A stretch of 64,000 nucleotides of DNA. Source: a virus. The translations under genes were made by a program, and so were the position numbers. This document shows positions 1-64,000 of this stretch, in pieces. The notes below the pieces were generated by a model. That model did not search any database. It saw only the letters and a program-made list of their open reading frames with translations, and was not told the DNA's origin. The stretch spans positions 32,001 to 96,000 of IMG/VR virus record IMGVR_UViG_3300035670_000030; one strand, given 5' to 3'. Position 1 is the first letter of the stretch; each line of letters starts with the position of its first letter.

Positions 1-87
1 ATAATTATCACGATATTTTTGTGAGAAACAATTTCTTGGTTTATCACCTTTACCAGCGCCACAAGAATTATTATTTTGGCAGTCCAT
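1..87 (-). CDS. small phage protein (partial, runs off window), GKGDKPRN motif
   Basis: Hand translation from ATG at 87: MDCQNNNSCGAGKGDKPRNCFSQKYRDNY; preceded by a sigma70-like promoter. Confidence 0.6.
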   Translation of the reverse strand, partial: MDCQNNNSCGAGKGDKPRNCFSQKYRDNY

Positions 88-93
88 ATTTAG

Positions 94-122
94 ATATTAT
101 TATTATTTATATAAAAAGTCAA
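94..122 (-). promoter_or_regulatory. sigma70-type promoter TTGACT-17-TAATAT, 6 nt before ATG (leaderless)
   Basis: -35 at 122-117, -10 at 99-94; back-to-back with the tmRNA -35 box. Confidence 0.6.
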
Positions 123-128
123 TTTTAT

Positions 129-158
129 TTGACAATCATATAAAATTATTGTAATAAT
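129..158 (+). promoter_or_regulatory. putative sigma70 promoter for tmRNA
   Basis: Perfect TTGACA at 129-134; AATAAT/TAATAA -10-like hexamer 17-18 nt downstream. Confidence 0.5.
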
Positions 159-178
159 ATATTATTCTTTGAAATTTA

Positions 179-636
179 GGGCGTGTACTGGTTTCGACAT
201 TTGGTTGAAATTAAAAACGCATGTCGAGGTTAATCGATGGCCTCGTAAAAAATCGATTAAAAAATTAAAAGCAGAAGATAATACTGCCGATATCTTGGCT
301 GAAGCCGAGTATATCTTTAACAATGCTTCCGAGTTCCTCGGTGGTGTTGAAGAAGAGTATCTCTTAGCAGCCTAAGGTCTTTATAACCAGATCCTCTAAG
401 GTTATATCGATAAACAGAGGATGTCAGATTGTTGGTAGTTCTGATGTAATAATAAAATATCAACCGTTTATAGATTGCGATAATGTCTATAGGCAGACTG
501 TAAACTCGGTTAGTATCACCAAGCAGCCTAAAGTCTTCGCTACCGTATGGTAGCTGAAATGCTAAAGACACTTAAACATGTAGACTTTTTAACGTAAATT
601 AAATGGACAGGAGTTCAACTCTCCTCACGTCCACCA
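179..636 (+). ncRNA. ssrA: tmRNA (transfer-messenger RNA)
   Basis: 5' GGGCGTG pairs with 3' CACGTCC-ACCA with G3.U wobble; GGTTTCGAC 5' motif; T-arm AGGAG-TTCAACT-CTCCT; PK1 at 225-260 (CGAGG/CCTCG and TTAATCGAT/ATCGATTAA); tag ORF ending LAA-stop. Confidence 0.95.
271..375 (+). other. tmRNA proteolysis tag reading frame AEDNTADILAEAEYIFNNASEFLGGVEEEYLLAA
   Basis: GCA resume codon 10 nt after PK1; C-terminal LAA degron; TAA at 373-375. Confidence 0.8.
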
Positions 637-1239
637 TATATCACATACATCTATAGCACCAATTTCTGGATATTCGTTTATATGATATAACAAAAATTTT
701 GAAAAATCTTGTACATGCATTGTTCCAACTCCCACTTTTGAATTATTAGATTTCCAATAGTAATTATTGTCTTTTTTATAAAATCTATTAGTATAATCAT
801 CATCCCCATAAATAGCACATGGGCGAATAATTAAACAATTATTAATTTTATTTTGATTAATATATTCTTCAATTAAAAATTTATCTACACAATACCTATC
901 ATAACTATTGGTCAAGTTTGGGCTGTTGATAATATTTTTTTCGTGAATCGACATTGTCGATATATAAATATATTTTTTATATTTTAAATATTTATAAGTA
1001 TTTTTAAATTGATTAACTGTATAACAAGAAAAATCAATAACAATATCAAAATTATAATTAGAAAGGGTTTTACAAGAATCTTCTACATTTCTGTCAAGTT
1101 TGATTAATGGGATATTTGAAAATAGATTTGGATTTGTTATTCCACGATTTGCTAATGCAATATTAAAATTATTATTAATTAGTAATTTAGTAAAATCTTT
1201 ACCAAGCATTTGAGTACCACCCAAAATTAATATTTTCAT
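625..1239 (-). CDS. NAD-dependent epimerase/dehydratase family (short, atypical SDR)
   Basis: ILILGGTQMLG Rossmann motif, YIYIST, YCVDK (YxxxK), IIRPCAIYG. Confidence 0.75.
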   Translation of the reverse strand: MKILILGGTQMLGKDFTKLLINNNFNIALANRGITNPNLFSNIPLIKLDRNVEDSCKTLSNYNFDIVIDFSCYTVNQFKNTYKYLKYKKYIYISTMSIHEKNIINSPNLTNSYDRYCVDKFLIEEYINQNKINNCLIIRPCAIYGDDDYTNRFYKKDNNYYWKSNNSKVGVGTMHVQDFSKFLLYHINEYPEIGAIDVCDIWWT

Positions 1240-1240
1240 G

Positions 1241-2140
1241 CTAACTATTTAATACTTCTTCAAATGGCTTATCAAAATTATTCCAATAATCTGGATGTTG
1301 TTCTATATTCCAAAGATCATTTTTTTTCCATCTTTCGAAGATAAAATGCGAACTTTTCCATTGTTGTTTAAATTGTTCTAAATGTTTTTTAACAATATAA
1401 ATTGGGTCGCTATGGAACCATTGTACAACCGCACTTCTATCAAACTTAGCCCCTACGAAAGCATGATAAGAAATAGGGCTGATTTCAAAAGCAAAAAGTC
1501 TATTATTAATTGGTAATATAGTTTCAGCGCGATCATGAATATTATAACTATTACAAACAGCAGTTCCACCACCATCTTCTATTTTAGGATTTTCTATATT
1601 ATTTAAATAAAATAAATTGGCGACACTTCTTATAATTTTTTTCGTAAATATCTGGCTATTACTGTCATCTGCGTATTCACAATCATCAATATTTTTAATG
1701 TCTTTATGTGGGTCTTCCATTGCTGAACATATTGATAAATCTTTATGTACCCAGCCACTTTTAGATGGTTGTTCTGGAGAACCTTTATGAAAGTGAGCCG
1801 AACAAGTTACATGTTGATTAAATTCGATATTTAAAATTTCAGACAAATAATCTTTCCAAAAAGTATCTATAAAAAACTCAAATCCATTCACATAATCATT
1901 AGATTTAAAACCATAAATAATAGCATTATAAATATTATTTGGATTGTCTCCTACTTGACCATGAGAGTAGTTTTTTCTAGAAATATATTCTGGGAATTGA
2001 TTAGATAATTTGGTATAAATTTCTGGCTTAAACAAATTATCAATTACTAAATATTTAAAAGGTTCCTGATACAAATTTACTACAACATTTTCAGAAACAT
2101 ATGGATGCTGTTTTAATTTCTCAATTAATGTCATTTTCAA
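1241..2140 (-). CDS. 2OG-Fe(II) oxygenase
   Basis: PFKYLVIDNLF N-terminal motif, HKD (HxD), LFYLN, GGGT, SYHAF distal His, downstream Arg; ATG start probably 2134. Confidence 0.8.
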   Translation of the reverse strand: MKMTLIEKLKQHPYVSENVVVNLYQEPFKYLVIDNLFKPEIYTKLSNQFPEYISRKNYSHGQVGDNPNNIYNAIIYGFKSNDYVNGFEFFIDTFWKDYLSEILNIEFNQHVTCSAHFHKGSPEQPSKSGWVHKDLSICSAMEDPHKDIKNIDDCEYADDSNSQIFTKKIIRSVANLFYLNNIENPKIEDGGGTAVCNSYNIHDRAETILPINNRLFAFEISPISYHAFVGAKFDRSAVVQWFHSDPIYIVKKHLEQFKQQWKSSHFIFERWKKNDLWNIEQHPDYWNNFDKPFEEVLNS

Positions 2141-2279
2141 TTATCTTTTTTTCTATTTGTTCTCCTTGATATTCGAAAACAGCTATTTTTTCTCCTTCTT
2201 TATTTGTATAAGTATAAAGATATTCCATATCTGTTACTTGAATTTGTTTACCATTAATTTCTGTAAAGTCTAATTTCAT
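2121..2279 (-). CDS. hypothetical protein
   Basis: Fills operon gap; ATG at 2279 touches the upstream stop. Confidence 0.5.
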   Translation of the reverse strand: MKLDFTEINGKQIQVTDMEYLYTYTNKEGEKIAVFEYQGEQIEKKIIENDIN

Positions 2280-2869
2280 TACAAATATTTTACTAAAAAC
2301 CAATATAGCTTATCTAATAATTTTTTTAAAAAATTAATTGGTTTAAGAATAATTTTATTTTTTATGAATCTCCAATATTTAGTATAAAATATATATTTAT
2401 TATACCAACGTTTTCGGCGCTCTTCATGCTCTTCCATCGTATTTTTTAATTTAATAATACGAACTGTAGCATCTATTATTTCATAAGAAAGTATTTCTAT
2501 ATTTTCAAGTTTTCCATTCGTAAATTTAGCAAGATAATCAATAGATATATCTTTAGCTTTGTCAGAAGATTCATCTTCGTGAATTGTTTCGTAGCAATAA
2601 AAATTTAAAATACCATGAAAATTTATCGGTACAATTTCTTCGCTAATGACATCCATATATCCTTTAAAAAAGGCACTGTCATCATCAACCCATTCATATT
2701 GACGTTTGCGCCAATTTAGAGTGCCATCTTCTTTCAAATAATAAAGATCCAACAAATTTTCTAAATCTTTAGTTTGGAATTCTTGATCGTAAGGATCGGG
2801 TAAAATATCTATAACTTCCAACGGAAGTGGAAGTGGATAGTCACATTGAATTGAATCAAACATTCCCAT
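2279..2869 (-). CDS. hypothetical phage protein (MGMFD...QTKDL type)
   Basis: Long ORF in operon; ATG at 2869 coupled to upstream stop. Confidence 0.7.
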   Translation of the reverse strand: MGMFDSIQCDYPLPLPLEVIDILPDPYDQEFQTKDLENLLDLYYLKEDGTLNWRKRQYEWVDDDSAFFKGYMDVISEEIVPINFHGILNFYCYETIHEDESSDKAKDISIDYLAKFTNGKLENIEILSYEIIDATVRIIKLKNTMEEHEERRKRWYNKYIFYTKYWRFIKNKIILKPINFLKKLLDKLYWFLVKYL

Positions 2870-3036
2870 TATTGTTCGTCCTCCCATTTGGGTAATTCAA
2901 CATTTTCAATTGGTGCAAAATATTGGTCAATTTTATTTTCAATTCTAGAAAAACGAAATTCATTAGAAATTAATACTCCTAGTTGAATAATTAGAATCGA
3001 CAAAATTGCAAACATTGTTACGCGGTCTTCTTTCAT
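2869..3036 (-). CDS. small membrane protein
   Basis: Single hydrophobic stretch FAILSILIIQLGVLI. Confidence 0.55.
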   Translation of the reverse strand: MKEDRVTMFAILSILIIQLGVLISNEFRFSRIENKIDQYFAPIENVELPKWEDEQ

Positions 3037-3037
3037 A

Positions 3038-3331
3038 TTAATTAGCTCCATTATTTTTATGATTTGAAGGGTCTTTAATTTCTAGTACTTCTTCCCTATC
3101 ATTTTCAAGATCATTTTCTACAAAATCTAAATGTGCATTTTCTGGCAAAACAAAACCAATACTTTGAAGAAAACGCTCAAAAGCATAAAGATGTTCTTCT
3201 ATGGTTGCGTCTTCTCCTATTTCCATAGTTACTACGGGAAAATTGCTATTAGAAAAATCATTCATATTCTGAACGACTTTATAGCTATGAAACCAGTATA
3301 AATCTTTATTTTTCTTTATCATTGTTATCAA
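3038..3331 (-). CDS. hypothetical protein
   Basis: ORF in tight operon. Confidence 0.6.
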   Translation of the reverse strand: MITMIKKNKDLYWFHSYKVVQNMNDFSNSNFPVVTMEIGEDATIEEHLYAFERFLQSIGFVLPENAHLDFVENDLENDREEVLEIKDPSNHKNNGAN

Positions 3332-3599
3332 TAAAATTTAAAAGTGTTTCGTTAATTATTTCATTTACTGAAATATCTCTATCGCAAGACTCTCCAACAA
3401 GAAATTCAAGAATTTCACGTGGCCACTCACTAATTTCAATTTCCATTTTTACATATGGCTGAAGAGTAATACTTTTCGTTTCTTCATCAAATTTGAAAGA
3501 AAGTTTTTGGCCTTCTTTCCACCCAAGCTCCTGCATTTCTTCTTCAGAAAATTGTATATAGAGTTCTTTTTTTTCTTGGATTTTTTTATATTTTTCCAT
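3306..3599 (-). CDS. AbrB/MazE-like DNA-binding protein with RHH-like C-terminus
   Basis: LYIQFSEEEMQELGWKEGQKLSF matches the swapped-hairpin AbrB pattern; C-terminal DISVNEIINETL resembles RHH helices. Confidence 0.55.
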   Translation of the reverse strand: MEKYKKIQEKKELYIQFSEEEMQELGWKEGQKLSFKFDEETKSITLQPYVKMEIEISEWPREILEFLVGESCDRDISVNEIINETLLNFIDNNDKEK

Positions 3600-3604
3600 A
3601 CTTT

Positions 3605-3633
3605 ATTATCTATTAATTTTGTTTATCTGTCAA
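3605..3633 (-). promoter_or_regulatory. sigma70-type promoter TTGACA-17-GATAAT, 5 nt before ATG 3599
   Basis: Read directly from the minus strand. Confidence 0.6.
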
Positions 3634-3972
3634 TAAATTTTTATCACTAATTTGAATTTTATAATACTTATAAAAATATAGAGTTTCTTTTATATCTAAT
3701 TGATTATGAATGTCTTGCCAAATTAAATCAATTAAAAGAGCCGCGACATCTTCATAAAGAAAATACCTATCTGATAAAAGAACGGGCTCAAGTCCCATGT
3801 TTTGATTGGCAATTCGTTGTAAATATTTTTCGATATTTTGCCTCGCCGTTTTCCACTTCGGGTCAAGTGATTCAATTTTTGTTTCTTTTTGGAGTTGGTT
3901 TTTAAAATTTTGGTCGATTGCATTTTTTAAATTATTTAGTATTTGTTGATACAGATTTATTGTTTGTTCCAT
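3613..3972 (-). CDS. hypothetical protein
   Basis: 119-aa ORF in operon orientation. Confidence 0.6.
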   Translation of the reverse strand: MEQTINLYQQILNNLKNAIDQNFKNQLQKETKIESLDPKWKTARQNIEKYLQRIANQNMGLEPVLLSDRYFLYEDVAALLIDLIWQDIHNQLDIKETLYFYKYYKIQISDKNLLTDKQN

Positions 3973-4121
3973 ATTTGAATTTTCCTATTTCAATAATAAA
4001 CCTCCCAATATATAAACTATATTTTTGATACATTCTATTATTTATTTTTATTAATTTAAATTCGGATTGTATATTCCACCATACTAGAATATGATAGTTA
4101 AAAATATCTATATGTTTAAGA

Positions 4122-4481
4122 TTAACTATCATAATCAGAAGGTAAAAGATATCTATAAAGTTCAATACAGTTATAAAAATGGTCGCATGATTCCCAATCA
4201 CGCACATTCATATTTTCTTGATAATATTCTTCATGCTGTTCTAGCTTATTCTTTAGTTCATTGATCTTACCTTCTGATAAATTCATTCTAATAAAATCTA
4301 AGACATGCTCAGCTTCTTGATCTGTTAGATGAAATTCAACTCTTCCACCATCAAACTTTGAACCATAATTAAATTCAAATTTAATTTCTACATCTGGATC
4401 GAATGACCCAAAAGACTTATCACTAAAATCAGAAAAATATTCTGCTTTTTCTTCTCGTTTGGGTTCTGTTATTTTTTTCAT
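4122..4481 (-). CDS. hypothetical protein
   Basis: ORF with ATGA coupling to upstream gene. Confidence 0.65.
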   Translation of the reverse strand: MKKITEPKREEKAEYFSDFSDKSFGSFDPDVEIKFEFNYGSKFDGGRVEFHLTDQEAEHVLDFIRMNLSEGKINELKNKLEQHEEYYQENMNVRDWESCDHFYNCIELYRYLLPSDYDS

Positions 4482-5062
4482 AGAAAGTATTGAAAGTCTT
4501 TACTATTTATATCAAAATATTCATTAACCGTCAAGAACTTTATAGGCATATGGTTATAAATTTTTGGATTTTCGTATGGTTTGGGGTACCAAGCTTTATT
4601 AAGAAAGGCGTATGTATAAGAAAAAAGATATGAATTAGCTTTCTGTATATATTGTTTTTTATTAAAACGAATACCATATTTTTGCATTTTGGCTACTGTT
4701 CTTTTTTCACAGTCAAGTTCAAGAGCGATTGTATTTTTAAAACCACTCTCTAGTTTTTTCTTTGGAATATTTTTTCCATGAATCCATCCTTCGACTATGA
4801 ATAAAGTATTTTCATCGGACATCCAAACTTTAGGGCCAGCTAAAAATTGATCTAAATGACAAGATTCATGAACAAGAATATCTAACCAGTCTTGCATTTT
4901 TTCTTTTTTAGTTGCTACGGCGAGCGTTTGTTCGTCAAAATATCCACTACATGGAATATTCTCTTGATCAACTTGATCGGTATATTCTAAACGAAAATTA
5001 ATTCCGTTTTTAATACATTTTGTCATTATATCAGATATTAATTTTTGTATATTTTTATTCAT
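4478..5062 (-). CDS. HExxH zincin-like protein
   Basis: ILVHESCHLDQ followed by LELDCE third-ligand-like helix. Confidence 0.6.
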   Translation of the reverse strand: MNKNIQKLISDIMTKCIKNGINFRLEYTDQVDQENIPCSGYFDEQTLAVATKKEKMQDWLDILVHESCHLDQFLAGPKVWMSDENTLFIVEGWIHGKNIPKKKLESGFKNTIALELDCEKRTVAKMQKYGIRFNKKQYIQKANSYLFSYTYAFLNKAWYPKPYENPKIYNHMPIKFLTVNEYFDINSKDFQYFL

Positions 5063-5847
5063 CGAATTTTATATGTTGTTAAACGGCCATTACGAATAAT
5101 TGCGTAATCTTTAAGATTAGTATCAAGATTCCAACTTTCATATTCAGTATTTAATGCGGTAGCAGTTGGTTCTGGAACATAACTATGCCCGAAAACTTGC
5201 TTACCAATATCTGGAGAAGCATGAAATTCGTTATAATAATCAAGCCAAAGAAGGCTACCTGTATTATCTTGACCTCCGCGAGCAACACCAACTGCTGAAA
5301 TTAATGCATTTTGACGGTAAGCTATATTTCTAAAATTAAGCCAAACATCCGGCAAAATTTCATCAATTACTTGATCGACAGTCATACCATATGGTATTTG
5401 ACGATTTACCATACCAGCATGAGAAAAAATCCATCCTTGGGAACGATGGGCAATTTTAAAATTTTTAATAAACCAGTCATCTTTCAAACCTTTATCATAA
5501 AATACTTGACGAAAAGTTGAAATTTTACTTTTAGTTACTCCAGAACACCAATATGTAATACTTGGATGAACAGTTCTATATCCACCAGACTTATTATTAT
5601 AGATATAAGCAAGATCATGGTTTCCAACAAGAAAAACTATTTTACCAGTTTTTTCGTTTTCCGAAACAAGGTCACGCAAAAACAGGCAAGTGTCTTTAAA
5701 GCTTGCAACTCTTGGGAATTCATGAAAAGAATCAAACCAATCACCAAGAAAAATTATTTCATCAAAGGATTCTAATTTCTCAACTTCAAAAATCTTTTTA
5801 ATACCAGCTATATCTTGATGTACATCTGGTATAACAAGAGTTTTCAT
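5059..5847 (-). CDS. calcineurin-like metallophosphoesterase
   Basis: DVH, LGDWFD, GNHD, HAG and FGHS motifs. Confidence 0.9.
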   Translation of the reverse strand: MKTLVIPDVHQDIAGIKKIFEVEKLESFDEIIFLGDWFDSFHEFPRVASFKDTCLFLRDLVSENEKTGKIVFLVGNHDLAYIYNNKSGGYRTVHPSITYWCSGVTKSKISTFRQVFYDKGLKDDWFIKNFKIAHRSQGWIFSHAGMVNRQIPYGMTVDQVIDEILPDVWLNFRNIAYRQNALISAVGVARGGQDNTGSLLWLDYYNEFHASPDIGKQVFGHSYVPEPTATALNTEYESWNLDTNLKDYAIIRNGRLTTYKIR

Positions 5848-5853
5848 TGTTAT

Positions 5854-5882
5854 ATTATATAAAAGAATTATCTACTTGTCAA
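5854..5882 (-). promoter_or_regulatory. consensus sigma70 promoter TTGACA-17-TATAAT, 6 nt before ATG 5847 (leaderless)
   Basis: Perfect consensus on minus strand. Confidence 0.8.
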
Positions 5883-6276
5883 TTTCTTTATCCCAAAGAA
5901 AAACAACATTATCATAATGTGAAAAATGTTTTTCTAATCCAGGTTTGAGAACTTTTTCCCATATTTTATATCTATTTGCTAGGCCACCACCTAGTTGAGA
6001 AATATAAAAAGTTTTATCCATATTTTTTTCAATAAAAAGTTGTAATTCCACCGCATACGCTAAAAAATCTACATTATAACTTTCTGGACGATAAAAAGAT
6101 TCATCCATATTATCGGGATTTTTTTTGGTTATAAATCCATAAGTTTGAGGATGGTCTCTTAAAGCTGCTGCGCCACCATAGCCCACACGACGAAGATTAT
6201 CACCAAAGATAAATATAGCATTTGGATTTTCATCTAAAAACTTTTTCGTAACAATAAAATTTTCGTATTTAGCCAT
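5872..6276 (-). CDS. macro-domain-like phage protein
   Basis: IFIFGDNLRRVGYGGAA...GFITKK...LGGGLA Gly-rich loops resembling macro folds. Confidence 0.5.
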   Translation of the reverse strand: MAKYENFIVTKKFLDENPNAIFIFGDNLRRVGYGGAAALRDHPQTYGFITKKNPDNMDESFYRPESYNVDFLAYAVELQLFIEKNMDKTFYISQLGGGLANRYKIWEKVLKPGLEKHFSHYDNVVFLWDKEIDK

Positions 6277-6277
6277 A

Positions 6278-6655
6278 TTATCCAATACCAAAGTTAATTA
6301 CACCTTTAAAATTTTTTGGCTTTTTAATTTCTTTCCATTTCATTGTTTCGAAATCTGCTTCAAACCATGATTCTTCAAATTCGTCTGACATTCCATAAAT
6401 ACCTTCAGACACTTTTTCAATAACTAAATATTTAAATACCCCTCCTTCATCAAGACCATTGATACCAAACTTTTCTATAAAATGCAATGCGTCACTATAT
6501 CGAGTGTAAAAACCAACACAACGACAGCGCTCTCCAGATTTTTCTGGAACTACTGTAATTGTATAAATTGATTCAGATTTATTATCAAATTGACGAGTTT
6601 CTAAAAGAGTATTGTGATTGTAAAGAACTTCGTATTTAGGAGAATCTTCGATCAT
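6278..6655 (-). CDS. hypothetical protein
   Basis: Coupled ORF in operon. Confidence 0.65.
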   Translation of the reverse strand: MIEDSPKYEVLYNHNTLLETRQFDNKSESIYTITVVPEKSGERCRCVGFYTRYSDALHFIEKFGINGLDEGGVFKYLVIEKVSEGIYGMSDEFEESWFEADFETMKWKEIKKPKNFKGVINFGIG

Positions 6656-7308
6656 GTCCAGAAATATTGTCTATATTTTACGACTTCTGTCAAGATTTTA
6701 GTATCAGTTTTGTTGATCAAAGTCTCAATACGATGAACTTCCGCATAATCCTGTTCATATGTATTCCGATTGATCTCTGTAAGACGTTTAGAAGTCAAAG
6801 GTGGATAAGCCGCATCTAAATCTTTTTGAAGTTGTGGTCTTTCGACAGTTACATAATGATAGGCTTTTTCTAACCATTTTGCAAATTTTGAACATTCTTT
6901 ACCACTAGCTTCCCAATCTACGATACCACTTTTATATTCATCTTCATAAAACCCTTTAATGAAAGCGAAATTTACATCTTCAATAAGAACGCAAACATCA
7001 ACCCATGTATTAGGGATTGCAGCACGATATTTTTTGCCATAAGGTTTAAAAAAGCATTTAAATTCGTACCAAGCATCACGAATTTGATATGGAATATAAA
7101 GCTCCATATCTTTTTTGAACATATACCATTTAAGCCAAATATTAATATTAAACCAAGTTTTCCAAGTAGATTTATAGTCAACAGGGTTAACAATATTAAT
7201 TTTTTTCGTACTTGCAGTAAAATCTTTTACATCTGTTTTCATCTTCTCAATTTTACGAGAAGATTTAACTTTTTTATTTGGTTTAATTTTTACTTGCTTA
7301 TTTTTCAT
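6652..7308 (-). CDS. hypothetical phage protein
   Basis: 218-aa ORF, ATGA overlaps at both ends. Confidence 0.7.
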   Translation of the reverse strand: MKNKQVKIKPNKKVKSSRKIEKMKTDVKDFTASTKKINIVNPVDYKSTWKTWFNINIWLKWYMFKKDMELYIPYQIRDAWYEFKCFFKPYGKKYRAAIPNTWVDVCVLIEDVNFAFIKGFYEDEYKSGIVDWEASGKECSKFAKWLEKAYHYVTVERPQLQKDLDAAYPPLTSKRLTEINRNTYEQDYAEVHRIETLINKTDTKILTEVVKYRQYFWT

Positions 7309-8456
7309 GGCCTAAATCCTATTTTTGGTTTTTCAAGAGTTTTGATATTTCCAATAAGTTCTTCATCACTTTTTGCATAATAAATATCAGCTAGAGTCAT
7401 ATTATCTTCCGGTTTGATATCAATGTCAAGTTTTTTAATAAGTTTTGCCGCCTGTTCTTTCGGAAGCCCTTGGAATGAATATTCGGCTTTTAAACGACCT
7501 TTTCTTAGAAGAGCTTCATCAATATCTTGACGATCACAATTGTAAGTAACAATGACATTTAATTTAAGAACATCTCCAAGAATACCATCTGTCATATTAA
7601 GAAGCGTTGAGACTAGAGAGGGTTGATCAGAAAGACTACGCTTGGTTAGAGCTTTTTCAGCGTCTTCAAGGATCATAACACAATCAGTTTTCTTTTTCAA
7701 TAAACTTAAAATTGATGGATTAGTAATCTCGTCAACAAAAGAAGTTGGAAAGAAAATAACATCTTTTTTAAGAACTGATGCTAGATACCTAATATAAGTT
7801 GTTTTGCCAGTTCCAGGAACCCCGTGAAGCATGTAAAGCCCCGAAGAGTTTTCGTGAAGAGATTTAATCATCTTATCACTAACTTTTTTAAATTCTTCTC
7901 CATAGTTTAATTCAAGATCAAAAGTCTCTGGCAAATTAATATTAAATTTAGAAAAATTAAAATTACCATAGTCTTGATTAACCATAAAAATATTTGGACG
8001 TTTATCAATATCCATGAATTCTAAAAATTCACTATCAACACAATTTCTACTAGTTGGATAATAAAATGTTAATCTACATTTATCTTTTTCTTTACTATTT
8101 TCGGAACTTATATGAATAAAATTATCTTTATAAAAAAAGATACTACCTTCTTCATAATCTAGGTTGGGTAAAATAATTTCACCACCAATAATAAATGGTT
8201 CTTCTTCATCTTCCAAATCTTCAAGGGATTTAGAAATTAAAACCTCTTCCCCAGTTTGTACTAACTGTGCATTATTTTTATTTAAATATTCAATGATCTT
8301 ATCTTTAAAAAAGTTTTCACGATATCTTTTATATGATGGAATTTCGCCATCTGATAATGACATTATCAATGACATTGGATTAATAAACTCAGAATGAAAA
8401 AGTCCTACAAGAGTAAGATCGGGCAGTTTAGATTTTGGAATTTTATAAGAGTTCAT
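7305..8456 (-). CDS. AAA+ ATPase
   Basis: Walker A GVPGTGKT, Walker B ILEDAE, LLNMTDG, DEALLRKGRL second region of homology. Confidence 0.9.
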   Translation of the reverse strand: MNSYKIPKSKLPDLTLVGLFHSEFINPMSLIMSLSDGEIPSYKRYRENFFKDKIIEYLNKNNAQLVQTGEEVLISKSLEDLEDEEEPFIIGGEIILPNLDYEEGSIFFYKDNFIHISSENSKEKDKCRLTFYYPTSRNCVDSEFLEFMDIDKRPNIFMVNQDYGNFNFSKFNINLPETFDLELNYGEEFKKVSDKMIKSLHENSSGLYMLHGVPGTGKTTYIRYLASVLKKDVIFFPTSFVDEITNPSILSLLKKKTDCVMILEDAEKALTKRSLSDQPSLVSTLLNMTDGILGDVLKLNVIVTYNCDRQDIDEALLRKGRLKAEYSFQGLPKEQAAKLIKKLDIDIKPEDNMTLADIYYAKSDEELIGNIKTLEKPKIGFRP

Positions 8457-8457
8457 A

Positions 8458-8685
8458 TTAAAAAGGATCTAAATCAAAAATTTCAGATAAAACTACTTCT
8501 ACGCATGCTTGTTTATGTAAACGAGAATTTAGTGCGATATACAATCGATTATGATATTCATAGTTTTTATCTTTTTTATAAAACTTAACTAAAAGTTCTG
8601 CCATTCGTTTAATTTCTTTTTTGGTTGGTTTTTTGAATTTGCTCATAAGAGAACTTGCTTCACACGCTTTATTTATTATACCCAA
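8458..8685 (-). CDS. hypothetical protein (ATG start probably 8646)
   Basis: ORF between tRNAs and AAA gene. Confidence 0.45.
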   Translation of the reverse strand: MGIINKACEASSLMSKFKKPTKKEIKRMAELLVKFYKKDKNYEYHNRLYIALNSRLHKQACVEVVLSEIFDLDPF

Positions 8686-8710
8686 ATTTATTAATTAATC
8701 AAGAAGAAAG

Positions 8711-8792
8711 TGCTGATGATAGGAGTCGAACCTACACTTCCGAAGAAAACAGATCCTAAGTCTGTCGCGGCTGCCAATTACGCCACATCAGC
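8711..8792 (-). tRNA. tRNA-Leu (anticodon TAG)
   Basis: GCTGATG/CATCAGC acceptor stem, anticodon arm ACAGA-CTTAGGA-TCTGT, long variable arm, GGTTCGACTCC T-loop; CCA not encoded. Confidence 0.93.
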
Positions 8793-8795
8793 ATT

Positions 8796-8868
8796 TGGAG
8801 GTGACAGGGCTCGAACCTGCTACCTTGACCTTGCAAAGGTCCTGCTCTACCAGATGAGCTACACCCCC
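8796..8868 (-). tRNA. tRNA-Ala (anticodon TGC)
   Basis: GGGGGTG/CACCTCC acceptor with G3.U70, loop TTTGCAA, GGTTCGAGCCC T-arm. Confidence 0.95.
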
Positions 8869-8874
8869 GTAAAA

Positions 8875-8946
8875 TGCGCGATGAGAGGATTGAACTCCCG
8901 ACCTTGTCCGTGTAAAGGACCTGCTCTACCGCTAAGCTAATCGCGC
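8875..8946 (-). tRNA. tRNA-Val (anticodon TAC)
   Basis: GCGCGAT/ATCGCGC acceptor, loop TTTACAC, AGTTCAATC T-loop. Confidence 0.93.
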
Positions 8947-8962
8947 TATAATTTTCAAAAAA

Positions 8963-9232
8963 CTATTTATGATTAAATTTAAACCATGCATAAACAAGTA
9001 TTATACACATTATAAACCCAACTGAATAATTGGCAAACCACCAAATTCCAAACTGAGTTAAAAACATATAAACCATTCCTGATATGTAACCACAAATTGA
9101 CATCAGTATCAAGCCTAAAGATACATCTTTAGATGAACGATTTTTAAAAATTTTTAAAATTTGAGGTATATAACAAAACATAAAACTAATTGTCATTATG
9201 ATACCGAATATTTGTGCCAAATTTTCTTTCAT
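8963..9232 (-). CDS. SemiSWEET / PQ-loop membrane transporter
   Basis: YIPQILKIFKNRSSKDVS PQ-loop signature, three TM helices, 89 aa. Confidence 0.8.
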   Translation of the reverse strand: MKENLAQIFGIIMTISFMFCYIPQILKIFKNRSSKDVSLGLILMSICGYISGMVYMFLTQFGIWWFANYSVGFIMCIILVYAWFKFNHK

Positions 9233-9651
9233 TTGTATATTCTGGGTAATTTGAATTTCTTTTCAAACCATTTTATTAATTTTTTTCTCTCGCTTTTTAA
9301 ATAGGCGAAACGATATTGACCAAAAAATTTTCTCATCCCCCATGCGTCCCATTCTCGTTTTGCCCAATGCTCGACCCAATTTTCGGCTTTAAAAGATTTA
9401 ATAGCAGAATAATCATGCTCCTTATGGAATTTTTTCCATATCCCTTTTCTAGCACAATAAATATGCCCTAATTCATGAAATACAGCTTCTGCCATAGCTT
9501 TTCTTGGTAATTTTTTATCTATATAAATTATTTCATTTTCAGTATCCGCTTCTCCATCTAATTCTTTATTAAAACGAGTACGAAATACAACTTTGACTTC
9601 ATATTGAAGACAAATTTGCCTTAAAAATCGTATAGTTTTTTCTCTGTTCAT
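9229..9651 (-). CDS. ImmA/IrrE-like HExxH metallopeptidase domain protein
   Basis: IIYID...AVFHELGHIY and downstream AENW Glu. Confidence 0.6.
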   Translation of the reverse strand: MNREKTIRFLRQICLQYEVKVVFRTRFNKELDGEADTENEIIYIDKKLPRKAMAEAVFHELGHIYCARKGIWKKFHKEHDYSAIKSFKAENWVEHWAKREWDAWGMRKFFGQYRFAYLKSERKKLIKWFEKKFKLPRIYK

Positions 9652-9692
9652 TTTATTATTTTAATTTTTAAAATTAAAACTATCCATTTTAT

Positions 9693-9707
9693 GTGTAAAT
9701 AAAATAA
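9693..9707 (+). promoter_or_regulatory. putative phage late promoter GTGTAA-AT-rich
   Basis: GTGTAAATAAAATAA directly before ATG 9708; motif recurs at the same spacing elsewhere. Confidence 0.55.
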
Positions 9708-10046
9708 ATGAATCCGTCTTTAATTAAAACAGAATATTTGGCTACTGGACAATCCGCACCTTTTACTGGTGAATGGACAAATACAGCTCTTTGTAAAAAT
9801 GGTTTTATTGTGGTTTATGCAAGTGGTTCGAGTGTCGATATTAATCTACAAGCTAAAACACAATTAAATCAAAACCCAATGTTTTTGGAAGGCGGCTCCG
9901 CAGAGGCTGTTACTTTTTATACAGCAACAGGAGTTGGGGCTGGATATGGAGATCCTATTTTCTTTGATTCTCCTATTGCTAATATAAGATTAACCGCAAG
10001 TAATGGTAGCGCCCCAGTATTTGCTTATATAACTTATCAAAATTAA
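9708..10046 (+). CDS. hypothetical beta-rich protein, possibly virion-associated
   Basis: Gly/Ala/Thr-rich 112-aa ORF, opposite strand to neighbours, GTGTAA upstream. Confidence 0.6.
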   Translation: MNPSLIKTEYLATGQSAPFTGEWTNTALCKNGFIVVYASGSSVDINLQAKTQLNQNPMFLEGGSAEAVTFYTATGVGAGYGDPIFFDSPIANIRLTASNGSAPVFAYITYQN

Positions 10047-10261
10047 TCTTCTGATTCATCCTCTCTAGGAGGTCGAGGTTTAAATCCAGTTTTTCTTTTA
10101 TTAATATAAGCCATATTCGGCTGAAGTTTATACTCCGGATGGTCTGAATGGACTTGTGAATCTTCTACTGTCCACATTCCCATAAATGTCCATTTCATTT
10201 TTTTATCAAGCTTTTTCCAAAGCTCACTACTTTTTAATACTTGCATAGATGGCCAATACAT
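10043..10261 (-). CDS. hypothetical protein
   Basis: ORF sharing a TTAA stop with the convergent gene. Confidence 0.5.
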   Translation of the reverse strand: MYWPSMQVLKSSELWKKLDKKMKWTFMGMWTVEDSQVHSDHPEYKLQPNMAYINKRKTGFKPRPPREDESED

Positions 10262-10269
10262 AATGTTTA

Positions 10270-10755
10270 TTATCCTAAAAATTTTTTAAAAAGTCCAGTT
10301 TTTTTATTCTGACTTTCAATAAATAAATTAAAGTAATCAAAAATTCCTTTATTCCAAACTAGTAAATAATCAAAAGCTTCGATAGCTGGCATCATTCCCA
10401 TGCTCATTATTTCTTCATTAATAATTCTTTCATGGTCTTCAAAGTTATCCATAAAATCATATAAATAATTTAGGACTTCTTGTTTTTCTTCAAAAACTGC
10501 TGAATCTACCATTACTTCAGAAAACCATTGTCCATCAATTTTCTTCTTTGAAGATTTGAAAACACTTGTAAAAACAATATATTGATTTGATTCTTTCAAA
10601 TAAACTCCAAATATTATGTAAAATAAATTTTTATTTTTACGTTTATTAAATTTTTTTGAAATATCTGATATTAGACGTTTCGGTACGGCCCCAAACATTA
10701 CATCAAGATGTAAACCTTTTAATTGTTGAGCATTTAAAATTTGTTCTAAATCCAT
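10270..10755 (-). CDS. hypothetical protein
   Basis: 161-aa ORF. Confidence 0.65.
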   Translation of the reverse strand: MDLEQILNAQQLKGLHLDVMFGAVPKRLISDISKKFNKRKNKNLFYIIFGVYLKESNQYIVFTSVFKSSKKKIDGQWFSEVMVDSAVFEEKQEVLNYLYDFMDNFEDHERIINEEIMSMGMMPAIEAFDYLLVWNKGIFDYFNLFIESQNKKTGLFKKFLG

Positions 10756-10820
10756 TATTATAAGCTATTATAATAATGTAAGTATTAAATATATAAAAAA
10801 GTAGATAATTTATTTTTTTA

Positions 10821-10835
10821 GTGTAATATTAATAT
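10821..10835 (+). promoter_or_regulatory. putative phage late promoter GTGTAA-AT-rich
   Basis: GTGTAATATTAATAT directly before ATG 10836. Confidence 0.55.
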
Positions 10836-11417
10836 ATGCCAAACTTACTTCCATTTAGGGATTACAGCGAACATGAAGTTCTCAACTTTTTTGCTTGTAC
10901 AGCTATCGTAAATAAAGGAACGCTTGTTAAACCAAAAAGAAGCTGGAAATCTGTTGGCGCAACAGATAAAATGACTGCTGGCCCATTAGATCTAGGCGCA
11001 TCTGCCCCTGGGGCTTTATATCCAAATACGGTTACAAATAATTTTGAATTAGTTGGCCAAGTTGAACCAATTGTTAATTATGACGACGTTCCTACGGCTA
11101 TTGGGGTTTTATTAAAAGATGTTGCTGAATTTAATGAATACGGAGAAAAATACGTATTTAATCCACGCGAAGCTGCTGAAATGGATGTTATTATTAAAGA
11201 TATCCAAGCGGTTCCAATTTTAACTAGAGGAGTTATTCTTGTAAATGAGATAGACACAACGAATCGTGGCGGTGGCGGTGGTAATCCAGATATTGGAGAT
11301 GCCGCTTATGTTGGTGGAAATGGTAGAATTGGTACAGATGGTATTGTTGTTATTGGTAAGTTCCTTAGTCGTTTAGATGAAAATGGTTATGCTTTAGTTA
11401 AGATAAGCATACCATAA
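10836..11417 (+). CDS. putative capsid decoration/cement protein
   Basis: IGVLL...AVPILTRG...GDAAYVGGNGRI...IGKFLS pattern resembles head-decoration proteins; late-type promoter. Confidence 0.5.
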   Translation: MPNLLPFRDYSEHEVLNFFACTAIVNKGTLVKPKRSWKSVGATDKMTAGPLDLGASAPGALYPNTVTNNFELVGQVEPIVNYDDVPTAIGVLLKDVAEFNEYGEKYVFNPREAAEMDVIIKDIQAVPILTRGVILVNEIDTTNRGGGGGNPDIGDAAYVGGNGRIGTDGIVVIGKFLSRLDENGYALVKISIP

Positions 11418-11430
11418 TAATCAATTATTA

Positions 11431-11706
11431 TTAGTAATTTATAGAATTTTCTAAATATAGTTTATCCCATAGAATTTGATATTTATTTATAAATACATAT
11501 GGATCTTCCATATTTTCAATGTTATCTATATATTCTAATTTAAAATCAATATTATAAATATCAAAATTATTCATTAAACGTAAGTATAATAATATTTTAA
11601 CTAGTTTTATATCATTTGTTTCAAATATAAAATATTTATATTGTGAGAAATAAAAATTATTATTAACAAATTTTGTATTAAATAAATGATTAGTTAATTT
11701 TATCAT
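11431..11706 (-). CDS. hypothetical protein
   Basis: Very AT-rich ORF filling the gap. Confidence 0.4.
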   Translation of the reverse strand: MIKLTNHLFNTKFVNNNFYFSQYKYFIFETNDIKLVKILLYLRLMNNFDIYNIDFKLEYIDNIENMEDPYVFINKYQILWDKLYLENSINY

Positions 11707-11752
11707 ACTAAAGTTATTATAATTTATAATTCTAAATAACTATAATATAAAT

Positions 11753-12553
11753 ATGAAAATCATATTTAGTAATTTGTGCATGTCAAGATTCAAAAGTAAT
11801 ATTACCGAAAGAAGACTAAAAAACAATATTGAAATGGCAAAACTTTCGAATTTTTTAATTCAAAATCACGGATTTGAAACTTATTTTTATGGTGATCAAG
11901 ATTCTTTAAATTATTTTAAAGATGTAAATTATAATAAATTTTATGAACTCGAAGATCCTAGAATAGGAGAGATACCAGAACAAATATGGAGTATTGGTAA
12001 ATTATTTGCTATGCTCCAAATTAACGAACCATTTATTCATATTGATTCAGATATTTTTTTATTTAAAAAATTTAATGAAGATTTTTTGAAAAAAAATATT
12101 ATATTCTACCATAACGAATTTCATATGGATAAAGAGACAAAAAAATATCAAGATTTTTTTGAAATACGTCCTCAGAATACTAAATCTTTCAGATGTCGTT
12201 CTTATAATTGTGCTTTATTTGGTGGTCAAAATTTTAAGTTAATACATAATATTTGTAATGAAATTATTGATTTTATTATCGATAATAAACAAAAAATAGA
12301 ACAAAATTTAAATAAAAAAGAAAGTTTAAATTTCGAATCTTTTTGGCCAGCAGTCTTAATAGAACAAGTTTGGATATTTCAATTATTAAAATATTATAAA
12401 GAAGAATTTACTCCATATTTACATCGTACTGAAAATTTATATATTATTGGTAAAGAAGCATACGTTAAAAATATATGCCATTTACAAGGAGCTAAGTACA
12501 ATCCAATAGTGTATAAAAATATTTTATCTATGAATAAATTTTTTGGTATTTAG
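11753..12553 (+). CDS. GT-A-like nucleotide-sugar transferase (DUF6734-like)
   Basis: WSIGKL...EPFIHIDSDIFL (DxD), YNCALFGG, LIEQ, HLQG. Confidence 0.6.
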   Translation: MKIIFSNLCMSRFKSNITERRLKNNIEMAKLSNFLIQNHGFETYFYGDQDSLNYFKDVNYNKFYELEDPRIGEIPEQIWSIGKLFAMLQINEPFIHIDSDIFLFKKFNEDFLKKNIIFYHNEFHMDKETKKYQDFFEIRPQNTKSFRCRSYNCALFGGQNFKLIHNICNEIIDFIIDNKQKIEQNLNKKESLNFESFWPAVLIEQVWIFQLLKYYKEEFTPYLHRTENLYIIGKEAYVKNICHLQGAKYNPIVYKNILSMNKFFGI

Positions 12554-12566
12554 TGTAATAATATGT

Positions 12567-13475
12567 GTGATTAAAAAATATTTACTACCTGGAGATCAAA
12601 TTATTGAGACTGGGGATATTGTAACTTTATCAGATATTATAGATTGGGGAGTAATTGATATTGATGTTCCAAAATTATGGAATAAAAATAAAGGTGAAAA
12701 TATCTCTGTTATGGTATGTGATACCGGAATAATTGACCATGAAGATTTAAAAGATAATATAGATTTTGATAAAGCTAAAAGTTTTATAAAAAATGAAGAT
12801 TATATAGATCATCAAGGTCATGGCACTTCTGTAGCAGGAGTCATAGCAGCAAAAGATTCGGGTTTTGGAGTTATTGGTGTAGCCCCACATTCAAAAATAA
12901 TTCCAGTCAAAACATTATCAAATAAAGGTTTTGCTTACAATAATAGTCTAGAATCTTCTTTAAGATATGCTTTAGAAATCAAACCAGATATTGTTAATAT
13001 GTCTTTAGGTGGCAAGTCTCCTCAGGGACCAGTTTTTCATGATTTAATTAAGGAATTATATAAAATTAACATTCCTGTAATTTGTGCTATGGGAAATTAT
13101 GGAGAGAACTATTCTTGTTTTCCAGCAGATTATCCTGAAACCATTGGGGTAACTTCTTATAAAAAAGATCGCAATATATCTAATTTTTCTTCTAGAAGTG
13201 TTGATGCTGATTTTGCGCTTCCTGGGGAAAATATTTTAACAACAACTTTAAATAATCAATATTCAATTGTAAATGGCACGAGTTTTGCAGCGCCATTTTT
13301 ATCTGGTTTGGTGGCAATTATTCTTTCAGAGGCAAAGAAGAAAAATATTAATTATACGATAGATCAATTAAAAAATATCTTAATACAAAGCTGTGAAGAT
13401 TATGGTCCAGCTGGAAAAGATAATTTATTTGGTTATGGTATACTTAATATAAGTAAATTAGATGCTTTAATTTAA
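12567..13475 (+). CDS. S8 (subtilisin-like) serine peptidase
   Basis: Catalytic triad CDTG, GHGTSVAG, GTSFAAP; NMSLG; GTG start at 12567, 14 nt from GTGTAA at 12553; no signal peptide. Confidence 0.92.
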   Translation: MIKKYLLPGDQIIETGDIVTLSDIIDWGVIDIDVPKLWNKNKGENISVMVCDTGIIDHEDLKDNIDFDKAKSFIKNEDYIDHQGHGTSVAGVIAAKDSGFGVIGVAPHSKIIPVKTLSNKGFAYNNSLESSLRYALEIKPDIVNMSLGGKSPQGPVFHDLIKELYKINIPVICAMGNYGENYSCFPADYPETIGVTSYKKDRNISNFSSRSVDADFALPGENILTTTLNNQYSIVNGTSFAAPFLSGLVAIILSEAKKKNINYTIDQLKNILIQSCEDYGPAGKDNLFGYGILNISKLDALI

Positions 13476-13494
13476 AAAATTAAACCTTATTTAA

Positions 13495-14118
13495 TTAATA
13501 ACCGAATGCTTTTAGAGTATATTTAAAAGGTCTATTTTCTATAGACTTAACCGCATGTGCCATTTGTTTAGCAACATCTTGAATTTCTTTTTGCGCATTA
13601 TCATTATCACGCAACTTTAAAAAGTTTGCAAAACTACGCATATTAAACATAACATCTGCCTCAATTTGAGTATTATAAGTTCTAAAAAATCTTGCTGATT
13701 CTTTTGCGCGCTTTCTATCTATTCCATAGGAATTAGTAAGACTTTCAACACATTCATGATATAATTTTAATCCTTGAGATGTATAATCCTCTAATTTATC
13801 AATCCATTCAATAGGCCAATCATAAGGAATGTAATATTTATCTTCTTTTAATTCTTTGTAACGCGCCGATTCCGCGTTAATACTTGAGATGCGGTGTTTA
13901 AGTAAATGAATATGTGTTGCAATATCAGTGTTAACTAAAAAATGAACAACACCTTTTTCAAATGGCGTCTCATGACCATTTGACCATAACATATTAATTA
14001 AGTTTTCAATTCGGTTACGTTTTTCTTCACTTAAGTCTCTAGATGTCGAAGTCCATGCTGAACAAGCAATTATTTCATCTGACCCATAGTATCCAAGTAA
14101 TGTTACAGTATTATTCAT
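13495..14118 (-). CDS. thyX: FAD-dependent thymidylate synthase
   Basis: GHETPFE, KHRISSINAESARY (RHRx7S-type motif), KESAR, NMRS...LR...AQKEI. Confidence 0.93.
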   Translation of the reverse strand: MNNTVTLLGYYGSDEIIACSAWTSTSRDLSEEKRNRIENLINMLWSNGHETPFEKGVVHFLVNTDIATHIHLLKHRISSINAESARYKELKEDKYYIPYDWPIEWIDKLEDYTSQGLKLYHECVESLTNSYGIDRKRAKESARFFRTYNTQIEADVMFNMRSFANFLKLRDNDNAQKEIQDVAKQMAHAVKSIENRPFKYTLKAFGY

Positions 14119-14170
14119 AATAATAATTATTATAACTTAATATTATGACTATTTTAATTTATAATCAATA

Positions 14171-14740
14171 TTAATATTGTTTTTCTTCGTATGTGTAATC
14201 GTAATATTCAATATCGTCTTTATATATATCTGTAACTATTTCTCTTGCCTCTTGATCGTAGAAACTACTATAATGTGCTCGTGGAAGCCATGCTCCAAAT
14301 CGAGGTAATATTATCGATTCAACACCAATTATTTTACAAACAAGACTGAAATCAGTTTGTAAGTTTTCATATCTTCCAATAAAATCTACGCTTCTATCTA
14401 TCCACCATTTAATTGGTCTGAAATGTATTCTAAAAGAATCTCTTAAAATATTTTTAACAAATTTTTTAAAATCTTTTGGTATTGTTCTTCCGTATTCTAT
14501 ATCTTTTCCGTTTCCAAGTCCGTTTATTAAATATTGATGAGCGCTAACAATTCTATCGTACGGATTTCTTACAAAAGTAAACGTAAAATAATTTTTGTGA
14601 TCAATATGTTCGAACTCAGCAGCCCTGCTATGTTTAATAATATTTTTATGATCAAAATGGTGTTTAAGTGCAAATTGTATTGATCGCCCTCCTGTTTTGG
14701 GAATATGAATGAATAATGGAGTTTTTTTACACATAAACAA
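14171..14740 (-). CDS. sulfotransferase family 2 protein
   Basis: FIHIPKTGG (5'-PSB), FTFVRNPYDRIVSA (3'-PB), DFIGRYENL, YKDD. Confidence 0.85.
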   Translation of the reverse strand: MFMCKKTPLFIHIPKTGGRSIQFALKHHFDHKNIIKHSRAAEFEHIDHKNYFTFTFVRNPYDRIVSAHQYLINGLGNGKDIEYGRTIPKDFKKFVKNILRDSFRIHFRPIKWWIDRSVDFIGRYENLQTDFSLVCKIIGVESIILPRFGAWLPRAHYSSFYDQEAREIVTDIYKDDIEYYDYTYEEKQY

Positions 14741-14741
14741 A

Positions 14742-14882
14742 TTATTTATCTAATTCAGTAGTTTTATAATTATGATATCTTGACTTTTCTCCATACTTAG
14801 CCTCAAATTCTTCTGGATGAAAAGTTTCGATCTCGCTTTTGATACAGTCTTCAATATATTGATCAAATTCTTCTTGTGTCAT
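14742..14882 (-). CDS. small hypothetical protein (46 aa, not in ORF track)
   Basis: MTQEEFDQYIEDCIKSEIETFHPEEFEAKYGEKSRYHNYKTTELDK exactly fills the gap between neighbours. Confidence 0.5.
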   Translation of the reverse strand: MTQEEFDQYIEDCIKSEIETFHPEEFEAKYGEKSRYHNYKTTELDK

Positions 14883-14883
14883 G

Positions 14884-15774
14884 TTATATGTTTCTGGTCT
14901 CATTTGTTTTTTGTAAAAATTCAGTAATTGCGGCTTCTATCGGTATTTCATTTTTAAACCCCGTAAATTCTAAATTAGGAAAGTAGTTATTAAAAAACTT
15001 AAATTTTTTAGAATTTACCATTGGTTGGCCATAACCAGCCGCTTCAATATCTTCTTCTTTTATGTCTATGTCTTTTAAAGATAAAGAATTTAAGATTTTA
15101 GATATGAGTCCTATATAGTATTTTTTACTAGGATGATTATGCTGATAAGCTAAAAGAGTCGTTTTATAATTTTCTTTCACAAAACTTTCCATGCAAATAT
15201 AATTATTATATTTTACTGAATCCTCTTTTGCTCTTAACGCGTTTTCATTTCTATATCGTTCAAAATCTGTGCATATCGGATAGTCTCTTTCTAAAATATT
15301 TATTAACCCTGTATCATCAGAATCTCTAATGAAAGATGCTATCTCATTGATATTATTTTTGTCTTTTACTTTTGTTCTTGCATATTCTATATATGGTTTT
15401 AAGGATACCCAGTCACTGCAATATAAAAATAAACGTACATTTGGAAGACAAATGTTCATACCACTGGAGATATTTTCACATAAATATTCTGTTTTAAGTT
15501 CTGTTATAGGTGTGATCTCTGTAGAGGTAAATATAAAGATATCCGCCTGCTTTAATTTTTCATGCACAGATTTATAAATTTCTTTTTGTATTGGCTGATT
15601 TTCTTTTGTCCATACAGCAAAGTTTGTTTTATCGCCCCTCCAAATATTCATTGGAGCACAACTTTCATCACATTTAATAATCTCAAATGATTCTTTTAAT
15701 TTTTCGTTTTTTGAAAAAAAACGGGAGACCGTCCCAGTCTGGCAGTTACCATAAAATAATATTTTAAGTTTCAT
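14884..15774 (-). CDS. WcbI-like polysaccharide biosynthesis protein
   Basis: ILFYGNCQ, ADIFI, NHPS motifs. Confidence 0.6.
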   Translation of the reverse strand: MKLKILFYGNCQTGTVSRFFSKNEKLKESFEIIKCDESCAPMNIWRGDKTNFAVWTKENQPIQKEIYKSVHEKLKQADIFIFTSTEITPITELKTEYLCENISSGMNICLPNVRLFLYCSDWVSLKPYIEYARTKVKDKNNINEIASFIRDSDDTGLINILERDYPICTDFERYRNENALRAKEDSVKYNNYICMESFVKENYKTTLLAYQHNHPSKKYYIGLISKILNSLSLKDIDIKEEDIEAAGYGQPMVNSKKFKFFNNYFPNLEFTGFKNEIPIEAAITEFLQKTNETRNI

Positions 15775-15778
15775 TTAA

Positions 15779-16435
15779 TTATTTATCTTTATTTTGCTCA
15801 AACTGGTAAAAATAAAGTTCTTCTTCTCCAGCAAACCAACGGCTTCCAGTTTGTTCACAAGAAAATTCTTTATTAAAAACCATCCATTTTTCATGGCCTT
15901 TTAATTCAGAACCTATCCAGGCACCACCATCACGCCAAACTACACGATTTCCAGGTTGAATAAAATATTGCCCACCCTCACCTATCAATAAATGTCCTTG
16001 TTTATGGCCACCAGGGTTTTCACTTTGACCAGTCCTAAATTCTGGGCCATAAATCCAATCAAATGTCATTAAATATGTTGCATTATGCCAAGTTTTATCT
16101 TTTAAAACAATTTTACAAGCACTATTTTTTAAATATTCATATTTAATACACGATACGTATGGGGAGAAACTATCCCATAACTCAAGCCAATCAAGAGGAA
16201 AATTACTTAAACCTTCTTCTGGTAATTTATTATTTAGATAATGTATAGGGACTCTAGTATGAATACTACCCATTTCAGTCATTACAGAAAAAAGGCCGCA
16301 TCTTCTATTAATAGAAGTGAATCCAAATACTTCTACTGGAATAAATTCTTCTGTTTCTCTGGGTTTTTTATTATATAAAAAACTTGTATCTAAATAAGAT
16401 GTAAAAATTGGAATATCTGTATTAATATAAGACAT
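15779..16435 (-). CDS. conserved hypothetical phage protein
   Basis: LELWDSFS, YLMTFDW, HKQGH, QPGNRVVWRD motif-rich ORF. Confidence 0.7.
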   Translation of the reverse strand: MSYINTDIPIFTSYLDTSFLYNKKPRETEEFIPVEVFGFTSINRRCGLFSVMTEMGSIHTRVPIHYLNNKLPEEGLSNFPLDWLELWDSFSPYVSCIKYEYLKNSACKIVLKDKTWHNATYLMTFDWIYGPEFRTGQSENPGGHKQGHLLIGEGGQYFIQPGNRVVWRDGGAWIGSELKGHEKWMVFNKEFSCEQTGSRWFAGEEELYFYQFEQNKDK

Positions 16436-16439
16436 TTAG

Positions 16440-16465
16440 GTGTAATTCTTATATATATATTACAT
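16440..16465. promoter_or_regulatory. quasi-palindromic TGTAAT...ATTACA element between divergent genes
   Basis: GTGTAATTCTTATATATATATTACAT; late-type motif on both strands. Confidence 0.4.
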
Positions 16466-16472
16466 TTTTAAT

Positions 16473-16811
16473 ATGCTTACTTCCAATAAAAATAAGAAAA
16501 AAATTGTTGCAAACAATCCTAAACCCATTCATTTGTCAGATTTTTTGTCATTTGATAATATATGGAAATTAGCTATTTTAGCATTCATGATAGCTAGTTT
16601 ATATTTGCAAAATAATTTTATTACCAAATCAGAGTATAACAAAACTTCTGAAAAAGTACAAAGAATAGAGTTAATTCTAGGCCAGTTAGAAATAAAAAAT
16701 CAAGTTGATATTTCTCAAACTAAAACATTAGAACTAATTGAAATAAGATTGAGACAATTAGAACAAATGGTAGCTATTTTGGAATCTAGGCGTAATGAAA
16801 AAGAGAACTAA
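16473..16811 (+). CDS. membrane-anchored coiled-coil protein (possible lysis accessory)
   Basis: One TM helix then heptad-like C-terminus. Confidence 0.55.
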   Translation: MLTSNKNKKKIVANNPKPIHLSDFLSFDNIWKLAILAFMIASLYLQNNFITKSEYNKTSEKVQRIELILGQLEIKNQVDISQTKTLELIEIRLRQLEQMVAILESRRNEKEN

Positions 16812-17007
16812 AAAAATAATAAAAATATGCATTCAGTCAATGCTTATTTTATCTATTGTTTTATTGGGGGTTGCATTTTGTTTAATTTCTGTACGGCTAG
16901 GATTAGGTTTTAAATTAGACCCACCTTTTTGTTGGGCATCATTTTTACAAATGGGATTACTGATGTTAACAGGATGGGCATTTAATAAGGAATTATTTTA
17001 TTATTAA
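16795..17007 (+). CDS. small two-TM membrane protein (holin-like candidate)
   Basis: Basic N-terminus, two hydrophobic helices. Confidence 0.45.
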   Translation: MKKRTKKIIKICIQSMLILSIVLLGVAFCLISVRLGLGFKLDPPFCWASFLQMGLLMLTGWAFNKELFYY

Positions 17008-18035
17008 AAATAAGTAATATTACCAACTTGTTTTAGAGCATGGTTTATCATGCGAATATCATCTTTACTCACTGACTTCAAATTAGAAATTTCTTCCAAT
17101 GCTGGTTTAAAATATGGAGCATGTTCAAGAATAAAAGTTTTAAATTTATTATCACTAAAAAATAATGATGTGATACGTTCGTTATCAATTGTTGGCAAAA
17201 AGAATTTCATATAATCATCTTTTCTTTTGATAATAGGAAGGGCTGCTTGAAAGTTATTTTCGTCTTCAAAAAACTTTTGGGCTTTTTGTGCGTCTTTTGT
17301 TTTAAAAAGACTTTTGATTTTATCTTCAAGGCTACCAAGTTTAAGTGTCGCTACTAATTTTGTTGGATTTGTTTCGAGTGGTAAAACATCAAATACATCA
17401 CCACCCTCTTTATGAATTTCTAGAGCATAATCAAGCCTTCTTGGAGAAACAATTTTTTTAGCTTTGTCTGGAATTCCATTCCACCATTCAAGTGCAGATT
17501 TGGCCCAGTCTTTACCAAATTTATCTTCAAAATATTCGATATCTGGAATAAATGGAACTTTAATACGAATTTGAAAACGATCTATTTGAGCGCCATCAAG
17601 TTCTTCTACGTCATATTCTTCTTCATCATCACTTGGATTAATAGCTACCCAAACAACCTTAAGATTGGGAAATTTACGACCATTAATACTTTTAAATTGA
17701 ATAAGCTCCATTGTAGCATTACGAATTTTCTTATGGCTACGGTTATATTCATCAATAAAAATAGCTTCTACAGTATCATCTGACATTTTTTCCGGAAGAA
17801 CAAATGAAAGAACATAATCATTTCCTTTCTTAATTTCTTTGGGAACGCCTACAAAATCAACCCACGGATCAAGAGTTGATCCAGAAAAATAAAGCCAATT
17901 TTTACAATTTTTATTAAATATTTCTGTAATTAAACTTGTTTTACCAGTCCCATGACGACCTTCCAATAGGACATTTTTATTTAATTTAAAATAATGTTCT
18001 AATTTATTTTTAATTGTATTCAAATCATTTGCCAT
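17004..18035 (-). CDS. MoxR/AAA_5-type AAA+ ATPase
   Basis: GRHGTGKT, IFIDEYNR, VAINP, DRF, SPRR. Confidence 0.88.
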   Translation of the reverse strand: MANDLNTIKNKLEHYFKLNKNVLLEGRHGTGKTSLITEIFNKNCKNWLYFSGSTLDPWVDFVGVPKEIKKGNDYVLSFVLPEKMSDDTVEAIFIDEYNRSHKKIRNATMELIQFKSINGRKFPNLKVVWVAINPSDDEEEYDVEELDGAQIDRFQIRIKVPFIPDIEYFEDKFGKDWAKSALEWWNGIPDKAKKIVSPRRLDYALEIHKEGGDVFDVLPLETNPTKLVATLKLGSLEDKIKSLFKTKDAQKAQKFFEDENNFQAALPIIKRKDDYMKFFLPTIDNERITSLFFSDNKFKTFILEHAPYFKPALEEISNLKSVSKDDIRMINHALKQVGNITYF

Positions 18036-18077
18036 GACTTAATATTAAAATGATTTTATAAAAAAAACAAGAAACTT

Positions 18078-18371
18078 TTAAAGAAATTTATGCAAAAATT
18101 TATATAAGAAGCATGCGAATAAATGTGTGATTAATCCACAACAAATATTTGTTAAAAATATAATATTTAAGTCTAGAACTAAAGGATTGTATAAAAATGA
18201 AACAAATAAACCAATCCAAAAACTACTACATTCTGGACATAATAATGGTCTCCTAACGTATGGGATTTTGGCAACAAAATTTCTTATTGGTACAAAAATA
18301 TCCGCAAAACTCCACATGTATGAAAAACTTAGGCTAATACATATATAATATAGTAAATCAAAAAAGTACAT
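18078..18371 (-). CDS. DUF1360-like membrane protein with CxxC
   Basis: PLLCPECSSFWIG flanked by TM helices. Confidence 0.6.
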   Translation of the reverse strand: MYFFDLLYYICISLSFSYMWSFADIFVPIRNFVAKIPYVRRPLLCPECSSFWIGLFVSFLYNPLVLDLNIIFLTNICCGLITHLFACFLYKFLHKFL

Positions 18372-18375
18372 AATG

Positions 18376-18813
18376 TTATAAAAAGTAAATATGCAATTTA
18401 CCTTCTGGACTTATTGCTGTAGAAAAATTTCTAAATTGTGCGCGATCTTTATTAACAAAATCCATAAATTCTTTAAATTTTTCTTCTGTATTTTCAATTA
18501 CAAACATTTTTCCATAATAAGGTTTTGGAGTTAATGCGGCGTAATCAATATTTAAAACTGATTGTATTTTATCTAAGTTTTCTTTATTGGATAAATAATT
18601 ATTTAATAAATTTAAAGATTTATCTTTATTATTAAGTAGTTCTGTTTCAACTTTTTTTACACAACTACAATTTGGATTCGTAGATGCACTTTGAATATCT
18701 GCATAAATATTTGGAAATTCTGATTGTAAAATTGATTTAAAATCATCAGATATTCGAATCAGATTTAAAATAATTTTTTGAAAATATGCTTCTTTTTCTT
18801 TAGGGATACTCAT
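18376..18813 (-). CDS. hypothetical protein (NPNCSC motif)
   Basis: 145-aa ORF preceded by TTGAAT-17-TAATAT. Confidence 0.65.
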   Translation of the reverse strand: MSIPKEKEAYFQKIILNLIRISDDFKSILQSEFPNIYADIQSASTNPNCSCVKKVETELLNNKDKSLNLLNNYLSNKENLDKIQSVLNIDYAALTPKPYYGKMFVIENTEEKFKEFMDFVNKDRAQFRNFSTAISPEGKLHIYFL

Positions 18814-18839
18814 GTTATATATTAATTTATATATGGTAA

Positions 18840-20078
18840 TTATTCAAAATTTTTTAATTGATGAACTTTACATCCTTCGGGGATATAAGCTGTTGTTCCA
18901 TCATCGGTTAAAAACCAATTCCATTTTTTTCTCTGTTCTTCTGGAATTTGTGCGCCATACCCCCAACCATCTGTAAGAACCCATACAAATGGTTTTATTT
19001 TATGTTTATTATAGATAAAATCAGTAATACAACGAAAACTCGTTCCACCACCACCATCAAGTTTTTGTTTTTTTAAATCTACTTCGTATACCATTGTATC
19101 AAAAGCAAAATATTTCACATCAAATTTTTCTGGATCTAAACTTTTTGCCGCATGAAAAAATCGTGGAGCTAATCCCCAACATGAACCACTAGTATCCATA
19201 AAAAACCAAGTAGCAACTTTTTCGCTTTCTGTTTTTCTTAACGTCTGTTCAATATCAGATGGTAAAAAAATATTAAAATTAAGATTGTAAAGACGACGAT
19301 CTTTCATTATCCAGTGAGATTCTAGTCCTTCATCTTTAGACATTTTCTTTTCAAAACGTCTGATAATACTTTCCCATTTCTTTTTATATTGAGTTGGTTT
19401 ATTTTCAATTTTTTGAATTAGACCACCTTTAGTATTACCAATAGATTTATCGTCATTTTTTCGCGCATTTTTTTCAGCATCTTCGGTAATATTTTTAAGG
19501 CTTTCAGCTTCTTCTTCAGAAAGATTATTTATAATTTGTTGTACCGAATCTTCTGGAAAGTCTCCAAGACCACTATGATCATTAATAAGTTGTTTATTTT
19601 TTACAAACTTTGCATCTTTTAAAAGCCTATTATAATAATATTCAAAGTTATTCCATGGTAGAATATTCGGATCATTATCAAATGAATTATCCATCCAATA
19701 ATATTCAGTTTTAGGGTCTATTTCTTGGCGGTTAAATTTAAAATATTTAACAAGACTTTCATTAACAACAATATCCATTGCTTGATTAGCCAAATTTGAC
19801 ATCTTTTTGCCAGCACGTTTGCCATGAGAATTAATTACGTGAAGGCATTCATGAGCAATAATAAACTTTTTATTATGATCGCTTTGTTTGTCCCAAAACT
19901 TTTTATTAATTAAAAATTCAATGCAGTTACCTTCTTTATTAAATCCCACGCATGCAGTATCAATGGAATTGCTGAAAATAGGCTTAACCAAACGCCAAAA
20001 CTGATAAAATACTCCATGATGCTCAAGAAGCGACTCCAAAATTTGGCGGTATTCTTCATATGTAAGATTCTGGTTCAC
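18840..20078 (-). CDS. metallopeptidase-VWA domain protein (DUF2201-like), AAA partner
   Basis: IAHECLHV (HExxH), NQAMDIVVN, MIDAS DTSGS, GGGGTSF, LTDG. Confidence 0.85.
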   Translation of the reverse strand: MNQNLTYEEYRQILESLLEHHGVFYQFWRLVKPIFSNSIDTACVGFNKEGNCIEFLINKKFWDKQSDHNKKFIIAHECLHVINSHGKRAGKKMSNLANQAMDIVVNESLVKYFKFNRQEIDPKTEYYWMDNSFDNDPNILPWNNFEYYYNRLLKDAKFVKNKQLINDHSGLGDFPEDSVQQIINNLSEEEAESLKNITEDAEKNARKNDDKSIGNTKGGLIQKIENKPTQYKKKWESIIRRFEKKMSKDEGLESHWIMKDRRLYNLNFNIFLPSDIEQTLRKTESEKVATWFFMDTSGSCWGLAPRFFHAAKSLDPEKFDVKYFAFDTMVYEVDLKKQKLDGGGGTSFRCITDFIYNKHKIKPFVWVLTDGWGYGAQIPEEQRKKWNWFLTDDGTTAYIPEGCKVHQLKNFE

Positions 20079-20362
20079 AAAAATTCTTTTTCTGCAGCAT
20101 TTTTTAATTCTTCAGCATCTTGATAGTAACCAGCATTGGCCAAAATTTTAGGAGCAAATATGATCCAATGTTCTCCCTCGTCTTTCATTTTATTATGAAA
20201 TACTCTAAGTATTGCACCAAATTGGATAGAATCTTCTTCTGTTTTTAAAGACTCTAAAATTAGCTCTACTCCACGAGTTGCAATTTCGGAAGGGTCGGAG
20301 TCAATACTCGCTTTTATATTTTTTGACCAATCGACACCTTCTACTGTCCATGTTACTATCAT
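20075..20362 (-). CDS. hypothetical protein
   Basis: ORF preceded by TTGACT-17-TATCAT (20400-20372). Confidence 0.65.
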   Translation of the reverse strand: MIVTWTVEGVDWSKNIKASIDSDPSEIATRGVELILESLKTEEDSIQFGAILRVFHNKMKDEGEHWIIFAPKILANAGYYQDAEELKNAAEKEFL

Positions 20363-20406
20363 ATAATCAATATGATAGAACTTCTTTATTAATTAGTCAA
20401 TAAGAT

Positions 20407-21609
20407 TTACCAAGCCTTACAAGACCAATATCTTGCTTTCCATTTTGGTCCAGGATTATCGCAATTATGTCTTGCGCGAAAGCTTTTTCTTCTTTCTGGA
20501 ATATTCTTTTTAATCTTCATATTCGGGTCACCGAATCTTACAATTACAACATTACCACTCTCATTCTTTGTATATACCGCAAATTTTTTAGGACCGCCTG
20601 GGGTTCTAAATGGTTTATTCAGGGTGACTTTTCTACCTTGGTATTCAGCACCCTGAGCTTTTTTCCAAGCTTCTGGTGATGGACGATCTTTGTCTCCAGG
20701 TTTTGCTGGTTTATAATTTTTGCCTTCTCTTTGTTTTTTTCTTCTTATATTTTCCCAAAGACCAGGTCTTTCTTTAGCAATGTCAATTTCTACAACATCA
20801 CTTTCATCAAATGCAACTTCTTCTGCTGAAACGTACTCAGACTCCTCTGGAATATAAAGATTATCTACAGTAAGATCTTCTGCAGCGGCATCTACTTCAG
20901 ACTCTTCATAATCTTCGTTTTCTTCAACAAACATTACATAGTTATGTATAGTGAGCATGTAATCTTCAGTAATAGCAATTTTACCTTGTAACCAAGATTC
21001 GGTTAAATTTTCTTTAACCATGGGAGTCTCTAATGATTCTAAAATATTTTCGGCGTGTTTTTTAATAGAATTTAAAGAACCCACGGACATATTGAAAAAG
21101 TCTTGTTTATATTCTTCTAAAGATTCCGAAGCTTGAGCTTGTTCTTCCATTTTTTCTTCAACTTTTTCTTCAACCATTTTTTCGATCATTTTCTTTTGAA
21201 GAAAATTTGGATCCTGTTTCTTTTTTAGCTCATGTTGATCCATTTTTAATTTAATCATTGCTTCGGCCTCATTTCGATTTGTAAAACAATATTCTAATTT
21301 TGCTTCATCCTCTTCCATTTCTACAACTGCAAATGGACAGTCTTTATAATTTTCTACAATAATATATGATTTATCTGAAGCTATTAATTTATTATTATCA
21401 CACTCTTTACATTCAGAAATAATTAAAACTTCATTATCTCCTTCTCCAACTGAAGCTGTTGCGCTAGCTTTTGCTTTTTGCCATTGCGAATAACAAACTG
21501 CGACACGCTGTTTCGTATCTTTAAAATCTTTATTCATTGTTTCATTCCCAGCACAACGTGAAATAAAATCACCTTGTTTTTCATTCTTTTTCGGCATCGG
21601 TAAAGGCAT
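20407..21609 (-). CDS. multi-module putative head internal protein
   Basis: String of short modules (DFISRC; WLQGKI; GLWENIRRK; LNKPFRTPGGPKKF...RFGDPNM...ARYWSC) joined by acidic linkers; GTGTAA 16 nt upstream. Confidence 0.6.
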   Translation of the reverse strand: MPLPMPKKNEKQGDFISRCAGNETMNKDFKDTKQRVAVCYSQWQKAKASATASVGEGDNEVLIISECKECDNNKLIASDKSYIIVENYKDCPFAVVEMEEDEAKLEYCFTNRNEAEAMIKLKMDQHELKKKQDPNFLQKKMIEKMVEEKVEEKMEEQAQASESLEEYKQDFFNMSVGSLNSIKKHAENILESLETPMVKENLTESWLQGKIAITEDYMLTIHNYVMFVEENEDYEESEVDAAAEDLTVDNLYIPEESEYVSAEEVAFDESDVVEIDIAKERPGLWENIRRKKQREGKNYKPAKPGDKDRPSPEAWKKAQGAEYQGRKVTLNKPFRTPGGPKKFAVYTKNESGNVVIVRFGDPNMKIKKNIPERRKSFRARHNCDNPGPKWKARYWSCKAW

Positions 21610-21625
21610 AATATATAATTTACAC
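21610..21625 (-). promoter_or_regulatory. putative phage late promoter GTGTAA-AT-rich
   Basis: GTGTAAATTATATATT directly before ATG 21609. Confidence 0.55.
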
Positions 21626-21641
21626 CTAAGAATTTGATAAT

Positions 21642-24176
21642 TTACTTCAAATCTCTCATATTTTTGTATATTTTACAATCCTGTTTAACAATTTCATCGG
21701 CAAAAATAGCATCAGTTCCTTTAATACGACCTTTAACAATAACAATGTCGTTTTCTTCTGGGAATTGTCCACCATTCTTCGCTTTACAATCTTCAAAAAG
21801 ACCGAAGCGACCATCAAATAATAATACTGAAACTTTACCAGTATCATCAGATACAGTAGCTTTATAAAATTTATTGCCATTTCTAGACTTGGATTGTCTA
21901 GGCGTTTCGGTAATTTCACCAATAATCAAGACTCTATCGTTATCTTCTCGTGTCTCAAAAGCGTCTTTGATGGTAATGAAGTTATGATTACCCTGTTTAA
22001 AAATACTTGTAAGATTTTCACTATAACTAAATCCTAAACAGTTCTTTTCATAGAAGTAATTTGTAAGCGCAACATTACGACTATTTAATTCATAAATCTG
22101 ACGATAAGGTGCATATTTTTTCTTAAATGTCTCAAAACGAGACTCTTTGATTTGCTTTTTATCTACAAGTAATTGGATAATAGTAAGAATATTTTTATTT
22201 TCACCTTCATCATGTAACGTTTTAACAAGGCGTTTTTCTTTATCGGTCAGGATATTAAAAGCTTGTGCTTGCAATACCAAATGCGGTCTAGATGAACCAA
22301 GGTCATCCAATGCTCCAGCTTGAATTAATGCAGATAGAATACCAATATTTAATCCAGCTTGTTTAGCCGCTAAGAAGCAATCAATTTTATGATCATATTC
22401 ACCGCGAAATTTGATAAGTTTTTCGATTGAGCTATCTGAAACTCCTTTAATCGCGCTTAACCCATATCTAATATTTTCACCCTCTACAGTGAATCCTATA
22501 TCTGATTTCAACAAACTCGGCGGAAGCAATTTTATATTAAAATAAGGTAGCTCTCGCTCAATCTGTCTGATCTCATCCATTGGATCGGGAAGCTTTTGGA
22601 TTGCATTAAGACAAGCTGTAAAAAATTGAAGTGGATATTTATATTTAAGATAAACAGTCAAAGCCCCAAGATAGGCCACGCAATATGAGTGAGATTTATT
22701 AAATGAATAATCTGCAGAATCCAACATGACTTTCCAAATAGCTTCTGCCACTTGTTCTCCAAAACCATTTGTTTCACAAATTTCGAATACCTTATCTTTC
22801 CACTTTGGCATTTCATCACGTTTCTTTTTACCAATAATACGACGAATATATTCAGACTCGTCAGCAGTAAAACCGACTGTAACAAGAGCTTGAATTAATT
22901 GTTCTTGATAAAGAGGGAGATTACGTGTTTCTGCAAATACTGGAGCAAGTTTTTCATGTGGAGCTTCGCCACTAAAATTAATATAATCTTTTTCGTAAGC
23001 CAAAGCCCCAGGTCGGGCAATAGCATTTACGTCACTCAAATGTGCAATATTTGCTGGTCGAATATTTTTACAAACACGATAGGCACAATCAGCACTAATT
23101 TGATAAAGACCATATGGAAGTAAATCTTCGCGCTGAAGATGTGTATAAACTTCTTCGTTATCATCAAGATTAATGTCTTCAAATTTTTCTGGAATTAATT
23201 CAAATACATTTTTGATAATCTCATTACTAATAAGACCAAGAAGATCAAGTTTAATACCAAACTTGGCAGCAGTATTCATTTCATATGAAATAGTAAGCTC
23301 ACCCTCTTTATTAATTTCAACTGGCACAAATTTATCAAGTGGATAATAAGATAGAAAATATCCACTAGCATGTGTTGATTTACCACGAATAAGACCACGA
23401 AGTTTTAAGGCAATCTGATATGTTTCTGGATAACGATCAGCCCAATCACGAAATTTTTCACTATTTTTGTAAGAATCCTCAATATCCTCAACGACTCCGA
23501 AATGCTTTCCGATAGTATCTGCCAAGTGACTGGCATCTTCTTCAGAAGCTTCATTAACAATTTTATAAACATCTTTAACAAGAATCTTTCCAGAAAAAGT
23601 AGATACAGAAGAAATCTTACATACTTTATTTGGATAACATTTCTTTAACCATTCGATAATCTCATCACGCACTCCACCCAAATTAATATCAACATCTGGA
23701 GCAAGATCTCCTTGAATGTACGTTACGCCATCAATAACTTCTTTTTTAGCGCGAGTTTTTGAAATAAAACGCGTAAAGAAAAGGTTCTTATCAATTGGAT
23801 CAACACCAGTTACTCCAATCAAATAGAAAATAAGACTACCAGCCGCAGAACCACGACCCCAATCAATAAACGCCCCAAGCTGACGAGCCTTATTGATAAC
23901 ACGCCAGACAAGAAGAAAATAATCAATAAACCCTAAGTCTTTAACAATTTCAAATTCTTCTTTGATACGATCAAGATAAATTTTCTTTTTATGTTCGGGA
24001 ATTTTATCACGAAATTTTTTCCAGCCCTCATTAACAAGTTGCTGAAGAAACTGTTCATTACTTTCAGCTTTATCTGCAAGAACTCCTTTTTCTTCTTTTG
24101 TAAAAGAAATATTCGGCAACCTAACAAGGTTGACATTCTTCATTTCAATATTTTTAAATTGTTCTAAAAATTTCAT
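21642..24176 (-). CDS. dnaE: DNA polymerase III alpha subunit core (lacks PHP domain)
   Basis: GRGSAAGSL, PDVD, KLDLLGL catalytic motifs, YSFNKSHS, IRYGLSAIKGV HhH, C-terminal OB fold. Confidence 0.95.
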   Translation of the reverse strand: MKFLEQFKNIEMKNVNLVRLPNISFTKEEKGVLADKAESNEQFLQQLVNEGWKKFRDKIPEHKKKIYLDRIKEEFEIVKDLGFIDYFLLVWRVINKARQLGAFIDWGRGSAAGSLIFYLIGVTGVDPIDKNLFFTRFISKTRAKKEVIDGVTYIQGDLAPDVDINLGGVRDEIIEWLKKCYPNKVCKISSVSTFSGKILVKDVYKIVNEASEEDASHLADTIGKHFGVVEDIEDSYKNSEKFRDWADRYPETYQIALKLRGLIRGKSTHASGYFLSYYPLDKFVPVEINKEGELTISYEMNTAAKFGIKLDLLGLISNEIIKNVFELIPEKFEDINLDDNEEVYTHLQREDLLPYGLYQISADCAYRVCKNIRPANIAHLSDVNAIARPGALAYEKDYINFSGEAPHEKLAPVFAETRNLPLYQEQLIQALVTVGFTADESEYIRRIIGKKKRDEMPKWKDKVFEICETNGFGEQVAEAIWKVMLDSADYSFNKSHSYCVAYLGALTVYLKYKYPLQFFTACLNAIQKLPDPMDEIRQIERELPYFNIKLLPPSLLKSDIGFTVEGENIRYGLSAIKGVSDSSIEKLIKFRGEYDHKIDCFLAAKQAGLNIGILSALIQAGALDDLGSSRPHLVLQAQAFNILTDKEKRLVKTLHDEGENKNILTIIQLLVDKKQIKESRFETFKKKYAPYRQIYELNSRNVALTNYFYEKNCLGFSYSENLTSIFKQGNHNFITIKDAFETREDNDRVLIIGEITETPRQSKSRNGNKFYKATVSDDTGKVSVLLFDGRFGLFEDCKAKNGGQFPEENDIVIVKGRIKGTDAIFADEIVKQDCKIYKNMRDLK

Positions 24177-24805
24177 ATTTCGATTGTCAAAATTTGTTTC
24201 TTAAAAATCTCAAGACACTTTTCATTATCATAAACAGCATCATGTGCTTTCAGATCATTATATTCAATATCGTAAAGACCACAAAGATGTTTAACAGAGG
24301 TCTTCACTCCCTTTTTAACATAATGATACATTTGGTATTGCCAAGCAGTTCGATTTTCTGGAACTGTTTTCAATCCCATATATATACCTTTTTGAATACA
24401 TTGTATATCTAAAACACGATCAAGATATGAAAAATCTGATTTTAAACCTAAGATTCGGCGCAAAGTATTGATTACATAAATATCAAAACCAAAAAGATTT
24501 GCCCCAACAATAAGATACTCTGGATTATAGAGATAATTTTCAAAGAGTTGTAGAATTTCTTTCGGATCTTCAGATTTTTCTTTCCAATTATTGTAATCAA
24601 ATCTTGTAATTCTAGCTGCATCAGCAGAAATATTTAGGTCTTTCCAATAAAGCATATGATCTTCATTTTTTACAATTTTATGGTCCTCATATACTAACCA
24701 AGAAAGCTGCCAAGGCCGAGTTAAAGCCAAGGCCAAAGATTCTGTCTCAGTATCAAAAACAATATATTTTTGTTTTTTGTTAAAACGTAAAAGATTACTC
24801 TGCAT
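24173..24805 (-). CDS. DEDDh 3'-5' exonuclease (DnaQ-like)
   Basis: VFDTETE, GANLFGFD, HDAVYD; ATG at 24805. Confidence 0.88.
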   Translation of the reverse strand: MQSNLLRFNKKQKYIVFDTETESLALALTRPWQLSWLVYEDHKIVKNEDHMLYWKDLNISADAARITRFDYNNWKEKSEDPKEILQLFENYLYNPEYLIVGANLFGFDIYVINTLRRILGLKSDFSYLDRVLDIQCIQKGIYMGLKTVPENRTAWQYQMYHYVKKGVKTSVKHLCGLYDIEYNDLKAHDAVYDNEKCLEIFKKQILTIEI

Positions 24806-25547
24806 TTTCTTTCCAAGCCTCCATACAAAATTCTTGACTACCAAAATGTCTTAATTCTGGTTTTTGAAAAGTAGTTCTATTAAGAATACAACGATATGTC
24901 ATATAAGCCTTAAAATCTTTACGATCACGATAATAGATTGTTTTTGTAGGAATAATTTCATGATCTTTAATTGTTTCTTTAATATGGTTAATTAAAAGTC
25001 CATCGAAAGGCAATCCGTTATCTTCAGTAAAATAAGATGTGTCAGTAAAATCTAATTCGGGAACACATTGACGACCATACAAAAGATTGTAATAAACATA
25101 TGAATCATAAAACGGAACAACTAGCGCAAGATTCTTACTCCAGTTTTCCTTAAGAGTTTTAAAATCAAGTCTTGGGCGACTATTATAAATACCATCTGTT
25201 GTAGAAATATTATGAAGTTTAATTAAGTCTTTAAACGAACTTTGCGTTGCAAAAATAATAAATTTACTTTCAGTAATTTCTGATTCTGGAGTTTTATCTG
25301 TAATATCTCTACAAACGCTAACTCTATAGCCAAATCTTAAATTAAGATTTGCTTTCTTTGCATTCTCATATGCTTCAACAAGCCCTGTTAGAGTATTGTC
25401 TACAATAAATACATCTTGCAAACCGTAATCATTACAAATATCAAAAATAGAATCTGGTTGATTAGATAAACGATTTTCTTTATCTACTGGGGCTTCTAAT
25501 GTCAATACAGAAGTCAAAGAATAATTTGATCTAAAAATAGGTAGCAT
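24795..25547 (-). CDS. stand-alone PHP domain of DNA polymerase III alpha
   Basis: FRSNYSL, AYENAKK..LRFG, LIKL..STTDG..RPRLDF resemble the DnaE N-terminus; metal-binding His residues appear lost. Confidence 0.75.
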   Translation of the reverse strand: MLPIFRSNYSLTSVLTLEAPVDKENRLSNQPDSIFDICNDYGLQDVFIVDNTLTGLVEAYENAKKANLNLRFGYRVSVCRDITDKTPESEITESKFIIFATQSSFKDLIKLHNISTTDGIYNSRPRLDFKTLKENWSKNLALVVPFYDSYVYYNLLYGRQCVPELDFTDTSYFTEDNGLPFDGLLINHIKETIKDHEIIPTKTIYYRDRKDFKAYMTYRCILNRTTFQKPELRHFGSQEFCMEAWKENAE

Positions 25548-25555
25548 CAATTCGA

Positions 25556-25584
25556 AGAATACCAATACTTTTTTTAAAAGTCAA
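25556..25584 (-). promoter_or_regulatory. sigma70-type promoter TTGACT-17-TATTCT for the polymerase genes
   Basis: Extended TG motif; ATG 8 nt downstream. Confidence 0.5.
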
Positions 25585-26563
25585 AATCATTATTTGATTT
25601 TTTCCAGGCTGGACATCCAGAATATTCTCTTATCTCAATACGATACTCTGGCTTTAAATCTTTTTCTTTAAATTCTTCATTTGCAAAAATTGATTTAATA
25701 ATTTTACCGTCTTTATCTATAAGTACTTTGTATTGAAATGGGTCTAAATATGGACAACGCCATCCAGATTTTGTTTGACACATCCATTTTTTGCTAAATT
25801 GATTGGCAGCAAAATTAGAACGAGCTTTCTTCTCATCAAAATTTTTAAGATATTCACTAATATATTCAAGATAGTGCTCAAATCCAATTAGCTCTTCTTC
25901 ACTAAAATGTGGACATTCACGTTCTGGGTCGTCTGGGTATCTTAAAAATAAGAATCGTACTAAAATATCTTTTTGTTTTTTATATTTCTTACGAAGAGCA
26001 AGTGAATACATCATACCCTGCAAATTGCTTTCTAGTTCCTCGCCTTTAAAAGCTTTCTTGCTAGATTTAAAATCTCTAATGATCATCTGCTTTTTATCTT
26101 TAAAAATTCTGTCAACAAATCCGCCAATTCGATACTTTGGTTCTTTATTAGTAATATCAAACTCCCATTCCGAACCAATAAGTTTATAATCTCCAATAAA
26201 ATCAAATTTTAATCCCACAAGAATCATTTCATCTATACATTTAAGATTAGTAATTTCTGTACCACTTTTCTTTAGTGGCGGAACCATTTCATCTAGATCC
26301 AGTCCTTCACGTTTAGCGGCCTTCATAATTAATCTAAAAATCGCTTTGTGCTTCAGACATGTTCTGTTTTTTACAATTTGTTTAACGTAATGCTCGTGGC
26401 GAGGATTAGCTAATACTTCAAAGATTAAATGTGCTACTGTCCCACGCATAGCCCCAGAATTGTTTTTCTGTGGCAATTTAAGATTATAATTGCAATAGTA
26501 CATCCAAGAACATGATTGTAATGTCTTGATTCTACTAGCTGATAATTTGACTAACTCACTCAT
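25574..26563 (-). CDS. PD-(D/E)xK nuclease, AddB/Cas4-like exonuclease
   Basis: LSASRIKT..C, RGTVAH, GFVDRI, IRDFKSS, QGMMY, C-terminal cysteines. Confidence 0.85.
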   Translation of the reverse strand: MSELVKLSASRIKTLQSCSWMYYCNYNLKLPQKNNSGAMRGTVAHLIFEVLANPRHEHYVKQIVKNRTCLKHKAIFRLIMKAAKREGLDLDEMVPPLKKSGTEITNLKCIDEMILVGLKFDFIGDYKLIGSEWEFDITNKEPKYRIGGFVDRIFKDKKQMIIRDFKSSKKAFKGEELESNLQGMMYSLALRKKYKKQKDILVRFLFLRYPDDPERECPHFSEEELIGFEHYLEYISEYLKNFDEKKARSNFAANQFSKKWMCQTKSGWRCPYLDPFQYKVLIDKDGKIIKSIFANEEFKEKDLKPEYRIEIREYSGCPAWKKSNNDFDF

Positions 26564-26982
26564 AAAGGATATGTTGGATCTACTTGGCGGCAAGATATTC
26601 CATAAAATTTAAAAATATCTATAGACTTTGTATCTCTATTATAAATATCTTTAAAAATAACATGTTTAATTCCATAAGCTGCTATATTTGTAGCACATGA
26701 GGAACATGGTAAAAGAGTACAAGCCAAGAGTTTACCTTCACCCATTTTGATTCTTGCTAAAGCATTACTTTCCGCATGAATCATGTACGGTCTTCTTGCG
26801 TCACGATCTTTCCAAAATTCTTGAGTTACATTTACTCCGGCAGCAAGCCCATTATAAGCAACCGCAAGAACTTCGTTATGGTGACCTAACACACATGCGC
26901 CAACTTGTTGATACGGATCTTCTGATCGGCGCATTGCAATAGCTGCTAAATTCATAGCATGTTCTTCCCAAGTACTTCTCAT
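26560..26982 (-). CDS. dCMP deaminase
   Basis: RSED...VGAC, HAESNA, PCSSC. Confidence 0.92.
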   Translation of the reverse strand: MRSTWEEHAMNLAAIAMRRSEDPYQQVGACVLGHHNEVLAVAYNGLAAGVNVTQEFWKDRDARRPYMIHAESNALARIKMGEGKLLACTLLPCSSCATNIAAYGIKHVIFKDIYNRDTKSIDIFKFYGISCRQVDPTYPL

Positions 26983-27872
26983 AGCTGTGAATACCACTCT
27001 TTATTTTCTGCTACTGTTTGGTCACCAAAATCATTCTTAAAGGGATGAAAGATATGAATTTGGGCGGGGTCAAAAAACTCTACAAACGTTGAGCGTATTT
27101 TTGTAGCCGCTTTTTGCCCCGCCCTGTTTTCGTCATTGTTGGTCGCAATGACTATTTGATCGGGATCAAGGCGAATAATCGCTTTTAATAAACCTCCACC
27201 AGCCTCAGTCCCGAAAGTTATTCCTGTATTTTTAATACCACTTTCCCAAAGAGAAAGCATATCTCCAATACTTTCAACCAGAATTATTTGTTTTTTCTCT
27301 TTGATAAATTGATGGTTAAATAGAAATGGATAAGCCCATTCATTTTTACGCCCAATATGTTTCCATTTGATTTTGGATTTACCAGTTACATCGCGCCCAG
27401 AAAATCCTTGAATTTTTTTACGAGCATCAAAAATAGGAAAAACATATCTTTGATACATTTTACCAACTTCACATAAGCCTCCTTGAAAAACTTTTAATGT
27501 TTCATCGCTAACTCCGCGCCGATTCCAATAAGAACCATCCGGTTTCAAATCAACAATATCTTCATTTGAATAATATTTAGCAGTTTTATTAAATGGGTCT
27601 TCGACATCATTATTGAATCCTGTGTAATATTTTGCTTTATCTTCAAGAATTTGTTCTACCTGTTTAATATCTTTTAATTTGAGCGTAAGCTTTAAAAACT
27701 CTTCTAAAGAAAAAACATGACCTGTAACAAAATCTTTAACAATATTATTCTGTAAATAAATACCTACTGATCCAGGATCATCACCACCACGATACCGAGC
27801 AGTACAAGTAAGATAAGTACCATAATTCCTAGGATTACACCCAGCATCTTTTAAAAGTTCTAAAAGTCTCAT
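26979..27872 (-). CDS. DNA primase (Toprim)
   Basis: RYVFPI...GFSGR..KWK, ILVESIGD Toprim glutamate, NND..AG. Confidence 0.82.
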   Translation of the reverse strand: MRLLELLKDAGCNPRNYGTYLTCTARYRGGDDPGSVGIYLQNNIVKDFVTGHVFSLEEFLKLTLKLKDIKQVEQILEDKAKYYTGFNNDVEDPFNKTAKYYSNEDIVDLKPDGSYWNRRGVSDETLKVFQGGLCEVGKMYQRYVFPIFDARKKIQGFSGRDVTGKSKIKWKHIGRKNEWAYPFLFNHQFIKEKKQIILVESIGDMLSLWESGIKNTGITFGTEAGGGLLKAIIRLDPDQIVIATNNDENRAGQKAATKIRSTFVEFFDPAQIHIFHPFKNDFGDQTVAENKEWYSQL

Positions 27873-29341
27873 AGAATTTCTTCTTGTGGTTCGTTGTTAG
27901 GCCGATCAAAAATATTAACATTCACACCATTTTGATGATTAACAATATCTTGTAAAGTTCCTTTTTCTTCTACATGAAAGTTATCAACATTAAATGAAAT
28001 AAAGTTTTTACGATAAACTGGACGGTTATTTTCAATAACACGAACAAGATCATTATGACCGTGAGCATGTTGACCTTGATAACGTGACGCCAGTTCAATC
28101 ATTTTATGAGTGCCAAATTGAGCACCATCTTCAGCTTGTTCTTCAAGAGTTTTACGCCTAAAAATACCAACATATGCAGCAAACCACTGAAGACGATCTG
28201 ATTGAGCAATAGCGCTAGAATCATCTGCCCCAGCTTCTGCGCTACGATTTAATTGACATGCTGTAAGAATCGGGATATTCATTCGAACAGAAAGTTCTTT
28301 CAAACGATCAACTTTATCACCGATAAGTTGGTATTCCTGTTTACCTTTTTCTATTTCTCCAGTTAGTTTAATATAGTCATAAACAACAATTGCAGGATTA
28401 CCACGACCAACTTGCCCAAGGTACCAACGTTGAATAATCGATTCAATTTCTGCAATAGGTTTACCAGCAACTTGTAAGTGTTTTACTTTACCTTGTGCTT
28501 TTGCAAGTTCTGATTTTTTACTATTCCATTTGGCAAGCAATTCTTTATTATTCTTAAATTGCCCCGTCTCAAGCCACCACATCGGAATACCAGTAATGCT
28601 ACTTGCTATACGAAAACGAATAACATTTGTTTGCATTTCTGTATCTAAAATCAATGCTTGCATATTTGGATTAATCAAACTTGCTTTAGAACAAATATCA
28701 CTAAGAATAGTTGATTTTCCGTGCTTTGGACGACTAACCCACGCGTAAAGTTCTCCAGGCCTTAAACCTCCATACATTTTATTAAATAGCTTGTATGGAG
28801 TTAAATATCCAGTTTCACTAATAGGATTATTGGCTCTCTCTTCGACCATTCGCTCGATATCTTGAAAAAGGTCTTCTGGATTTGCTTCTAGATCATAAGC
28901 AGTTACACGATCATTATACATTTTATCCGCCAATGAAATAATCTCATCTGGAGATTTGTCGCCAGAATTTTCCATAGCTTCTGCAATCAGAGAAGCTGTT
29001 TCTGCTACTTCACGACGAATTGTAATTGTTTTTAAATTTTTACAAGCATCAATAAGAGATTTTTGGCTAATTTTAAGAAAAGCAAGGCTTTCGATGTAAT
29101 CAAAAATATTAAAATCTTGTTTAAAATTAATACCAAGATTTTTAATTTTCTCCCCAATAATTACAGGGTCAAGAGGTTGGCTTTTCATGATTTGACCTTT
29201 GATCACGCTAAAAATAGTTTTATGACCATTAGAAAAATCATTCTCATTAATGAAATGAGAAACTTCAAAATATACTTGTGGATATTTAAGAAATCCAGCG
29301 AGAACGTGTTTTTCTATTTGTACGCTACGAATAGAATTCAT
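27869..29341 (-). CDS. dnaB: replicative DNA helicase
   Basis: EKHVLAG N-terminus, GGLRPGEL..SRPKHGKST, DTEM, YDYIKL, CQLNR. Confidence 0.93.
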   Translation of the reverse strand: MNSIRSVQIEKHVLAGFLKYPQVYFEVSHFINENDFSNGHKTIFSVIKGQIMKSQPLDPVIIGEKIKNLGINFKQDFNIFDYIESLAFLKISQKSLIDACKNLKTITIRREVAETASLIAEAMENSGDKSPDEIISLADKMYNDRVTAYDLEANPEDLFQDIERMVEERANNPISETGYLTPYKLFNKMYGGLRPGELYAWVSRPKHGKSTILSDICSKASLINPNMQALILDTEMQTNVIRFRIASSITGIPMWWLETGQFKNNKELLAKWNSKKSELAKAQGKVKHLQVAGKPIAEIESIIQRWYLGQVGRGNPAIVVYDYIKLTGEIEKGKQEYQLIGDKVDRLKELSVRMNIPILTACQLNRSAEAGADDSSAIAQSDRLQWFAAYVGIFRRKTLEEQAEDGAQFGTHKMIELASRYQGQHAHGHNDLVRVIENNRPVYRKNFISFNVDNFHVEEKGTLQDIVNHQNGVNVNIFDRPNNEPQEEIL

Positions 29342-29342
29342 A

Positions 29343-29939
29343 TTAAATTTTATCTTTGATTACTGCGTGAAAAGCTTTTTCTGCAAACTCTCTCATATTC
29401 TCTTGCTTGTTGTCGTCAGTAAAAGTAGGCCAAAGAATTTTGTAGTCCGCACTGTTTTGAATAATTGAATCGTTAATAGTCTCATCCATATTTGCTGGTG
29501 GAACTATTTCACCATTAATTGCAATTCTTTGCAAGTGAATAAGTATATTATTTGATTTTGCTTTTAACCAGCTCACCTCATCTTGTTCATACTGCTGATA
29601 ACGAATATCTGGAATAATACAAATATCTGGTTGATATTGTTTTACTCTTTCATCCAATAAATTTGTCCAATATTTTCCTTCTGTTTGTTGACGTTTTACT
29701 TTGCCATACCAAACTAAAAATTCACGAAAAGTTGCTTTTTCTTCATTATTGTCTGTAAATACATTTAATCCAAGATATTGTTTAATAAAATCTTTACAGT
29801 CCTCTTTAAGAGGTTGTGCCAAAGAAGTTCTATAGATTGTTTTTCCTTTGTGTGATCTAATTAGATTTTCAATTTCTAGTGCAAGACTATCTTTGCCAGA
29901 TCTGGCAACACCAGCTATACCAATATACAATACGCTCAT
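29343..29939 (-). CDS. deoxynucleoside monophosphate kinase
   Basis: IGIAGVARSGKDS P-loop, LAQPLK, IPDIRY. Confidence 0.8.
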   Translation of the reverse strand: MSVLYIGIAGVARSGKDSLALEIENLIRSHKGKTIYRTSLAQPLKEDCKDFIKQYLGLNVFTDNNEEKATFREFLVWYGKVKRQQTEGKYWTNLLDERVKQYQPDICIIPDIRYQQYEQDEVSWLKAKSNNILIHLQRIAINGEIVPPANMDETINDSIIQNSADYKILWPTFTDDNKQENMREFAEKAFHAVIKDKI

Positions 29940-29945
29940 ACATAT

Positions 29946-29974
29946 ATGATATCTAAACTTAATTTGATATTCAA
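29946..29974 (-). promoter_or_regulatory. sigma70-type promoter TTGAAT-17-TATCAT, 6 nt before ATG 29939
   Basis: Read directly from the minus strand. Confidence 0.55.
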
Positions 29975-29975
29975 G

Positions 29976-30389
29976 CTAAATTTCTATATCAAATTTTTCT
30001 TTTATCCATTCTTGAGATAACAAGTGAATTTCATTTTCAAAAATTTCAATAACTTTAAAATTATTCATTTCTAACCAAGAGTACTTTTGTAGGTCTCTTT
30101 TAACACTATTTTTAAATCCCGTTTTTGTTCTATGAAAATGTTTGACAAACTTATCATGTTGCAACCCATGTGTTTCTACGGCAATTTTTTTTGTAAAATT
30201 AATAAGATCACATCTCATTCTTGTTCCAAATACTGGAAACTCTTCCACTACCACATGGGTACCCCAGTATGTTTCAAAAAATTTTTTTACATTAAATTGA
30301 ACTTTACTTTTGCAAGCTTTGTCCCAATCAACTAAAAATTTGTTAATATTTTTATTAACTTCTTTCCCAAAGATATTTTTAAATTTCAT
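29976..30389 (-). CDS. DUF559/Vsr-like endonuclease
   Basis: EEFPV..RCDL..IAVETHGLQH..RDLQK..WL. Confidence 0.75.
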   Translation of the reverse strand: MKFKNIFGKEVNKNINKFLVDWDKACKSKVQFNVKKFFETYWGTHVVVEEFPVFGTRMRCDLINFTKKIAVETHGLQHDKFVKHFHRTKTGFKNSVKRDLQKYSWLEMNNFKVIEIFENEIHLLSQEWIKEKFDIEI

Positions 30390-31218
30390 TTAAACTTTCG
30401 ATTGATTTAATTATAAATTGAACTACACCAATTTTGGAGGTAATATTTTTAAAATAAGTATCTACATATTGTTTTTTAGTTTCATATTCAGAAATTAAGT
30501 GTTGTATTAAATCATCATTGATGTCATTCCATGAATTTATTGCATAAGCCAAAGGATTTTGCTTTTCAAAGAAAAGAGAATGATAGTCATTTTTAGGATA
30601 TATAGCAATGTTTCTACAATATAGAGATTCAAAATATCTATAAGATGTTGTATGCAAACCTCCAGCTGGACATAGCATAATTTTTGAATTTATGGCTATA
30701 TTTAAATAGTCTTCTGGTGCTAAATCCTGTTCAAAAGATTGAAGGTTGTTTCCAGTTGTAAAATGAAAATAATTATTTCCATTTAATTTTTTAATAGCAT
30801 TTACAAATTCAAATCTTGAAGGATGTATGAAACCAGCAAAAAAACAATCATACTTACGCTCATTAAATGGAATGAAATCTAATCCCTTTTTTATTGTTTT
30901 ATTAACAAACTTATTTAGCCCCAATGGAAAAGGTAAATATCTTTTATCGGGAGAATTAATTAAAAAATTACTAAAACATAATAAAAAATTATCTGTATTT
31001 AATTTCGTTCTAGCTTCGCTACCACTTAAAAAAATAATGTTATTTTGTGTTTCTGGTTGAAAGTCGGTCTTATTGGTGACATAAAAATTATATTTTGAAT
31101 GAGAAAAATAGTCGGCAACAAATTCCACTATCTCTAATAGATAATCCATCTCATCTGGAATGATTGATCCGCCTCCAAGATAATCAGCATAATAATTATA
31201 TAAATTTGTTAATTTCAT
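30379..31218 (-). CDS. exostosin (GT47)-like glycosyltransferase
   Basis: CFFAG..R, YL...NSKIMLCPAG...SYRYFESL. Confidence 0.65.
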   Translation of the reverse strand: MKLTNLYNYYADYLGGGSIIPDEMDYLLEIVEFVADYFSHSKYNFYVTNKTDFQPETQNNIIFLSGSEARTKLNTDNFLLCFSNFLINSPDKRYLPFPLGLNKFVNKTIKKGLDFIPFNERKYDCFFAGFIHPSRFEFVNAIKKLNGNNYFHFTTGNNLQSFEQDLAPEDYLNIAINSKIMLCPAGGLHTTSYRYFESLYCRNIAIYPKNDYHSLFFEKQNPLAYAINSWNDINDDLIQHLISEYETKKQYVDTYFKNITSKIGVVQFIIKSIESLNEI

Positions 31219-31220
31219 TT

Positions 31221-31751
31221 TTATTTATAGAAAATTACGCTATTATATTCATTCTTGATCTTATCTCTTAAATCTATAATATTAAAATCTGAAAATTCTT
31301 GTTTTAATACTTCAAAAGCTTTTGAATATACATCTTCTAAGATTATAAGAGAATCTGAATCCTTTAACAATAACGGATAATTTTTTAAAAAAAATTGTTG
31401 GGTTTCTAAGGTGTGCGGTCCATCATCAATAATTATATCAAATTTTCCAAAAGCTTCTTGAACTTTATTAATAAATTCTAAAGAATATGCATTTCCAAAA
31501 ATAATCTTGACTCTTTCTCCGAAAGAGTGCTCAATAATATTTTGAATATCGATACCAAAAATTTCAGCATTTGGAAAATATTCTTCCCATAACTTAAGTG
31601 AATGCCCTTGTAAAATACCTATTTCTAATATTTTGATTTTTTTATCTTTGAAAGGTTTAAATTTTTCATTATAAAAATTTGAAATATAAGTATGTGTTCT
31701 CTCTTTATCAGAGTCATTTTTTGTTTTCCTATATAATTCTATTAAATCCAT
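31221..31751 (-). CDS. class I SAM-dependent methyltransferase (sugar O-methyltransferase-like)
   Basis: HTY..Y, ILEIGI, GIDI, FDIIIDDGPH, IILED. Confidence 0.85.
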   Translation of the reverse strand: MDLIELYRKTKNDSDKERTHTYISNFYNEKFKPFKDKKIKILEIGILQGHSLKLWEEYFPNAEIFGIDIQNIIEHSFGERVKIIFGNAYSLEFINKVQEAFGKFDIIIDDGPHTLETQQFFLKNYPLLLKDSDSLIILEDVYSKAFEVLKQEFSDFNIIDLRDKIKNEYNSVIFYK

Positions 31752-31756
31752 ATATT

Positions 31757-32323
31757 TTATTTTATTGCGATTTTATTGAACGGCAGGGAATTATATATTT
31801 TATATCCGTGAGATTCTAATTTTCTTTCCAATGCTTCTCCAATTGGTCCAAAATTATGAGTTCCGTCTGAATGAATATATTCATATTCTATAAAAGAAAT
31901 ATTAAATCTATTTAAATCCAAAGAATTTAAAATTTTACAATCTAATCCTTCAGTATCAATATACAATCTATCAAGATTAAATATCTGGTGTTTTTCTAAA
32001 AATTTATCTAACTTTATGGCGAGTATTTTTTTTGATATCATTTCTGTTTGAAAAAGTTTAGAATGATTTTTATTGATAGAAGATGTCTGTCCTTCTTGTA
32101 TATTTTTTGGGTAGAAAAATTCTACTTCATTGATATCATCATCGACAATTGCCATTTCATAAAATTTAACAAAATCTAACTTAGAATAAAGCTGTTTAGC
32201 CATAATTAAGGCTTCAGATAAAGGTTCTATTAAATAAAGTTCGGTAATTTTATCTTTATTTGATGATACATATTCATAAACATGATCATTGCCATCGTAA
32301 CATCCAATTTGTAATATTTTCAT
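31757..32323 (-). CDS. FkbM family methyltransferase
   Basis: LQIGCYDG, LIEP, IDTEGLD. Confidence 0.85.
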   Translation of the reverse strand: MKILQIGCYDGNDHVYEYVSSNKDKITELYLIEPLSEALIMAKQLYSKLDFVKFYEMAIVDDDINEVEFFYPKNIQEGQTSSINKNHSKLFQTEMISKKILAIKLDKFLEKHQIFNLDRLYIDTEGLDCKILNSLDLNRFNISFIEYEYIHSDGTHNFGPIGEALERKLESHGYKIYNSLPFNKIAIK

Positions 32324-33024
32324 AAAATTACAGATTTAATTGTTTGCTCTTCCATCCATGGTTTTTTGTTTTTGTAAAGTAAATAATAATATTGATGTTT
32401 AAATATAAATCCAGGATTATTAAAATCCATACCAATAAATCTCGCATAGTCTTGTGAATTTTGGTCTAGTTTAGAATTAATCATATCATCATTCGTATCA
32501 TATAATAAATTAAAACCTAAATAACTATACATTTTCTCAATGGCTTCTGACATCACAGGTGGGCCTGTAATATAATTTAATCTTTTTTCTGTATTATCTT
32601 GAATTTTTTTAATAACGTTTTCAATTGTATTTTTTAATATTGGATGTTCTTTAGTTATCATTAAACACCATTGAACAAATGAACCATGTGTCCCCTCTCT
32701 AGTTATAATTGCCTTATCTTCGGTGGTTAAAAAACTGTCGATATTAATATTAATATGAGAATCTATATCTAAATAAATACCTCCATATTTATATAAAACT
32801 AAATATCTCCAAAAATCAGCTTTAGCAGCTCCTATTTGTAACTTACAATAGGCTTCAAAAATTTCATTATTATAATAGGTTTTTATAAAATCAAGAATAT
32901 CTTCATCTGTATAAAAATGATATTGATATTCAGGATTAATGTCTAGCATTAGCTTAATAAGATAAATTACTTCTTCTGGTAATTTATTATTAATGAATGT
33001 TTGAAATATATTTTTTTCAATCAT
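32320..33024 (-). CDS. GT32 (OCH1-like, DXD) glycosyltransferase
   Basis: IEKNIFQT, KADFWRYLVLYKYGGIYLDID, TGP. Confidence 0.9.
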   Translation of the reverse strand: MIEKNIFQTFINNKLPEEVIYLIKLMLDINPEYQYHFYTDEDILDFIKTYYNNEIFEAYCKLQIGAAKADFWRYLVLYKYGGIYLDIDSHININIDSFLTTEDKAIITREGTHGSFVQWCLMITKEHPILKNTIENVIKKIQDNTEKRLNYITGPPVMSEAIEKMYSYLGFNLLYDTNDDMINSKLDQNSQDYARFIGMDFNNPGFIFKHQYYYLLYKNKKPWMEEQTIKSVIL

Positions 33025-33026
33025 AC

Positions 33027-33545
33027 TTATTTTTTAGTACCATAAATCATTAGATTTAAATTATGAGATCTCGGATTATGAATTAAAGCTTGGTCAATTT
33101 GATCATATTCAATATTATCTACTTTTATATTATTGAGTTGAAGAATTTGCGTTAATATAGAGGAATTATATGCACATTTATGAAAATCTTCGCATTTGGA
33201 TTCTTGGTTAATCCAACTTAATCCTGCAAAAATCATATGATTTAAATCTTCAATTGACCATATTCCTTTAATATATGCTTCTAATTGTTTATCGATATTA
33301 ATTGTTTGTATAAAAATTTTACCACCACTTTTTAAAACTCTGGACCATTCTCTTATAGCGTTTTTACCATCAATTAATGGCATATGTTCTAGCACATCTT
33401 TAGCATATATCTCATCTACAGATTCATCTTGTAAAAAAGATAGGTCACGAACATCTGATTTTTTTACTAATGGATGGTCATATAAATCTACATTAATATA
33501 ACCATCTTTAATATCTTGGGCACATCCTAAATTTAATTTTATCAT
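33027..33545 (-). CDS. SAM-dependent methyltransferase (type 11)
   Basis: KLNLGCA, YINVD, VDEIYA..VLEH, RVLKSGG. Confidence 0.85.
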   Translation of the reverse strand: MIKLNLGCAQDIKDGYINVDLYDHPLVKKSDVRDLSFLQDESVDEIYAKDVLEHMPLIDGKNAIREWSRVLKSGGKIFIQTINIDKQLEAYIKGIWSIEDLNHMIFAGLSWINQESKCEDFHKCAYNSSILTQILQLNNIKVDNIEYDQIDQALIHNPRSHNLNLMIYGTKK

Positions 33546-34546
33546 AAAACACTTTCTTTTAACATGGTTGATATTTCATTTTTAACATGAAATTTTTTGG
33601 ACATATTAAAAATAATATTAGAGTCAAATTTATATTCTAAATTTATATTAAGATTATTCAAATCTAATTTAAATCCATTAATTCCATTTTCAATTAATTC
33701 ATTTATTGAACCATAATTAGATCCATACACTGGAGTTCCTTTTGAATAACTTTCTAAAACTGTTCTACCCAATGCTTCTGGTAATCGTGTCGGCATAAAA
33801 AATCCACGCGCCTTTTGAAAAACATGCTTATGATTTTGACCTCTTTTTAAAGGACCTTTAAATTCAAAATTTGATATATTTAAATTATATAAATAATTTG
33901 CTAATTGATCATTGCCAGAACCATATGCTATAAATTTATGATTTTTATTACGTATTGCTGTTTCTATAAAAATATCTAAGCCTTTACTTTCTAAACCCCA
34001 CTGTAAGCCAGCACACCATAAAAAATAATCTTCTTTATTAACCTCTAGATCAAATTCTTTATCTTCTAAGCCTGTATAACAAAAAAAACTTTTTTCTTTT
34101 TCCCAGTCTTCTTTTACCCAATTATGAAATTGAAATTGTGAAATAAATCTATATTTTACGTTATCATAATTTTTCATCCAGCCGTACTGTTTATTACAGC
34201 TATCTTGAAATGTGCATATAATAGGTTTTTTAAATTGCAATAATGGCTCAATACTCCAATGGCTTTGAGTCCATATAACATCAAAATCTAAATTTTTTAA
34301 AATTTTAGCGACAGAATAGGCATAGAATGAGCTATTTCTTTTTGAAATTGATGTGGGTTCTTCTTCTGTTTCATAAACTTCAAATGGGTATTCTTTTGTA
34401 TTGACCCTTTTAGGACATACAACAAAAAAATTTTGTTTTTCATTATAAAGACCAGCTGCTAAATTTTCTACGCATGTTTCGATTCCACCATAGCCATCTA
34501 ATGGAAATTGTTGTAAATAATCATTTCCAATAACGGCAATTTTCAT
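33542..34546 (-). CDS. GT4 glycosyltransferase
   Basis: GYGGIE, KGLD, EALGRTVLES...GTPV (Ex7E). Confidence 0.88.
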   Translation of the reverse strand: MKIAVIGNDYLQQFPLDGYGGIETCVENLAAGLYNEKQNFFVVCPKRVNTKEYPFEVYETEEEPTSISKRNSSFYAYSVAKILKNLDFDVIWTQSHWSIEPLLQFKKPIICTFQDSCNKQYGWMKNYDNVKYRFISQFQFHNWVKEDWEKEKSFFCYTGLEDKEFDLEVNKEDYFLWCAGLQWGLESKGLDIFIETAIRNKNHKFIAYGSGNDQLANYLYNLNISNFEFKGPLKRGQNHKHVFQKARGFFMPTRLPEALGRTVLESYSKGTPVYGSNYGSINELIENGINGFKLDLNNLNINLEYKFDSNIIFNMSKKFHVKNEISTMLKESVL

Positions 34547-35313
34547 ATACTCAGATTGTGTTCTTGATAATTTTCTTGAAAATCTTCTATAGATTTGTGA
34601 ACTTTATGTTTTGGGTCTTCCCCTCCAGATTCTACTTTCCAATGTTTTTCCCAGAAATTTTTATTTCTTAATATCCTGTTACTCAAATTCATATATCCAG
34701 TATGAATTACAAATGGATAATTTTTTGTTCTTAATGACTCTATATCAGAAGGCGTTTGAATAGAATAAACTAGATTACCATTTTCGTCGATTAATTCGCA
34801 TGTATCGCTTTTAGATGTATCTATAGTACCATCCAATTTTTTAGCAAAATTTACGGCACCACGGTACAATCCTTTTTTATGCATATACCATTTTGGAGTA
34901 ATTGAAAAATAATGATGGTTATCTTTATAAAGATTCACTGATGGAATCATTACAGATTTTGATGGAGAATATATTAATTGATTGCCAATATTTTCCCAAA
35001 TATGTCTTTGCCATAATGGTATATATTCATCCATATCAAGACCTATCTTTATGTCTTGTTTTGTGGCTTGTAAAGCTGCATTTTTTATTTTCCCATCAAG
35101 TAATGGATCATCATAACTAAAATTTGTTTCTAAAATATATACATTATCACAATTTTCAATTATAAAATCACGAACTTCATTTACAGAGTCATCTTCGCTT
35201 GTATTTATTGCAATAACAACTTCATCCGCAAATTGAGAAAAATTCTGGATATGGAATCTATAATTAAATTTGTTCTTAATTAAATTAAATGCAGATGTAT
35301 AAATTGAAAACAT
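34543..35313 (-). CDS. GT2-like glycosyltransferase
   Basis: FADEVVI..SEDDS, KNAAL, LDMDE (DxD), HTGY. Confidence 0.75.
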   Translation of the reverse strand: MFSIYTSAFNLIKNKFNYRFHIQNFSQFADEVVIAINTSEDDSVNEVRDFIIENCDNVYILETNFSYDDPLLDGKIKNAALQATKQDIKIGLDMDEYIPLWQRHIWENIGNQLIYSPSKSVMIPSVNLYKDNHHYFSITPKWYMHKKGLYRGAVNFAKKLDGTIDTSKSDTCELIDENGNLVYSIQTPSDIESLRTKNYPFVIHTGYMNLSNRILRNKNFWEKHWKVESGGEDPKHKVHKSIEDFQENYQEHNLSI

Positions 35314-36407
35314 TATTTAGCTAAAATTGTTTTAAATTTTGTAAAAAGATATTTACATATATCTTGATTATTTTCTAGAAATGTTCTTAATTGATCCATG
35401 CCTTGAATTTTTTCAGGAAAATCTTTATCAATATCTTCTTTAATATCTTTGATTAAACCACTATCAAAAGCAATCCATGCACCACTTTTTTTAGCGAACC
35501 CCCACTGAATAAGCATATCTGCGACTTCATATTCAGTCCAAACACTTTTGCCATCAATTCGACCATGGCGAATTGGATATGTAACTTCTACACCATCTTT
35601 TTCATTAGTAGTTTTACGAAGAAGAATTTTTGACCAATGTCCAATAATTTTATCTCCCTCCATGATTTGGTCAGATTTATATCTTGGCTGAAATTCAAAA
35701 ATCCAATCCGCATAGTGTTGTAAAGCATTTCCTCCAGAACTATTAGTAAGTTTAGGATCAGTTTTTGCATATGGATTAATTTGAACATTAGAACGAACTT
35801 GGGATATAAGTCCACAAATATGTCCAAATGTAGAAAGTGGCAACATAATCCTACGAAGAAAATTCGACGTAAGAACTGCTCCAGCAGCAACTTTAGCACT
35901 ATCCTCAAAACCCTTGCTTAAATCATTTTTCGAAATAAGCGCATCCATACTATCAATGAGAAAATAATAACGAGTATTTTCTGGGTTATTTTTGATAAGC
36001 TCTAATATAAGTGTAGCAATATTTTCATAAATATTAGAACGAAGTACAAAACATGTTCCAGCTTCCCATTTTTCTGGATCATCTACAAAGTTGACTCCAG
36101 ATATTTTTTTAACATTAGAATTAAGGCGTCCTTCGGCTTTAACTAAAAAGCCTTTCGAGTTAGGAACTGTCTTAAGAAAATTGTTCATGATAAGTAGTGC
36201 GGAACTTGTTTTTCCGCCACCACTTACTCCGGTAAAACGAACAATTGCCGGAACTTCGAGTGCACCACCAAGTTCTGAATCTAAAAGAAGAGAGCCAGTA
36301 GATACTTGGAAAATCTGCTCATCTTCGAAATTATAATGTGAATCTTTATTATCTTTAAGATGTGAAGATAATATACTTTTGCCTGTTAAAGTGTTTTCTT
36401 TTGCCAT
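35313..36407 (-). CDS. recA: RecA/UvsX-like recombinase
   Basis: STGSLLLD..LGG, GVSGGGKTS, IDSMDAL, SQVR, GGNALQHYA, KSGAW. Confidence 0.9.
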   Translation of the reverse strand: MAKENTLTGKSILSSHLKDNKDSHYNFEDEQIFQVSTGSLLLDSELGGALEVPAIVRFTGVSGGGKTSSALLIMNNFLKTVPNSKGFLVKAEGRLNSNVKKISGVNFVDDPEKWEAGTCFVLRSNIYENIATLILELIKNNPENTRYYFLIDSMDALISKNDLSKGFEDSAKVAAGAVLTSNFLRRIMLPLSTFGHICGLISQVRSNVQINPYAKTDPKLTNSSGGNALQHYADWIFEFQPRYKSDQIMEGDKIIGHWSKILLRKTTNEKDGVEVTYPIRHGRIDGKSVWTEYEVADMLIQWGFAKKSGAWIAFDSGLIKDIKEDIDKDFPEKIQGMDQLRTFLENNQDICKYLFTKFKTILAK

Positions 36408-36778
36408 AAGTTTAGAAATTCTCTTAAATTAAGAGCTTTATCTAAATCATATGCTTTTTTGTTTTCAAAAGCAATATTATTATTTTCTATTTGAAACTTT
36501 TTTACTTCTGGCAAATTTAAGTTAAATTTTTTATATTCTGTATTGAGAAATTTACGACCATCATCAGATAAAAACCAACATAAACTATTTAATTTAAAAT
36601 TTAATTCTAAAGTATTCCAAAAATCTTCATTTGGAAAAATTTTGAATAAACTTTTGACCATTTTCATTTCTTTTGGCCAAATAATATTCGAGGTATCTTT
36701 TAAAAATTTTTTTACAAAATTTTTTTTATTTAGATTGGTAGACTTCACAATTTGCACAAATCTCTTCGGACACTTCAA
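36386..36778 (-). CDS. hypothetical protein
   Basis: ORF overlapping the recA start. Confidence 0.6.
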   Translation of the reverse strand: MKCPKRFVQIVKSTNLNKKNFVKKFLKDTSNIIWPKEMKMVKSLFKIFPNEDFWNTLELNFKLNSLCWFLSDDGRKFLNTEYKKFNLNLPEVKKFQIENNNIAFENKKAYDLDKALNLREFLNLWQKKTL

Positions 36779-36929
36779 AAATTTGACGTTCGTTACAATA
36801 AAATGCTGTTAATTGATAATCCCCGCCTCTACAAGAACACCTTTTTATAGTTTTTGTTATAGGTTCTTCTGATCTAAATTTACATGTATTAAATTTAGAA
36901 GGGGTTGGGGCTAATGGCTCTATGTTCAT
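36726..36929 (-). CDS. small Cys-rich protein
   Basis: Six Cys (C..CSC..C..CANC); ATG 36929 lies 15 nt from GTGTAT motif. Confidence 0.55.
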   Translation of the reverse strand: MNIEPLAPTPSKFNTCKFRSEEPITKTIKRCSCRGGDYQLTAFYCNERQIFEVSEEICANCEVYQSK

Positions 36930-36950
36930 AATAATATTATACACTATAAA

Positions 36951-37982
36951 TTAAATATTTTTCATATCAAAGCTTATCATTTCTTGAATTAGGCTGTCAA
37001 ATGAAATTTCTGGAAACCATCCCAATTTTTTTCTAGCTTTATCTGATTTTCCTAATAAAAGATCTACTTCAGCTGGCCTATAAAATAAAGGATTAATTTG
37101 TACTAAAATTCTATCTTTATAAATAAATTTTTCATTTATACCCTCTCCAGTCCAAAAACCTTGTATATCAATAAATTTAAAAGTTTTATCAATAAATTCT
37201 TTTACAGTATGTGTCTCGCCAGAAGATAAAATATATTCTATAGGTTTATCTTGATTTAACATCATCCATATTCCACGCACAAAATCTTTCGCATGACTCC
37301 AATCCCGTTTTGCATAAATATTACCTAATTCTAGTGGTTTAAATTCTTCATTATAATTTAATGCTTTATTTATTTTTGCGATCTCTTTGGTAATTTTTTT
37401 TGTGACGAATTCTTCTCCACGTCTAGGGCTTTCATGGTTGTATAATAAACCCTGAATTGCAAATAAATTATAACTTTCTCTATATACTTTTACTATATGT
37501 CTCGCGGCAGCTTTTGCGGCACCATATGGACTTCTAGGTTTTAATGGATGATTTTCGTCTTGAGGACTATAATCTACATCGCCTAACTCTTCTGAAGATC
37601 CAGCATTATAAAATCTACAATTAGGAACATGTTTTCTAATTGCTTCTAAACATCTAATTACACCCATTGAGCCAACATCAAAAGTTTGTTCTGGAATTTG
37701 CCACGAAGCGCCAACAAAACTTTGAGCAGCTAAGTTAATAAAATAATCTGGACCTATTTCTCTAACAATATTATCGATAGATTGAGAATCAGTAAGATCT
37801 CCAGTCACTAATTTAAATTTAGGGTTATTTAACAAATGCTTAATATTATGATGATTGTTAGTAGAGGCTCTTCTTACCATGCCATAAACTTCATGACCAG
37901 TATTATCTAATAAATAATCGGCCATGTAACTGCCATCCTGACCAGTTACCCCTGTTATTAAAATTTTTTTAGGCGTATTCAT
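36951..37982 (-). CDS. gmd: GDP-mannose 4,6-dehydratase
   Basis: ITGVTGQDGSY, NLAAQSFV, SSEE, SPYGAAK, NHESPRRGEEFVT, RPAEVDLL. Confidence 0.96.
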   Translation of the reverse strand: MNTPKKILITGVTGQDGSYMADYLLDNTGHEVYGMVRRASTNNHHNIKHLLNNPKFKLVTGDLTDSQSIDNIVREIGPDYFINLAAQSFVGASWQIPEQTFDVGSMGVIRCLEAIRKHVPNCRFYNAGSSEELGDVDYSPQDENHPLKPRSPYGAAKAAARHIVKVYRESYNLFAIQGLLYNHESPRRGEEFVTKKITKEIAKINKALNYNEEFKPLELGNIYAKRDWSHAKDFVRGIWMMLNQDKPIEYILSSGETHTVKEFIDKTFKFIDIQGFWTGEGINEKFIYKDRILVQINPLFYRPAEVDLLLGKSDKARKKLGWFPEISFDSLIQEMISFDMKNI

Positions 37983-38400
37983 CGTCATCTTCTTCATTGT
38001 TTGGTGGATTATAATTTTCTTTATTATCTAAGGTTTTAAGAAAAAATTGTTCTATTTGATTTAATATATTGTTATATTTTTCTTGATATATTTCTGTACT
38101 TTCTGTAATTTCATCACTATTTTGAAGTGCTGAGTAAAATATATTTTTTGGTGAATTTAATATCTCATTAATAATTTTTAAATCGGCACCAGCTATGTTT
38201 TTATGTGCAAATTTTTTCCAAGTTTTAATAAATTCTTTATGAACATATTTTTCTTGAAATTCATTTTCTTGATTTATATAGTTTGCTATATAATTAAAAC
38301 AAAAAAATAGCATTGACCATTGAAGATTCTGCATAAATTTTGTTTCCAATGTTTGATCCATTGAATCACGCAAATTTTTATGCAAATCTTTATCTTTCAT
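37969..38400 (-). CDS. hypothetical protein
   Basis: 143-aa ORF coupled to RNR stop. Confidence 0.6.
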   Translation of the reverse strand: MKDKDLHKNLRDSMDQTLETKFMQNLQWSMLFFCFNYIANYINQENEFQEKYVHKEFIKTWKKFAHKNIAGADLKIINEILNSPKNIFYSALQNSDEITESTEIYQEKYNNILNQIEQFFLKTLDNKENYNPPNNEEDDDEYA

Positions 38401-40379
38401 TATTTAATAGGACATACTCCCCCCTCACATTCGATGCCTTCTAAAGTATCACTGCCTAAATTTTGATTTATGTTTAAAACTGGTTTAACTTTAGATTTTT
38501 TACTTTCATATTGTTCTTTGCTAATTTCTTCATATGGAGCTTGTTTAAAACCATGTTTTTGTCTTAATAAGAAACTAACAGATTTAATTCCATTTTCATA
38601 GTTTTTAGAAAGCCAATTTTTAAGATCTGAAAGTTCTGTTTCACTATAATAAGCAGTAACACTAACTGCGTTGTCAGACCAGATCTCCTGAAGTTTTTTC
38701 ACCATTTCCAATTGCTGAATTACTCCCATATCATCTGCAAACATTGCGCCATCTGGAGTTTCACATGGAAACTCTACAACTACAGTATCATGGTTTTCAG
38801 AACCATCAAAATTAACAACATATTCAGTATGATAACCCAAATCTCTACAGTAATTTACGAGAGGATCATTGCTTGCCATACGTATTCTTCTAATATAATA
38901 TTTAGAATAAGCAGGATGAACCCCTGGAGTTGCTCCAGCTAACAGGCTTAATGTTCCACTTGGCTTGACAGTCGTAAGTTTAATACTACGATTCCAACCA
39001 CGTTCTTTACTCCATTCTTTATCAAATTTACGAAGCTCTTTATAACATACATCAAGCCAATCAATTTTATCAAGAGACTGGCAAATACCTGTAACACCTA
39101 ATCCAAGACGCATATTTTTATGCACAATTTTATTTGTCTCCTCATGGATGAATGGAAGTGCCGCAATAGCTTTTTGAGTTTTATATAAAAGCTTCGCACA
39201 AAGAATAAGCTCTTCTTTAGAGTTTATATTATTTAAATATAGTTCAGAAAGATTACAGCATTCATAAGAAGCAAGACTAATTTCACCACAAGGATTTGTG
39301 CCCACAACGTTATCTTCATCAGTTGGATAAAGATTACTATCTTTCATCAGACCATCTTTTAAGCGGCCATATTTTTGAGAAAGGGGGAGGTTAAAAAATC
39401 CATAAGGCTCGCCCTTCGCAAATCCTGTTTGAGAATCTAATACATATCCATTACTCCAGATCTCATTAGAAATATGAGAAAAGTCATCTGCATAAATTGT
39501 GTTATTAGACATCGCTCTCCAGTTAGGAATATTACCTAATGACCAATTTTTAGCTCGAAGAAAAAGATAATCATCAGGATCTCCAATAGCAATTTGTGCG
39601 CTACGACGAACATTGCCAGAAACAACAATTCCACCAATAATATTACAAATATCAAGAACGTCAACAGAACGAAGTTTTTTACCTTCTCTAGATTGAAAAA
39701 TCTTGTTAATTTTTTCGATACCATCTAATAGAATTTGAGGGCCACTTGCAATACCACCAAAACCTCCAATTCTTTCACCAGCGCCGCGAATAAGAATTGT
39801 AGAATAATTAAAAGATTTACCATTAACAAAAAATGCCTCTAAAACTTTTTCTAAAAGACGAATCCATCCTTCACGACTATCAGGGACAATAAAATCAGCA
39901 TCTTTAGTATTTTTATGTGTTATATTTACTCCCTTTTTAATACGTGGTAACTCATGAATATCTTCTCTACGAATAGAGAACCCTACTCCACCACCTAACA
40001 TTAAATTTTCAAAAAGAAAAAGAAATGATTTAATACTATTCATTGAAACATTCCAACAATTCAAAAGCGAATTTGCCCCAAACCGATCAACAGTTGGTGT
40101 TCCAAGTTGCCATAGCATTCTTCCAGCAAAATTGCACTTAAGATTAAAAATCAAATCAAAAAGTTGTTCCGCTTCTTCTTGTGTATAATTTGCTCCAATT
40201 TTTTGAGCCCCATTAATACAACGACGAATTGTTTCGTGCCACTCTTCAGTCTTTCCATCTTCTTTAAGACGAGCATAAGTTCTTTTATAAACAATATACC
40301 CCAAACCATTAAAACCCCAATTAGGTTGTTTATCTGCGTATTTATTTGCGAATTTTTCTGAAATAATTTCTGTGTTCAT
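38400..40379 (-). CDS. nrdJ: class II (B12-dependent) ribonucleoside-triphosphate reductase
   Basis: GRMLW, LLNC, GGGVG, GNVRRSA, TNPCGEI, TVKPSGT, C-terminal CEGGVCP; no beta-subunit gene nearby. Confidence 0.92.
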   Translation of the reverse strand: MNTEIISEKFANKYADKQPNWGFNGLGYIVYKRTYARLKEDGKTEEWHETIRRCINGAQKIGANYTQEEAEQLFDLIFNLKCNFAGRMLWQLGTPTVDRFGANSLLNCWNVSMNSIKSFLFLFENLMLGGGVGFSIRREDIHELPRIKKGVNITHKNTKDADFIVPDSREGWIRLLEKVLEAFFVNGKSFNYSTILIRGAGERIGGFGGIASGPQILLDGIEKINKIFQSREGKKLRSVDVLDICNIIGGIVVSGNVRRSAQIAIGDPDDYLFLRAKNWSLGNIPNWRAMSNNTIYADDFSHISNEIWSNGYVLDSQTGFAKGEPYGFFNLPLSQKYGRLKDGLMKDSNLYPTDEDNVVGTNPCGEISLASYECCNLSELYLNNINSKEELILCAKLLYKTQKAIAALPFIHEETNKIVHKNMRLGLGVTGICQSLDKIDWLDVCYKELRKFDKEWSKERGWNRSIKLTTVKPSGTLSLLAGATPGVHPAYSKYYIRRIRMASNDPLVNYCRDLGYHTEYVVNFDGSENHDTVVVEFPCETPDGAMFADDMGVIQQLEMVKKLQEIWSDNAVSVTAYYSETELSDLKNWLSKNYENGIKSVSFLLRQKHGFKQAPYEEISKEQYESKKSKVKPVLNINQNLGSDTLEGIECEGGVCPIK

Positions 40380-40390
40380 TGTAATTATAA

Positions 40391-40419
40391 ATTATACATT
40401 AAGATGATTTAAAATGCAA
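40391..40419 (-). promoter_or_regulatory. sigma70-type promoter TTGCAT-17-TATAAT for nrdJ
   Basis: Read directly from the minus strand. Confidence 0.6.
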
Positions 40420-40449
40420 AAAATAAAAAATTTTCAAATGAAAATTGTT

Positions 40450-40788
40450 TTATTGAATAGCTTTTGGTGTATGTTTTAAATGCCTTTTTTCTTTCCAATC
40501 TTTTGAATATTCTTTTTTAATTGGATCATTTTTAATTCCACCACGTTTTTCACTTAACTCTTTTGAAAGATCCATCATTTCACCGAAGGTTCCAGCTTTA
40601 TTAGTTTTATCCATAAACGCTCGTTTTGAATATGGATCTATATTTGCATCAATACTGGCTTGCGGAACTACAAATTCACGATTCCATTTCAATCCATTTT
40701 CGTCTATATATACTTTTTCATCATTCATGTGAAAAAATATTTCACGAATTTCTTCGGTTTCTGGATGGCTAAATAAGTAATAAGGCAT
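40450..40788 (-). CDS. FmdB-like small protein (Cys-less)
   Basis: MPYYLF...EIFFHM N-terminus. Confidence 0.55.
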   Translation of the reverse strand: MPYYLFSHPETEEIREIFFHMNDEKVYIDENGLKWNREFVVPQASIDANIDPYSKRAFMDKTNKAGTFGEMMDLSKELSEKRGGIKNDPIKKEYSKDWKEKRHLKHTPKAIQ

Positions 40789-40792
40789 ATCC

Positions 40793-40933
40793 TTATTTTA
40801 CTTGTTTTTTATTCATTTTTCTAATCTGAGACGCTTTAGGAGACATTCTACGTAATTCTCCATTTGGCATGCGCATATATTCAGTACCATCTTTAAATTT
40901 AAGTTTTTCTCCAATATTTGTAATTGTATCCAT
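40793..40933 (-). CDS. small hypothetical protein (46 aa, not in ORF track)
   Basis: MDTITNIGEKLKFKDGTEYMRMPNGELRRMSPKASQIRKMNKKQVK fills the gap exactly. Confidence 0.5.
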   Translation of the reverse strand: MDTITNIGEKLKFKDGTEYMRMPNGELRRMSPKASQIRKMNKKQVK

Positions 40934-40934
40934 A

Positions 40935-42023
40935 TTAAATATTTTTCATAATGTCTAAAATAGAATCAACCATTTTAGAATAAGTAAATTGTTCTTGTAA
41001 TTTTAGACCTTGAATATTATTAGGATTTTCTTTATATCTTTTTTCAACTTTATCAAGACCGTCTAGAAAATCTTTTTCATTCCAATCGAAAATTTGACCC
41101 TGGTTAAATTCAAGACCCTCTTTAAAAAAGATATTATCATAACAAGGTATTTTGCCATTTGGTTCGATAAGAACTGAATTTTCTGGCGTCATCCAATCTT
41201 TGTACGCATGAGCATTTAATCCAAGACAATGCTTGCCAAGTGCTACCGTTTGAAATTCTGGAAGACCCCAGCCCTCTCCTCCACTCATGGCTAACACAAT
41301 ATCTGTATTATTTAATAAATCATTATACATCTCGTTAGATGGCATATAATTTAAAAAATTAATATTAAAATAATTTTGACCACCAAGAGCTTGGCTAATA
41401 ATTTGTGATTGAATTTGTGGCTCTAAGAAATGATTAAAAATAGCGCAATTTAAATTATAATTTGGATTATTTCCATATTTTTTTGCCCATAGAGCGATAG
41501 TTTTTAAATGTCTTTTTCTTTGTGGTTCTAATTTTCCAAAGAGTCCAAACTGAACTGCTTTAATATTGCGTTTCGTAGTTTGTTTAAAATGGGTATTATC
41601 AAAAGCTAGTGGGATAAAATCAACATTATTTACTCCCATTGACTTGAATAATGAGACTGTATAATTACTAGAAAATAATACTTTTTCATTATTTTTAATA
41701 ATATTTGTTTCTGTCTCCGTAGGAGAATCTACTTCATAAAATGAAAGTAAAACTTGTTTGTTCGAAAAGCTTTCTAAGCTACCATTTAGATGCCATAATT
41801 TAAATATAGGTACTGTTTTCTTGTGTTCTTTATAAGAAGAATTTATAGAATTTTGTATCCAAGAAACAAAATTATTATCTTGTTTTTGGGTGCTAATATC
41901 TATATTTCCAATAGGAAATAATCTAATATCTAGATTTCTTTGAAAAAGTTCTCTCAAAATAGAGAGTGAAACTTGTCCCAAAGATGTAGAATTTAATGGT
42001 AAATTAAATGCTAATTTATTCAC
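40935..42023 (-). CDS. GT4-like glycosyltransferase
   Basis: GKLE..RK, SGGEGWGLPEFQ, FTY. Confidence 0.8.
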   Translation of the reverse strand: MNKLAFNLPLNSTSLGQVSLSILRELFQRNLDIRLFPIGNIDISTQKQDNNFVSWIQNSINSSYKEHKKTVPIFKLWHLNGSLESFSNKQVLLSFYEVDSPTETETNIIKNNEKVLFSSNYTVSLFKSMGVNNVDFIPLAFDNTHFKQTTKRNIKAVQFGLFGKLEPQRKRHLKTIALWAKKYGNNPNYNLNCAIFNHFLEPQIQSQIISQALGGQNYFNINFLNYMPSNEMYNDLLNNTDIVLAMSGGEGWGLPEFQTVALGKHCLGLNAHAYKDWMTPENSVLIEPNGKIPCYDNIFFKEGLEFNQGQIFDWNEKDFLDGLDKVEKRYKENPNNIQGLKLQEQFTYSKMVDSILDIMKNI

Positions 42024-42025
42024 AC

Positions 42026-42319
42026 TTAGAAAGGAATATCTTCAGTAGCTGGAGCTGATTTTGCTTCAGATTTTGGAGCGGCTTTAGTCGCTTCTTTTTT
42101 AACTGGAATATTTTCTTTTTTACTATTATTATCAAAATAAATTCGATAATCTGGTTGATTAGATCCTTCAGTTTTATATTTATTTTTGAAAACCATTACG
42201 CTAATTTCTTCACCAGATTTTGATTTGATTTTTCCAGTAAGGAATTGGTTACCAGTTTTAGAGGTTTTAATCCAAAAAGCGCCAGCTTCTTCGAGTTTAG
42301 TTTTATCATTATTATCCAT
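42026..42319 (-). CDS. DUF736-like OB-fold / putative ssDNA-binding protein
   Basis: GAFWIKTSKTG..FLTG, NQPDYRIY, SSB-type acidic tail EDIPF. Confidence 0.7.
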   Translation of the reverse strand: MDNNDKTKLEEAGAFWIKTSKTGNQFLTGKIKSKSGEEISVMVFKNKYKTEGSNQPDYRIYFDNNSKKENIPVKKEATKAAPKSEAKSAPATEDIPF

Positions 42320-42321
42320 AG

Positions 42322-42912
42322 TTATACCATAATATCATTAATTTCTAATGATGTCAATTTTTTTTTAGCGAATTCTATAAATTTATTATGCCAATTCAGA
42401 ACTGTTTGCGGAGTTACGTTTAAAATCTGAGCTATTTCTGAATAGTTTAAGATTCTTTCTTTATTATAAAAATAACGATAGTAAATCGCATTTTTAGTAT
42501 TTGGGTCAGATATCTGATGAAATAAATCTATGATATTATTGATAGATTCTTTTTTATTTGAAAGATTTTCAAATTTATTAGAATTGTTAATAAAAAATTC
42601 TAAATGAGTATCTTCTGTTGGTACTAATTTTGAGTTTTTATTTTTAAAATTTAAGCAAAAAAATCTTACTTGATTTCCAAGCCATGTAGAAAACTTGCTT
42701 CCTTTTTTAGAATCAAAGGACTTTGCAGCATTAAAAATAATCCAGTATTTATTATCATTAAGTTCGTTAATATCTAAATTACAAGTACTACAATACTTTT
42801 TTCCAATATTGAATATCATTCCACTATGCCGATTAACTAACTCTTTCAAACTTTCATTACATTGGTCATTAATTATTCTTTTTATTAAAGTTTCATCTTT
42901 TAATTTTCTCAT
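42322..42912 (-). CDS. RNA polymerase sigma factor (sigma70 family, regions 2 and 4)
   Basis: LVNRHSGMI, AAKSFD..KG.KFSTW, YSEIAQILNVTPQTV HTH. Confidence 0.85.
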   Translation of the reverse strand: MRKLKDETLIKRIINDQCNESLKELVNRHSGMIFNIGKKYCSTCNLDINELNDNKYWIIFNAAKSFDSKKGSKFSTWLGNQVRFFCLNFKNKNSKLVPTEDTHLEFFINNSNKFENLSNKKESINNIIDLFHQISDPNTKNAIYYRYFYNKERILNYSEIAQILNVTPQTVLNWHNKFIEFAKKKLTSLEINDIMV

Positions 42913-42960
42913 TATCAATCATATAACAAATATTAATTTTAAAGTCAAATAAAAAAATTA

Positions 42961-43074
42961 GATTTTTTAAAAAATCATAATATTATCTTTGTGAGCAAAG
43001 CGAACAAATCGAAGCCGAACGAAGTGAGGTTTCGAAAAAGAAATGTTCCTTTACTTTAACTTTTTTTAAAGTAA
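42961..43074. other. hairpin/palindrome cluster at strand switch, candidate origin or ssDNA signal
   Basis: 16-bp palindrome 42961-42976; hairpins 42988-43008 and 43009-43035 with GA/GA internal pairs; inverted repeat TTACTTTAA/TTAAAGTAA 43051-43074. Confidence 0.5.
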
Positions 43075-43472
43075 TGTCAAGTTTATTTTTAATTTTACTC
43101 TGTTGTTTGGGCGCATTAATTATACATTTATGGTTTTATTCTGATTTTTTTGCTTATTATGCTAAGTCTATAAGATTTTTTATCCCTAAAAAAATATATT
43201 CATGGCTTTTAATTAACGAATATTTAGAAAATCAAGATCCGAATTTATTTTTTGATAGTTACATTGAGTATTTATTTGTCAAAAGATCTTTTACAAAATC
43301 TTTTAAAATACAATTTTTCTTAAAATTATTTTCTTGTATAACATGTTTTACAGTATGGGCTTCAATAATTATTTCTTTAATATATGGTAGTTTATTATAC
43401 GTGGGTTTAGTATTCATTATTTTAAGAATATTAGATTTTATTCTTAGATACATATTAAAAAAAGCTATATAA
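43074..43472 (+). CDS. membrane protein with CxxC (DUF1360-like)
   Basis: KLFSCITCFTVW, three hydrophobic helices. Confidence 0.55.
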   Translation: MSSLFLILLCCLGALIIHLWFYSDFFAYYAKSIRFFIPKKIYSWLLINEYLENQDPNLFFDSYIEYLFVKRSFTKSFKIQFFLKLFSCITCFTVWASIIISLIYGSLLYVGLVFIILRILDFILRYILKKAI

Positions 43473-43478
43473 TGAATT

Positions 43479-43913
43479 ATGAAAAAATTAGATTTTTGCA
43501 AACCTACTAAATCTGTAACTGGAGCATGGATTACTTTTGGATTAACTAAAGATCAAGAAGACCAAAAAAAGAATGGTTTTTATGTTAACGCTATTAGGCA
43601 AGCTGGATGGAATGACGAAACTAAAAATGGAACATTTAAAGAAAATGTCAATAATCCTGAAAAACATAAAAGAATTAAGCTTAGTGAAAATGATATTGCT
43701 GAAATGCTTCTTGTTTTACAATCTAACGGTTCAAAAAAATGGTCTACAGTCCATGCTGGTAAAACACCTATTTTTGTAGAACCTTTTATAAAAGAAGAAA
43801 AACATCTTGGATATTTAATTAAGCTTGGTGGTATTGGTATTGCTTTAAATTTTGCAGAAACCCTTCGTCTTCAAGAATATTTAAAATTGACATTACAACA
43901 AATGTATTTATAA
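43479..43913 (+). CDS. putative PC4/Whirly-like ssDNA-binding protein
   Basis: Two beta-beta-beta-alpha units (RIKLSENDIAEM; IALNFAETLRL). Confidence 0.45.
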   Translation: MKKLDFCKPTKSVTGAWITFGLTKDQEDQKKNGFYVNAIRQAGWNDETKNGTFKENVNNPEKHKRIKLSENDIAEMLLVLQSNGSKKWSTVHAGKTPIFVEPFIKEEKHLGYLIKLGGIGIALNFAETLRLQEYLKLTLQQMYL

Positions 43914-43922
43914 TACATTAAT

Positions 43923-45842
43923 ATGCGTAAAAAAAGAGTCTTATTTTTAACAGATTACGCTGGAGCTTTTACTGGTTTTGGTAAACAATGTAAATTATTG
44001 TTAACTTATTTATATAAAACTGGTAAGTATGAAATTTTGAATGCAGCGCAAGGTACTCCAAAACATGGACCTCATACACAAAAATACCCTTGGCAAACAA
44101 TCGGTGTCCTTCCAGATGATCCTCAAAAAATTCAACAAATAAATCAAGATCCAAATCTCGCAAGAAATGCTGCATATGGAGCCTTAGAAATTAATAATAT
44201 TGTCAATAGTTTTAAACCAGATGTGGTCTTTTCAATTAATGATACATGGGGATCCCAATTTGTTATTGATATGCCATTTTTTAAAAAGATTCCGACAGTA
44301 TGCTGGAATACCTTTGATTCATTACCTTTACTCCCAGATACAATAGATAAAGCTAATAAAATCACTAATTATTGGACTTGGAGTGATTTTGCAAGAAAAG
44401 AATTCCATAAACTTGGTTTTAGTCATGTCAAAAATCAATACCCTTTAGTCAATACAAATAATTTCTATAAATTACCAGATAGCAAAATAGCAGAAATTAA
44501 AGCTAGATTTGGGTTACCACAAGATGCTTTTATTATTGGTTTCGTTTTTAGAAATCAACTACGTAAATTAGTCAATACTCAAATTGAAGCGTATTCTCTT
44601 TTTAAAAAACATAATCCAGAAATAAAAAATACATTTTTATATACACATACTCATTATGGAGAAGGATGGGATATTCATCGTTTGTGTCAACAGTATGGAG
44701 TAGATCCTAGAGAAGTCCTTTGTACGTATGTTTGCAAAGAAACTCGTCAATACTTTATCGCTCCATTTCATGGTCAAGATATTGAAAATCCAATTACTAA
44801 AAGAAAAACATTAGTAACCGCCAATGTTGGTGTGGGGGTCACAGATGAGCAGTTAAACGAAATATATAATATATTTTCTCTTTATTCTCACCCAGCTACA
44901 TCTGGCGCTTGTGAGTTACCGTGTGTAGAAGCAGCTTTAACAGAAAAAATAATCACAACTTGTCCATATTCATTTGGTGAAGATATTATTGAGTATAATA
45001 AAGGAAGCATCGCAATGAAGTTTACGTTTTATACAGAACATGGAACTCAATTCTTAAAATCACAACCGTCTCCATATGAACTTTCTAAGATCTTCAAAAA
45101 AGTATATGAAATGAAGCCACAAGTCAAATATAAAATGGAACAAGATTCTAGAAAATGGGCTTTAGATAATTATGCGATTGAAGTAAATGGAAAAAAAATT
45201 GAAGAATTTATTGACGCGCAGGAGTTACTAAACGACGAAGATTTTAATTTTAATCTAGTTTCTAATAATAATCCAAATCCAGATGCAAAAGTAGAAGATC
45301 ATTCAGATGACAAAGAATGGGTCAAATCTTTATATAAATTGATTTTAGACAGAGACGTATCTGATCAAGACGAAGGATTAATCCATTGGCTACAAAAAAT
45401 TGAACAAAAAGTGCCAAAAGATCAAATAGAAAACTATTTTAGACAAGTTGCGAAAGAGGAGTTATCAAAAAATACTCCGATTAATTTTGAAGATCTTTTA
45501 GATAAAGATGATTTTGGTCGAAGAGGTTTAATTGTTATGCCAGAAAGTATTGGAGATGTATTTATGGTAACAAGTCTTTTTGAATCTTTTAAAGAGGTTT
45601 ACCCAAATTATAATTTATATGTAGCAACAAAACAAGAATATTTTGATATATTGATCGGAAATCCACATATTCATAGAATTATTCCATACATACCCCAAAT
45701 GGATAATTTATTATGGTTAGAAGGTGCTGGCGATCATAAAGGCTTTTTTGAAGTTGCTTTTCTTCCACATATCGGAACGCAAAGAATACTTAATTATTTA
45801 CATAATGGTAAAGATATTATTCAATTTGAAATAAATAAATAA
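43923..45842 (+). CDS. GT4-like glycosyltransferase fused to DUF4214-like helices and a GT9 N-terminal domain
   Basis: TGFG, FRNQLRK, GACELPCVEA; WVKSLYKLILDR...EGLIHW; IVMPESIGDVF...ILIGNPHI. Confidence 0.82.
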   Translation: MRKKRVLFLTDYAGAFTGFGKQCKLLLTYLYKTGKYEILNAAQGTPKHGPHTQKYPWQTIGVLPDDPQKIQQINQDPNLARNAAYGALEINNIVNSFKPDVVFSINDTWGSQFVIDMPFFKKIPTVCWNTFDSLPLLPDTIDKANKITNYWTWSDFARKEFHKLGFSHVKNQYPLVNTNNFYKLPDSKIAEIKARFGLPQDAFIIGFVFRNQLRKLVNTQIEAYSLFKKHNPEIKNTFLYTHTHYGEGWDIHRLCQQYGVDPREVLCTYVCKETRQYFIAPFHGQDIENPITKRKTLVTANVGVGVTDEQLNEIYNIFSLYSHPATSGACELPCVEAALTEKIITTCPYSFGEDIIEYNKGSIAMKFTFYTEHGTQFLKSQPSPYELSKIFKKVYEMKPQVKYKMEQDSRKWALDNYAIEVNGKKIEEFIDAQELLNDEDFNFNLVSNNNPNPDAKVEDHSDDKEWVKSLYKLILDRDVSDQDEGLIHWLQKIEQKVPKDQIENYFRQVAKEELSKNTPINFEDLLDKDDFGRRGLIVMPESIGDVFMVTSLFESFKEVYPNYNLYVATKQEYFDILIGNPHIHRIIPYIPQMDNLLWLEGAGDHKGFFEVAFLPHIGTQRILNYLHNGKDIIQFEINK

Positions 45843-45843
45843 A

Positions 45844-47049
45844 ATGCATATATTAGAACAATACGCTTTAAATTGTGGTCTTAAAATTGGCAAACCATAT
45901 ATTCACGAGAAATATTTTCCATTGCCATTTGAAAAGTATATTACATTCAACCCATTTGGAAAATTTAATTCTAGAAAATATTCTTACTGGCAAGATGTTA
46001 TAGATTTAATATTTCCTATTTTATCTAAAGAAAATATTGGAATTGTTCAAATTGGTGGTCAAAATGAAATTGCCTATCAAAATTGTACTCCCTTAATGGG
46101 TCAAACAAATTTTAATCAAACAGCATATATTATTAATAATTCTTTACTTCATTTTGGTGTTGATAGTTTTCCTATACATATGGCATCTTATTTTGATAAA
46201 AAAATTGTAGCTTTATATTGTAATATGTACGCCCAACAATCTAAGCCTTATTGGTCAAGCCCTGAAAATATAAAATTAATACAGGCAGATCTTAATGGTA
46301 AAAAGCCGTCATATGCAGCAGAAGAAAATCCTAAAACAATTGATAATATTAAACCAGAAGAAATTGCTTCTTCAATCTTAAGTCTTCTTGGACTTGATAA
46401 AACAATTAATCAAAAAACAATTTTTATTGGAAATAAATACGGTGCTTTATTATTAGAAGCTATCCCGTCTGTAATCTTGCCTCCAAATTTATTTCCAAAT
46501 TTAATTTTAAATATTAGGTATGATTATATAAATGATATAAAAGAAGACGATTATATTTGTACTTTAAATAATTTAAATATAAGAAATTGTTCTATTATTA
46601 CAGATAAAGTTATAGATATTGAAAAATTAGTACAATTAAAAGATAAAATTACTAATTTGATTTACGATATTAGTTTTAATAATGTTAACACTACTTTTAT
46701 AAATAAAGTTAAGTCATTGGGAATCAAAATTGATTTAATTTTTCAAAAATCGGATGAAAATAATGAAACAATTTTAAACAATAAAAAGTTAGAACTTTTA
46801 GAGTATCAAGAACAAATTAATATTATAGAAAATAATTTAAATATTGATTTAATTAAAGATAGCAAATACTACAAAAGTAAAAAACTTTTATTTGCAAATA
46901 ATAATGTTTATCTAAGTAAAGCTGCTTATATAGAAAATAAACCTATAGAATTGACTGGCGATATAAATGTTTATCAAAAATTATCAGAAATTAACAATTT
47001 AAAATTACTTGTTAAAAATGACGCTGAATATTGTTTATTTTTTAAATAA
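45844..47049 (+). CDS. GT9 (heptosyltransferase-like) C-terminal domain plus unknown domain
   Basis: RKYSYWQDVI, VQIGG, LMGQTNFNQTAYII, FGVDSFPIHMAS..KKIVALY. Confidence 0.78.
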   Translation: MHILEQYALNCGLKIGKPYIHEKYFPLPFEKYITFNPFGKFNSRKYSYWQDVIDLIFPILSKENIGIVQIGGQNEIAYQNCTPLMGQTNFNQTAYIINNSLLHFGVDSFPIHMASYFDKKIVALYCNMYAQQSKPYWSSPENIKLIQADLNGKKPSYAAEENPKTIDNIKPEEIASSILSLLGLDKTINQKTIFIGNKYGALLLEAIPSVILPPNLFPNLILNIRYDYINDIKEDDYICTLNNLNIRNCSIITDKVIDIEKLVQLKDKITNLIYDISFNNVNTTFINKVKSLGIKIDLIFQKSDENNETILNNKKLELLEYQEQINIIENNLNIDLIKDSKYYKSKKLLFANNNVYLSKAAYIENKPIELTGDINVYQKLSEINNLKLLVKNDAEYCLFFK

Positions 47050-47087
47050 TGTTTGACATATAGATCAAATTTTGCAATACTATTTAA

Positions 47088-47846
47088 ATGTCAGATAAAA
47101 TTGTATATCGTTATAAAAATCAAGTCAGTAATTTTAAAAGAGACGTGAACGGTCTTTTAGAGTGCGTAGATTATATTTTTAATCCAGATAATACAATCAA
47201 CTGGAGAGCGATGATCAATAAAGAACATCTTGTTCCGAATCGTGATGCTTTTAAAAATCAAAAAGATATTAATTTAAAAGAAGTAGATGTATCTACATTA
47301 GCAGATAATCAATTGCTTATTCTTCTCGCTGGAATCAAAGAACTCGCCCAAATTAGAGGTTATAAAAATGTATCTTATGATGTCATTCAAGCACAGCCAG
47401 ATTATGTAGCAGTTAAATGTACAATTGATTGGCTTCCAAATTATGAAACAAATATGGAGCAAGTTTCATTTTCAGCCCTGGCTGATGCTCATTTAGATAA
47501 TACAAAAGATTTTGCTAAAAATTTCTTAATGGCCATAGCTGAAAACAGGGCTTTTATTCGTACCGTTCGTAGTTTTCTTAAAATTAATATTGTTGGTAAT
47601 GATGAAATGGGTAAAACAACACATGTTGATGTAGATTTAGAGCCTAATACTTCAATAACACAACCCGTAGCTCTTTTAGAAAAAACTATGGAAGAATATG
47701 CCATTTCTTTTGAACAGATCAAGGATAGAGCTATCCAGAAAAAAATGGAAGGTGCCGAAAATTGGTCTAGTATAAAAGATATATCTCCGTTATCGATGTT
47801 TACAATTATTAGCGGAATTAAAAATAAAAATAAAAAATCTATGTAA
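47088..47846 (+). CDS. putative Rad52/Sak-like ssDNA annealing protein
   Basis: LAGIKELA, VAVKCTI.W, ADA, IAENRAFIRTVR..L.I pattern. Confidence 0.45.
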   Translation: MSDKIVYRYKNQVSNFKRDVNGLLECVDYIFNPDNTINWRAMINKEHLVPNRDAFKNQKDINLKEVDVSTLADNQLLILLAGIKELAQIRGYKNVSYDVIQAQPDYVAVKCTIDWLPNYETNMEQVSFSALADAHLDNTKDFAKNFLMAIAENRAFIRTVRSFLKINIVGNDEMGKTTHVDVDLEPNTSITQPVALLEKTMEEYAISFEQIKDRAIQKKMEGAENWSSIKDISPLSMFTIISGIKNKNKKSM

Positions 47847-49680
47847 TTTTTGGTGGAAAGATATTATTTTTATCAAAATCATCTCTTTGCCACTCTAAGA
47901 GTTCAAAACTTGGCTGCTTAAGGTAACTAATTTTAAAAGTATTATTTATCTCTTTCTCAAAAGAGAGTTCTTTACAATCTTTATTGTCAAAGATAAATTC
48001 TTGTTCTTTTAGTCTAAATACTTCAATATCAAATGAATTATTAGATAATTTTATTTGACATTTAGTTTTTTCAAATTCTAATTCTTTTTCTTCTTCTGCA
48101 CAGTCACTAGTTTTATACTTTGGTGGATCAATCTGAATTGTATCACTAGTTGTTAAAATATAATTTATAGACATCGGATTAGTAGAACCTATTCTGTCAT
48201 AATTATCGTTTGTTGTTGCTAATATGCTTGCTGGACTCTCAGTATTTAGCATACTTACAATATCATCTTCTTCTAGTAATTTTAAAATATTCAACATTAA
48301 TTCAGCATTTTGACCAACTGTATAAGAAGAAGTTTGTGCGCTTGATGATGACGATGACGATGATGAACTACTTATATCTTCACATTCTGTATCTTCACAA
48401 TTTTTATCTTTATCTATAATAGATCCGTATAAATATATTTCATGGTAAAGCTCAAAAAAACACATATATATTTTTTTACTTCTGATATAAAATAAGTCAG
48501 AAATGTAAAAATCTAAATATTGGTAAGTAGAATCTACAATACTATTATTATTATTTATATTATATTTTGCAGATCCAAATTTAGTAAATTCTTTTTCAAA
48601 GTTTTTTTGTTTATCAACAATATCTGGTGTTAAAGGGGATACTCCGCCAAGGTCATAAGTATGTTTATTAATTACAGATAAAACATTATCAATATTTCCA
48701 AAAATATCTGAAAAAGGATTTTGCGATATAATGACAGGGTCATTTATAAATGTAGAGTTAAAATTAAATTTATTACTATTTTGAAAAATAGATTTAAATG
48801 CGTTTGAATCAAAAGCCCATTCATCTTTAAAGATCTTAGTATTTGAATTATAAAGTAATTCTTCTTTATTTTTATCTTCTTTAATATTAATAATGGTTTC
48901 ATAATTTACAGAGTCAGCGCCTAATCTTTTTTGAAGCTCTTGAAAATCAAAAATTTTTGTAGAATTAAAATTTATATTATGTTTAATTTTTTGATTATAT
49001 TCAATTGGTTTATACCATACTACTGTAGCTTCTATTCTAACATTTGCTCCTAATGTATCTACAGCTGTAAATGATAAGGTTGATAAAGGTGTTTTTGGAA
49101 TTAAGTTCTGATTAAATGCTGATGCAGCATTTCCATCTGTAATTTTTGTACCATTTAAATAGCCTATATCATCAGCCACACCAACTGCTTTAAAATATGT
49201 TGGACTACCATCTGGACTATTAAAAACTATAGGCCCAGCAGTATCTCCAGCTTCCGCTCCACCATCTTTAAAATCTCTTTTACATTCCGGACATTCTGGT
49301 GAAAAATTATTTCCTTTTGATTCTATTTCTATATCAGAATTAATTATAACACCTTTAATCATTTTATGAAATAGTCCTTTATATTTATAAAATTCTGTTT
49401 CTGGAATTATAAGATAATTTTTACAAAATTTATTTGGAAATTCTAATTTATCAAATAGTGTAGAACCATATTTATTTTTTTTATACCATTTAAAAACCTC
49501 TTCCTCAGTTTCAAATTCTTTCGGCTTTTCTACGCTTGAATCCGGATCTTTTTCTGCAAAAGACGCTCTAAAAAAATGAATTGGAACATCGCTTATACGC
49601 CTATCTATAGAAAATTCTGGACGATACCCAAAATTACTATAAATACCATGAAAAACATGTTTATTTATTTTTGTCGCCAT
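47839..49680 (-). CDS. putative virion protein with poly-Ser tract
   Basis: Last gene of the structural operon; S10 tract and a motif shared with 51323-54181. Confidence 0.65.
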   Translation of the reverse strand: MATKINKHVFHGIYSNFGYRPEFSIDRRISDVPIHFFRASFAEKDPDSSVEKPKEFETEEEVFKWYKKNKYGSTLFDKLEFPNKFCKNYLIIPETEFYKYKGLFHKMIKGVIINSDIEIESKGNNFSPECPECKRDFKDGGAEAGDTAGPIVFNSPDGSPTYFKAVGVADDIGYLNGTKITDGNAASAFNQNLIPKTPLSTLSFTAVDTLGANVRIEATVVWYKPIEYNQKIKHNINFNSTKIFDFQELQKRLGADSVNYETIINIKEDKNKEELLYNSNTKIFKDEWAFDSNAFKSIFQNSNKFNFNSTFINDPVIISQNPFSDIFGNIDNVLSVINKHTYDLGGVSPLTPDIVDKQKNFEKEFTKFGSAKYNINNNNSIVDSTYQYLDFYISDLFYIRSKKIYMCFFELYHEIYLYGSIIDKDKNCEDTECEDISSSSSSSSSSSAQTSSYTVGQNAELMLNILKLLEEDDIVSMLNTESPASILATTNDNYDRIGSTNPMSINYILTTSDTIQIDPPKYKTSDCAEEEKELEFEKTKCQIKLSNNSFDIEVFRLKEQEFIFDNKDCKELSFEKEINNTFKISYLKQPSFELLEWQRDDFDKNNIFPPKIT

Positions 49681-49684
49681 TTTA

Positions 49685-50260
49685 TTAAAAATTCAATCTG
49701 CCACCAGCAAATGGAACTGGATAAATAACTGGAACTCCGTCAAATACCATGTTACACATTAATAAATTCGTGTTAATATTTTGCATAATATAAGCAGTAT
49801 TCACAGCACTTTCATTTCCAGGAAGACCAGCAACAGCTTCATCATCTGAGACAAAAACACCAATAATAATTCTTGCTTCAATTTGTCTTAAATTATCACC
49901 TGATTCAAAAGTTACTGGTTGTAGCTCGTTAACTGTTTTATCATCTGAAACCCAAATAATTCTGGCCTCTTGGGCTTGTAAATTATTAACAGATACTTTT
50001 AAAACACAATAATAATTTTCACCAGGAAAAGAACTTGGAACTTCTTGAGGAAAATCTAATCCTTCAATGGGAATTTTTAACCATTGTAAATATTTACTAG
50101 TTATTCCCATTCCAGTAAAAAGACGAGAATGGTAATTAACTGCCAATGTATAAATAGGAGTTCCGTCTGAACGCGTGCCCTGTTTACCAATATCAATTTT
50201 AAACGGATGTGTTTGTCCAGCTGTAGGTCTAGTAATACCAATTTTATTATAATTCGACAT
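49685..50260 (-). CDS. putative tail/virion protein
   Basis: HPFKI motif; position in structural operon. Confidence 0.6.
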   Translation of the reverse strand: MSNYNKIGITRPTAGQTHPFKIDIGKQGTRSDGTPIYTLAVNYHSRLFTGMGITSKYLQWLKIPIEGLDFPQEVPSSFPGENYYCVLKVSVNNLQAQEARIIWVSDDKTVNELQPVTFESGDNLRQIEARIIIGVFVSDDEAVAGLPGNESAVNTAYIMQNINTNLLMCNMVFDGVPVIYPVPFAGGRLNF

Positions 50261-50264
50261 AAAC

Positions 50265-51320
50265 TTATCCTTCTAAAATATCTGTGAAAAATATATTATT
50301 TCCACTAATAATATATTGGAATTTATTTCCAAAAATATTATATGGATTTGGTTTATATATTTCAATATTTAAGCCAGTATAGATTGTAGATTGATTTAAT
50401 GGTATAATACCAGATCCTGAAAATTGACTAATACCAGTATTAAAAGATATTGGAACGCCAGAATAATTTTGTGGGTTTCTCGGATCTTTAAACCCTGTTA
50501 ATATTGTATAATTTCCACTAAAACTATCTTCCCAAAGAATACCTGATATATTTTTAAATAACTCTATAGGCTCTACTTGTTTAGTATAAAAACCAGAATT
50601 TTCAACAGTAATATTAAAAACGCCTGAAAAAGAACCAATCCAAGAATTAGCTCTTGGTCTATAACTTTCTCCGCCAGTAAAATATCTATTGTGAATTTTA
50701 ATTGACTCTAAATTACTAGAGTCTCTATAAATTCTAAGATCATTGCCATTTTCTCCTTCTCGTAAATAAGAAAATAAAAATAGTTTATTGTCTATTTGAT
50801 AACCAGTAACCCCAACAATTGTTTGTAATAAAGTATATCCTTGATCATTAAATCCTCCTGTTGCTCCAGAATTTAAATTATTTAATAAATTTAAAGGAGA
50901 ACTAAATTGACCTGGATTATCTGCTCCAGTATTATAATAAAATAAGAAATCAGCTATACTTATATAATCTCCATTTTGAAGTCCAGACCCCGTATTATCT
51001 ATAAATTCTATGATATTTTGAGCTGATTTAAAACCTGTAACATAATTAAGATAAACTCTTGTTTGTTGACCTGGATGAGTTAATTGTAAGTTTTGCCAAG
51101 TATATGAACCACTTCCATCTCCAATATAACCATTTAAAACACCAGTTGTAAAATAAATAACTGGCTGTAATCCAGTTGGATTTAAAATAGTTCCAGTAAA
51201 AATTTGATTATCAAAAGAAGTAATATAACCATGCCCACGATATGAATTGATTGTTGTATTTATACGGTTATCAATGGTATGATAAAAATCTACTTTTTTT
51301 ATCCTAATAATCTCAGACAT
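50265..51320 (-). CDS. putative virion protein, Thr-Gly/Ser-Gly rich
   Basis: Many TG/SG dipeptides; structural operon. Confidence 0.6.
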   Translation of the reverse strand: MSEIIRIKKVDFYHTIDNRINTTINSYRGHGYITSFDNQIFTGTILNPTGLQPVIYFTTGVLNGYIGDGSGSYTWQNLQLTHPGQQTRVYLNYVTGFKSAQNIIEFIDNTGSGLQNGDYISIADFLFYYNTGADNPGQFSSPLNLLNNLNSGATGGFNDQGYTLLQTIVGVTGYQIDNKLFLFSYLREGENGNDLRIYRDSSNLESIKIHNRYFTGGESYRPRANSWIGSFSGVFNITVENSGFYTKQVEPIELFKNISGILWEDSFSGNYTILTGFKDPRNPQNYSGVPISFNTGISQFSGSGIIPLNQSTIYTGLNIEIYKPNPYNIFGNKFQYIISGNNIFFTDILEG

Positions 51321-51322
51321 AA

Positions 51323-54181
51323 TTATTTATTAGTCAAGTTAATAATTTCGTCATCTTCTAAGAGTTTCAAAATATTTAACATCAATTCAGCGCTTTGCCC
51401 TACTGTGTAAGAAGAAAAAGATGAAGGTTCTTGAATTGACGAAGACGAAGATGAAGATGAGGACGATTGACAACATGGATCTAATTGGCATGGGCATGTT
51501 GGCGGATCTGATACTTTAACACACTGATAACAAATATCATTACCTCCAGGACAATTAACAATTTGAGTTTGTGCTTTAAGATATCCTTTTTCAATAAATT
51601 TATCTAGTCTAAATGGAATTGGAGTTTTCCAAGCATTGACATCTGTACATTGTTTTGGATCACATACGAATAATTCAGCAGCCGGAAAGCTCATTTCTTC
51701 TTCGCAATTAAATGCTTGTTGCTGCCAACTAAATTCAGCTGGGTCAGCATCATTTGCGCAATTATAATTCAAACAACATACATCTCTATTATCATTAATT
51801 TCAGTACAGTCTGCATTTTTTTCTACATATTGCCAACAAGGATTTTTAAAAACTACGTCTGGCAATCCTACTTCTTTTAAATTTTCACAGCAATCACAAA
51901 TCGGGCATTTGCTCTCATTTTCTTTATAATATCTTCCACAAGATAGTTCTCTAAATGATTGCCATTCGGCTTCCATTGTGTAAGGTTCGCTAGATATGTT
52001 AAGTGTATAATTATTAAATTCTGACTGCCCATCTTGACAACTACTCAACCTACTATTAATAGTACCATTTAATTTAGCAACTATAGATGGATTCAATGAG
52101 CTAGCACAAATTGTTCTAATAAAATCATCTGAAACCTCAATATCTGCAGTATTTTCAAGTAACCCCTGATTAATTCTACCACCTTGTCCTTGATAAGTTT
52201 TACCTAAAAATACAAATGACATTGTTAGACTTGTATGGTCACATTCAATAGGACTACTTTTTCCAAGTACAGAAATTTTAACCTTATCTGTACTACAATA
52301 AGGAACTGCACTTACTATTTCTACAGTTGGGGGCATTTCACAACAACTATACTCTGGTGATGGTGTTGGGGTTGGAGTAGGTGTTGGGGTTGGAGTGGGT
52401 GTTGGGGTTGGAGTAGGTGTTGGGGTTGGAGTAGGTGTTGGGGAAGGTGACGGCGATGGTCCTGTAGTACAATCTGCTTGAGTAGTGCTATTATCAATAA
52501 CAAAATCATTTTGAACAAGTTCTTCAACTTGAGCGATCTCATTGACAATATTAAAATTAACTTTTGAATCTACAAATAAAGCACAATCTGGAACTATGCT
52601 TGTGCAATAACATTGTCTAATTATAACAGATGAAGTGCCTAATTGCGTTGGAGTTCCTTCTATTAAATTACTTTTTACTGTCGATAACGTTAATCCATTT
52701 GGTAAAGATCCACTTATAACACTCCAACTATTTGGTAACAACCCAAAACTTCTCCACAAATTTTCTTCTAAATCAATTCCATGATCCACAAGACAGCCTG
52801 GGGTATTGATACTATTCACAATTAATAAATTAGATGGAGTCCATCTAGGAGTATTTATTAAAAGATTTAATGTCTGTTCATTAGATAATCTTGCTAATGT
52901 TTGTAAATTAGGTGAGCTTGAACTAGAGCTCTCACCACCTCCACCGACACATTCAAATATTAATCTACTATTATCTACAGAATACAAATTTCCGGTAGAA
53001 GTAGGAGAATTTGTTATATTAATATTGACAAAAGAATCTCTATATATTAAGCATGGTGGATACAATCCAGTACAGTAACATTGACGTATTAATACTTTTC
53101 TACTTTCAGATTGTGTTGGTGTCCCTGTTATAAGCCCAAATGCGCCAGTTGATAATGTTAAACCAGCAGGCAGGGAACCAGAAATTATATTCCAAGTATT
53201 TGGAACAAGACCAGTAGTTTGCCATAAATTATTATTAGGAGCTATAAAACTAAAAAATACGTTACCAACTTGACCAGGTTGTAATACTGAAGGTAACTCA
53301 TTTACCAACATTGGTTGATTTAAGACACCGCTTAAAGTTTGCTCATTTGTCAAAACAGAAACAAATGTTTTTAATGGGTCTATACTAGAACTCGAACTTG
53401 AGCTCGAACCCAAGCTCGAACTTGAACTCGAGCTACTTGAGCAAGTAGGACATATATCATTCAGGCCCCATTTATTATTTAAATATTCACATAATTGTAA
53501 ACGTTCTTGACAAGTCATAGTTTTATTAAAAACCATTAACTCACCTAAATCATAACTATAACCTTCTTGAAAAATTCCCGATAAACCAATAGTACCACCA
53601 GGTTTTTGAGCATTAATTCTTTCATCATTAAGATATTGGAAATTATTTAAATTTTTTATCTGATTTAATTTTTTAAATGTGTTACCATTTCGGCCAAAGT
53701 AGTTGCTTCCACTATAAATCCATTGGTCAACAATAAAATTTTCAGTACCCGTAAGACTTCCATAAGAATCAACAGCGAAACTAGGGCCTATAACCTTGTT
53801 ACCAGAAGTATACATTCCTATAAAAACATTTGTTCCAGATCCGTTATCAATTGGCGTGTATACTGCTGCTAATTTTGATACGCCAGAAATACCAGAACAT
53901 GGTAAAGAAAATGGTATTAATGGAATATCATTTAATAGTTGAACATTATCCCATTTATGCACAAAAACTATATGTAATGGAATATTTAAATCAATTACTG
54001 GAAATTCTTCGTTAATTAATTCGCCACTAGAATTAATTCTAATAAAATCTATACCATTTCCAGAATAATAGCCAAATGATTGCGTGACACCAGCCATACC
54101 AGTTACGCCAGTCATTTTGAATAAGAAATTATTCTCAGATTTATCTCTAATTCCTGAAATTGTACCAATAAAATTAACCAT
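51323..54181 (-). CDS. putative fibre/adhesin: LamG-like, two He_PIG-like Ig repeats, poly-Ser and Pro-Thr linkers, Cys-rich C-terminus
   Basis: LGELMVFN..ER..YLNNKWGL; duplicated W.(I/V)ISGSLP.GLTLST...GTPTQ; (PT)n; more than 30 Cys. Confidence 0.7.
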   Translation of the reverse strand: MVNFIGTISGIRDKSENNFLFKMTGVTGMAGVTQSFGYYSGNGIDFIRINSSGELINEEFPVIDLNIPLHIVFVHKWDNVQLLNDIPLIPFSLPCSGISGVSKLAAVYTPIDNGSGTNVFIGMYTSGNKVIGPSFAVDSYGSLTGTENFIVDQWIYSGSNYFGRNGNTFKKLNQIKNLNNFQYLNDERINAQKPGGTIGLSGIFQEGYSYDLGELMVFNKTMTCQERLQLCEYLNNKWGLNDICPTCSSSSSSSSSLGSSSSSSSSIDPLKTFVSVLTNEQTLSGVLNQPMLVNELPSVLQPGQVGNVFFSFIAPNNNLWQTTGLVPNTWNIISGSLPAGLTLSTGAFGLITGTPTQSESRKVLIRQCYCTGLYPPCLIYRDSFVNINITNSPTSTGNLYSVDNSRLIFECVGGGGESSSSSSPNLQTLARLSNEQTLNLLINTPRWTPSNLLIVNSINTPGCLVDHGIDLEENLWRSFGLLPNSWSVISGSLPNGLTLSTVKSNLIEGTPTQLGTSSVIIRQCYCTSIVPDCALFVDSKVNFNIVNEIAQVEELVQNDFVIDNSTTQADCTTGPSPSPSPTPTPTPTPTPTPTPTPTPTPTPTPTPSPEYSCCEMPPTVEIVSAVPYCSTDKVKISVLGKSSPIECDHTSLTMSFVFLGKTYQGQGGRINQGLLENTADIEVSDDFIRTICASSLNPSIVAKLNGTINSRLSSCQDGQSEFNNYTLNISSEPYTMEAEWQSFRELSCGRYYKENESKCPICDCCENLKEVGLPDVVFKNPCWQYVEKNADCTEINDNRDVCCLNYNCANDADPAEFSWQQQAFNCEEEMSFPAAELFVCDPKQCTDVNAWKTPIPFRLDKFIEKGYLKAQTQIVNCPGGNDICYQCVKVSDPPTCPCQLDPCCQSSSSSSSSSSIQEPSSFSSYTVGQSAELMLNILKLLEDDEIINLTNK
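52362..52442. repeat. 18-bp tandem repeat (about 4.5 copies) encoding Pro-Thr linker
   Basis: GGTGTTGGGGTTGGAGTR x4 plus a half unit. Confidence 0.9.
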
Positions 54182-54210
54182 TTTTACCTTTTTCCTTATA
54201 TATGTTACAC
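54182..54210 (-). promoter_or_regulatory. GTGTAA late promoter plus AAGGAAAAAGG leader element
   Basis: GTGTAACATATATAAGGAAAAAGGTAAAA then ATG. Confidence 0.55.
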
Positions 54211-54253
54211 TTAAAAAATATTATTATATAATTTTAAAATTAAATATTTAATT

Positions 54254-57133
54254 TTATAAACTACTCGATGACGAAGTACTCGATAATGAGCTACTCGACG
54301 AATTTTCTAATATAATATCGTTATTTTCCGGATCTACCCATAAAGTATTTACGATTAAAGTCTCAGAACTTGACGAAGAACTACTCGATGACGAACTACT
54401 CGACAATGAACTGCTAGATGACGAACTACTCGAGGACGAACTAGAATTAAGATCTAAAAATAATATATTAGATGATCCTTCTGGATCTATCCATAAATTT
54501 GAACTAAATAATGATTCTGGTAAACTAGAACTACTACTACTACTACTTGGGAATCCTGCGCAAGTAAAATAACGATTGTCACATTCGCTATCCCATTCAA
54601 TTTCACAGCAAACAAAATCAGCATCAATAACCTCCTGATAACAAATATTATTAGTGTCAATATAACTAGGAGGAATTACCGTGCAACCAAAAGAAGAACT
54701 AGAACTAGACGTAATATTTTTATTAAATATAAATTTTAAAGATTTGCATCCAGTGATGATATCAAAATTTAAATTAAGATTACCAGTATTACTATAATTT
54801 TCATAAATTGTGTTATAATTATTATTATCTCTTGAAAATTGAAGTATTACTCCAGTTGGAATAAAACCACTCTCAAACTCAATATTAAACCCAGTAAAAT
54901 CAAAAAATTTATTAGTAACAGAGTAACCTAAAAATAAATCATTATTTATATCTCCAGATATTTCTCCATAAGGATAAATATTTTTATTTTCATTAAAAGC
55001 ATACCAAGCTGGATATGATAAAGAATCATTACTATAAAAAACTTCCCCAGAAAAAGAATTATTATTTAAAATTCCCCCTGAAGGATTATTATATCCAGTT
55101 AAATTTGGAGCAACAGGATAAACAGAAAAAAATTCTGAATTATTTATAGTAACTGGTATTCCTGTGTATAACTCAATTTTTCTAAATCCTATTCCACTAC
55201 TTGATTTTTGACCCGTAAAATTATGAGGCCAATTTTGTCCAGACTTAATTTCAATTCTAGCATAATTATAACTAGCATTATTATTAATTAATTGATCGGC
55301 ATTATTACATTCTAGTATTATTTGTTGTGGATATTCATAGAAATTTAAATCTTCACTTCTTAGAAAAAGCCCGTTACCAGACCGACTATCTATTGTTGTC
55401 CATGGGCCTTCTCTATTAATTGATAATTGTAAATCAAAATTATATGGATATTTTAAAGCATTAAAGTCTAACTCAAAAGAATAAAAAGATATTTTACTTT
55501 TTATTGATGGTTCATAAAATTTAAAGAATATTCCTATATCGCCAGTATTTCCAGTTAAATAAAAATATTCATTACCAATAAATGCTTTATCTGACAAAGA
55601 GTTATTTTCAGATGCAAATCCACTTCCACCATATATAAATAACCCCTCTTCTTGATTAATTATCGGATTTAACAAAACGCCAGTAGATTCGTTTATTATT
55701 ATATTGCCTAAATTAATCTCTCCAGAATTATTAGAAATTATATTTCCAAATAAAAGTCCTGTTAGTCCTACAATTTTATTTCCAGATCCAGTATAATTTA
55801 AACCAGTAATATTATTTGATTCCCAAAATAATTTTTTATTATATAAAAAATAATCTCCAGTATAATAACCAGAACCAGTTAAACTTTGTAGTCCTGTTTT
55901 AATATTTATACTATTAAAATAAAAACCTGTTAGATTAATATTTCTTGTTTCTGAAAATAACCCGTACCCATAGACAAAACCAGTTAAGGGTGAATTTAAG
56001 AATCCTGTAGCTGTAATTAAAGTTCCTTCTGGAGAATTTCCTGTTCCACTAGCCCCAAGTAATGGCAAACGATATTGGTAATTAAGTTCTCCCGTGGCAA
56101 ATTGTAGTTCTCTATAGCTTTCTGATAAAATGCCTGTCGGAAATTGGTTATAGTAATCTCTTTCTAAAAAAGAAGTGCCTAAACCTGTTAAAACGCCAGT
56201 AATATAATCAAAACCATATATAAATCCAGATGCGTTTCCACTTATAAAACCACTTGCGGCAAATTCTCCAAGAATTAATTCACCAGTATGCCCAGAAATA
56301 TTTTTTATTAATATTGTTACGTTTAGTGGGTCTGGATATATCGTTCTTAATTCAAAATTATAATATTGCCCAAAAGTAAAATTATCAATAAGACCTGTTC
56401 CGCCAGTATAGCCTGTAAATAAATCAATAAAATAAACTGGCCCTGGAATCGAATCAAAAGAGATAGTATTTTGAATATTCCCAAAATTAGTATTTAAAAA
56501 TAAAGTAGCTAAAGACGGAGTAACTTCATTAATACTAACTTGATCGTCAAATTCTGGTTTTAAAATTATTTGACCAGATTGATTTCCAGATATGATAAAT
56601 AATGGTAAACTTTGGATTTCATAATCTGTATTTTCATTAAATAAAGTGCCGCTAAAAATTCTAAAGGATTTTTGAGATTCATTTTCTAAATTCTTAATAA
56701 CTCCAGTTAAGTTTTGTCCAAAAAAACCACTTTTTGGAAAGATTATATTATAATTTGGCTTATCTCCTTGAATATAAAAATCGTATTCAATTTCAGAGCC
56801 AGTAGTTTTTACATAAAAATAATCATAGTATGAATTGTCCAATTTCGGAGAAAATAAACATACTGGATTTTGATTTATAAAATAATTAATATATCCAGAA
56901 CCAATATTTCCGGAAAAGCTTACTACTTCTCTTGGATTATAAGACCATACATATTTGTTATTAAAATCAAAAATATTTCCATCTTTAAAGGAGAAGATTT
57001 GTAATGTTTTTTCATCTCCTGAAAAACCAATTTCTGAAACACCAGAACAAGTAGAATTTGTAGCATTAAATGAAAAAGAAAATTCATTTTGTGCTGCAAA
57101 ATTTCTATACTGTATTCCAGAAGTAATAATCAT
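54254..57133 (-). CDS. putative virion protein with discoidin-like domains and poly-Ser tail
   Basis: SG/TG-rich body, YPAWYAFN, FDLQLS..GPWTTID; C-terminal Ser tracts and LW(I/V)DPE repeat. Confidence 0.65.
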   Translation of the reverse strand: MIITSGIQYRNFAAQNEFSFSFNATNSTCSGVSEIGFSGDEKTLQIFSFKDGNIFDFNNKYVWSYNPREVVSFSGNIGSGYINYFINQNPVCLFSPKLDNSYYDYFYVKTTGSEIEYDFYIQGDKPNYNIIFPKSGFFGQNLTGVIKNLENESQKSFRIFSGTLFNENTDYEIQSLPLFIISGNQSGQIILKPEFDDQVSINEVTPSLATLFLNTNFGNIQNTISFDSIPGPVYFIDLFTGYTGGTGLIDNFTFGQYYNFELRTIYPDPLNVTILIKNISGHTGELILGEFAASGFISGNASGFIYGFDYITGVLTGLGTSFLERDYYNQFPTGILSESYRELQFATGELNYQYRLPLLGASGTGNSPEGTLITATGFLNSPLTGFVYGYGLFSETRNINLTGFYFNSINIKTGLQSLTGSGYYTGDYFLYNKKLFWESNNITGLNYTGSGNKIVGLTGLLFGNIISNNSGEINLGNIIINESTGVLLNPIINQEEGLFIYGGSGFASENNSLSDKAFIGNEYFYLTGNTGDIGIFFKFYEPSIKSKISFYSFELDFNALKYPYNFDLQLSINREGPWTTIDSRSGNGLFLRSEDLNFYEYPQQIILECNNADQLINNNASYNYARIEIKSGQNWPHNFTGQKSSSGIGFRKIELYTGIPVTINNSEFFSVYPVAPNLTGYNNPSGGILNNNSFSGEVFYSNDSLSYPAWYAFNENKNIYPYGEISGDINNDLFLGYSVTNKFFDFTGFNIEFESGFIPTGVILQFSRDNNNYNTIYENYSNTGNLNLNFDIITGCKSLKFIFNKNITSSSSSSFGCTVIPPSYIDTNNICYQEVIDADFVCCEIEWDSECDNRYFTCAGFPSSSSSSSSLPESLFSSNLWIDPEGSSNILFLDLNSSSSSSSSSSSSSLSSSSSSSSSSSSSETLIVNTLWVDPENNDIILENSSSSSLSSTSSSSSL

Positions 57134-57135
57134 AT

Positions 57136-59541
57136 TTAGGATGCGTTATAAGACGCTCTGTTAAATTGCGATTGAACATATCTAACTGTATTATTAGCTT
57201 TTGATAATTTTGGTGGTTTAGTTGAAAAAGTTGCGGTAGTTGTAAAACCATCAGACGATAAACTTATATCTAAATTTGATAATCCATTTTGAGGGCTAAG
57301 CGTTATATTTGATGGTTCGCCAGCAAATGTATATTTAATTTCTTCTTGCGGTCTAGAACAAACCGCATCTGCTGGTTTAATTAAATTGCTAGGACGTCTC
57401 GATTGAAAAGAATCTTCGTCTGGATCTGTAATATTTTCATTATTAATTCTAATTTCTGCGACATCATTTGCCACACCAGGATTTCCAGCAGACCATAAAA
57501 ATTGTTCCGTTCCTACTGTACTAATTTTATTGATATTAATATTGTATCTGCATACAACCTGTAAACTTCCATCAGATGGAGCGAAAATTCTAAGAGAGCC
57601 GCCTTTAAGAGAAATACTACAAGATTTTGCTGTTTTTGTTATCAAACCACTAACATAATCATCAGGGTTAGTCGTATCATTCGTAGTTCCCCCCGCTGCC
57701 TCTATAGCCTTATCTCTTGCAATTTCTTCGGCAGCTTTACAGGAACCTTTTTCTAAACTTTCATCATATTGAGGGCAATTTTTTTTACCAGATTGAATAT
57801 TAGCATTTTTCTGATCATAATATGTTTGCTCAAGAGGGTTTAATCCCCTACTAGTTGAAGATCTAAATCCAATTTTATTTCTTACAAATTTTTCACTATT
57901 TGGAAAAATTATTAAAGTATTTACTTTTTTTGATTGTTCGCCAGTAAGTATTTTTGCAGTAACTAGCGCATCTGAGATTCCAGACTCTTTTAAATCAATA
58001 TGAATAGGCGCACAATTTTGAATTTCATTTGCTAAATTTTCATAACCAAGAGCTTCTTGCGCGCTAGTTTCGTCATGGCTCATGGTACCACCCCTATCGA
58101 TAATTCTTCTACCTGCAAAATTTTCACTACCTTGTTCTTGGACTTGCCCCTCTGGATCTACAGAAATTTCTACTTCTATTGTATAATTAGAATTACAATA
58201 AAAAAATGAACCAGAAGAATCTGAAGCTCGATAATATCTACCATGATATTGTAATAATTTTTGTTCAATTTCATGCCATTTATCAGCAATTGTCGGATCT
58301 CTGTTAATAAAATTAAAGTCATAGTTAGGAAGATCTTTTGCATCAAAAGCTTCTAAGTCAGAAATCATATCCTGAAAACCAAATTTTTTAAGAGCGCTTA
58401 TAATTTTTAGTTTATTAGTTGTAATACCACTATTTATTTTATATCCAAGAGCTTCCCAATGTTCATTTTGAAAACTGTATAAATCTCTTAAACTTCTTGA
58501 TACATAACCTAAGAAAGCTGCGTGAACAAAATTGTCTTGGTTTCTTTTCCCGCCCCATCTTCCTTTGTCTGCATTGATAGATTGGGGCGCACCAACTTTA
58601 TTTATAAAATAACTAATTGGATATGGAGATAACGAATATAAAACAACTCTCGATTTTGAAGCACTCAGAGCTTTAACTGCAGATCTCGGCATTGCCGTAT
58701 ATCCAATACCATATTGTCTAAATGTTCCCTGCATAGAAACAGATTTTTCTTTTGAAATAATGCTTGGGTGAGAAATATCTGGAATGGTAGCAACGCCAAC
58801 AGAAACATCAAAAAATCTAAGCGTATTTGTTGAAAAATCCCAATAATAATCAAAACCTAGATCTGAGCACCAACTACTTAAAACTTCTCTTAGAGTTCCT
58901 TCATGAGTTGCTTTCCATTCATTATTATTTGGTGCAGATGACATATTTACAGGAATTTGGCCTTTTAAATCATTAAAAGTATAATAAGTATCTGGTATAT
59001 CACATACAGAATTTGCGAATTTTTCATGCCCAACCAAAATAACATTTCCAACTTTTGTAGATCCCAAAGAATAAGATTTAGATGGAACTGTTATTCTACC
59101 TAATCTTTTCTCTACAAATTCCGTATAAGGAAAACCTGATAATTTTGTATTTCTTCTCGGTACTAATATAGACTCGTCACTAAAATCAAAAGTTTTATTT
59201 TTATTTTGCAGCGTCCCATTTTTTCCCAACAACCCGCGTTTCCATAATAAAACATAGTATCTATCTAATATTATACTATTATCAATAAGAGTTACTTGTA
59301 ATGTTTTTTCTCCAGCAGATTCTCGAAAATTATAAGACCAAACAATTCCATTAAATTTAAAATTTCCAAAAGTTACTGAAGTTTGAGAATTTAAAGCTGG
59401 AGTTGAATAAATACCATTTTCATTCACAATATCTATTGTTAATTTAGATGGTTCAGCAGAGTATCCAATACTCATATTTAGTCCATATATTACCCCGCCA
59501 TAATTTGGCCCTGATATTGTTGGTACATTTTTTATTGCCAT
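57136..59541 (-). CDS. putative baseplate hub / tail protein
   Basis: PSKLTIDIVNE, LQVTLID, GTLREVLSSWCSDLGFDYYWD resemble hub-type tail proteins. Confidence 0.55.
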   Translation of the reverse strand: MAIKNVPTISGPNYGGVIYGLNMSIGYSAEPSKLTIDIVNENGIYSTPALNSQTSVTFGNFKFNGIVWSYNFRESAGEKTLQVTLIDNSIILDRYYVLLWKRGLLGKNGTLQNKNKTFDFSDESILVPRRNTKLSGFPYTEFVEKRLGRITVPSKSYSLGSTKVGNVILVGHEKFANSVCDIPDTYYTFNDLKGQIPVNMSSAPNNNEWKATHEGTLREVLSSWCSDLGFDYYWDFSTNTLRFFDVSVGVATIPDISHPSIISKEKSVSMQGTFRQYGIGYTAMPRSAVKALSASKSRVVLYSLSPYPISYFINKVGAPQSINADKGRWGGKRNQDNFVHAAFLGYVSRSLRDLYSFQNEHWEALGYKINSGITTNKLKIISALKKFGFQDMISDLEAFDAKDLPNYDFNFINRDPTIADKWHEIEQKLLQYHGRYYRASDSSGSFFYCNSNYTIEVEISVDPEGQVQEQGSENFAGRRIIDRGGTMSHDETSAQEALGYENLANEIQNCAPIHIDLKESGISDALVTAKILTGEQSKKVNTLIIFPNSEKFVRNKIGFRSSTSRGLNPLEQTYYDQKNANIQSGKKNCPQYDESLEKGSCKAAEEIARDKAIEAAGGTTNDTTNPDDYVSGLITKTAKSCSISLKGGSLRIFAPSDGSLQVVCRYNININKISTVGTEQFLWSAGNPGVANDVAEIRINNENITDPDEDSFQSRRPSNLIKPADAVCSRPQEEIKYTFAGEPSNITLSPQNGLSNLDISLSSDGFTTTATFSTKPPKLSKANNTVRYVQSQFNRASYNAS

Positions 59542-59576
59542 TTCCTTTTTCCTTTATATTCCTATTTAATTTACAC
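59542..59576 (-). promoter_or_regulatory. GTGTAA late promoter (overlapping upstream Val-stop codons) plus AAGGAAAAAGG leader element
   Basis: GTGTAAATTAAATAGGAATATAAAGGAAAAAGGAA then ATG. Confidence 0.55.
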
Positions 59577-61538
59577 AAAAAAATCGTCTGTATTATTATA
59601 AATTACTTCTTTAAATACGCTTGGTTCTTTAAAAACTCCAGAAATTAAATCATAATTACTATTTTCAATATAATTGCTATTAATTTTTTGTTTAATACCA
59701 TTATAATAAACTTGCGAACAGCCATGATTAAATGGGTAATTAAATTTTAATGTTCCAGAATTTCCTGATACATAATTATTATAATGGTTTATTTCTCTAA
59801 CCATAAAATAATTTAAATCATTAGAAGGATTTACGTTTAGAAAATATAAATTCATACCAGTTTCAATCCTCTCAACTGAGTAGTCAATACCACTAATTAA
59901 TTTTTGACCATTTTTAAAAACAAAAGCATCAACACCACTGTTTGATGATTGATAAAAAATTTCTCCAAATATATTACCTGTTCTTTGTGAAAAACTTGAT
60001 TTTCCACTAAAGTAGTCGTAAAATAAAAAATCTTTTACACCAAAAAATTTATTTGTTTCAACTGTTGTCCCAGTTATAAAATAATCAAATTTTGGACTTC
60101 GTATTATTTCATATCCGCTTGGAATAAGTTCATAACCATCATCAATTAGCGCTTGTCCATTACCAAACATTAAAACTTCATTTGGGCCAAATTCTCTATC
60201 GATATAAAAATAATTTTCATTTAAAACATCGTATCCTAAATTTATATTATAATCTAAAACTTTACTTTGATTTTTTTCTGCATATATTTCTACTATATCA
60301 TTATCTATTGGCTCTACACTAGCAGGGCCAACCGCTGTTAATAAACTAATTTCTTTATAAGATAATGAGGCCAAGTAGTTATCATCATATGAGTACAAAA
60401 CATCGCCAGTGTTATTAAAATAAGAATCACATATTAAACCAGTTACAAACACATTTTCGATACCAGTGTCTATTCCTATTAATTCGATCTCTGTAAATCC
60501 TGTCACGTATGTAATTCCAGTTAATGGTACCGTCACTAAAACTTCGTTATATATTTCTCCAGATAAAGCAATTTGTTCTACAATATTAACACTGTTTCCA
60601 CAGTTATCAATGTAAGATCCCAAAAATTTACCACTATAGCCAGTAATACCAGTATATACATAACCAGAATTAATTTGTTGATATCCAGTGATACCAGTAA
60701 TACCACTTTCGAATCCTGAAACTAAAACCCCAGTAACAGTAGAATAAGAATACCCAGATCCAGATAAAAATCCTGTCGTATAACAATATTCTTCTAAATC
60801 GCCCTCAAAACCCGTAGGTTCTGAAAAAAATCCCCTAGCTAAAACATTTGCATAAACATAAGGTATATTATTAAATATATATAACCTATCCATATAACCA
60901 CTAAAATTTGAAGGATTATTAGAATCCCAAGCGTATCCATTTGGATTTCCTCCTACATATAAATTAGAACTATTTATGAAATTGTTTTGATAAATTTCAA
61001 ATTCTTGAGATGAAAATTGAAAATTATTATTATTAAAATGTCCTAGAGTAATAACAGAATTTGTTCGATTGATGACCAAAATATTTTTATCTGACAGTAT
61101 ACCAGTATATGTAAAAGTAAATGATCCTTCTATATTATTCCAATATTTTAGATATAATTTATTGGCATCATTAATTCCGATATTAAATCCAGAATAAGTA
61201 TTAAACGAATTTCCAGTGACTGAAGACAATAGAACTTCATTGCCCATTCTTAGTTTTTCATATGAAATCAAAATAGTAGATTCATTTAAAGAATAGTCTT
61301 TACTTAATTTAAAATAATTTGTCGTGTTAAAATTTCCACTCCCAGAATAATCAAAAAACCCATTCCCACCGATAGTGTTTAGAATCCCAGATGAAGCGCC
61401 AGTTGCCCACGGATCACCATATACTATATCAGTATTCGTTGTGGGGTTAGATCTGAATGAAAATGCTGTGACAATATCTGCGTAGTTTATGTTTAACGCA
61501 TCTACTAAAAAATTCATTCCTGAAATTATATTTACCAT
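59571..61538 (-). CDS. putative virion protein with LamG/ConA-like domain
   Basis: NLYVGG..FSGYMDRLYIFN; ITG repeats; three (F/Y)xNG(Q/I)x(L/Q) repeats. Confidence 0.65.
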   Translation of the reverse strand: MVNIISGMNFLVDALNINYADIVTAFSFRSNPTTNTDIVYGDPWATGASSGILNTIGGNGFFDYSGSGNFNTTNYFKLSKDYSLNESTILISYEKLRMGNEVLLSSVTGNSFNTYSGFNIGINDANKLYLKYWNNIEGSFTFTYTGILSDKNILVINRTNSVITLGHFNNNNFQFSSQEFEIYQNNFINSSNLYVGGNPNGYAWDSNNPSNFSGYMDRLYIFNNIPYVYANVLARGFFSEPTGFEGDLEEYCYTTGFLSGSGYSYSTVTGVLVSGFESGITGITGYQQINSGYVYTGITGYSGKFLGSYIDNCGNSVNIVEQIALSGEIYNEVLVTVPLTGITYVTGFTEIELIGIDTGIENVFVTGLICDSYFNNTGDVLYSYDDNYLASLSYKEISLLTAVGPASVEPIDNDIVEIYAEKNQSKVLDYNINLGYDVLNENYFYIDREFGPNEVLMFGNGQALIDDGYELIPSGYEIIRSPKFDYFITGTTVETNKFFGVKDFLFYDYFSGKSSFSQRTGNIFGEIFYQSSNSGVDAFVFKNGQKLISGIDYSVERIETGMNLYFLNVNPSNDLNYFMVREINHYNNYVSGNSGTLKFNYPFNHGCSQVYYNGIKQKINSNYIENSNYDLISGVFKEPSVFKEVIYNNTDDFFV

Positions 61539-61542
61539 ATTA

Positions 61543-63150
61543 TTATGAAATAAGTGGACCATCAAAAGTCCATGTCTCGTTTATTGTTACAGTTTTAATA
61601 TCATTATTCTTTGAAATATTTCTATCTTCTAATAATAAATTCGCTCTACCATTAGTATAGTTAGATTTCATTCTATTTACTTCACTAATTGCTGCGCTTT
61701 CCGCTGTAGAAATATTTTTATTCATCCTTGCGGTTGCTGTGACAGAAATTTGTATTCGGGACCTATTCGCGCATCTTAAATTTTGAACATTATGTTCTCT
61801 TGGCGTGAAAGCGGATGTATTTGGAACATGAATAAAAATAGACGGATTAAAAGTAATACTAGAACTGATATTTAAAATGTCAGCACTAAATACAACTGCT
61901 TTATTAGAATACTGGGCATTATAAGTAATTTGGGCATTAAATCTATCAAAACTTATAGATTCAGTTAAAGGAACAGGATTTAAATCAGAAGCTCCAAATT
62001 CTGATAAATATTCTTCTGATGCTAATGAGTATGGAAAGAATCTATTTTGATAAAATTCATTAACTTTTTGCCATTTCGTTGCTAAATCTCCATATTTACA
62101 AGAAATTGTAGAACTTAAATTAACCGTTCGGATACATTTTAAAGAATCTTCATTAATATCAACAGTATAATTATTAATTAATTGATCTGAAAAATCGTTA
62201 TTATATGAAGAACTAAAGCTTAATCTGTTTTCTTCCGATACCTCTTCTAATGATTGTGATATAGGACGATTAGAAATAGGTTCTTTAAAAACTCTACTAC
62301 AAATTTGACTTGCGATACTATATAAATCTAAACTGTTATAATCATTTCTTAACACAGTAAGATTATTGCCTTGTAAATCGCCATTAATATTTACAGTAAC
62401 AATACCATCATCAATTCCAGAATTTAAATCAACAGAATAATTTAAAATAGAATTGTTAGGATTTTCTAAGTTTGTTGATTTTTTGTAAGTTCCTTCCCAC
62501 GAATAAGTTCCATTAAATCTATCTACGACTTCTTGGGTTGAATATAAAAGAAATGGGCGAGATGCTACAGCATTTCTATTTTTTATTAAAATAGGTGAAA
62601 TTCCATTTATATTACCAGTTTTAGAGAGAACCCATTCTTTTGCATTTTCTATTGCATTTTTATTTTTAGCAATTATACCTTTTGCGGAAATAGAGTGGAT
62701 TACATTTAAAATATCCCCCTCTTCTTCATCAAAAGAAAAAGTTTCTTCTGGCTCAACAATGCCATAATAATCTTTAAATAAACCAGAATCATAAACAGTG
62801 ATATCTATAGAATAAGGTAATAAACCATACCAAGAAGACTGCTCAATATTAATTGAATTTATTACTGCATTAGCACCTGTATATAAACCAGACCCATTTT
62901 CAGTTATTAATAATGTTTTATAATTTTCATTAAAATTTTCATGTAATTTCTGGGCAGCTTCTGCTAATAAATTATAAGAATTAGAACCCAAAAATTTACC
63001 AGTTAATTGACCTTCTAAAGTAATATTAGTAACTTGATTCCATTTTGTTCCAAAATCAATATAGTCATTAGAAATAGAAACAAATGGCACTGTTGAGATA
63101 CCACTAAAAGCATCCTTATTGTTATATAAAATTTTTACATTGTCACTCAT
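61543..63150 (-). CDS. putative tail/baseplate structural protein with internal repeats
   Basis: Repeated DRFN.(T/Q)..(W/Y)...Y modules; structural operon. Confidence 0.65.
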   Translation of the reverse strand: MSDNVKILYNNKDAFSGISTVPFVSISNDYIDFGTKWNQVTNITLEGQLTGKFLGSNSYNLLAEAAQKLHENFNENYKTLLITENGSGLYTGANAVINSINIEQSSWYGLLPYSIDITVYDSGLFKDYYGIVEPEETFSFDEEEGDILNVIHSISAKGIIAKNKNAIENAKEWVLSKTGNINGISPILIKNRNAVASRPFLLYSTQEVVDRFNGTYSWEGTYKKSTNLENPNNSILNYSVDLNSGIDDGIVTVNINGDLQGNNLTVLRNDYNSLDLYSIASQICSRVFKEPISNRPISQSLEEVSEENRLSFSSSYNNDFSDQLINNYTVDINEDSLKCIRTVNLSSTISCKYGDLATKWQKVNEFYQNRFFPYSLASEEYLSEFGASDLNPVPLTESISFDRFNAQITYNAQYSNKAVVFSADILNISSSITFNPSIFIHVPNTSAFTPREHNVQNLRCANRSRIQISVTATARMNKNISTAESAAISEVNRMKSNYTNGRANLLLEDRNISKNNDIKTVTINETWTFDGPLIS

Positions 63151-63151
63151 T

Positions 63152-64000
63152 TTATGAATATTTATAAGTTGCTTCGTATGTTATTGTTTTGTCTGTTTCA
63201 TTTGATGAATAATTAATAGATTCTAAATATTCATCATTTCCTAATCCAGGTGTTCCACCAGCATAATTTTTAGCTTTTGTAAAATAATTCCAACTATTAA
63301 ATGTGCTAACTGTGCAACCAACTTCCATATTGACCTTAACAGTATATGTACCTTGTTTTTTTAGATCCCTATTTTGGTTTAAAGCAAATGTACGATTTGG
63401 TATAATAAAATCTTTAGTAATAGGTAGTAAACCCGTATCTGTTTTTTCTATATCTATTTTTTTAATTCCAGCGTCTGATCCATCTTTAACTGTTGGGTCA
63501 TCCGTATATGTAAAATTGTAATTAATAAAACCTTCATATTTATTACGGTTAATAGTTTTATTGATTTCCTTTAAGGTTCCTCCTATTTTATTTGTGGCTT
63601 CGTCATTGTAAAAACTAGTAACTCGACCGAATATTCCACCTTTAGCTGCATTCCATCCAATTTTAGCTTTATCATATTTATCATTTGAGCCAATTTTTCC
63701 ATTACCTTTAACAGAGCCATTCTCAGAAGCGCTCCATACTCCGTTTTCGCTTCTATCTAAATTACTTACATATTCCCAAATATAAGAAGAATTTATTTTT
63801 TTAGGGTCGTTATCAAAAGTTATCGTAAAATTTATAGTGCCATTAAACTTATTAACTTGAACAGATTTGCTAATAAATTGCTGGTTTAAGTCTGTGATAA
63901 TATTAAATTTTGTTTTATAGTTTTGGAATACGGCATTACATCTAGAATAAACACCAACTACTTGCTCGTCATATCCAGCCAGAGCATTTTCATATAGTGA
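63152..64000 (-). CDS. putative structural protein (partial, start outside window), paralogue of 61543-63150
   Basis: Open frame from 64000 to TAA at 63152 (SLYENALAGY...YEATYKYS), with VNKFNGTINF and RNKYEGFINY modules. Confidence 0.7.
   Translation of the reverse strand, partial: SLYENALAGYDEQVVGVYSRCNAVFQNYKTKFNIITDLNQQFISKSVQVNKFNGTINFTITFDNDPKKINSSYIWEYVSNLDRSENGVWSASENGSVKGNGKIGSNDKYDKAKIGWNAAKGGIFGRVTSFYNDEATNKIGGTLKEINKTINRNKYEGFINYNFTYTDDPTVKDGSDAGIKKIDIEKTDTGLLPITKDFIIPNRTFALNQNRDLKKQGTYTVKVNMEVGCTVSTFNSWNYFTKAKNYAGGTPGLGNDEYLESINYSSNETDKTITYEATYKYS

Follow-up and report, generated by a model that had tools for sequence, protein, structure and literature searches.

Glycan and tail genes at the locus

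The window, by which the whole analysed stretch of 64,000 nucleotides of a 143.7-kb phage genome is meant, carries a sugar-gene island adjoining UvsX, a gene for GDP-mannose 4,6-dehydratase (Gmd), a glycosyltransferase (GT) operon and a tail module with poly-Ser proteins (Table 1). An initial annotation had read them as a cytoplasmic pathway coating the virion with glycans on dedicated Ser-rich acceptors, and they were compared here across about 25 related phage records from a near clade and distant clades. The lineage is widespread, uncultured and from water; no cultured relative was found, and the host is probably Gram-negative.

Table 1. Glycan-related and tail-module features of the window
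Position	Strand	Feature	Basis
14171..14740	-	Sulfotransferase (Sulfotransfer_2)	PF03567 at 14195-14713, E 1.4e-17, 60.9 bits
14884..15774	-	WcbI-like (weak)	PF18588, E 2.9e-6, 27.5 bits (cut-off 29.2)
30379..31218	-	RXYLT1_C-like putative glycosyltransferase, first island gene	PF24785, E 7.7e-6, 25.9 bits (cut-off 27)
31221..31751	-	Methyltransferase-like (weak)	FtsJ E 2e-4, Methyltransf_31 E 2.4e-3, both below cut-off
31757..32323	-	FkbM-family methyltransferase	PF05050, E 3.2e-11, 44 bits; TIGR01444
32320..33024	-	GT32-type DXD glycosyltransferase (Gly_transf_sug)	PF04488, E 1.1e-17; phrog_28262, E 4.8e-21
33027..33545	-	SAM methyltransferase (Methyltransf_11)	PF08241, E 2.1e-8
33542..34546	-	GT4 glycosyltransferase	PF13692, PF00534, PF13439, all above cut-off
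34543..35313	-	GT-A/GT2-like protein, last island gene, adjoins UvsX	Family profile matches
36951..37997	-	Gmd	PF16363, E 5e-115
40935..42023	-	Conserved 362-aa glycosyltransferase	phrog_2170 'glycosyltransferase', E 9.5e-14
43074..43472	+	Small membrane protein, heads GT operon	3 hydrophobic segments, SCxxC within one
43479..43913	+	Conserved 144-aa protein	No family match
43923..45842	+	GT4 domain, then DUF4214, then GT9 N-lobe; predicted first chain of enzyme (639 aa)	phrog_2170, DUF4214
45844..47049	+	GT9 C-lobe and C-terminal half without match; predicted second chain (401 aa)	PF01075, 28.4 bits (cut-off 22)
47088..47846	+	Conserved 252-aa protein, last GT-operon gene	Present in all clades
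47839..49680	-	Tail-module protein, S11 then 24-aa helix motif	Synteny
50265..51320	-	[ST]G-rich tail-module protein (351 aa)	SG z 4.4, TG z 5.5
51323..54181	-	Tail-module protein, S9, S8, S6, S10 and (PS)3(PT)13PS linker	Synteny
54254..57133	-	Tail-module protein, S6, S8, S13, S13, S5, S5	Synteny
59571..61565	-	[ST]G-rich tail-module protein (664 aa)	SG z 6.0, TG z 7.2

A hypervariable island beside UvsX

The UvsX slot is a hypervariable sugar-gene island, holding 5-13 genes over 3.9-9.4 kb in all 17 loci with both flanks visible, and clustering of 150 slot proteins gives 83 families, of which 48 have a single member. By Pfam, FkbM is the commonest family in the relatives' islands (15 of 143 proteins), followed by GT2 (9), Gmd-type (8), GT1 (7), GT17 and NTP-transferase (5 each), and DegT and UDP-GlcNAc 2-epimerase (4 each).

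The GT32 and GT4 genes of the initial annotation were confirmed, the GT4 being 63% identical in G004 and without homologue in the close relative G001, and two of its three methyltransferases, FkbM and Methyltransf_11, were upheld, the third remaining a weak candidate. For the first island gene, called GT47-like, the RXYLT1_C match below cut-off suggests a glycosyltransferase, but no exostosin/GT47 family was matched in the Pfam search; among the relatives it recurs in G001 only (83% identical). The 'GT2' label of the last gene is marginal: a 29-sequence profile matches the GT-A enzymes TarS (5tze, E 7.8e-4) and chondroitin synthase (E 0.038), but no Pfam domain was found in the protein or its 313 homologues.

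The island lies in a string of replication and nucleotide-metabolism genes, which counts against a virion target. This placement, between dNMP kinase/helicase genes and UvsX/RNR, would be explained if the transferases modified hydroxymethylated bases in the phage DNA in a T-even-like manner, and a 2OG-Fe(II) oxygenase-like gene at 1241-2140 (below cut-off) points the same way. DNA glycosylation is nevertheless most improbable, since a ThyA-type hydroxymethylase was found in none of five genomes (positive control detected in 10/14 genomes), only ThyX is present, Tet_JBP was likewise found in 0/5 (a weak result, its control being silent everywhere), and the aminotransferases, epimerases, O-methyltransferases and sulfotransferases fit complex glycans.

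A conserved kit with a split glycosyltransferase

Every related record reaching that far carries a kit of Gmd, the 362-aa GT and a two-chain GT4-DUF4214-GT9 enzyme. The Gmd gene, confirmed as annotated, occurs in 19/19 UvsX-anchored loci (53-80% identity), and the 362-aa GT in 16 of these 19, the remaining three being incomplete, with 42-53% identity in distant clades. The two further GT4s and the GT9 annotated at 40935-47049 were borne out by phrog_2170, matching the 362-aa protein and the N-half of the 639-aa protein, and by PF01075.

In the 639-aa protein, phrog_2170 spans residues 14-340, DUF4214 458-502 and a weak GT9 N-lobe match 536-587; it has 2988 homologues, the close ones with PF00534 and DUF4214. 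The family profile of the GT9 C-lobe in the 401-aa protein matches the LPS heptosyltransferase WaaF (1psw, E 7.6e-7). In the distant clade G022/G023 both proteins are one ORF of 1014-1037 aa, in which residues 634-1010 correspond collinearly to 3-369 of the 401-aa protein (fusion seen in L065/L066), and the two are, judged by sequence, two chains of one enzyme.

With the exception of G022/G023, every clade examined has the membrane protein at the head of the operon, with its motif. Identity of the 144-aa protein is 86-96% among near-clade loci and falls to 31-53% further away, and no Pfam domain was found among 1630 homologues of the 252-aa protein, whose gene end overlaps that of the last tail gene. 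The operon adjoins virion genes in three genome layouts, with the sigma or DnaE side on the left and tail fibres on the right, and in G022/G023, the most distant clade, it runs co-directionally between a sigma-like gene and neck/tail genes.

This neighbourhood counts for a virion target. Against it count the conserved three-segment membrane protein and the candidate late motif GTGTAA, which precedes at least 11 virion genes and none of the glycan genes, sigma70-like boxes taking its place at two operon genes. Such early-type boxes, and the 144-aa and 252-aa partners without family match, would also suit a kit that serves host takeover and is unrelated to virion and envelope alike, its products being glycosylated host proteins or small molecules, or else a free or secreted oligosaccharide. 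No observation points to this directly, and it is improbable, given that the virion-gene neighbourhood is kept in all three layouts and that strain-level hypervariability, as in the island, is rather a mark of exposed surfaces under selection.

Outlying sugar genes and the question of export

Further left, the annotated sulfotransferase was verified as part of a two-gene mini-island missing from G001, which also has no homologue of the WcbI-like protein; the WcbI match exists but falls short of its cut-off. The 'GT-A-like' gene placed in this region is probably 11753-12553, with DUF6734 as its only match, and a second sulfotransferase lies outside the window. The toolkit, including Gmd, methyltransferases and two sulfotransferases, is large and real, as annotated, with some family labels weak.

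The reported lack of a flippase, polymerase or exporter agrees with a Kyte-Doolittle scan, in which no ORF of this genome or of the complete relative G001 has more than four hydrophobic segments, and therefore no Wzx/Wzy-like protein is encoded. GtrA and a multi-pass membrane enzyme or initiating transferase were not found, and a tyrosine integrase occurs in 0/5 genomes, four of them complete. All GTs are soluble, which counts for a virion target.

The main rival is remodelling of host LPS/LOS, which we consider somewhat less likely than a virion target. On the cytoplasmic side of the inner membrane, the GT9 and GT4 enzyme and the island transferases would modify lipid A-core or Und-PP-linked intermediates, and host MsbA/Lpt or Wzx/Wzy would export the phage-specified LOS or O-chain, which could block superinfection or keep progeny from adsorbing to debris; the poly-Ser tracts would be plain flexible tethers. 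GT9, its C-lobe nearest WaaF, GT4, with RfaG-like as the automatic name of related clusters, WcbI and Sulfotransfer_2 all belong to envelope-glycan families and count against a virion target, and the membrane protein heading the operon and the motif-less glycan genes among replication genes also suit the envelope.

The missing integrase, GtrA, multi-pass enzyme and initiating transferase argue against this rival; the verified cases of O-antigen conversion by phages known so far all rely on membrane proteins, and the phages are temperate. Moreover, the kit of G022/G023 lies inside the virion gene array without the membrane protein, and kit conservation is 45-92% among phages with almost nothing in common in their tail fibres, so that the acceptor would need to be strongly conserved in the host.

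Poly-Ser tail proteins

The long poly-Ser tracts annotated in three proteins were all recovered, as was the (Pro-Thr)n linker. Counted downstream from a 2000-aa tape-measure ORF, their genes come 5th, 6th and 9th, and the genome has only one further run of at least five Ser. Their putative structural status comes from synteny only; Pfam, PHROGs and PDB sequence searches gave a single match, the He_PIG Ig domain.

The tract start coincides exactly with the end of tail-protein homology, and the tracts would therefore tether swapped distal modules. Conservation of the S11 protein in G001 is limited to the first 125 residues. The linker-bearing protein has Ig-like repeats (the He_PIG match) and a Cys-rich C-terminal region, and its G001 counterpart has a PS-only linker and tracts up to S26. 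In the protein at 54254..57133, residues 1-787 are a conserved anchor and the C-terminal 150 alternate poly-Ser runs with short motifs, the runs of the G001 orthologue reaching S111. The envelope rival gains from bacterial carbohydrases, in which poly-Ser linkers are common, unmodified-looking tethers (PMC2386152).

The annotated Ser-Gly/Thr-Gly richness is real in three proteins, of 351, 959 and 664 aa, with z from 4.3 to 11.2 vs residue shuffles; the same shuffles gave no GS/GT enrichment, and it reads as a probable structural repeat. Its interpretation as a proteoglycan attachment motif is not supported, as [ST]G is directional and repeat-like and the RXYLT1-like match is below threshold.

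Tracts and sugar genes across relatives

Poly-Ser tracts are confined to the near clade, where only about one member in two has them. Kit and sugar island are present without S/T tract (counts of 0-7, the noise level, vs 18-194) in at least 10 related records, including the 100%-complete G003, G014, G016 and G020 and the 92%-complete G023. Since complete genomes keep the kit without tracts, poly-Ser is not its obligatory or primary acceptor, and the claim of dedicated Ser-rich acceptors is not supported; the kit's independence of the tracts also favours the envelope rival.

Tract presence requires 3 changes on a 5-protein core tree, a number as low in 2/500 shuffles, and follows island type in all three; the tract-less G003 and G005, nested among tract-bearing genomes, have D-type or D-like islands as in the tract-less outgroup clade. 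This co-variation hints at coupling on a basis of 3 changes, 2 of which involve lenient tract calls in adjacent rows (x17 and x27, only S5-S7). No enzyme family or superfamily was common to the tract-bearing island types A, B and C yet missing from D. Island type co-varying with tail-fibre distal modules is as expected of a phage editing its own receptor, which favours the envelope rival; host-surface remodelling is also the hypothesis put forward for GT-rich hypervariable tail-fibre regions of pelagimyophages (PMC7029224).

Proposed pathway

The conserved kit, the hypervariable UvsX-slot island and the tract distribution among about 25 related records are new here, and gene content, its conservation and variability and the split or fused GT are likewise directly established. 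We favour, with a probability of about 0.4, a self-contained cytoplasmic glycan-building system encoded by the phage and most likely directed at its own virion; acceptor, glycan and all reaction steps are those we infer. Gmd would turn host GDP-mannose into GDP-4-keto-6-deoxymannose, and the core set of 362-aa GT and two-chain enzyme would assemble the inner, conserved part of the glycan on an acceptor shared throughout the lineage. The island would then extend and decorate this glycan strain-specifically, in this genome through RXYLT1-like, GT32, GT4 and GT-A-like transferases and two or three methyltransferases, with additions by the sulfotransferase and WcbI-like gene inside the window and the second sulfotransferase outside it. 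The poly-Ser (and PS/PT) tethers of the three tail proteins' distal modules may serve, in the present phage and roughly half of those closely related to it, as facultative extra glycan carriers rather than the glycan's reason for being.

Comparison with known systems

Phage O-antigen conversion by gtrABC/Oac is carried out by membrane proteins of temperate phages; the likeness lies in a phage changing a surface glycan, but GtrA, an integrase and a multi-pass protein are missing here.

Shared with pelagimyophages and cyanomyophages, large lytic aquatic phages, are many LPS-type GT/sugar genes in variable regions adjoining tail-fibre genes, yet these are myoviruses with GT8-dominated sets, for which host O-chain modification is proposed, and the passages considered describe no poly-Ser link or conserved split GT4-GT9 enzyme (PMC7029224). 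Soluble GTs that O-glycosylate Ser-rich stretches of surface fibres intracellularly are described for the serine-rich repeat glycoproteins of Gram-positive bacteria (PMC7948813, PMC6973325); in place of long SRR domains the present tail proteins have homopolymeric linkers, 5-13 residues in length and reaching 111 in G001, no GtfA/GtfB-type pair or DUF1975 was detected in the Pfam search, and a weak GT-D match was confined to relatives' type-B islands. The TibC/AAH autotransporter heptosyltransferases, which are GT9-type-like, place heptose onto protein Ser in the cytoplasm, and a GT9 match therefore does not imply LPS (PMC4358343), although the matches of the GT9-lobe profile up to E 10 included WaaF and an uncharacterised GT9 and no TibC chain.

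The verified virus-encoded soluble multi-gene glycan kits considered here have the virion as target (PMC7019647, PMC10117803, PMC12363180), a precedent that supports a virion target here. The chlorovirus capsid carries a conserved glycan core and a virus-specific outer part, made with GMD and a multi-domain GT and methyltransferase (PMC7019647), and Megavirinae fibrils depend on clade-specific clusters of 6-33 genes (PMC10117803). Shared with these toolkits are a virus GMD, multi-domain GTs with methyltransferases, a conserved inner and a virus- or clade-specific outer part, and clustered sugar-nucleotide/GT genes differing by clade; the likeness is at the level of enzyme superfamilies, to eukaryotic giant viruses with experimentally solved glycans, and there the sugars are attached to capsid Asn or fibril proteins rather than to poly-Ser tethers.

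Mycobacteriophages Che8, Corndog and Myrna likewise use soluble phage GTs in the cytoplasm on their own proteins, with capsid and tail tube glycosylated (as cited in PMC12363180). Their glycans are demonstrated, whereas the present system is known from genes alone and its host is probably Gram-negative, and the kit here is much larger, with a sugar-nucleotide enzyme, methyl- and sulfotransferases and a hypervariable island.

Genome setting and closest relatives

The window spans positions 32001-96000 of a single virus record of 143,730 bp, has a GC content of ~29% and comes with three tRNA genes. Siphovirus-like gene order and one He_PIG Ig match are the grounds for regarding the three poly-Ser proteins as structural, with no fold or family match beyond these: Pfam and PHROGs returned nothing else for the nine tail-module proteins, and the PDB, searched with the single sequences of the 952- and 959-aa proteins, yielded low-complexity linker matches at most. 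TerL was the only head gene recognised by PHROGs, nine of the ten head/neck proteins being without a match.

Megablast of 24 kb recovered no cultured relative, and the DnaE sequence does not exceed 28% identity with any phage record. In tblastn searches of 50,697 phage records, the GT32 and the 362-aa glycosyltransferase (GT) had zero matches, and the 639-aa GT had only 24%-identical ones in three cyanophage genomes (four records), too distant for these phages to count as relatives. In one of them, the cultured cyanosiphovirus Synechococcus phage S-CBS4, the GT4 homologue lies with a galactosyltransferase and a SAM methyltransferase between portal and head-protease genes, a neighbourhood that offers a possible testable model for virion glycosylation; in S-EIVl the distant homologue adjoins the primase gene. 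The only host hint, a weak one, is a pair of contigs of 1.6-1.7 kb (L112 and L113) which carry the 639-aa gene and are binned into Bacteroidota MAGs labelled uncultured Bacteroidetes and Chitinophagia. The closest relative, G001 (178,478 bp, with direct terminal repeats), has proteins that are mostly 75-97% identical, and is missing the GT4, sulfotransferase and WcbI-like genes.

Table. Positions of the features discussed (window coordinates unless marked otherwise)
Feature	Position	Details
2OG-Fe(II) oxygenase-like gene	1241-2140	PF13640, E 2.3e-5, below cut-off
Sulfotransferase	14195-14713 (gene 14171-14740)	Sulfotransfer_2, 60.9 bits vs cut-off 22
Replication block	17004-29939	three-piece DnaE, DnaB, primase, exonuclease, dNMP kinase
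Gene in window	20407-21609	GTGTAA upstream
Sugar-gene island	30379-35313	beside UvsX
GT47-like gene	30379-31218	RXYLT1_C, 25.9 bits, below cut-off 27
Methyltransferase	31757-32323	FkbM, above cut-off
GT32-type gene	32320-33024	Gly_transf_sug, above curated Pfam cut-off
Methyltransferase	33027-33545	Methyltransf_11, above cut-off
GT4	33542-34546	above curated Pfam cut-off
GT2 of the initial annotation	34543-35313	
Gmd	36951-37997	above curated Pfam cut-off
362-aa GT	40935-42023	
GT operon	43074-47846	plus strand
132-aa membrane protein	43074-43472	first gene of GT operon
TTGACA-16-TATAAT	43887-43914	perfect match
639- and 401-aa genes	43923-47049	
GT9	45844-47049	Glyco_transf_9, above curated cut-off
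613-aa tail protein	47839-49680	poly-Ser
Helix-like motif, 613-aa protein	48259-48330	residues 451-474
952-aa tail protein	51323-54181	poly-Ser; GTGTAA upstream
Helix-like motif, 952-aa protein	51344-51415	residues 923-946
959-aa tail protein	54254-57133	poly-Ser
Gene in window	57136-59541	GTGTAA upstream
2000-aa ORF, presumed tape measure	64795-70797, just past window end	minus strand
Nine ORFs downstream of the 2000-aa ORF		same strand; 545, 535, 664, 801, 959, 952, 351, 191, 613 aa
Four-ORF block	genome 18136-22037	289, 194, 268, 542 aa
Second Sulfotransfer_2 gene	genome 19027-19578	194-aa ORF, outside window
Orthologue of 959-aa protein, G001	81616-84912 (L010)	Ser runs of 34 and 111, uninterrupted
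Fused GT, G022 and G023	L065:9992-13105, L066:9992-13036	
GT-D-like gene, type-B island	L015:7633-8328	E 1.8e-4, weak, sub-threshold
GT neighbourhood, phage S-CBS4	9916-12282 of record (L045)	

Glycan genes and their family support

The toolkit is clustered and comprises Gmd, at least six GT-like genes and two or three methyltransferases. Searches against family profiles upheld the assignments of the initial annotation for the GT32-type, GT4, Gmd, GT9 and sulfotransferase genes, and for two of the three methyltransferases it had placed in the island; the third has a weaker FtsJ-like match. The gene called GT47-like has RXYLT1_C as its only family match, with zero exostosin and zero PDB sequence matches, and the WcbI-like gene has a weaker-grade match. 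For the gene called GT2, with zero Pfam matches, a 29-sequence profile found the GT-A enzyme TarS (E 7.8e-4), and D93-x-D95 is invariant in the 29 sequences. Both the 362-aa protein and the 639-aa protein, the latter in its N-terminal half, correspond to a PHROG labelled glycosyltransferase, and close homologues of the 639-aa protein carry PF00534 and DUF4214; single-sequence PDB searches of the 639-, 401- and 279-aa proteins found nothing beyond low-complexity linker matches.

The GT32, GT4 and GT9 proteins have no hydrophobic segments. Per ORF the number stays at four or below, both here and in the complete genome of G001, in agreement with the earlier statement that flippase, polymerase and exporter are missing. 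PF04138 (GtrA) had 0 matches up to E 10 in a search whose control responded in 13 of 14 genomes, and the small membrane protein of the GT operon, considered as a GtrA, was rejected on the same grounds.

A second Sulfotransfer_2 gene lies in a four-ORF block which is absent or nearly absent from G001 and may be a further variable glycan island. The oxygenase-like gene is of the prolyl-hydroxylase type, in a genome that has a PS/PT linker.

A conserved kit with a split glycosyltransferase

The IMG/VR loci were collected by a UvsX anchor (19) or a GT anchor (22), the metagenome loci numbering 41. Gmd was present in 19 of 19 UvsX-anchored loci and the 362-aa GT in 16, the remaining three being cut short. 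Homologues of the 639-aa protein in public metagenomes number 2988 (E<=0.001, large protein collection), and the plus-strand GT operon, encoding the small membrane protein and the 144-, 639-, 401- and 252-aa proteins, recurs in every clade reaching that far, marine contigs included, down to 45-56% identity.

In two relatives, G022 and G023, the homologues of the 639- and 401-aa proteins form one ORF of 1014-1037 aa, in which residues 1-626 of the former correspond to 4-629 and residues 3-369 of the latter to 634-1010. In this genome the GT9 domain is thus divided over two genes, whose products, by this Rosetta-stone evidence, very probably act together as a single GT4-DUF4214-GT9 enzyme. The naturally fused form of this GT is new. 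DUF4214 had also been considered as a docking domain common to the GT and the tail proteins, and was rejected when an HMM of the GT's DUF4214 region matched the GT alone.

The GT operon always adjoins virion genes. In most clades it and the last tail-fibre gene are convergent; the other neighbour in marine relatives is DnaE, not the sigma-like gene. In G022 and G023, one strand carries the sigma-like gene, the 362-aa GT, the fused GT and the 252-aa homologue, followed by homologues of the genes that separate the presumed capsid gene from the tape measure. This virion-gene neighbourhood favours the reading that the kit coats the phage's own virion with glycan. On the marine contigs L096 and L103 (45% identity), the trio (640, 396 and 249 aa) is kept, immediately preceded by the split DnaE genes and followed by a tail-fibre-like block.

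Other properties of the operon speak for remodelling of the host envelope, its LPS or LOS, by the kit and island. A 26-sequence profile of the GT9 lobe is nearest WaaF (E 7.6e-7), with 3tov at E 0.0058 and no TibC chain among its matches up to E 10. In addition, the operon is headed by the 132-aa protein, which has three hydrophobic segments, one of them containing an SCxxC motif, and zero family matches; its position and motif are conserved across clades, with the protein missing in G022 and G023.

Upstream signals also bear on the host-envelope reading. At least 11 virion-module genes, along with several others, have the sequence GTGTAA in AT-rich surroundings 5-32 nt ahead of their start codons, and none of the glycan genes is preceded by it. 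A perfect TTGACA-16-TATAAT, overlapping the end and stop codon of the 144-aa gene, stops 9 nt short of the start codon of the 639-aa gene and is kept in 14 of 14 near-clade sequences, and the 252-aa gene has a 10-of-12 sigma70-like match with TG upstream. Overall, the sigma70/terminator scan found promoter-like sites no more often than in shuffled sequence (108, shuffle mean 131). The missing GTGTAA and the sigma70-like boxes in the GT operon suggest that the kit falls outside the late class, which fits host remodelling. Sigma70-like boxes fit poorly with the Bacteroidota promoter consensus, and chlorovirus glycan genes are likewise not known to be late class.

A hypervariable sugar island

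The island occupies a slot bounded by a conserved 137-aa gene and UvsX, holding 5-13 other genes over 3.9-9.4 kb in all 17 loci with both flanks visible (the far flank is out of range in 2 of 19). Among 143 slot proteins, Pfam identified FkbM (15), GT2 (9), Gmd-type dehydratase/epimerase (8), GT1 (7), GT17 (5), nucleotidyltransferase (5), DegT aminotransferase (4), UDP-GlcNAc 2-epimerase (4) and DUF5672 (4). Together with the seven of this genome, the resulting 150 proteins fall into 83 families, of which 48 are singletons.

Four island types were distinguished: type A in this genome (G000) and G001, and partly in G004 and G008; type B in G002, G011, x17 and x28; type C in G006, G009 and G010; and type D in G003, G012, G014, G015 and G016, and partly in G013. 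The Jaccard index between types is usually 0. A type-B gene has a weak, sub-threshold match to a GT-D fold family known from serine-rich-repeat glycoprotein glycosylation, and G011, the one type-B genome that includes tail genes, carries poly-Ser tracts. The lineage-wide division into a conserved kit and a hypervariable island is new here, and this layout of conserved core and variable periphery counts in favour of virion coating.

Poly-Ser tracts in the tail proteins

The initial annotation was exactly right on the poly-Ser tracts and the (PS)3(PT)13 linker, and only one further run of S>=5 exists in the whole genome. The tracts are homopolymeric runs of 5-13 Ser (up to 111 in G001) at module junctions, encoded by mixed TCN and AGY codons with TCG at 20% against 4.6% elsewhere. 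G001 has tracts in the same three orthologues, and a PS linker in place of the PT linker; its orthologue of the 959-aa protein contains two uninterrupted runs, of 34 and 111 Ser. Ser-Gly had been proposed as a proteoglycan attachment signal; [ST]G dipeptides are indeed strongly enriched in three tail proteins, those of 351, 959 and 664 aa (z 4.3 to 11.2), but GS/GT are not, a pattern that looks like a structural repeat instead.

Tail modules turn over fast among relatives. Between tract-bearing and tract-less orthologues, homology covers the N-terminal 650-790 residues and ends just before the first tract, as in the 959-aa protein and the 1164-aa protein of G005 (residues 1-787, first tract at 809) or the 1440-aa protein of G011 and the 1389-aa protein of G003 (residues 1-703, first tract at 799). 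The tracts therefore sit where exchanged distal modules join on. Poly-Ser is familiar as an intermodule linker in bacterial carbohydrases (PMC2386152). A helix-like motif of ~24 aa follows a poly-Ser run in two otherwise unrelated tail proteins; searches of G001 and of other tail modules did not recover it.

Distribution of tracts and toolkit across relatives

Tail modules (20 kb) were taken from ten relatives, and a nine-codon WSN pattern was counted over whole records. Counts were 18-194 in G000, G001, G004, G006, G009, G010 and G011, and 0-7 in G003, G005, G012, G013, G014, G016 and G017-G023. Dedicated Ser-rich acceptors, as proposed earlier, should co-occur with the GTs; instead the tract-less G003, G014, G016 and G020 (all 100% complete) and G023 (92% complete) keep the kit and sugar-island genes, and no record examined lacks GTs. 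The conserved kit clearly does not need the tracts, an independence reported here for the first time and another point for host remodelling.

In a tree built from a concatenation of five conserved proteins (23 rows, with x17 and x27 scored tract-positive on runs of just S5-S7), tract presence takes three changes, as low a number occurring in only 2 of 500 label shuffles. G003 falls inside a starred clade with G000, G001, G004 and x17, and tract-bearers likewise surround G005; the islands of both are D-type or D-like, as in the tract-less outgroup clade. The island of G003 has Jaccard values of 0.25-0.36 with G012, G014 and G016, against 0 for types A and B, and that of G005 matches mainly G012, G003, G016, G015 and G014. 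All three tract changes are thus concordant with island type, although three events carry no statistical weight. The 41 metagenome loci, mostly not reaching both the island and the tract-bearing genes, gave context and no scorable rows. This island-type/tract link, also new, is small but concordant, and the co-variation argues for virion coating. No enzyme superfamily is common to types A, B and C yet missing from D, so the island offers no candidate poly-Ser transferase.

What the kit may glycosylate

Coating of the phage's own virion is the reading we favour, tentatively, with a probability of roughly 0.42. It is further favoured by the lack of lysogeny or membrane machinery and by precedent, since verified virus-encoded soluble multi-gene glycan kits have the virion as their target in three reports (PMC7019647; PMC10117803; PMC12363180). 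Host-envelope remodelling, which another report proposes as a hypothesis for similar regions of pelagimyophages (PMC7029224), we consider the main rival but less likely, and action of the kit on another acceptor quite improbable.

It is doubtful that the poly-Ser tethers themselves carry glycan. The fullest version of virion coating, on the whole unlikely, would be a lineage of large, very abundant freshwater and marine phages that puts strain-specific methylated, sulfated deoxyhexose glycans on its own tail fibres, where the conserved two-chain triple-domain transferase primes, a hypervariable 'serotype island' diversifies, and poly-Ser tethers are repeatedly recruited as mucin-like carriers. 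Such exchangeable sugar coats of phage particles would be analogous to bacterial O-antigen serotypes. A search of published article texts found none joining poly-Ser phage fibres and a glycosylation kit.

Should the kit coat the particle, a very abundant group of aquatic phages would join actinobacteriophages and giant viruses in having glycosylated virions. The island would then act as a phage 'serotype' locus and matter for adsorption, evasion of defence or grazing, and the reading of phage diversity from metagenomes. If it rewrites host LPS instead, it would be the first soluble, export-free route in lytic phages. Under either reading, the GT operon, the split and fused forms and the island-type/tract link are concrete handles for a co-expression test.

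Comparison with known systems

Phage seroconversion by gtrABC or Oac employs a GtrA flippase or a multi-pass transferase, both absent here (PF04138 0; at most four segments per ORF), and is found in temperate phages with an integrase, whereas tyrosine-type PF00589 occurs in 0 of 5 genomes of this lineage, four of them complete. T-even DNA glycosylation involves a ThyA-family hydroxymethylase or Tet/JBP; here PF00303 was found in 0 of 5 genomes, as was PF12851, for which the control was silent. With no hydroxymethylase, the alternative that the kit glycosylates DNA is highly improbable.

The SRRP system is primed by the GtfA/GtfB pair (GT4 with DUF1975), and no GT in the window has DUF1975. Its acceptor is a long Ser-rich repeat domain; the tracts here are homopolymeric Ser runs at module junctions and differ from SRR domains. 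Compared with TibC and AAH, of the BAHT family of protein heptosyltransferases (PMC4358343), the LPS heptosyltransferase WaaF is nearer the phage GT9 lobe.

Two further systems were compared at the level of genes. Mycobacteriophage virion glycosylation relies on phage-encoded soluble GTs, as seen here for the GT32, GT4 and GT9 genes above cut-offs, with no mycobacteriophage match in the tblastn searches of the GT32, 362-aa and 639-aa GTs. The autonomous toolkit of giant viruses likewise clusters a sugar-nucleotide enzyme with several GTs and a methyltransferase, and its conserved core with clade-specific variable genes resembles the conserved kit and the island of 83 families in 150 proteins described here.
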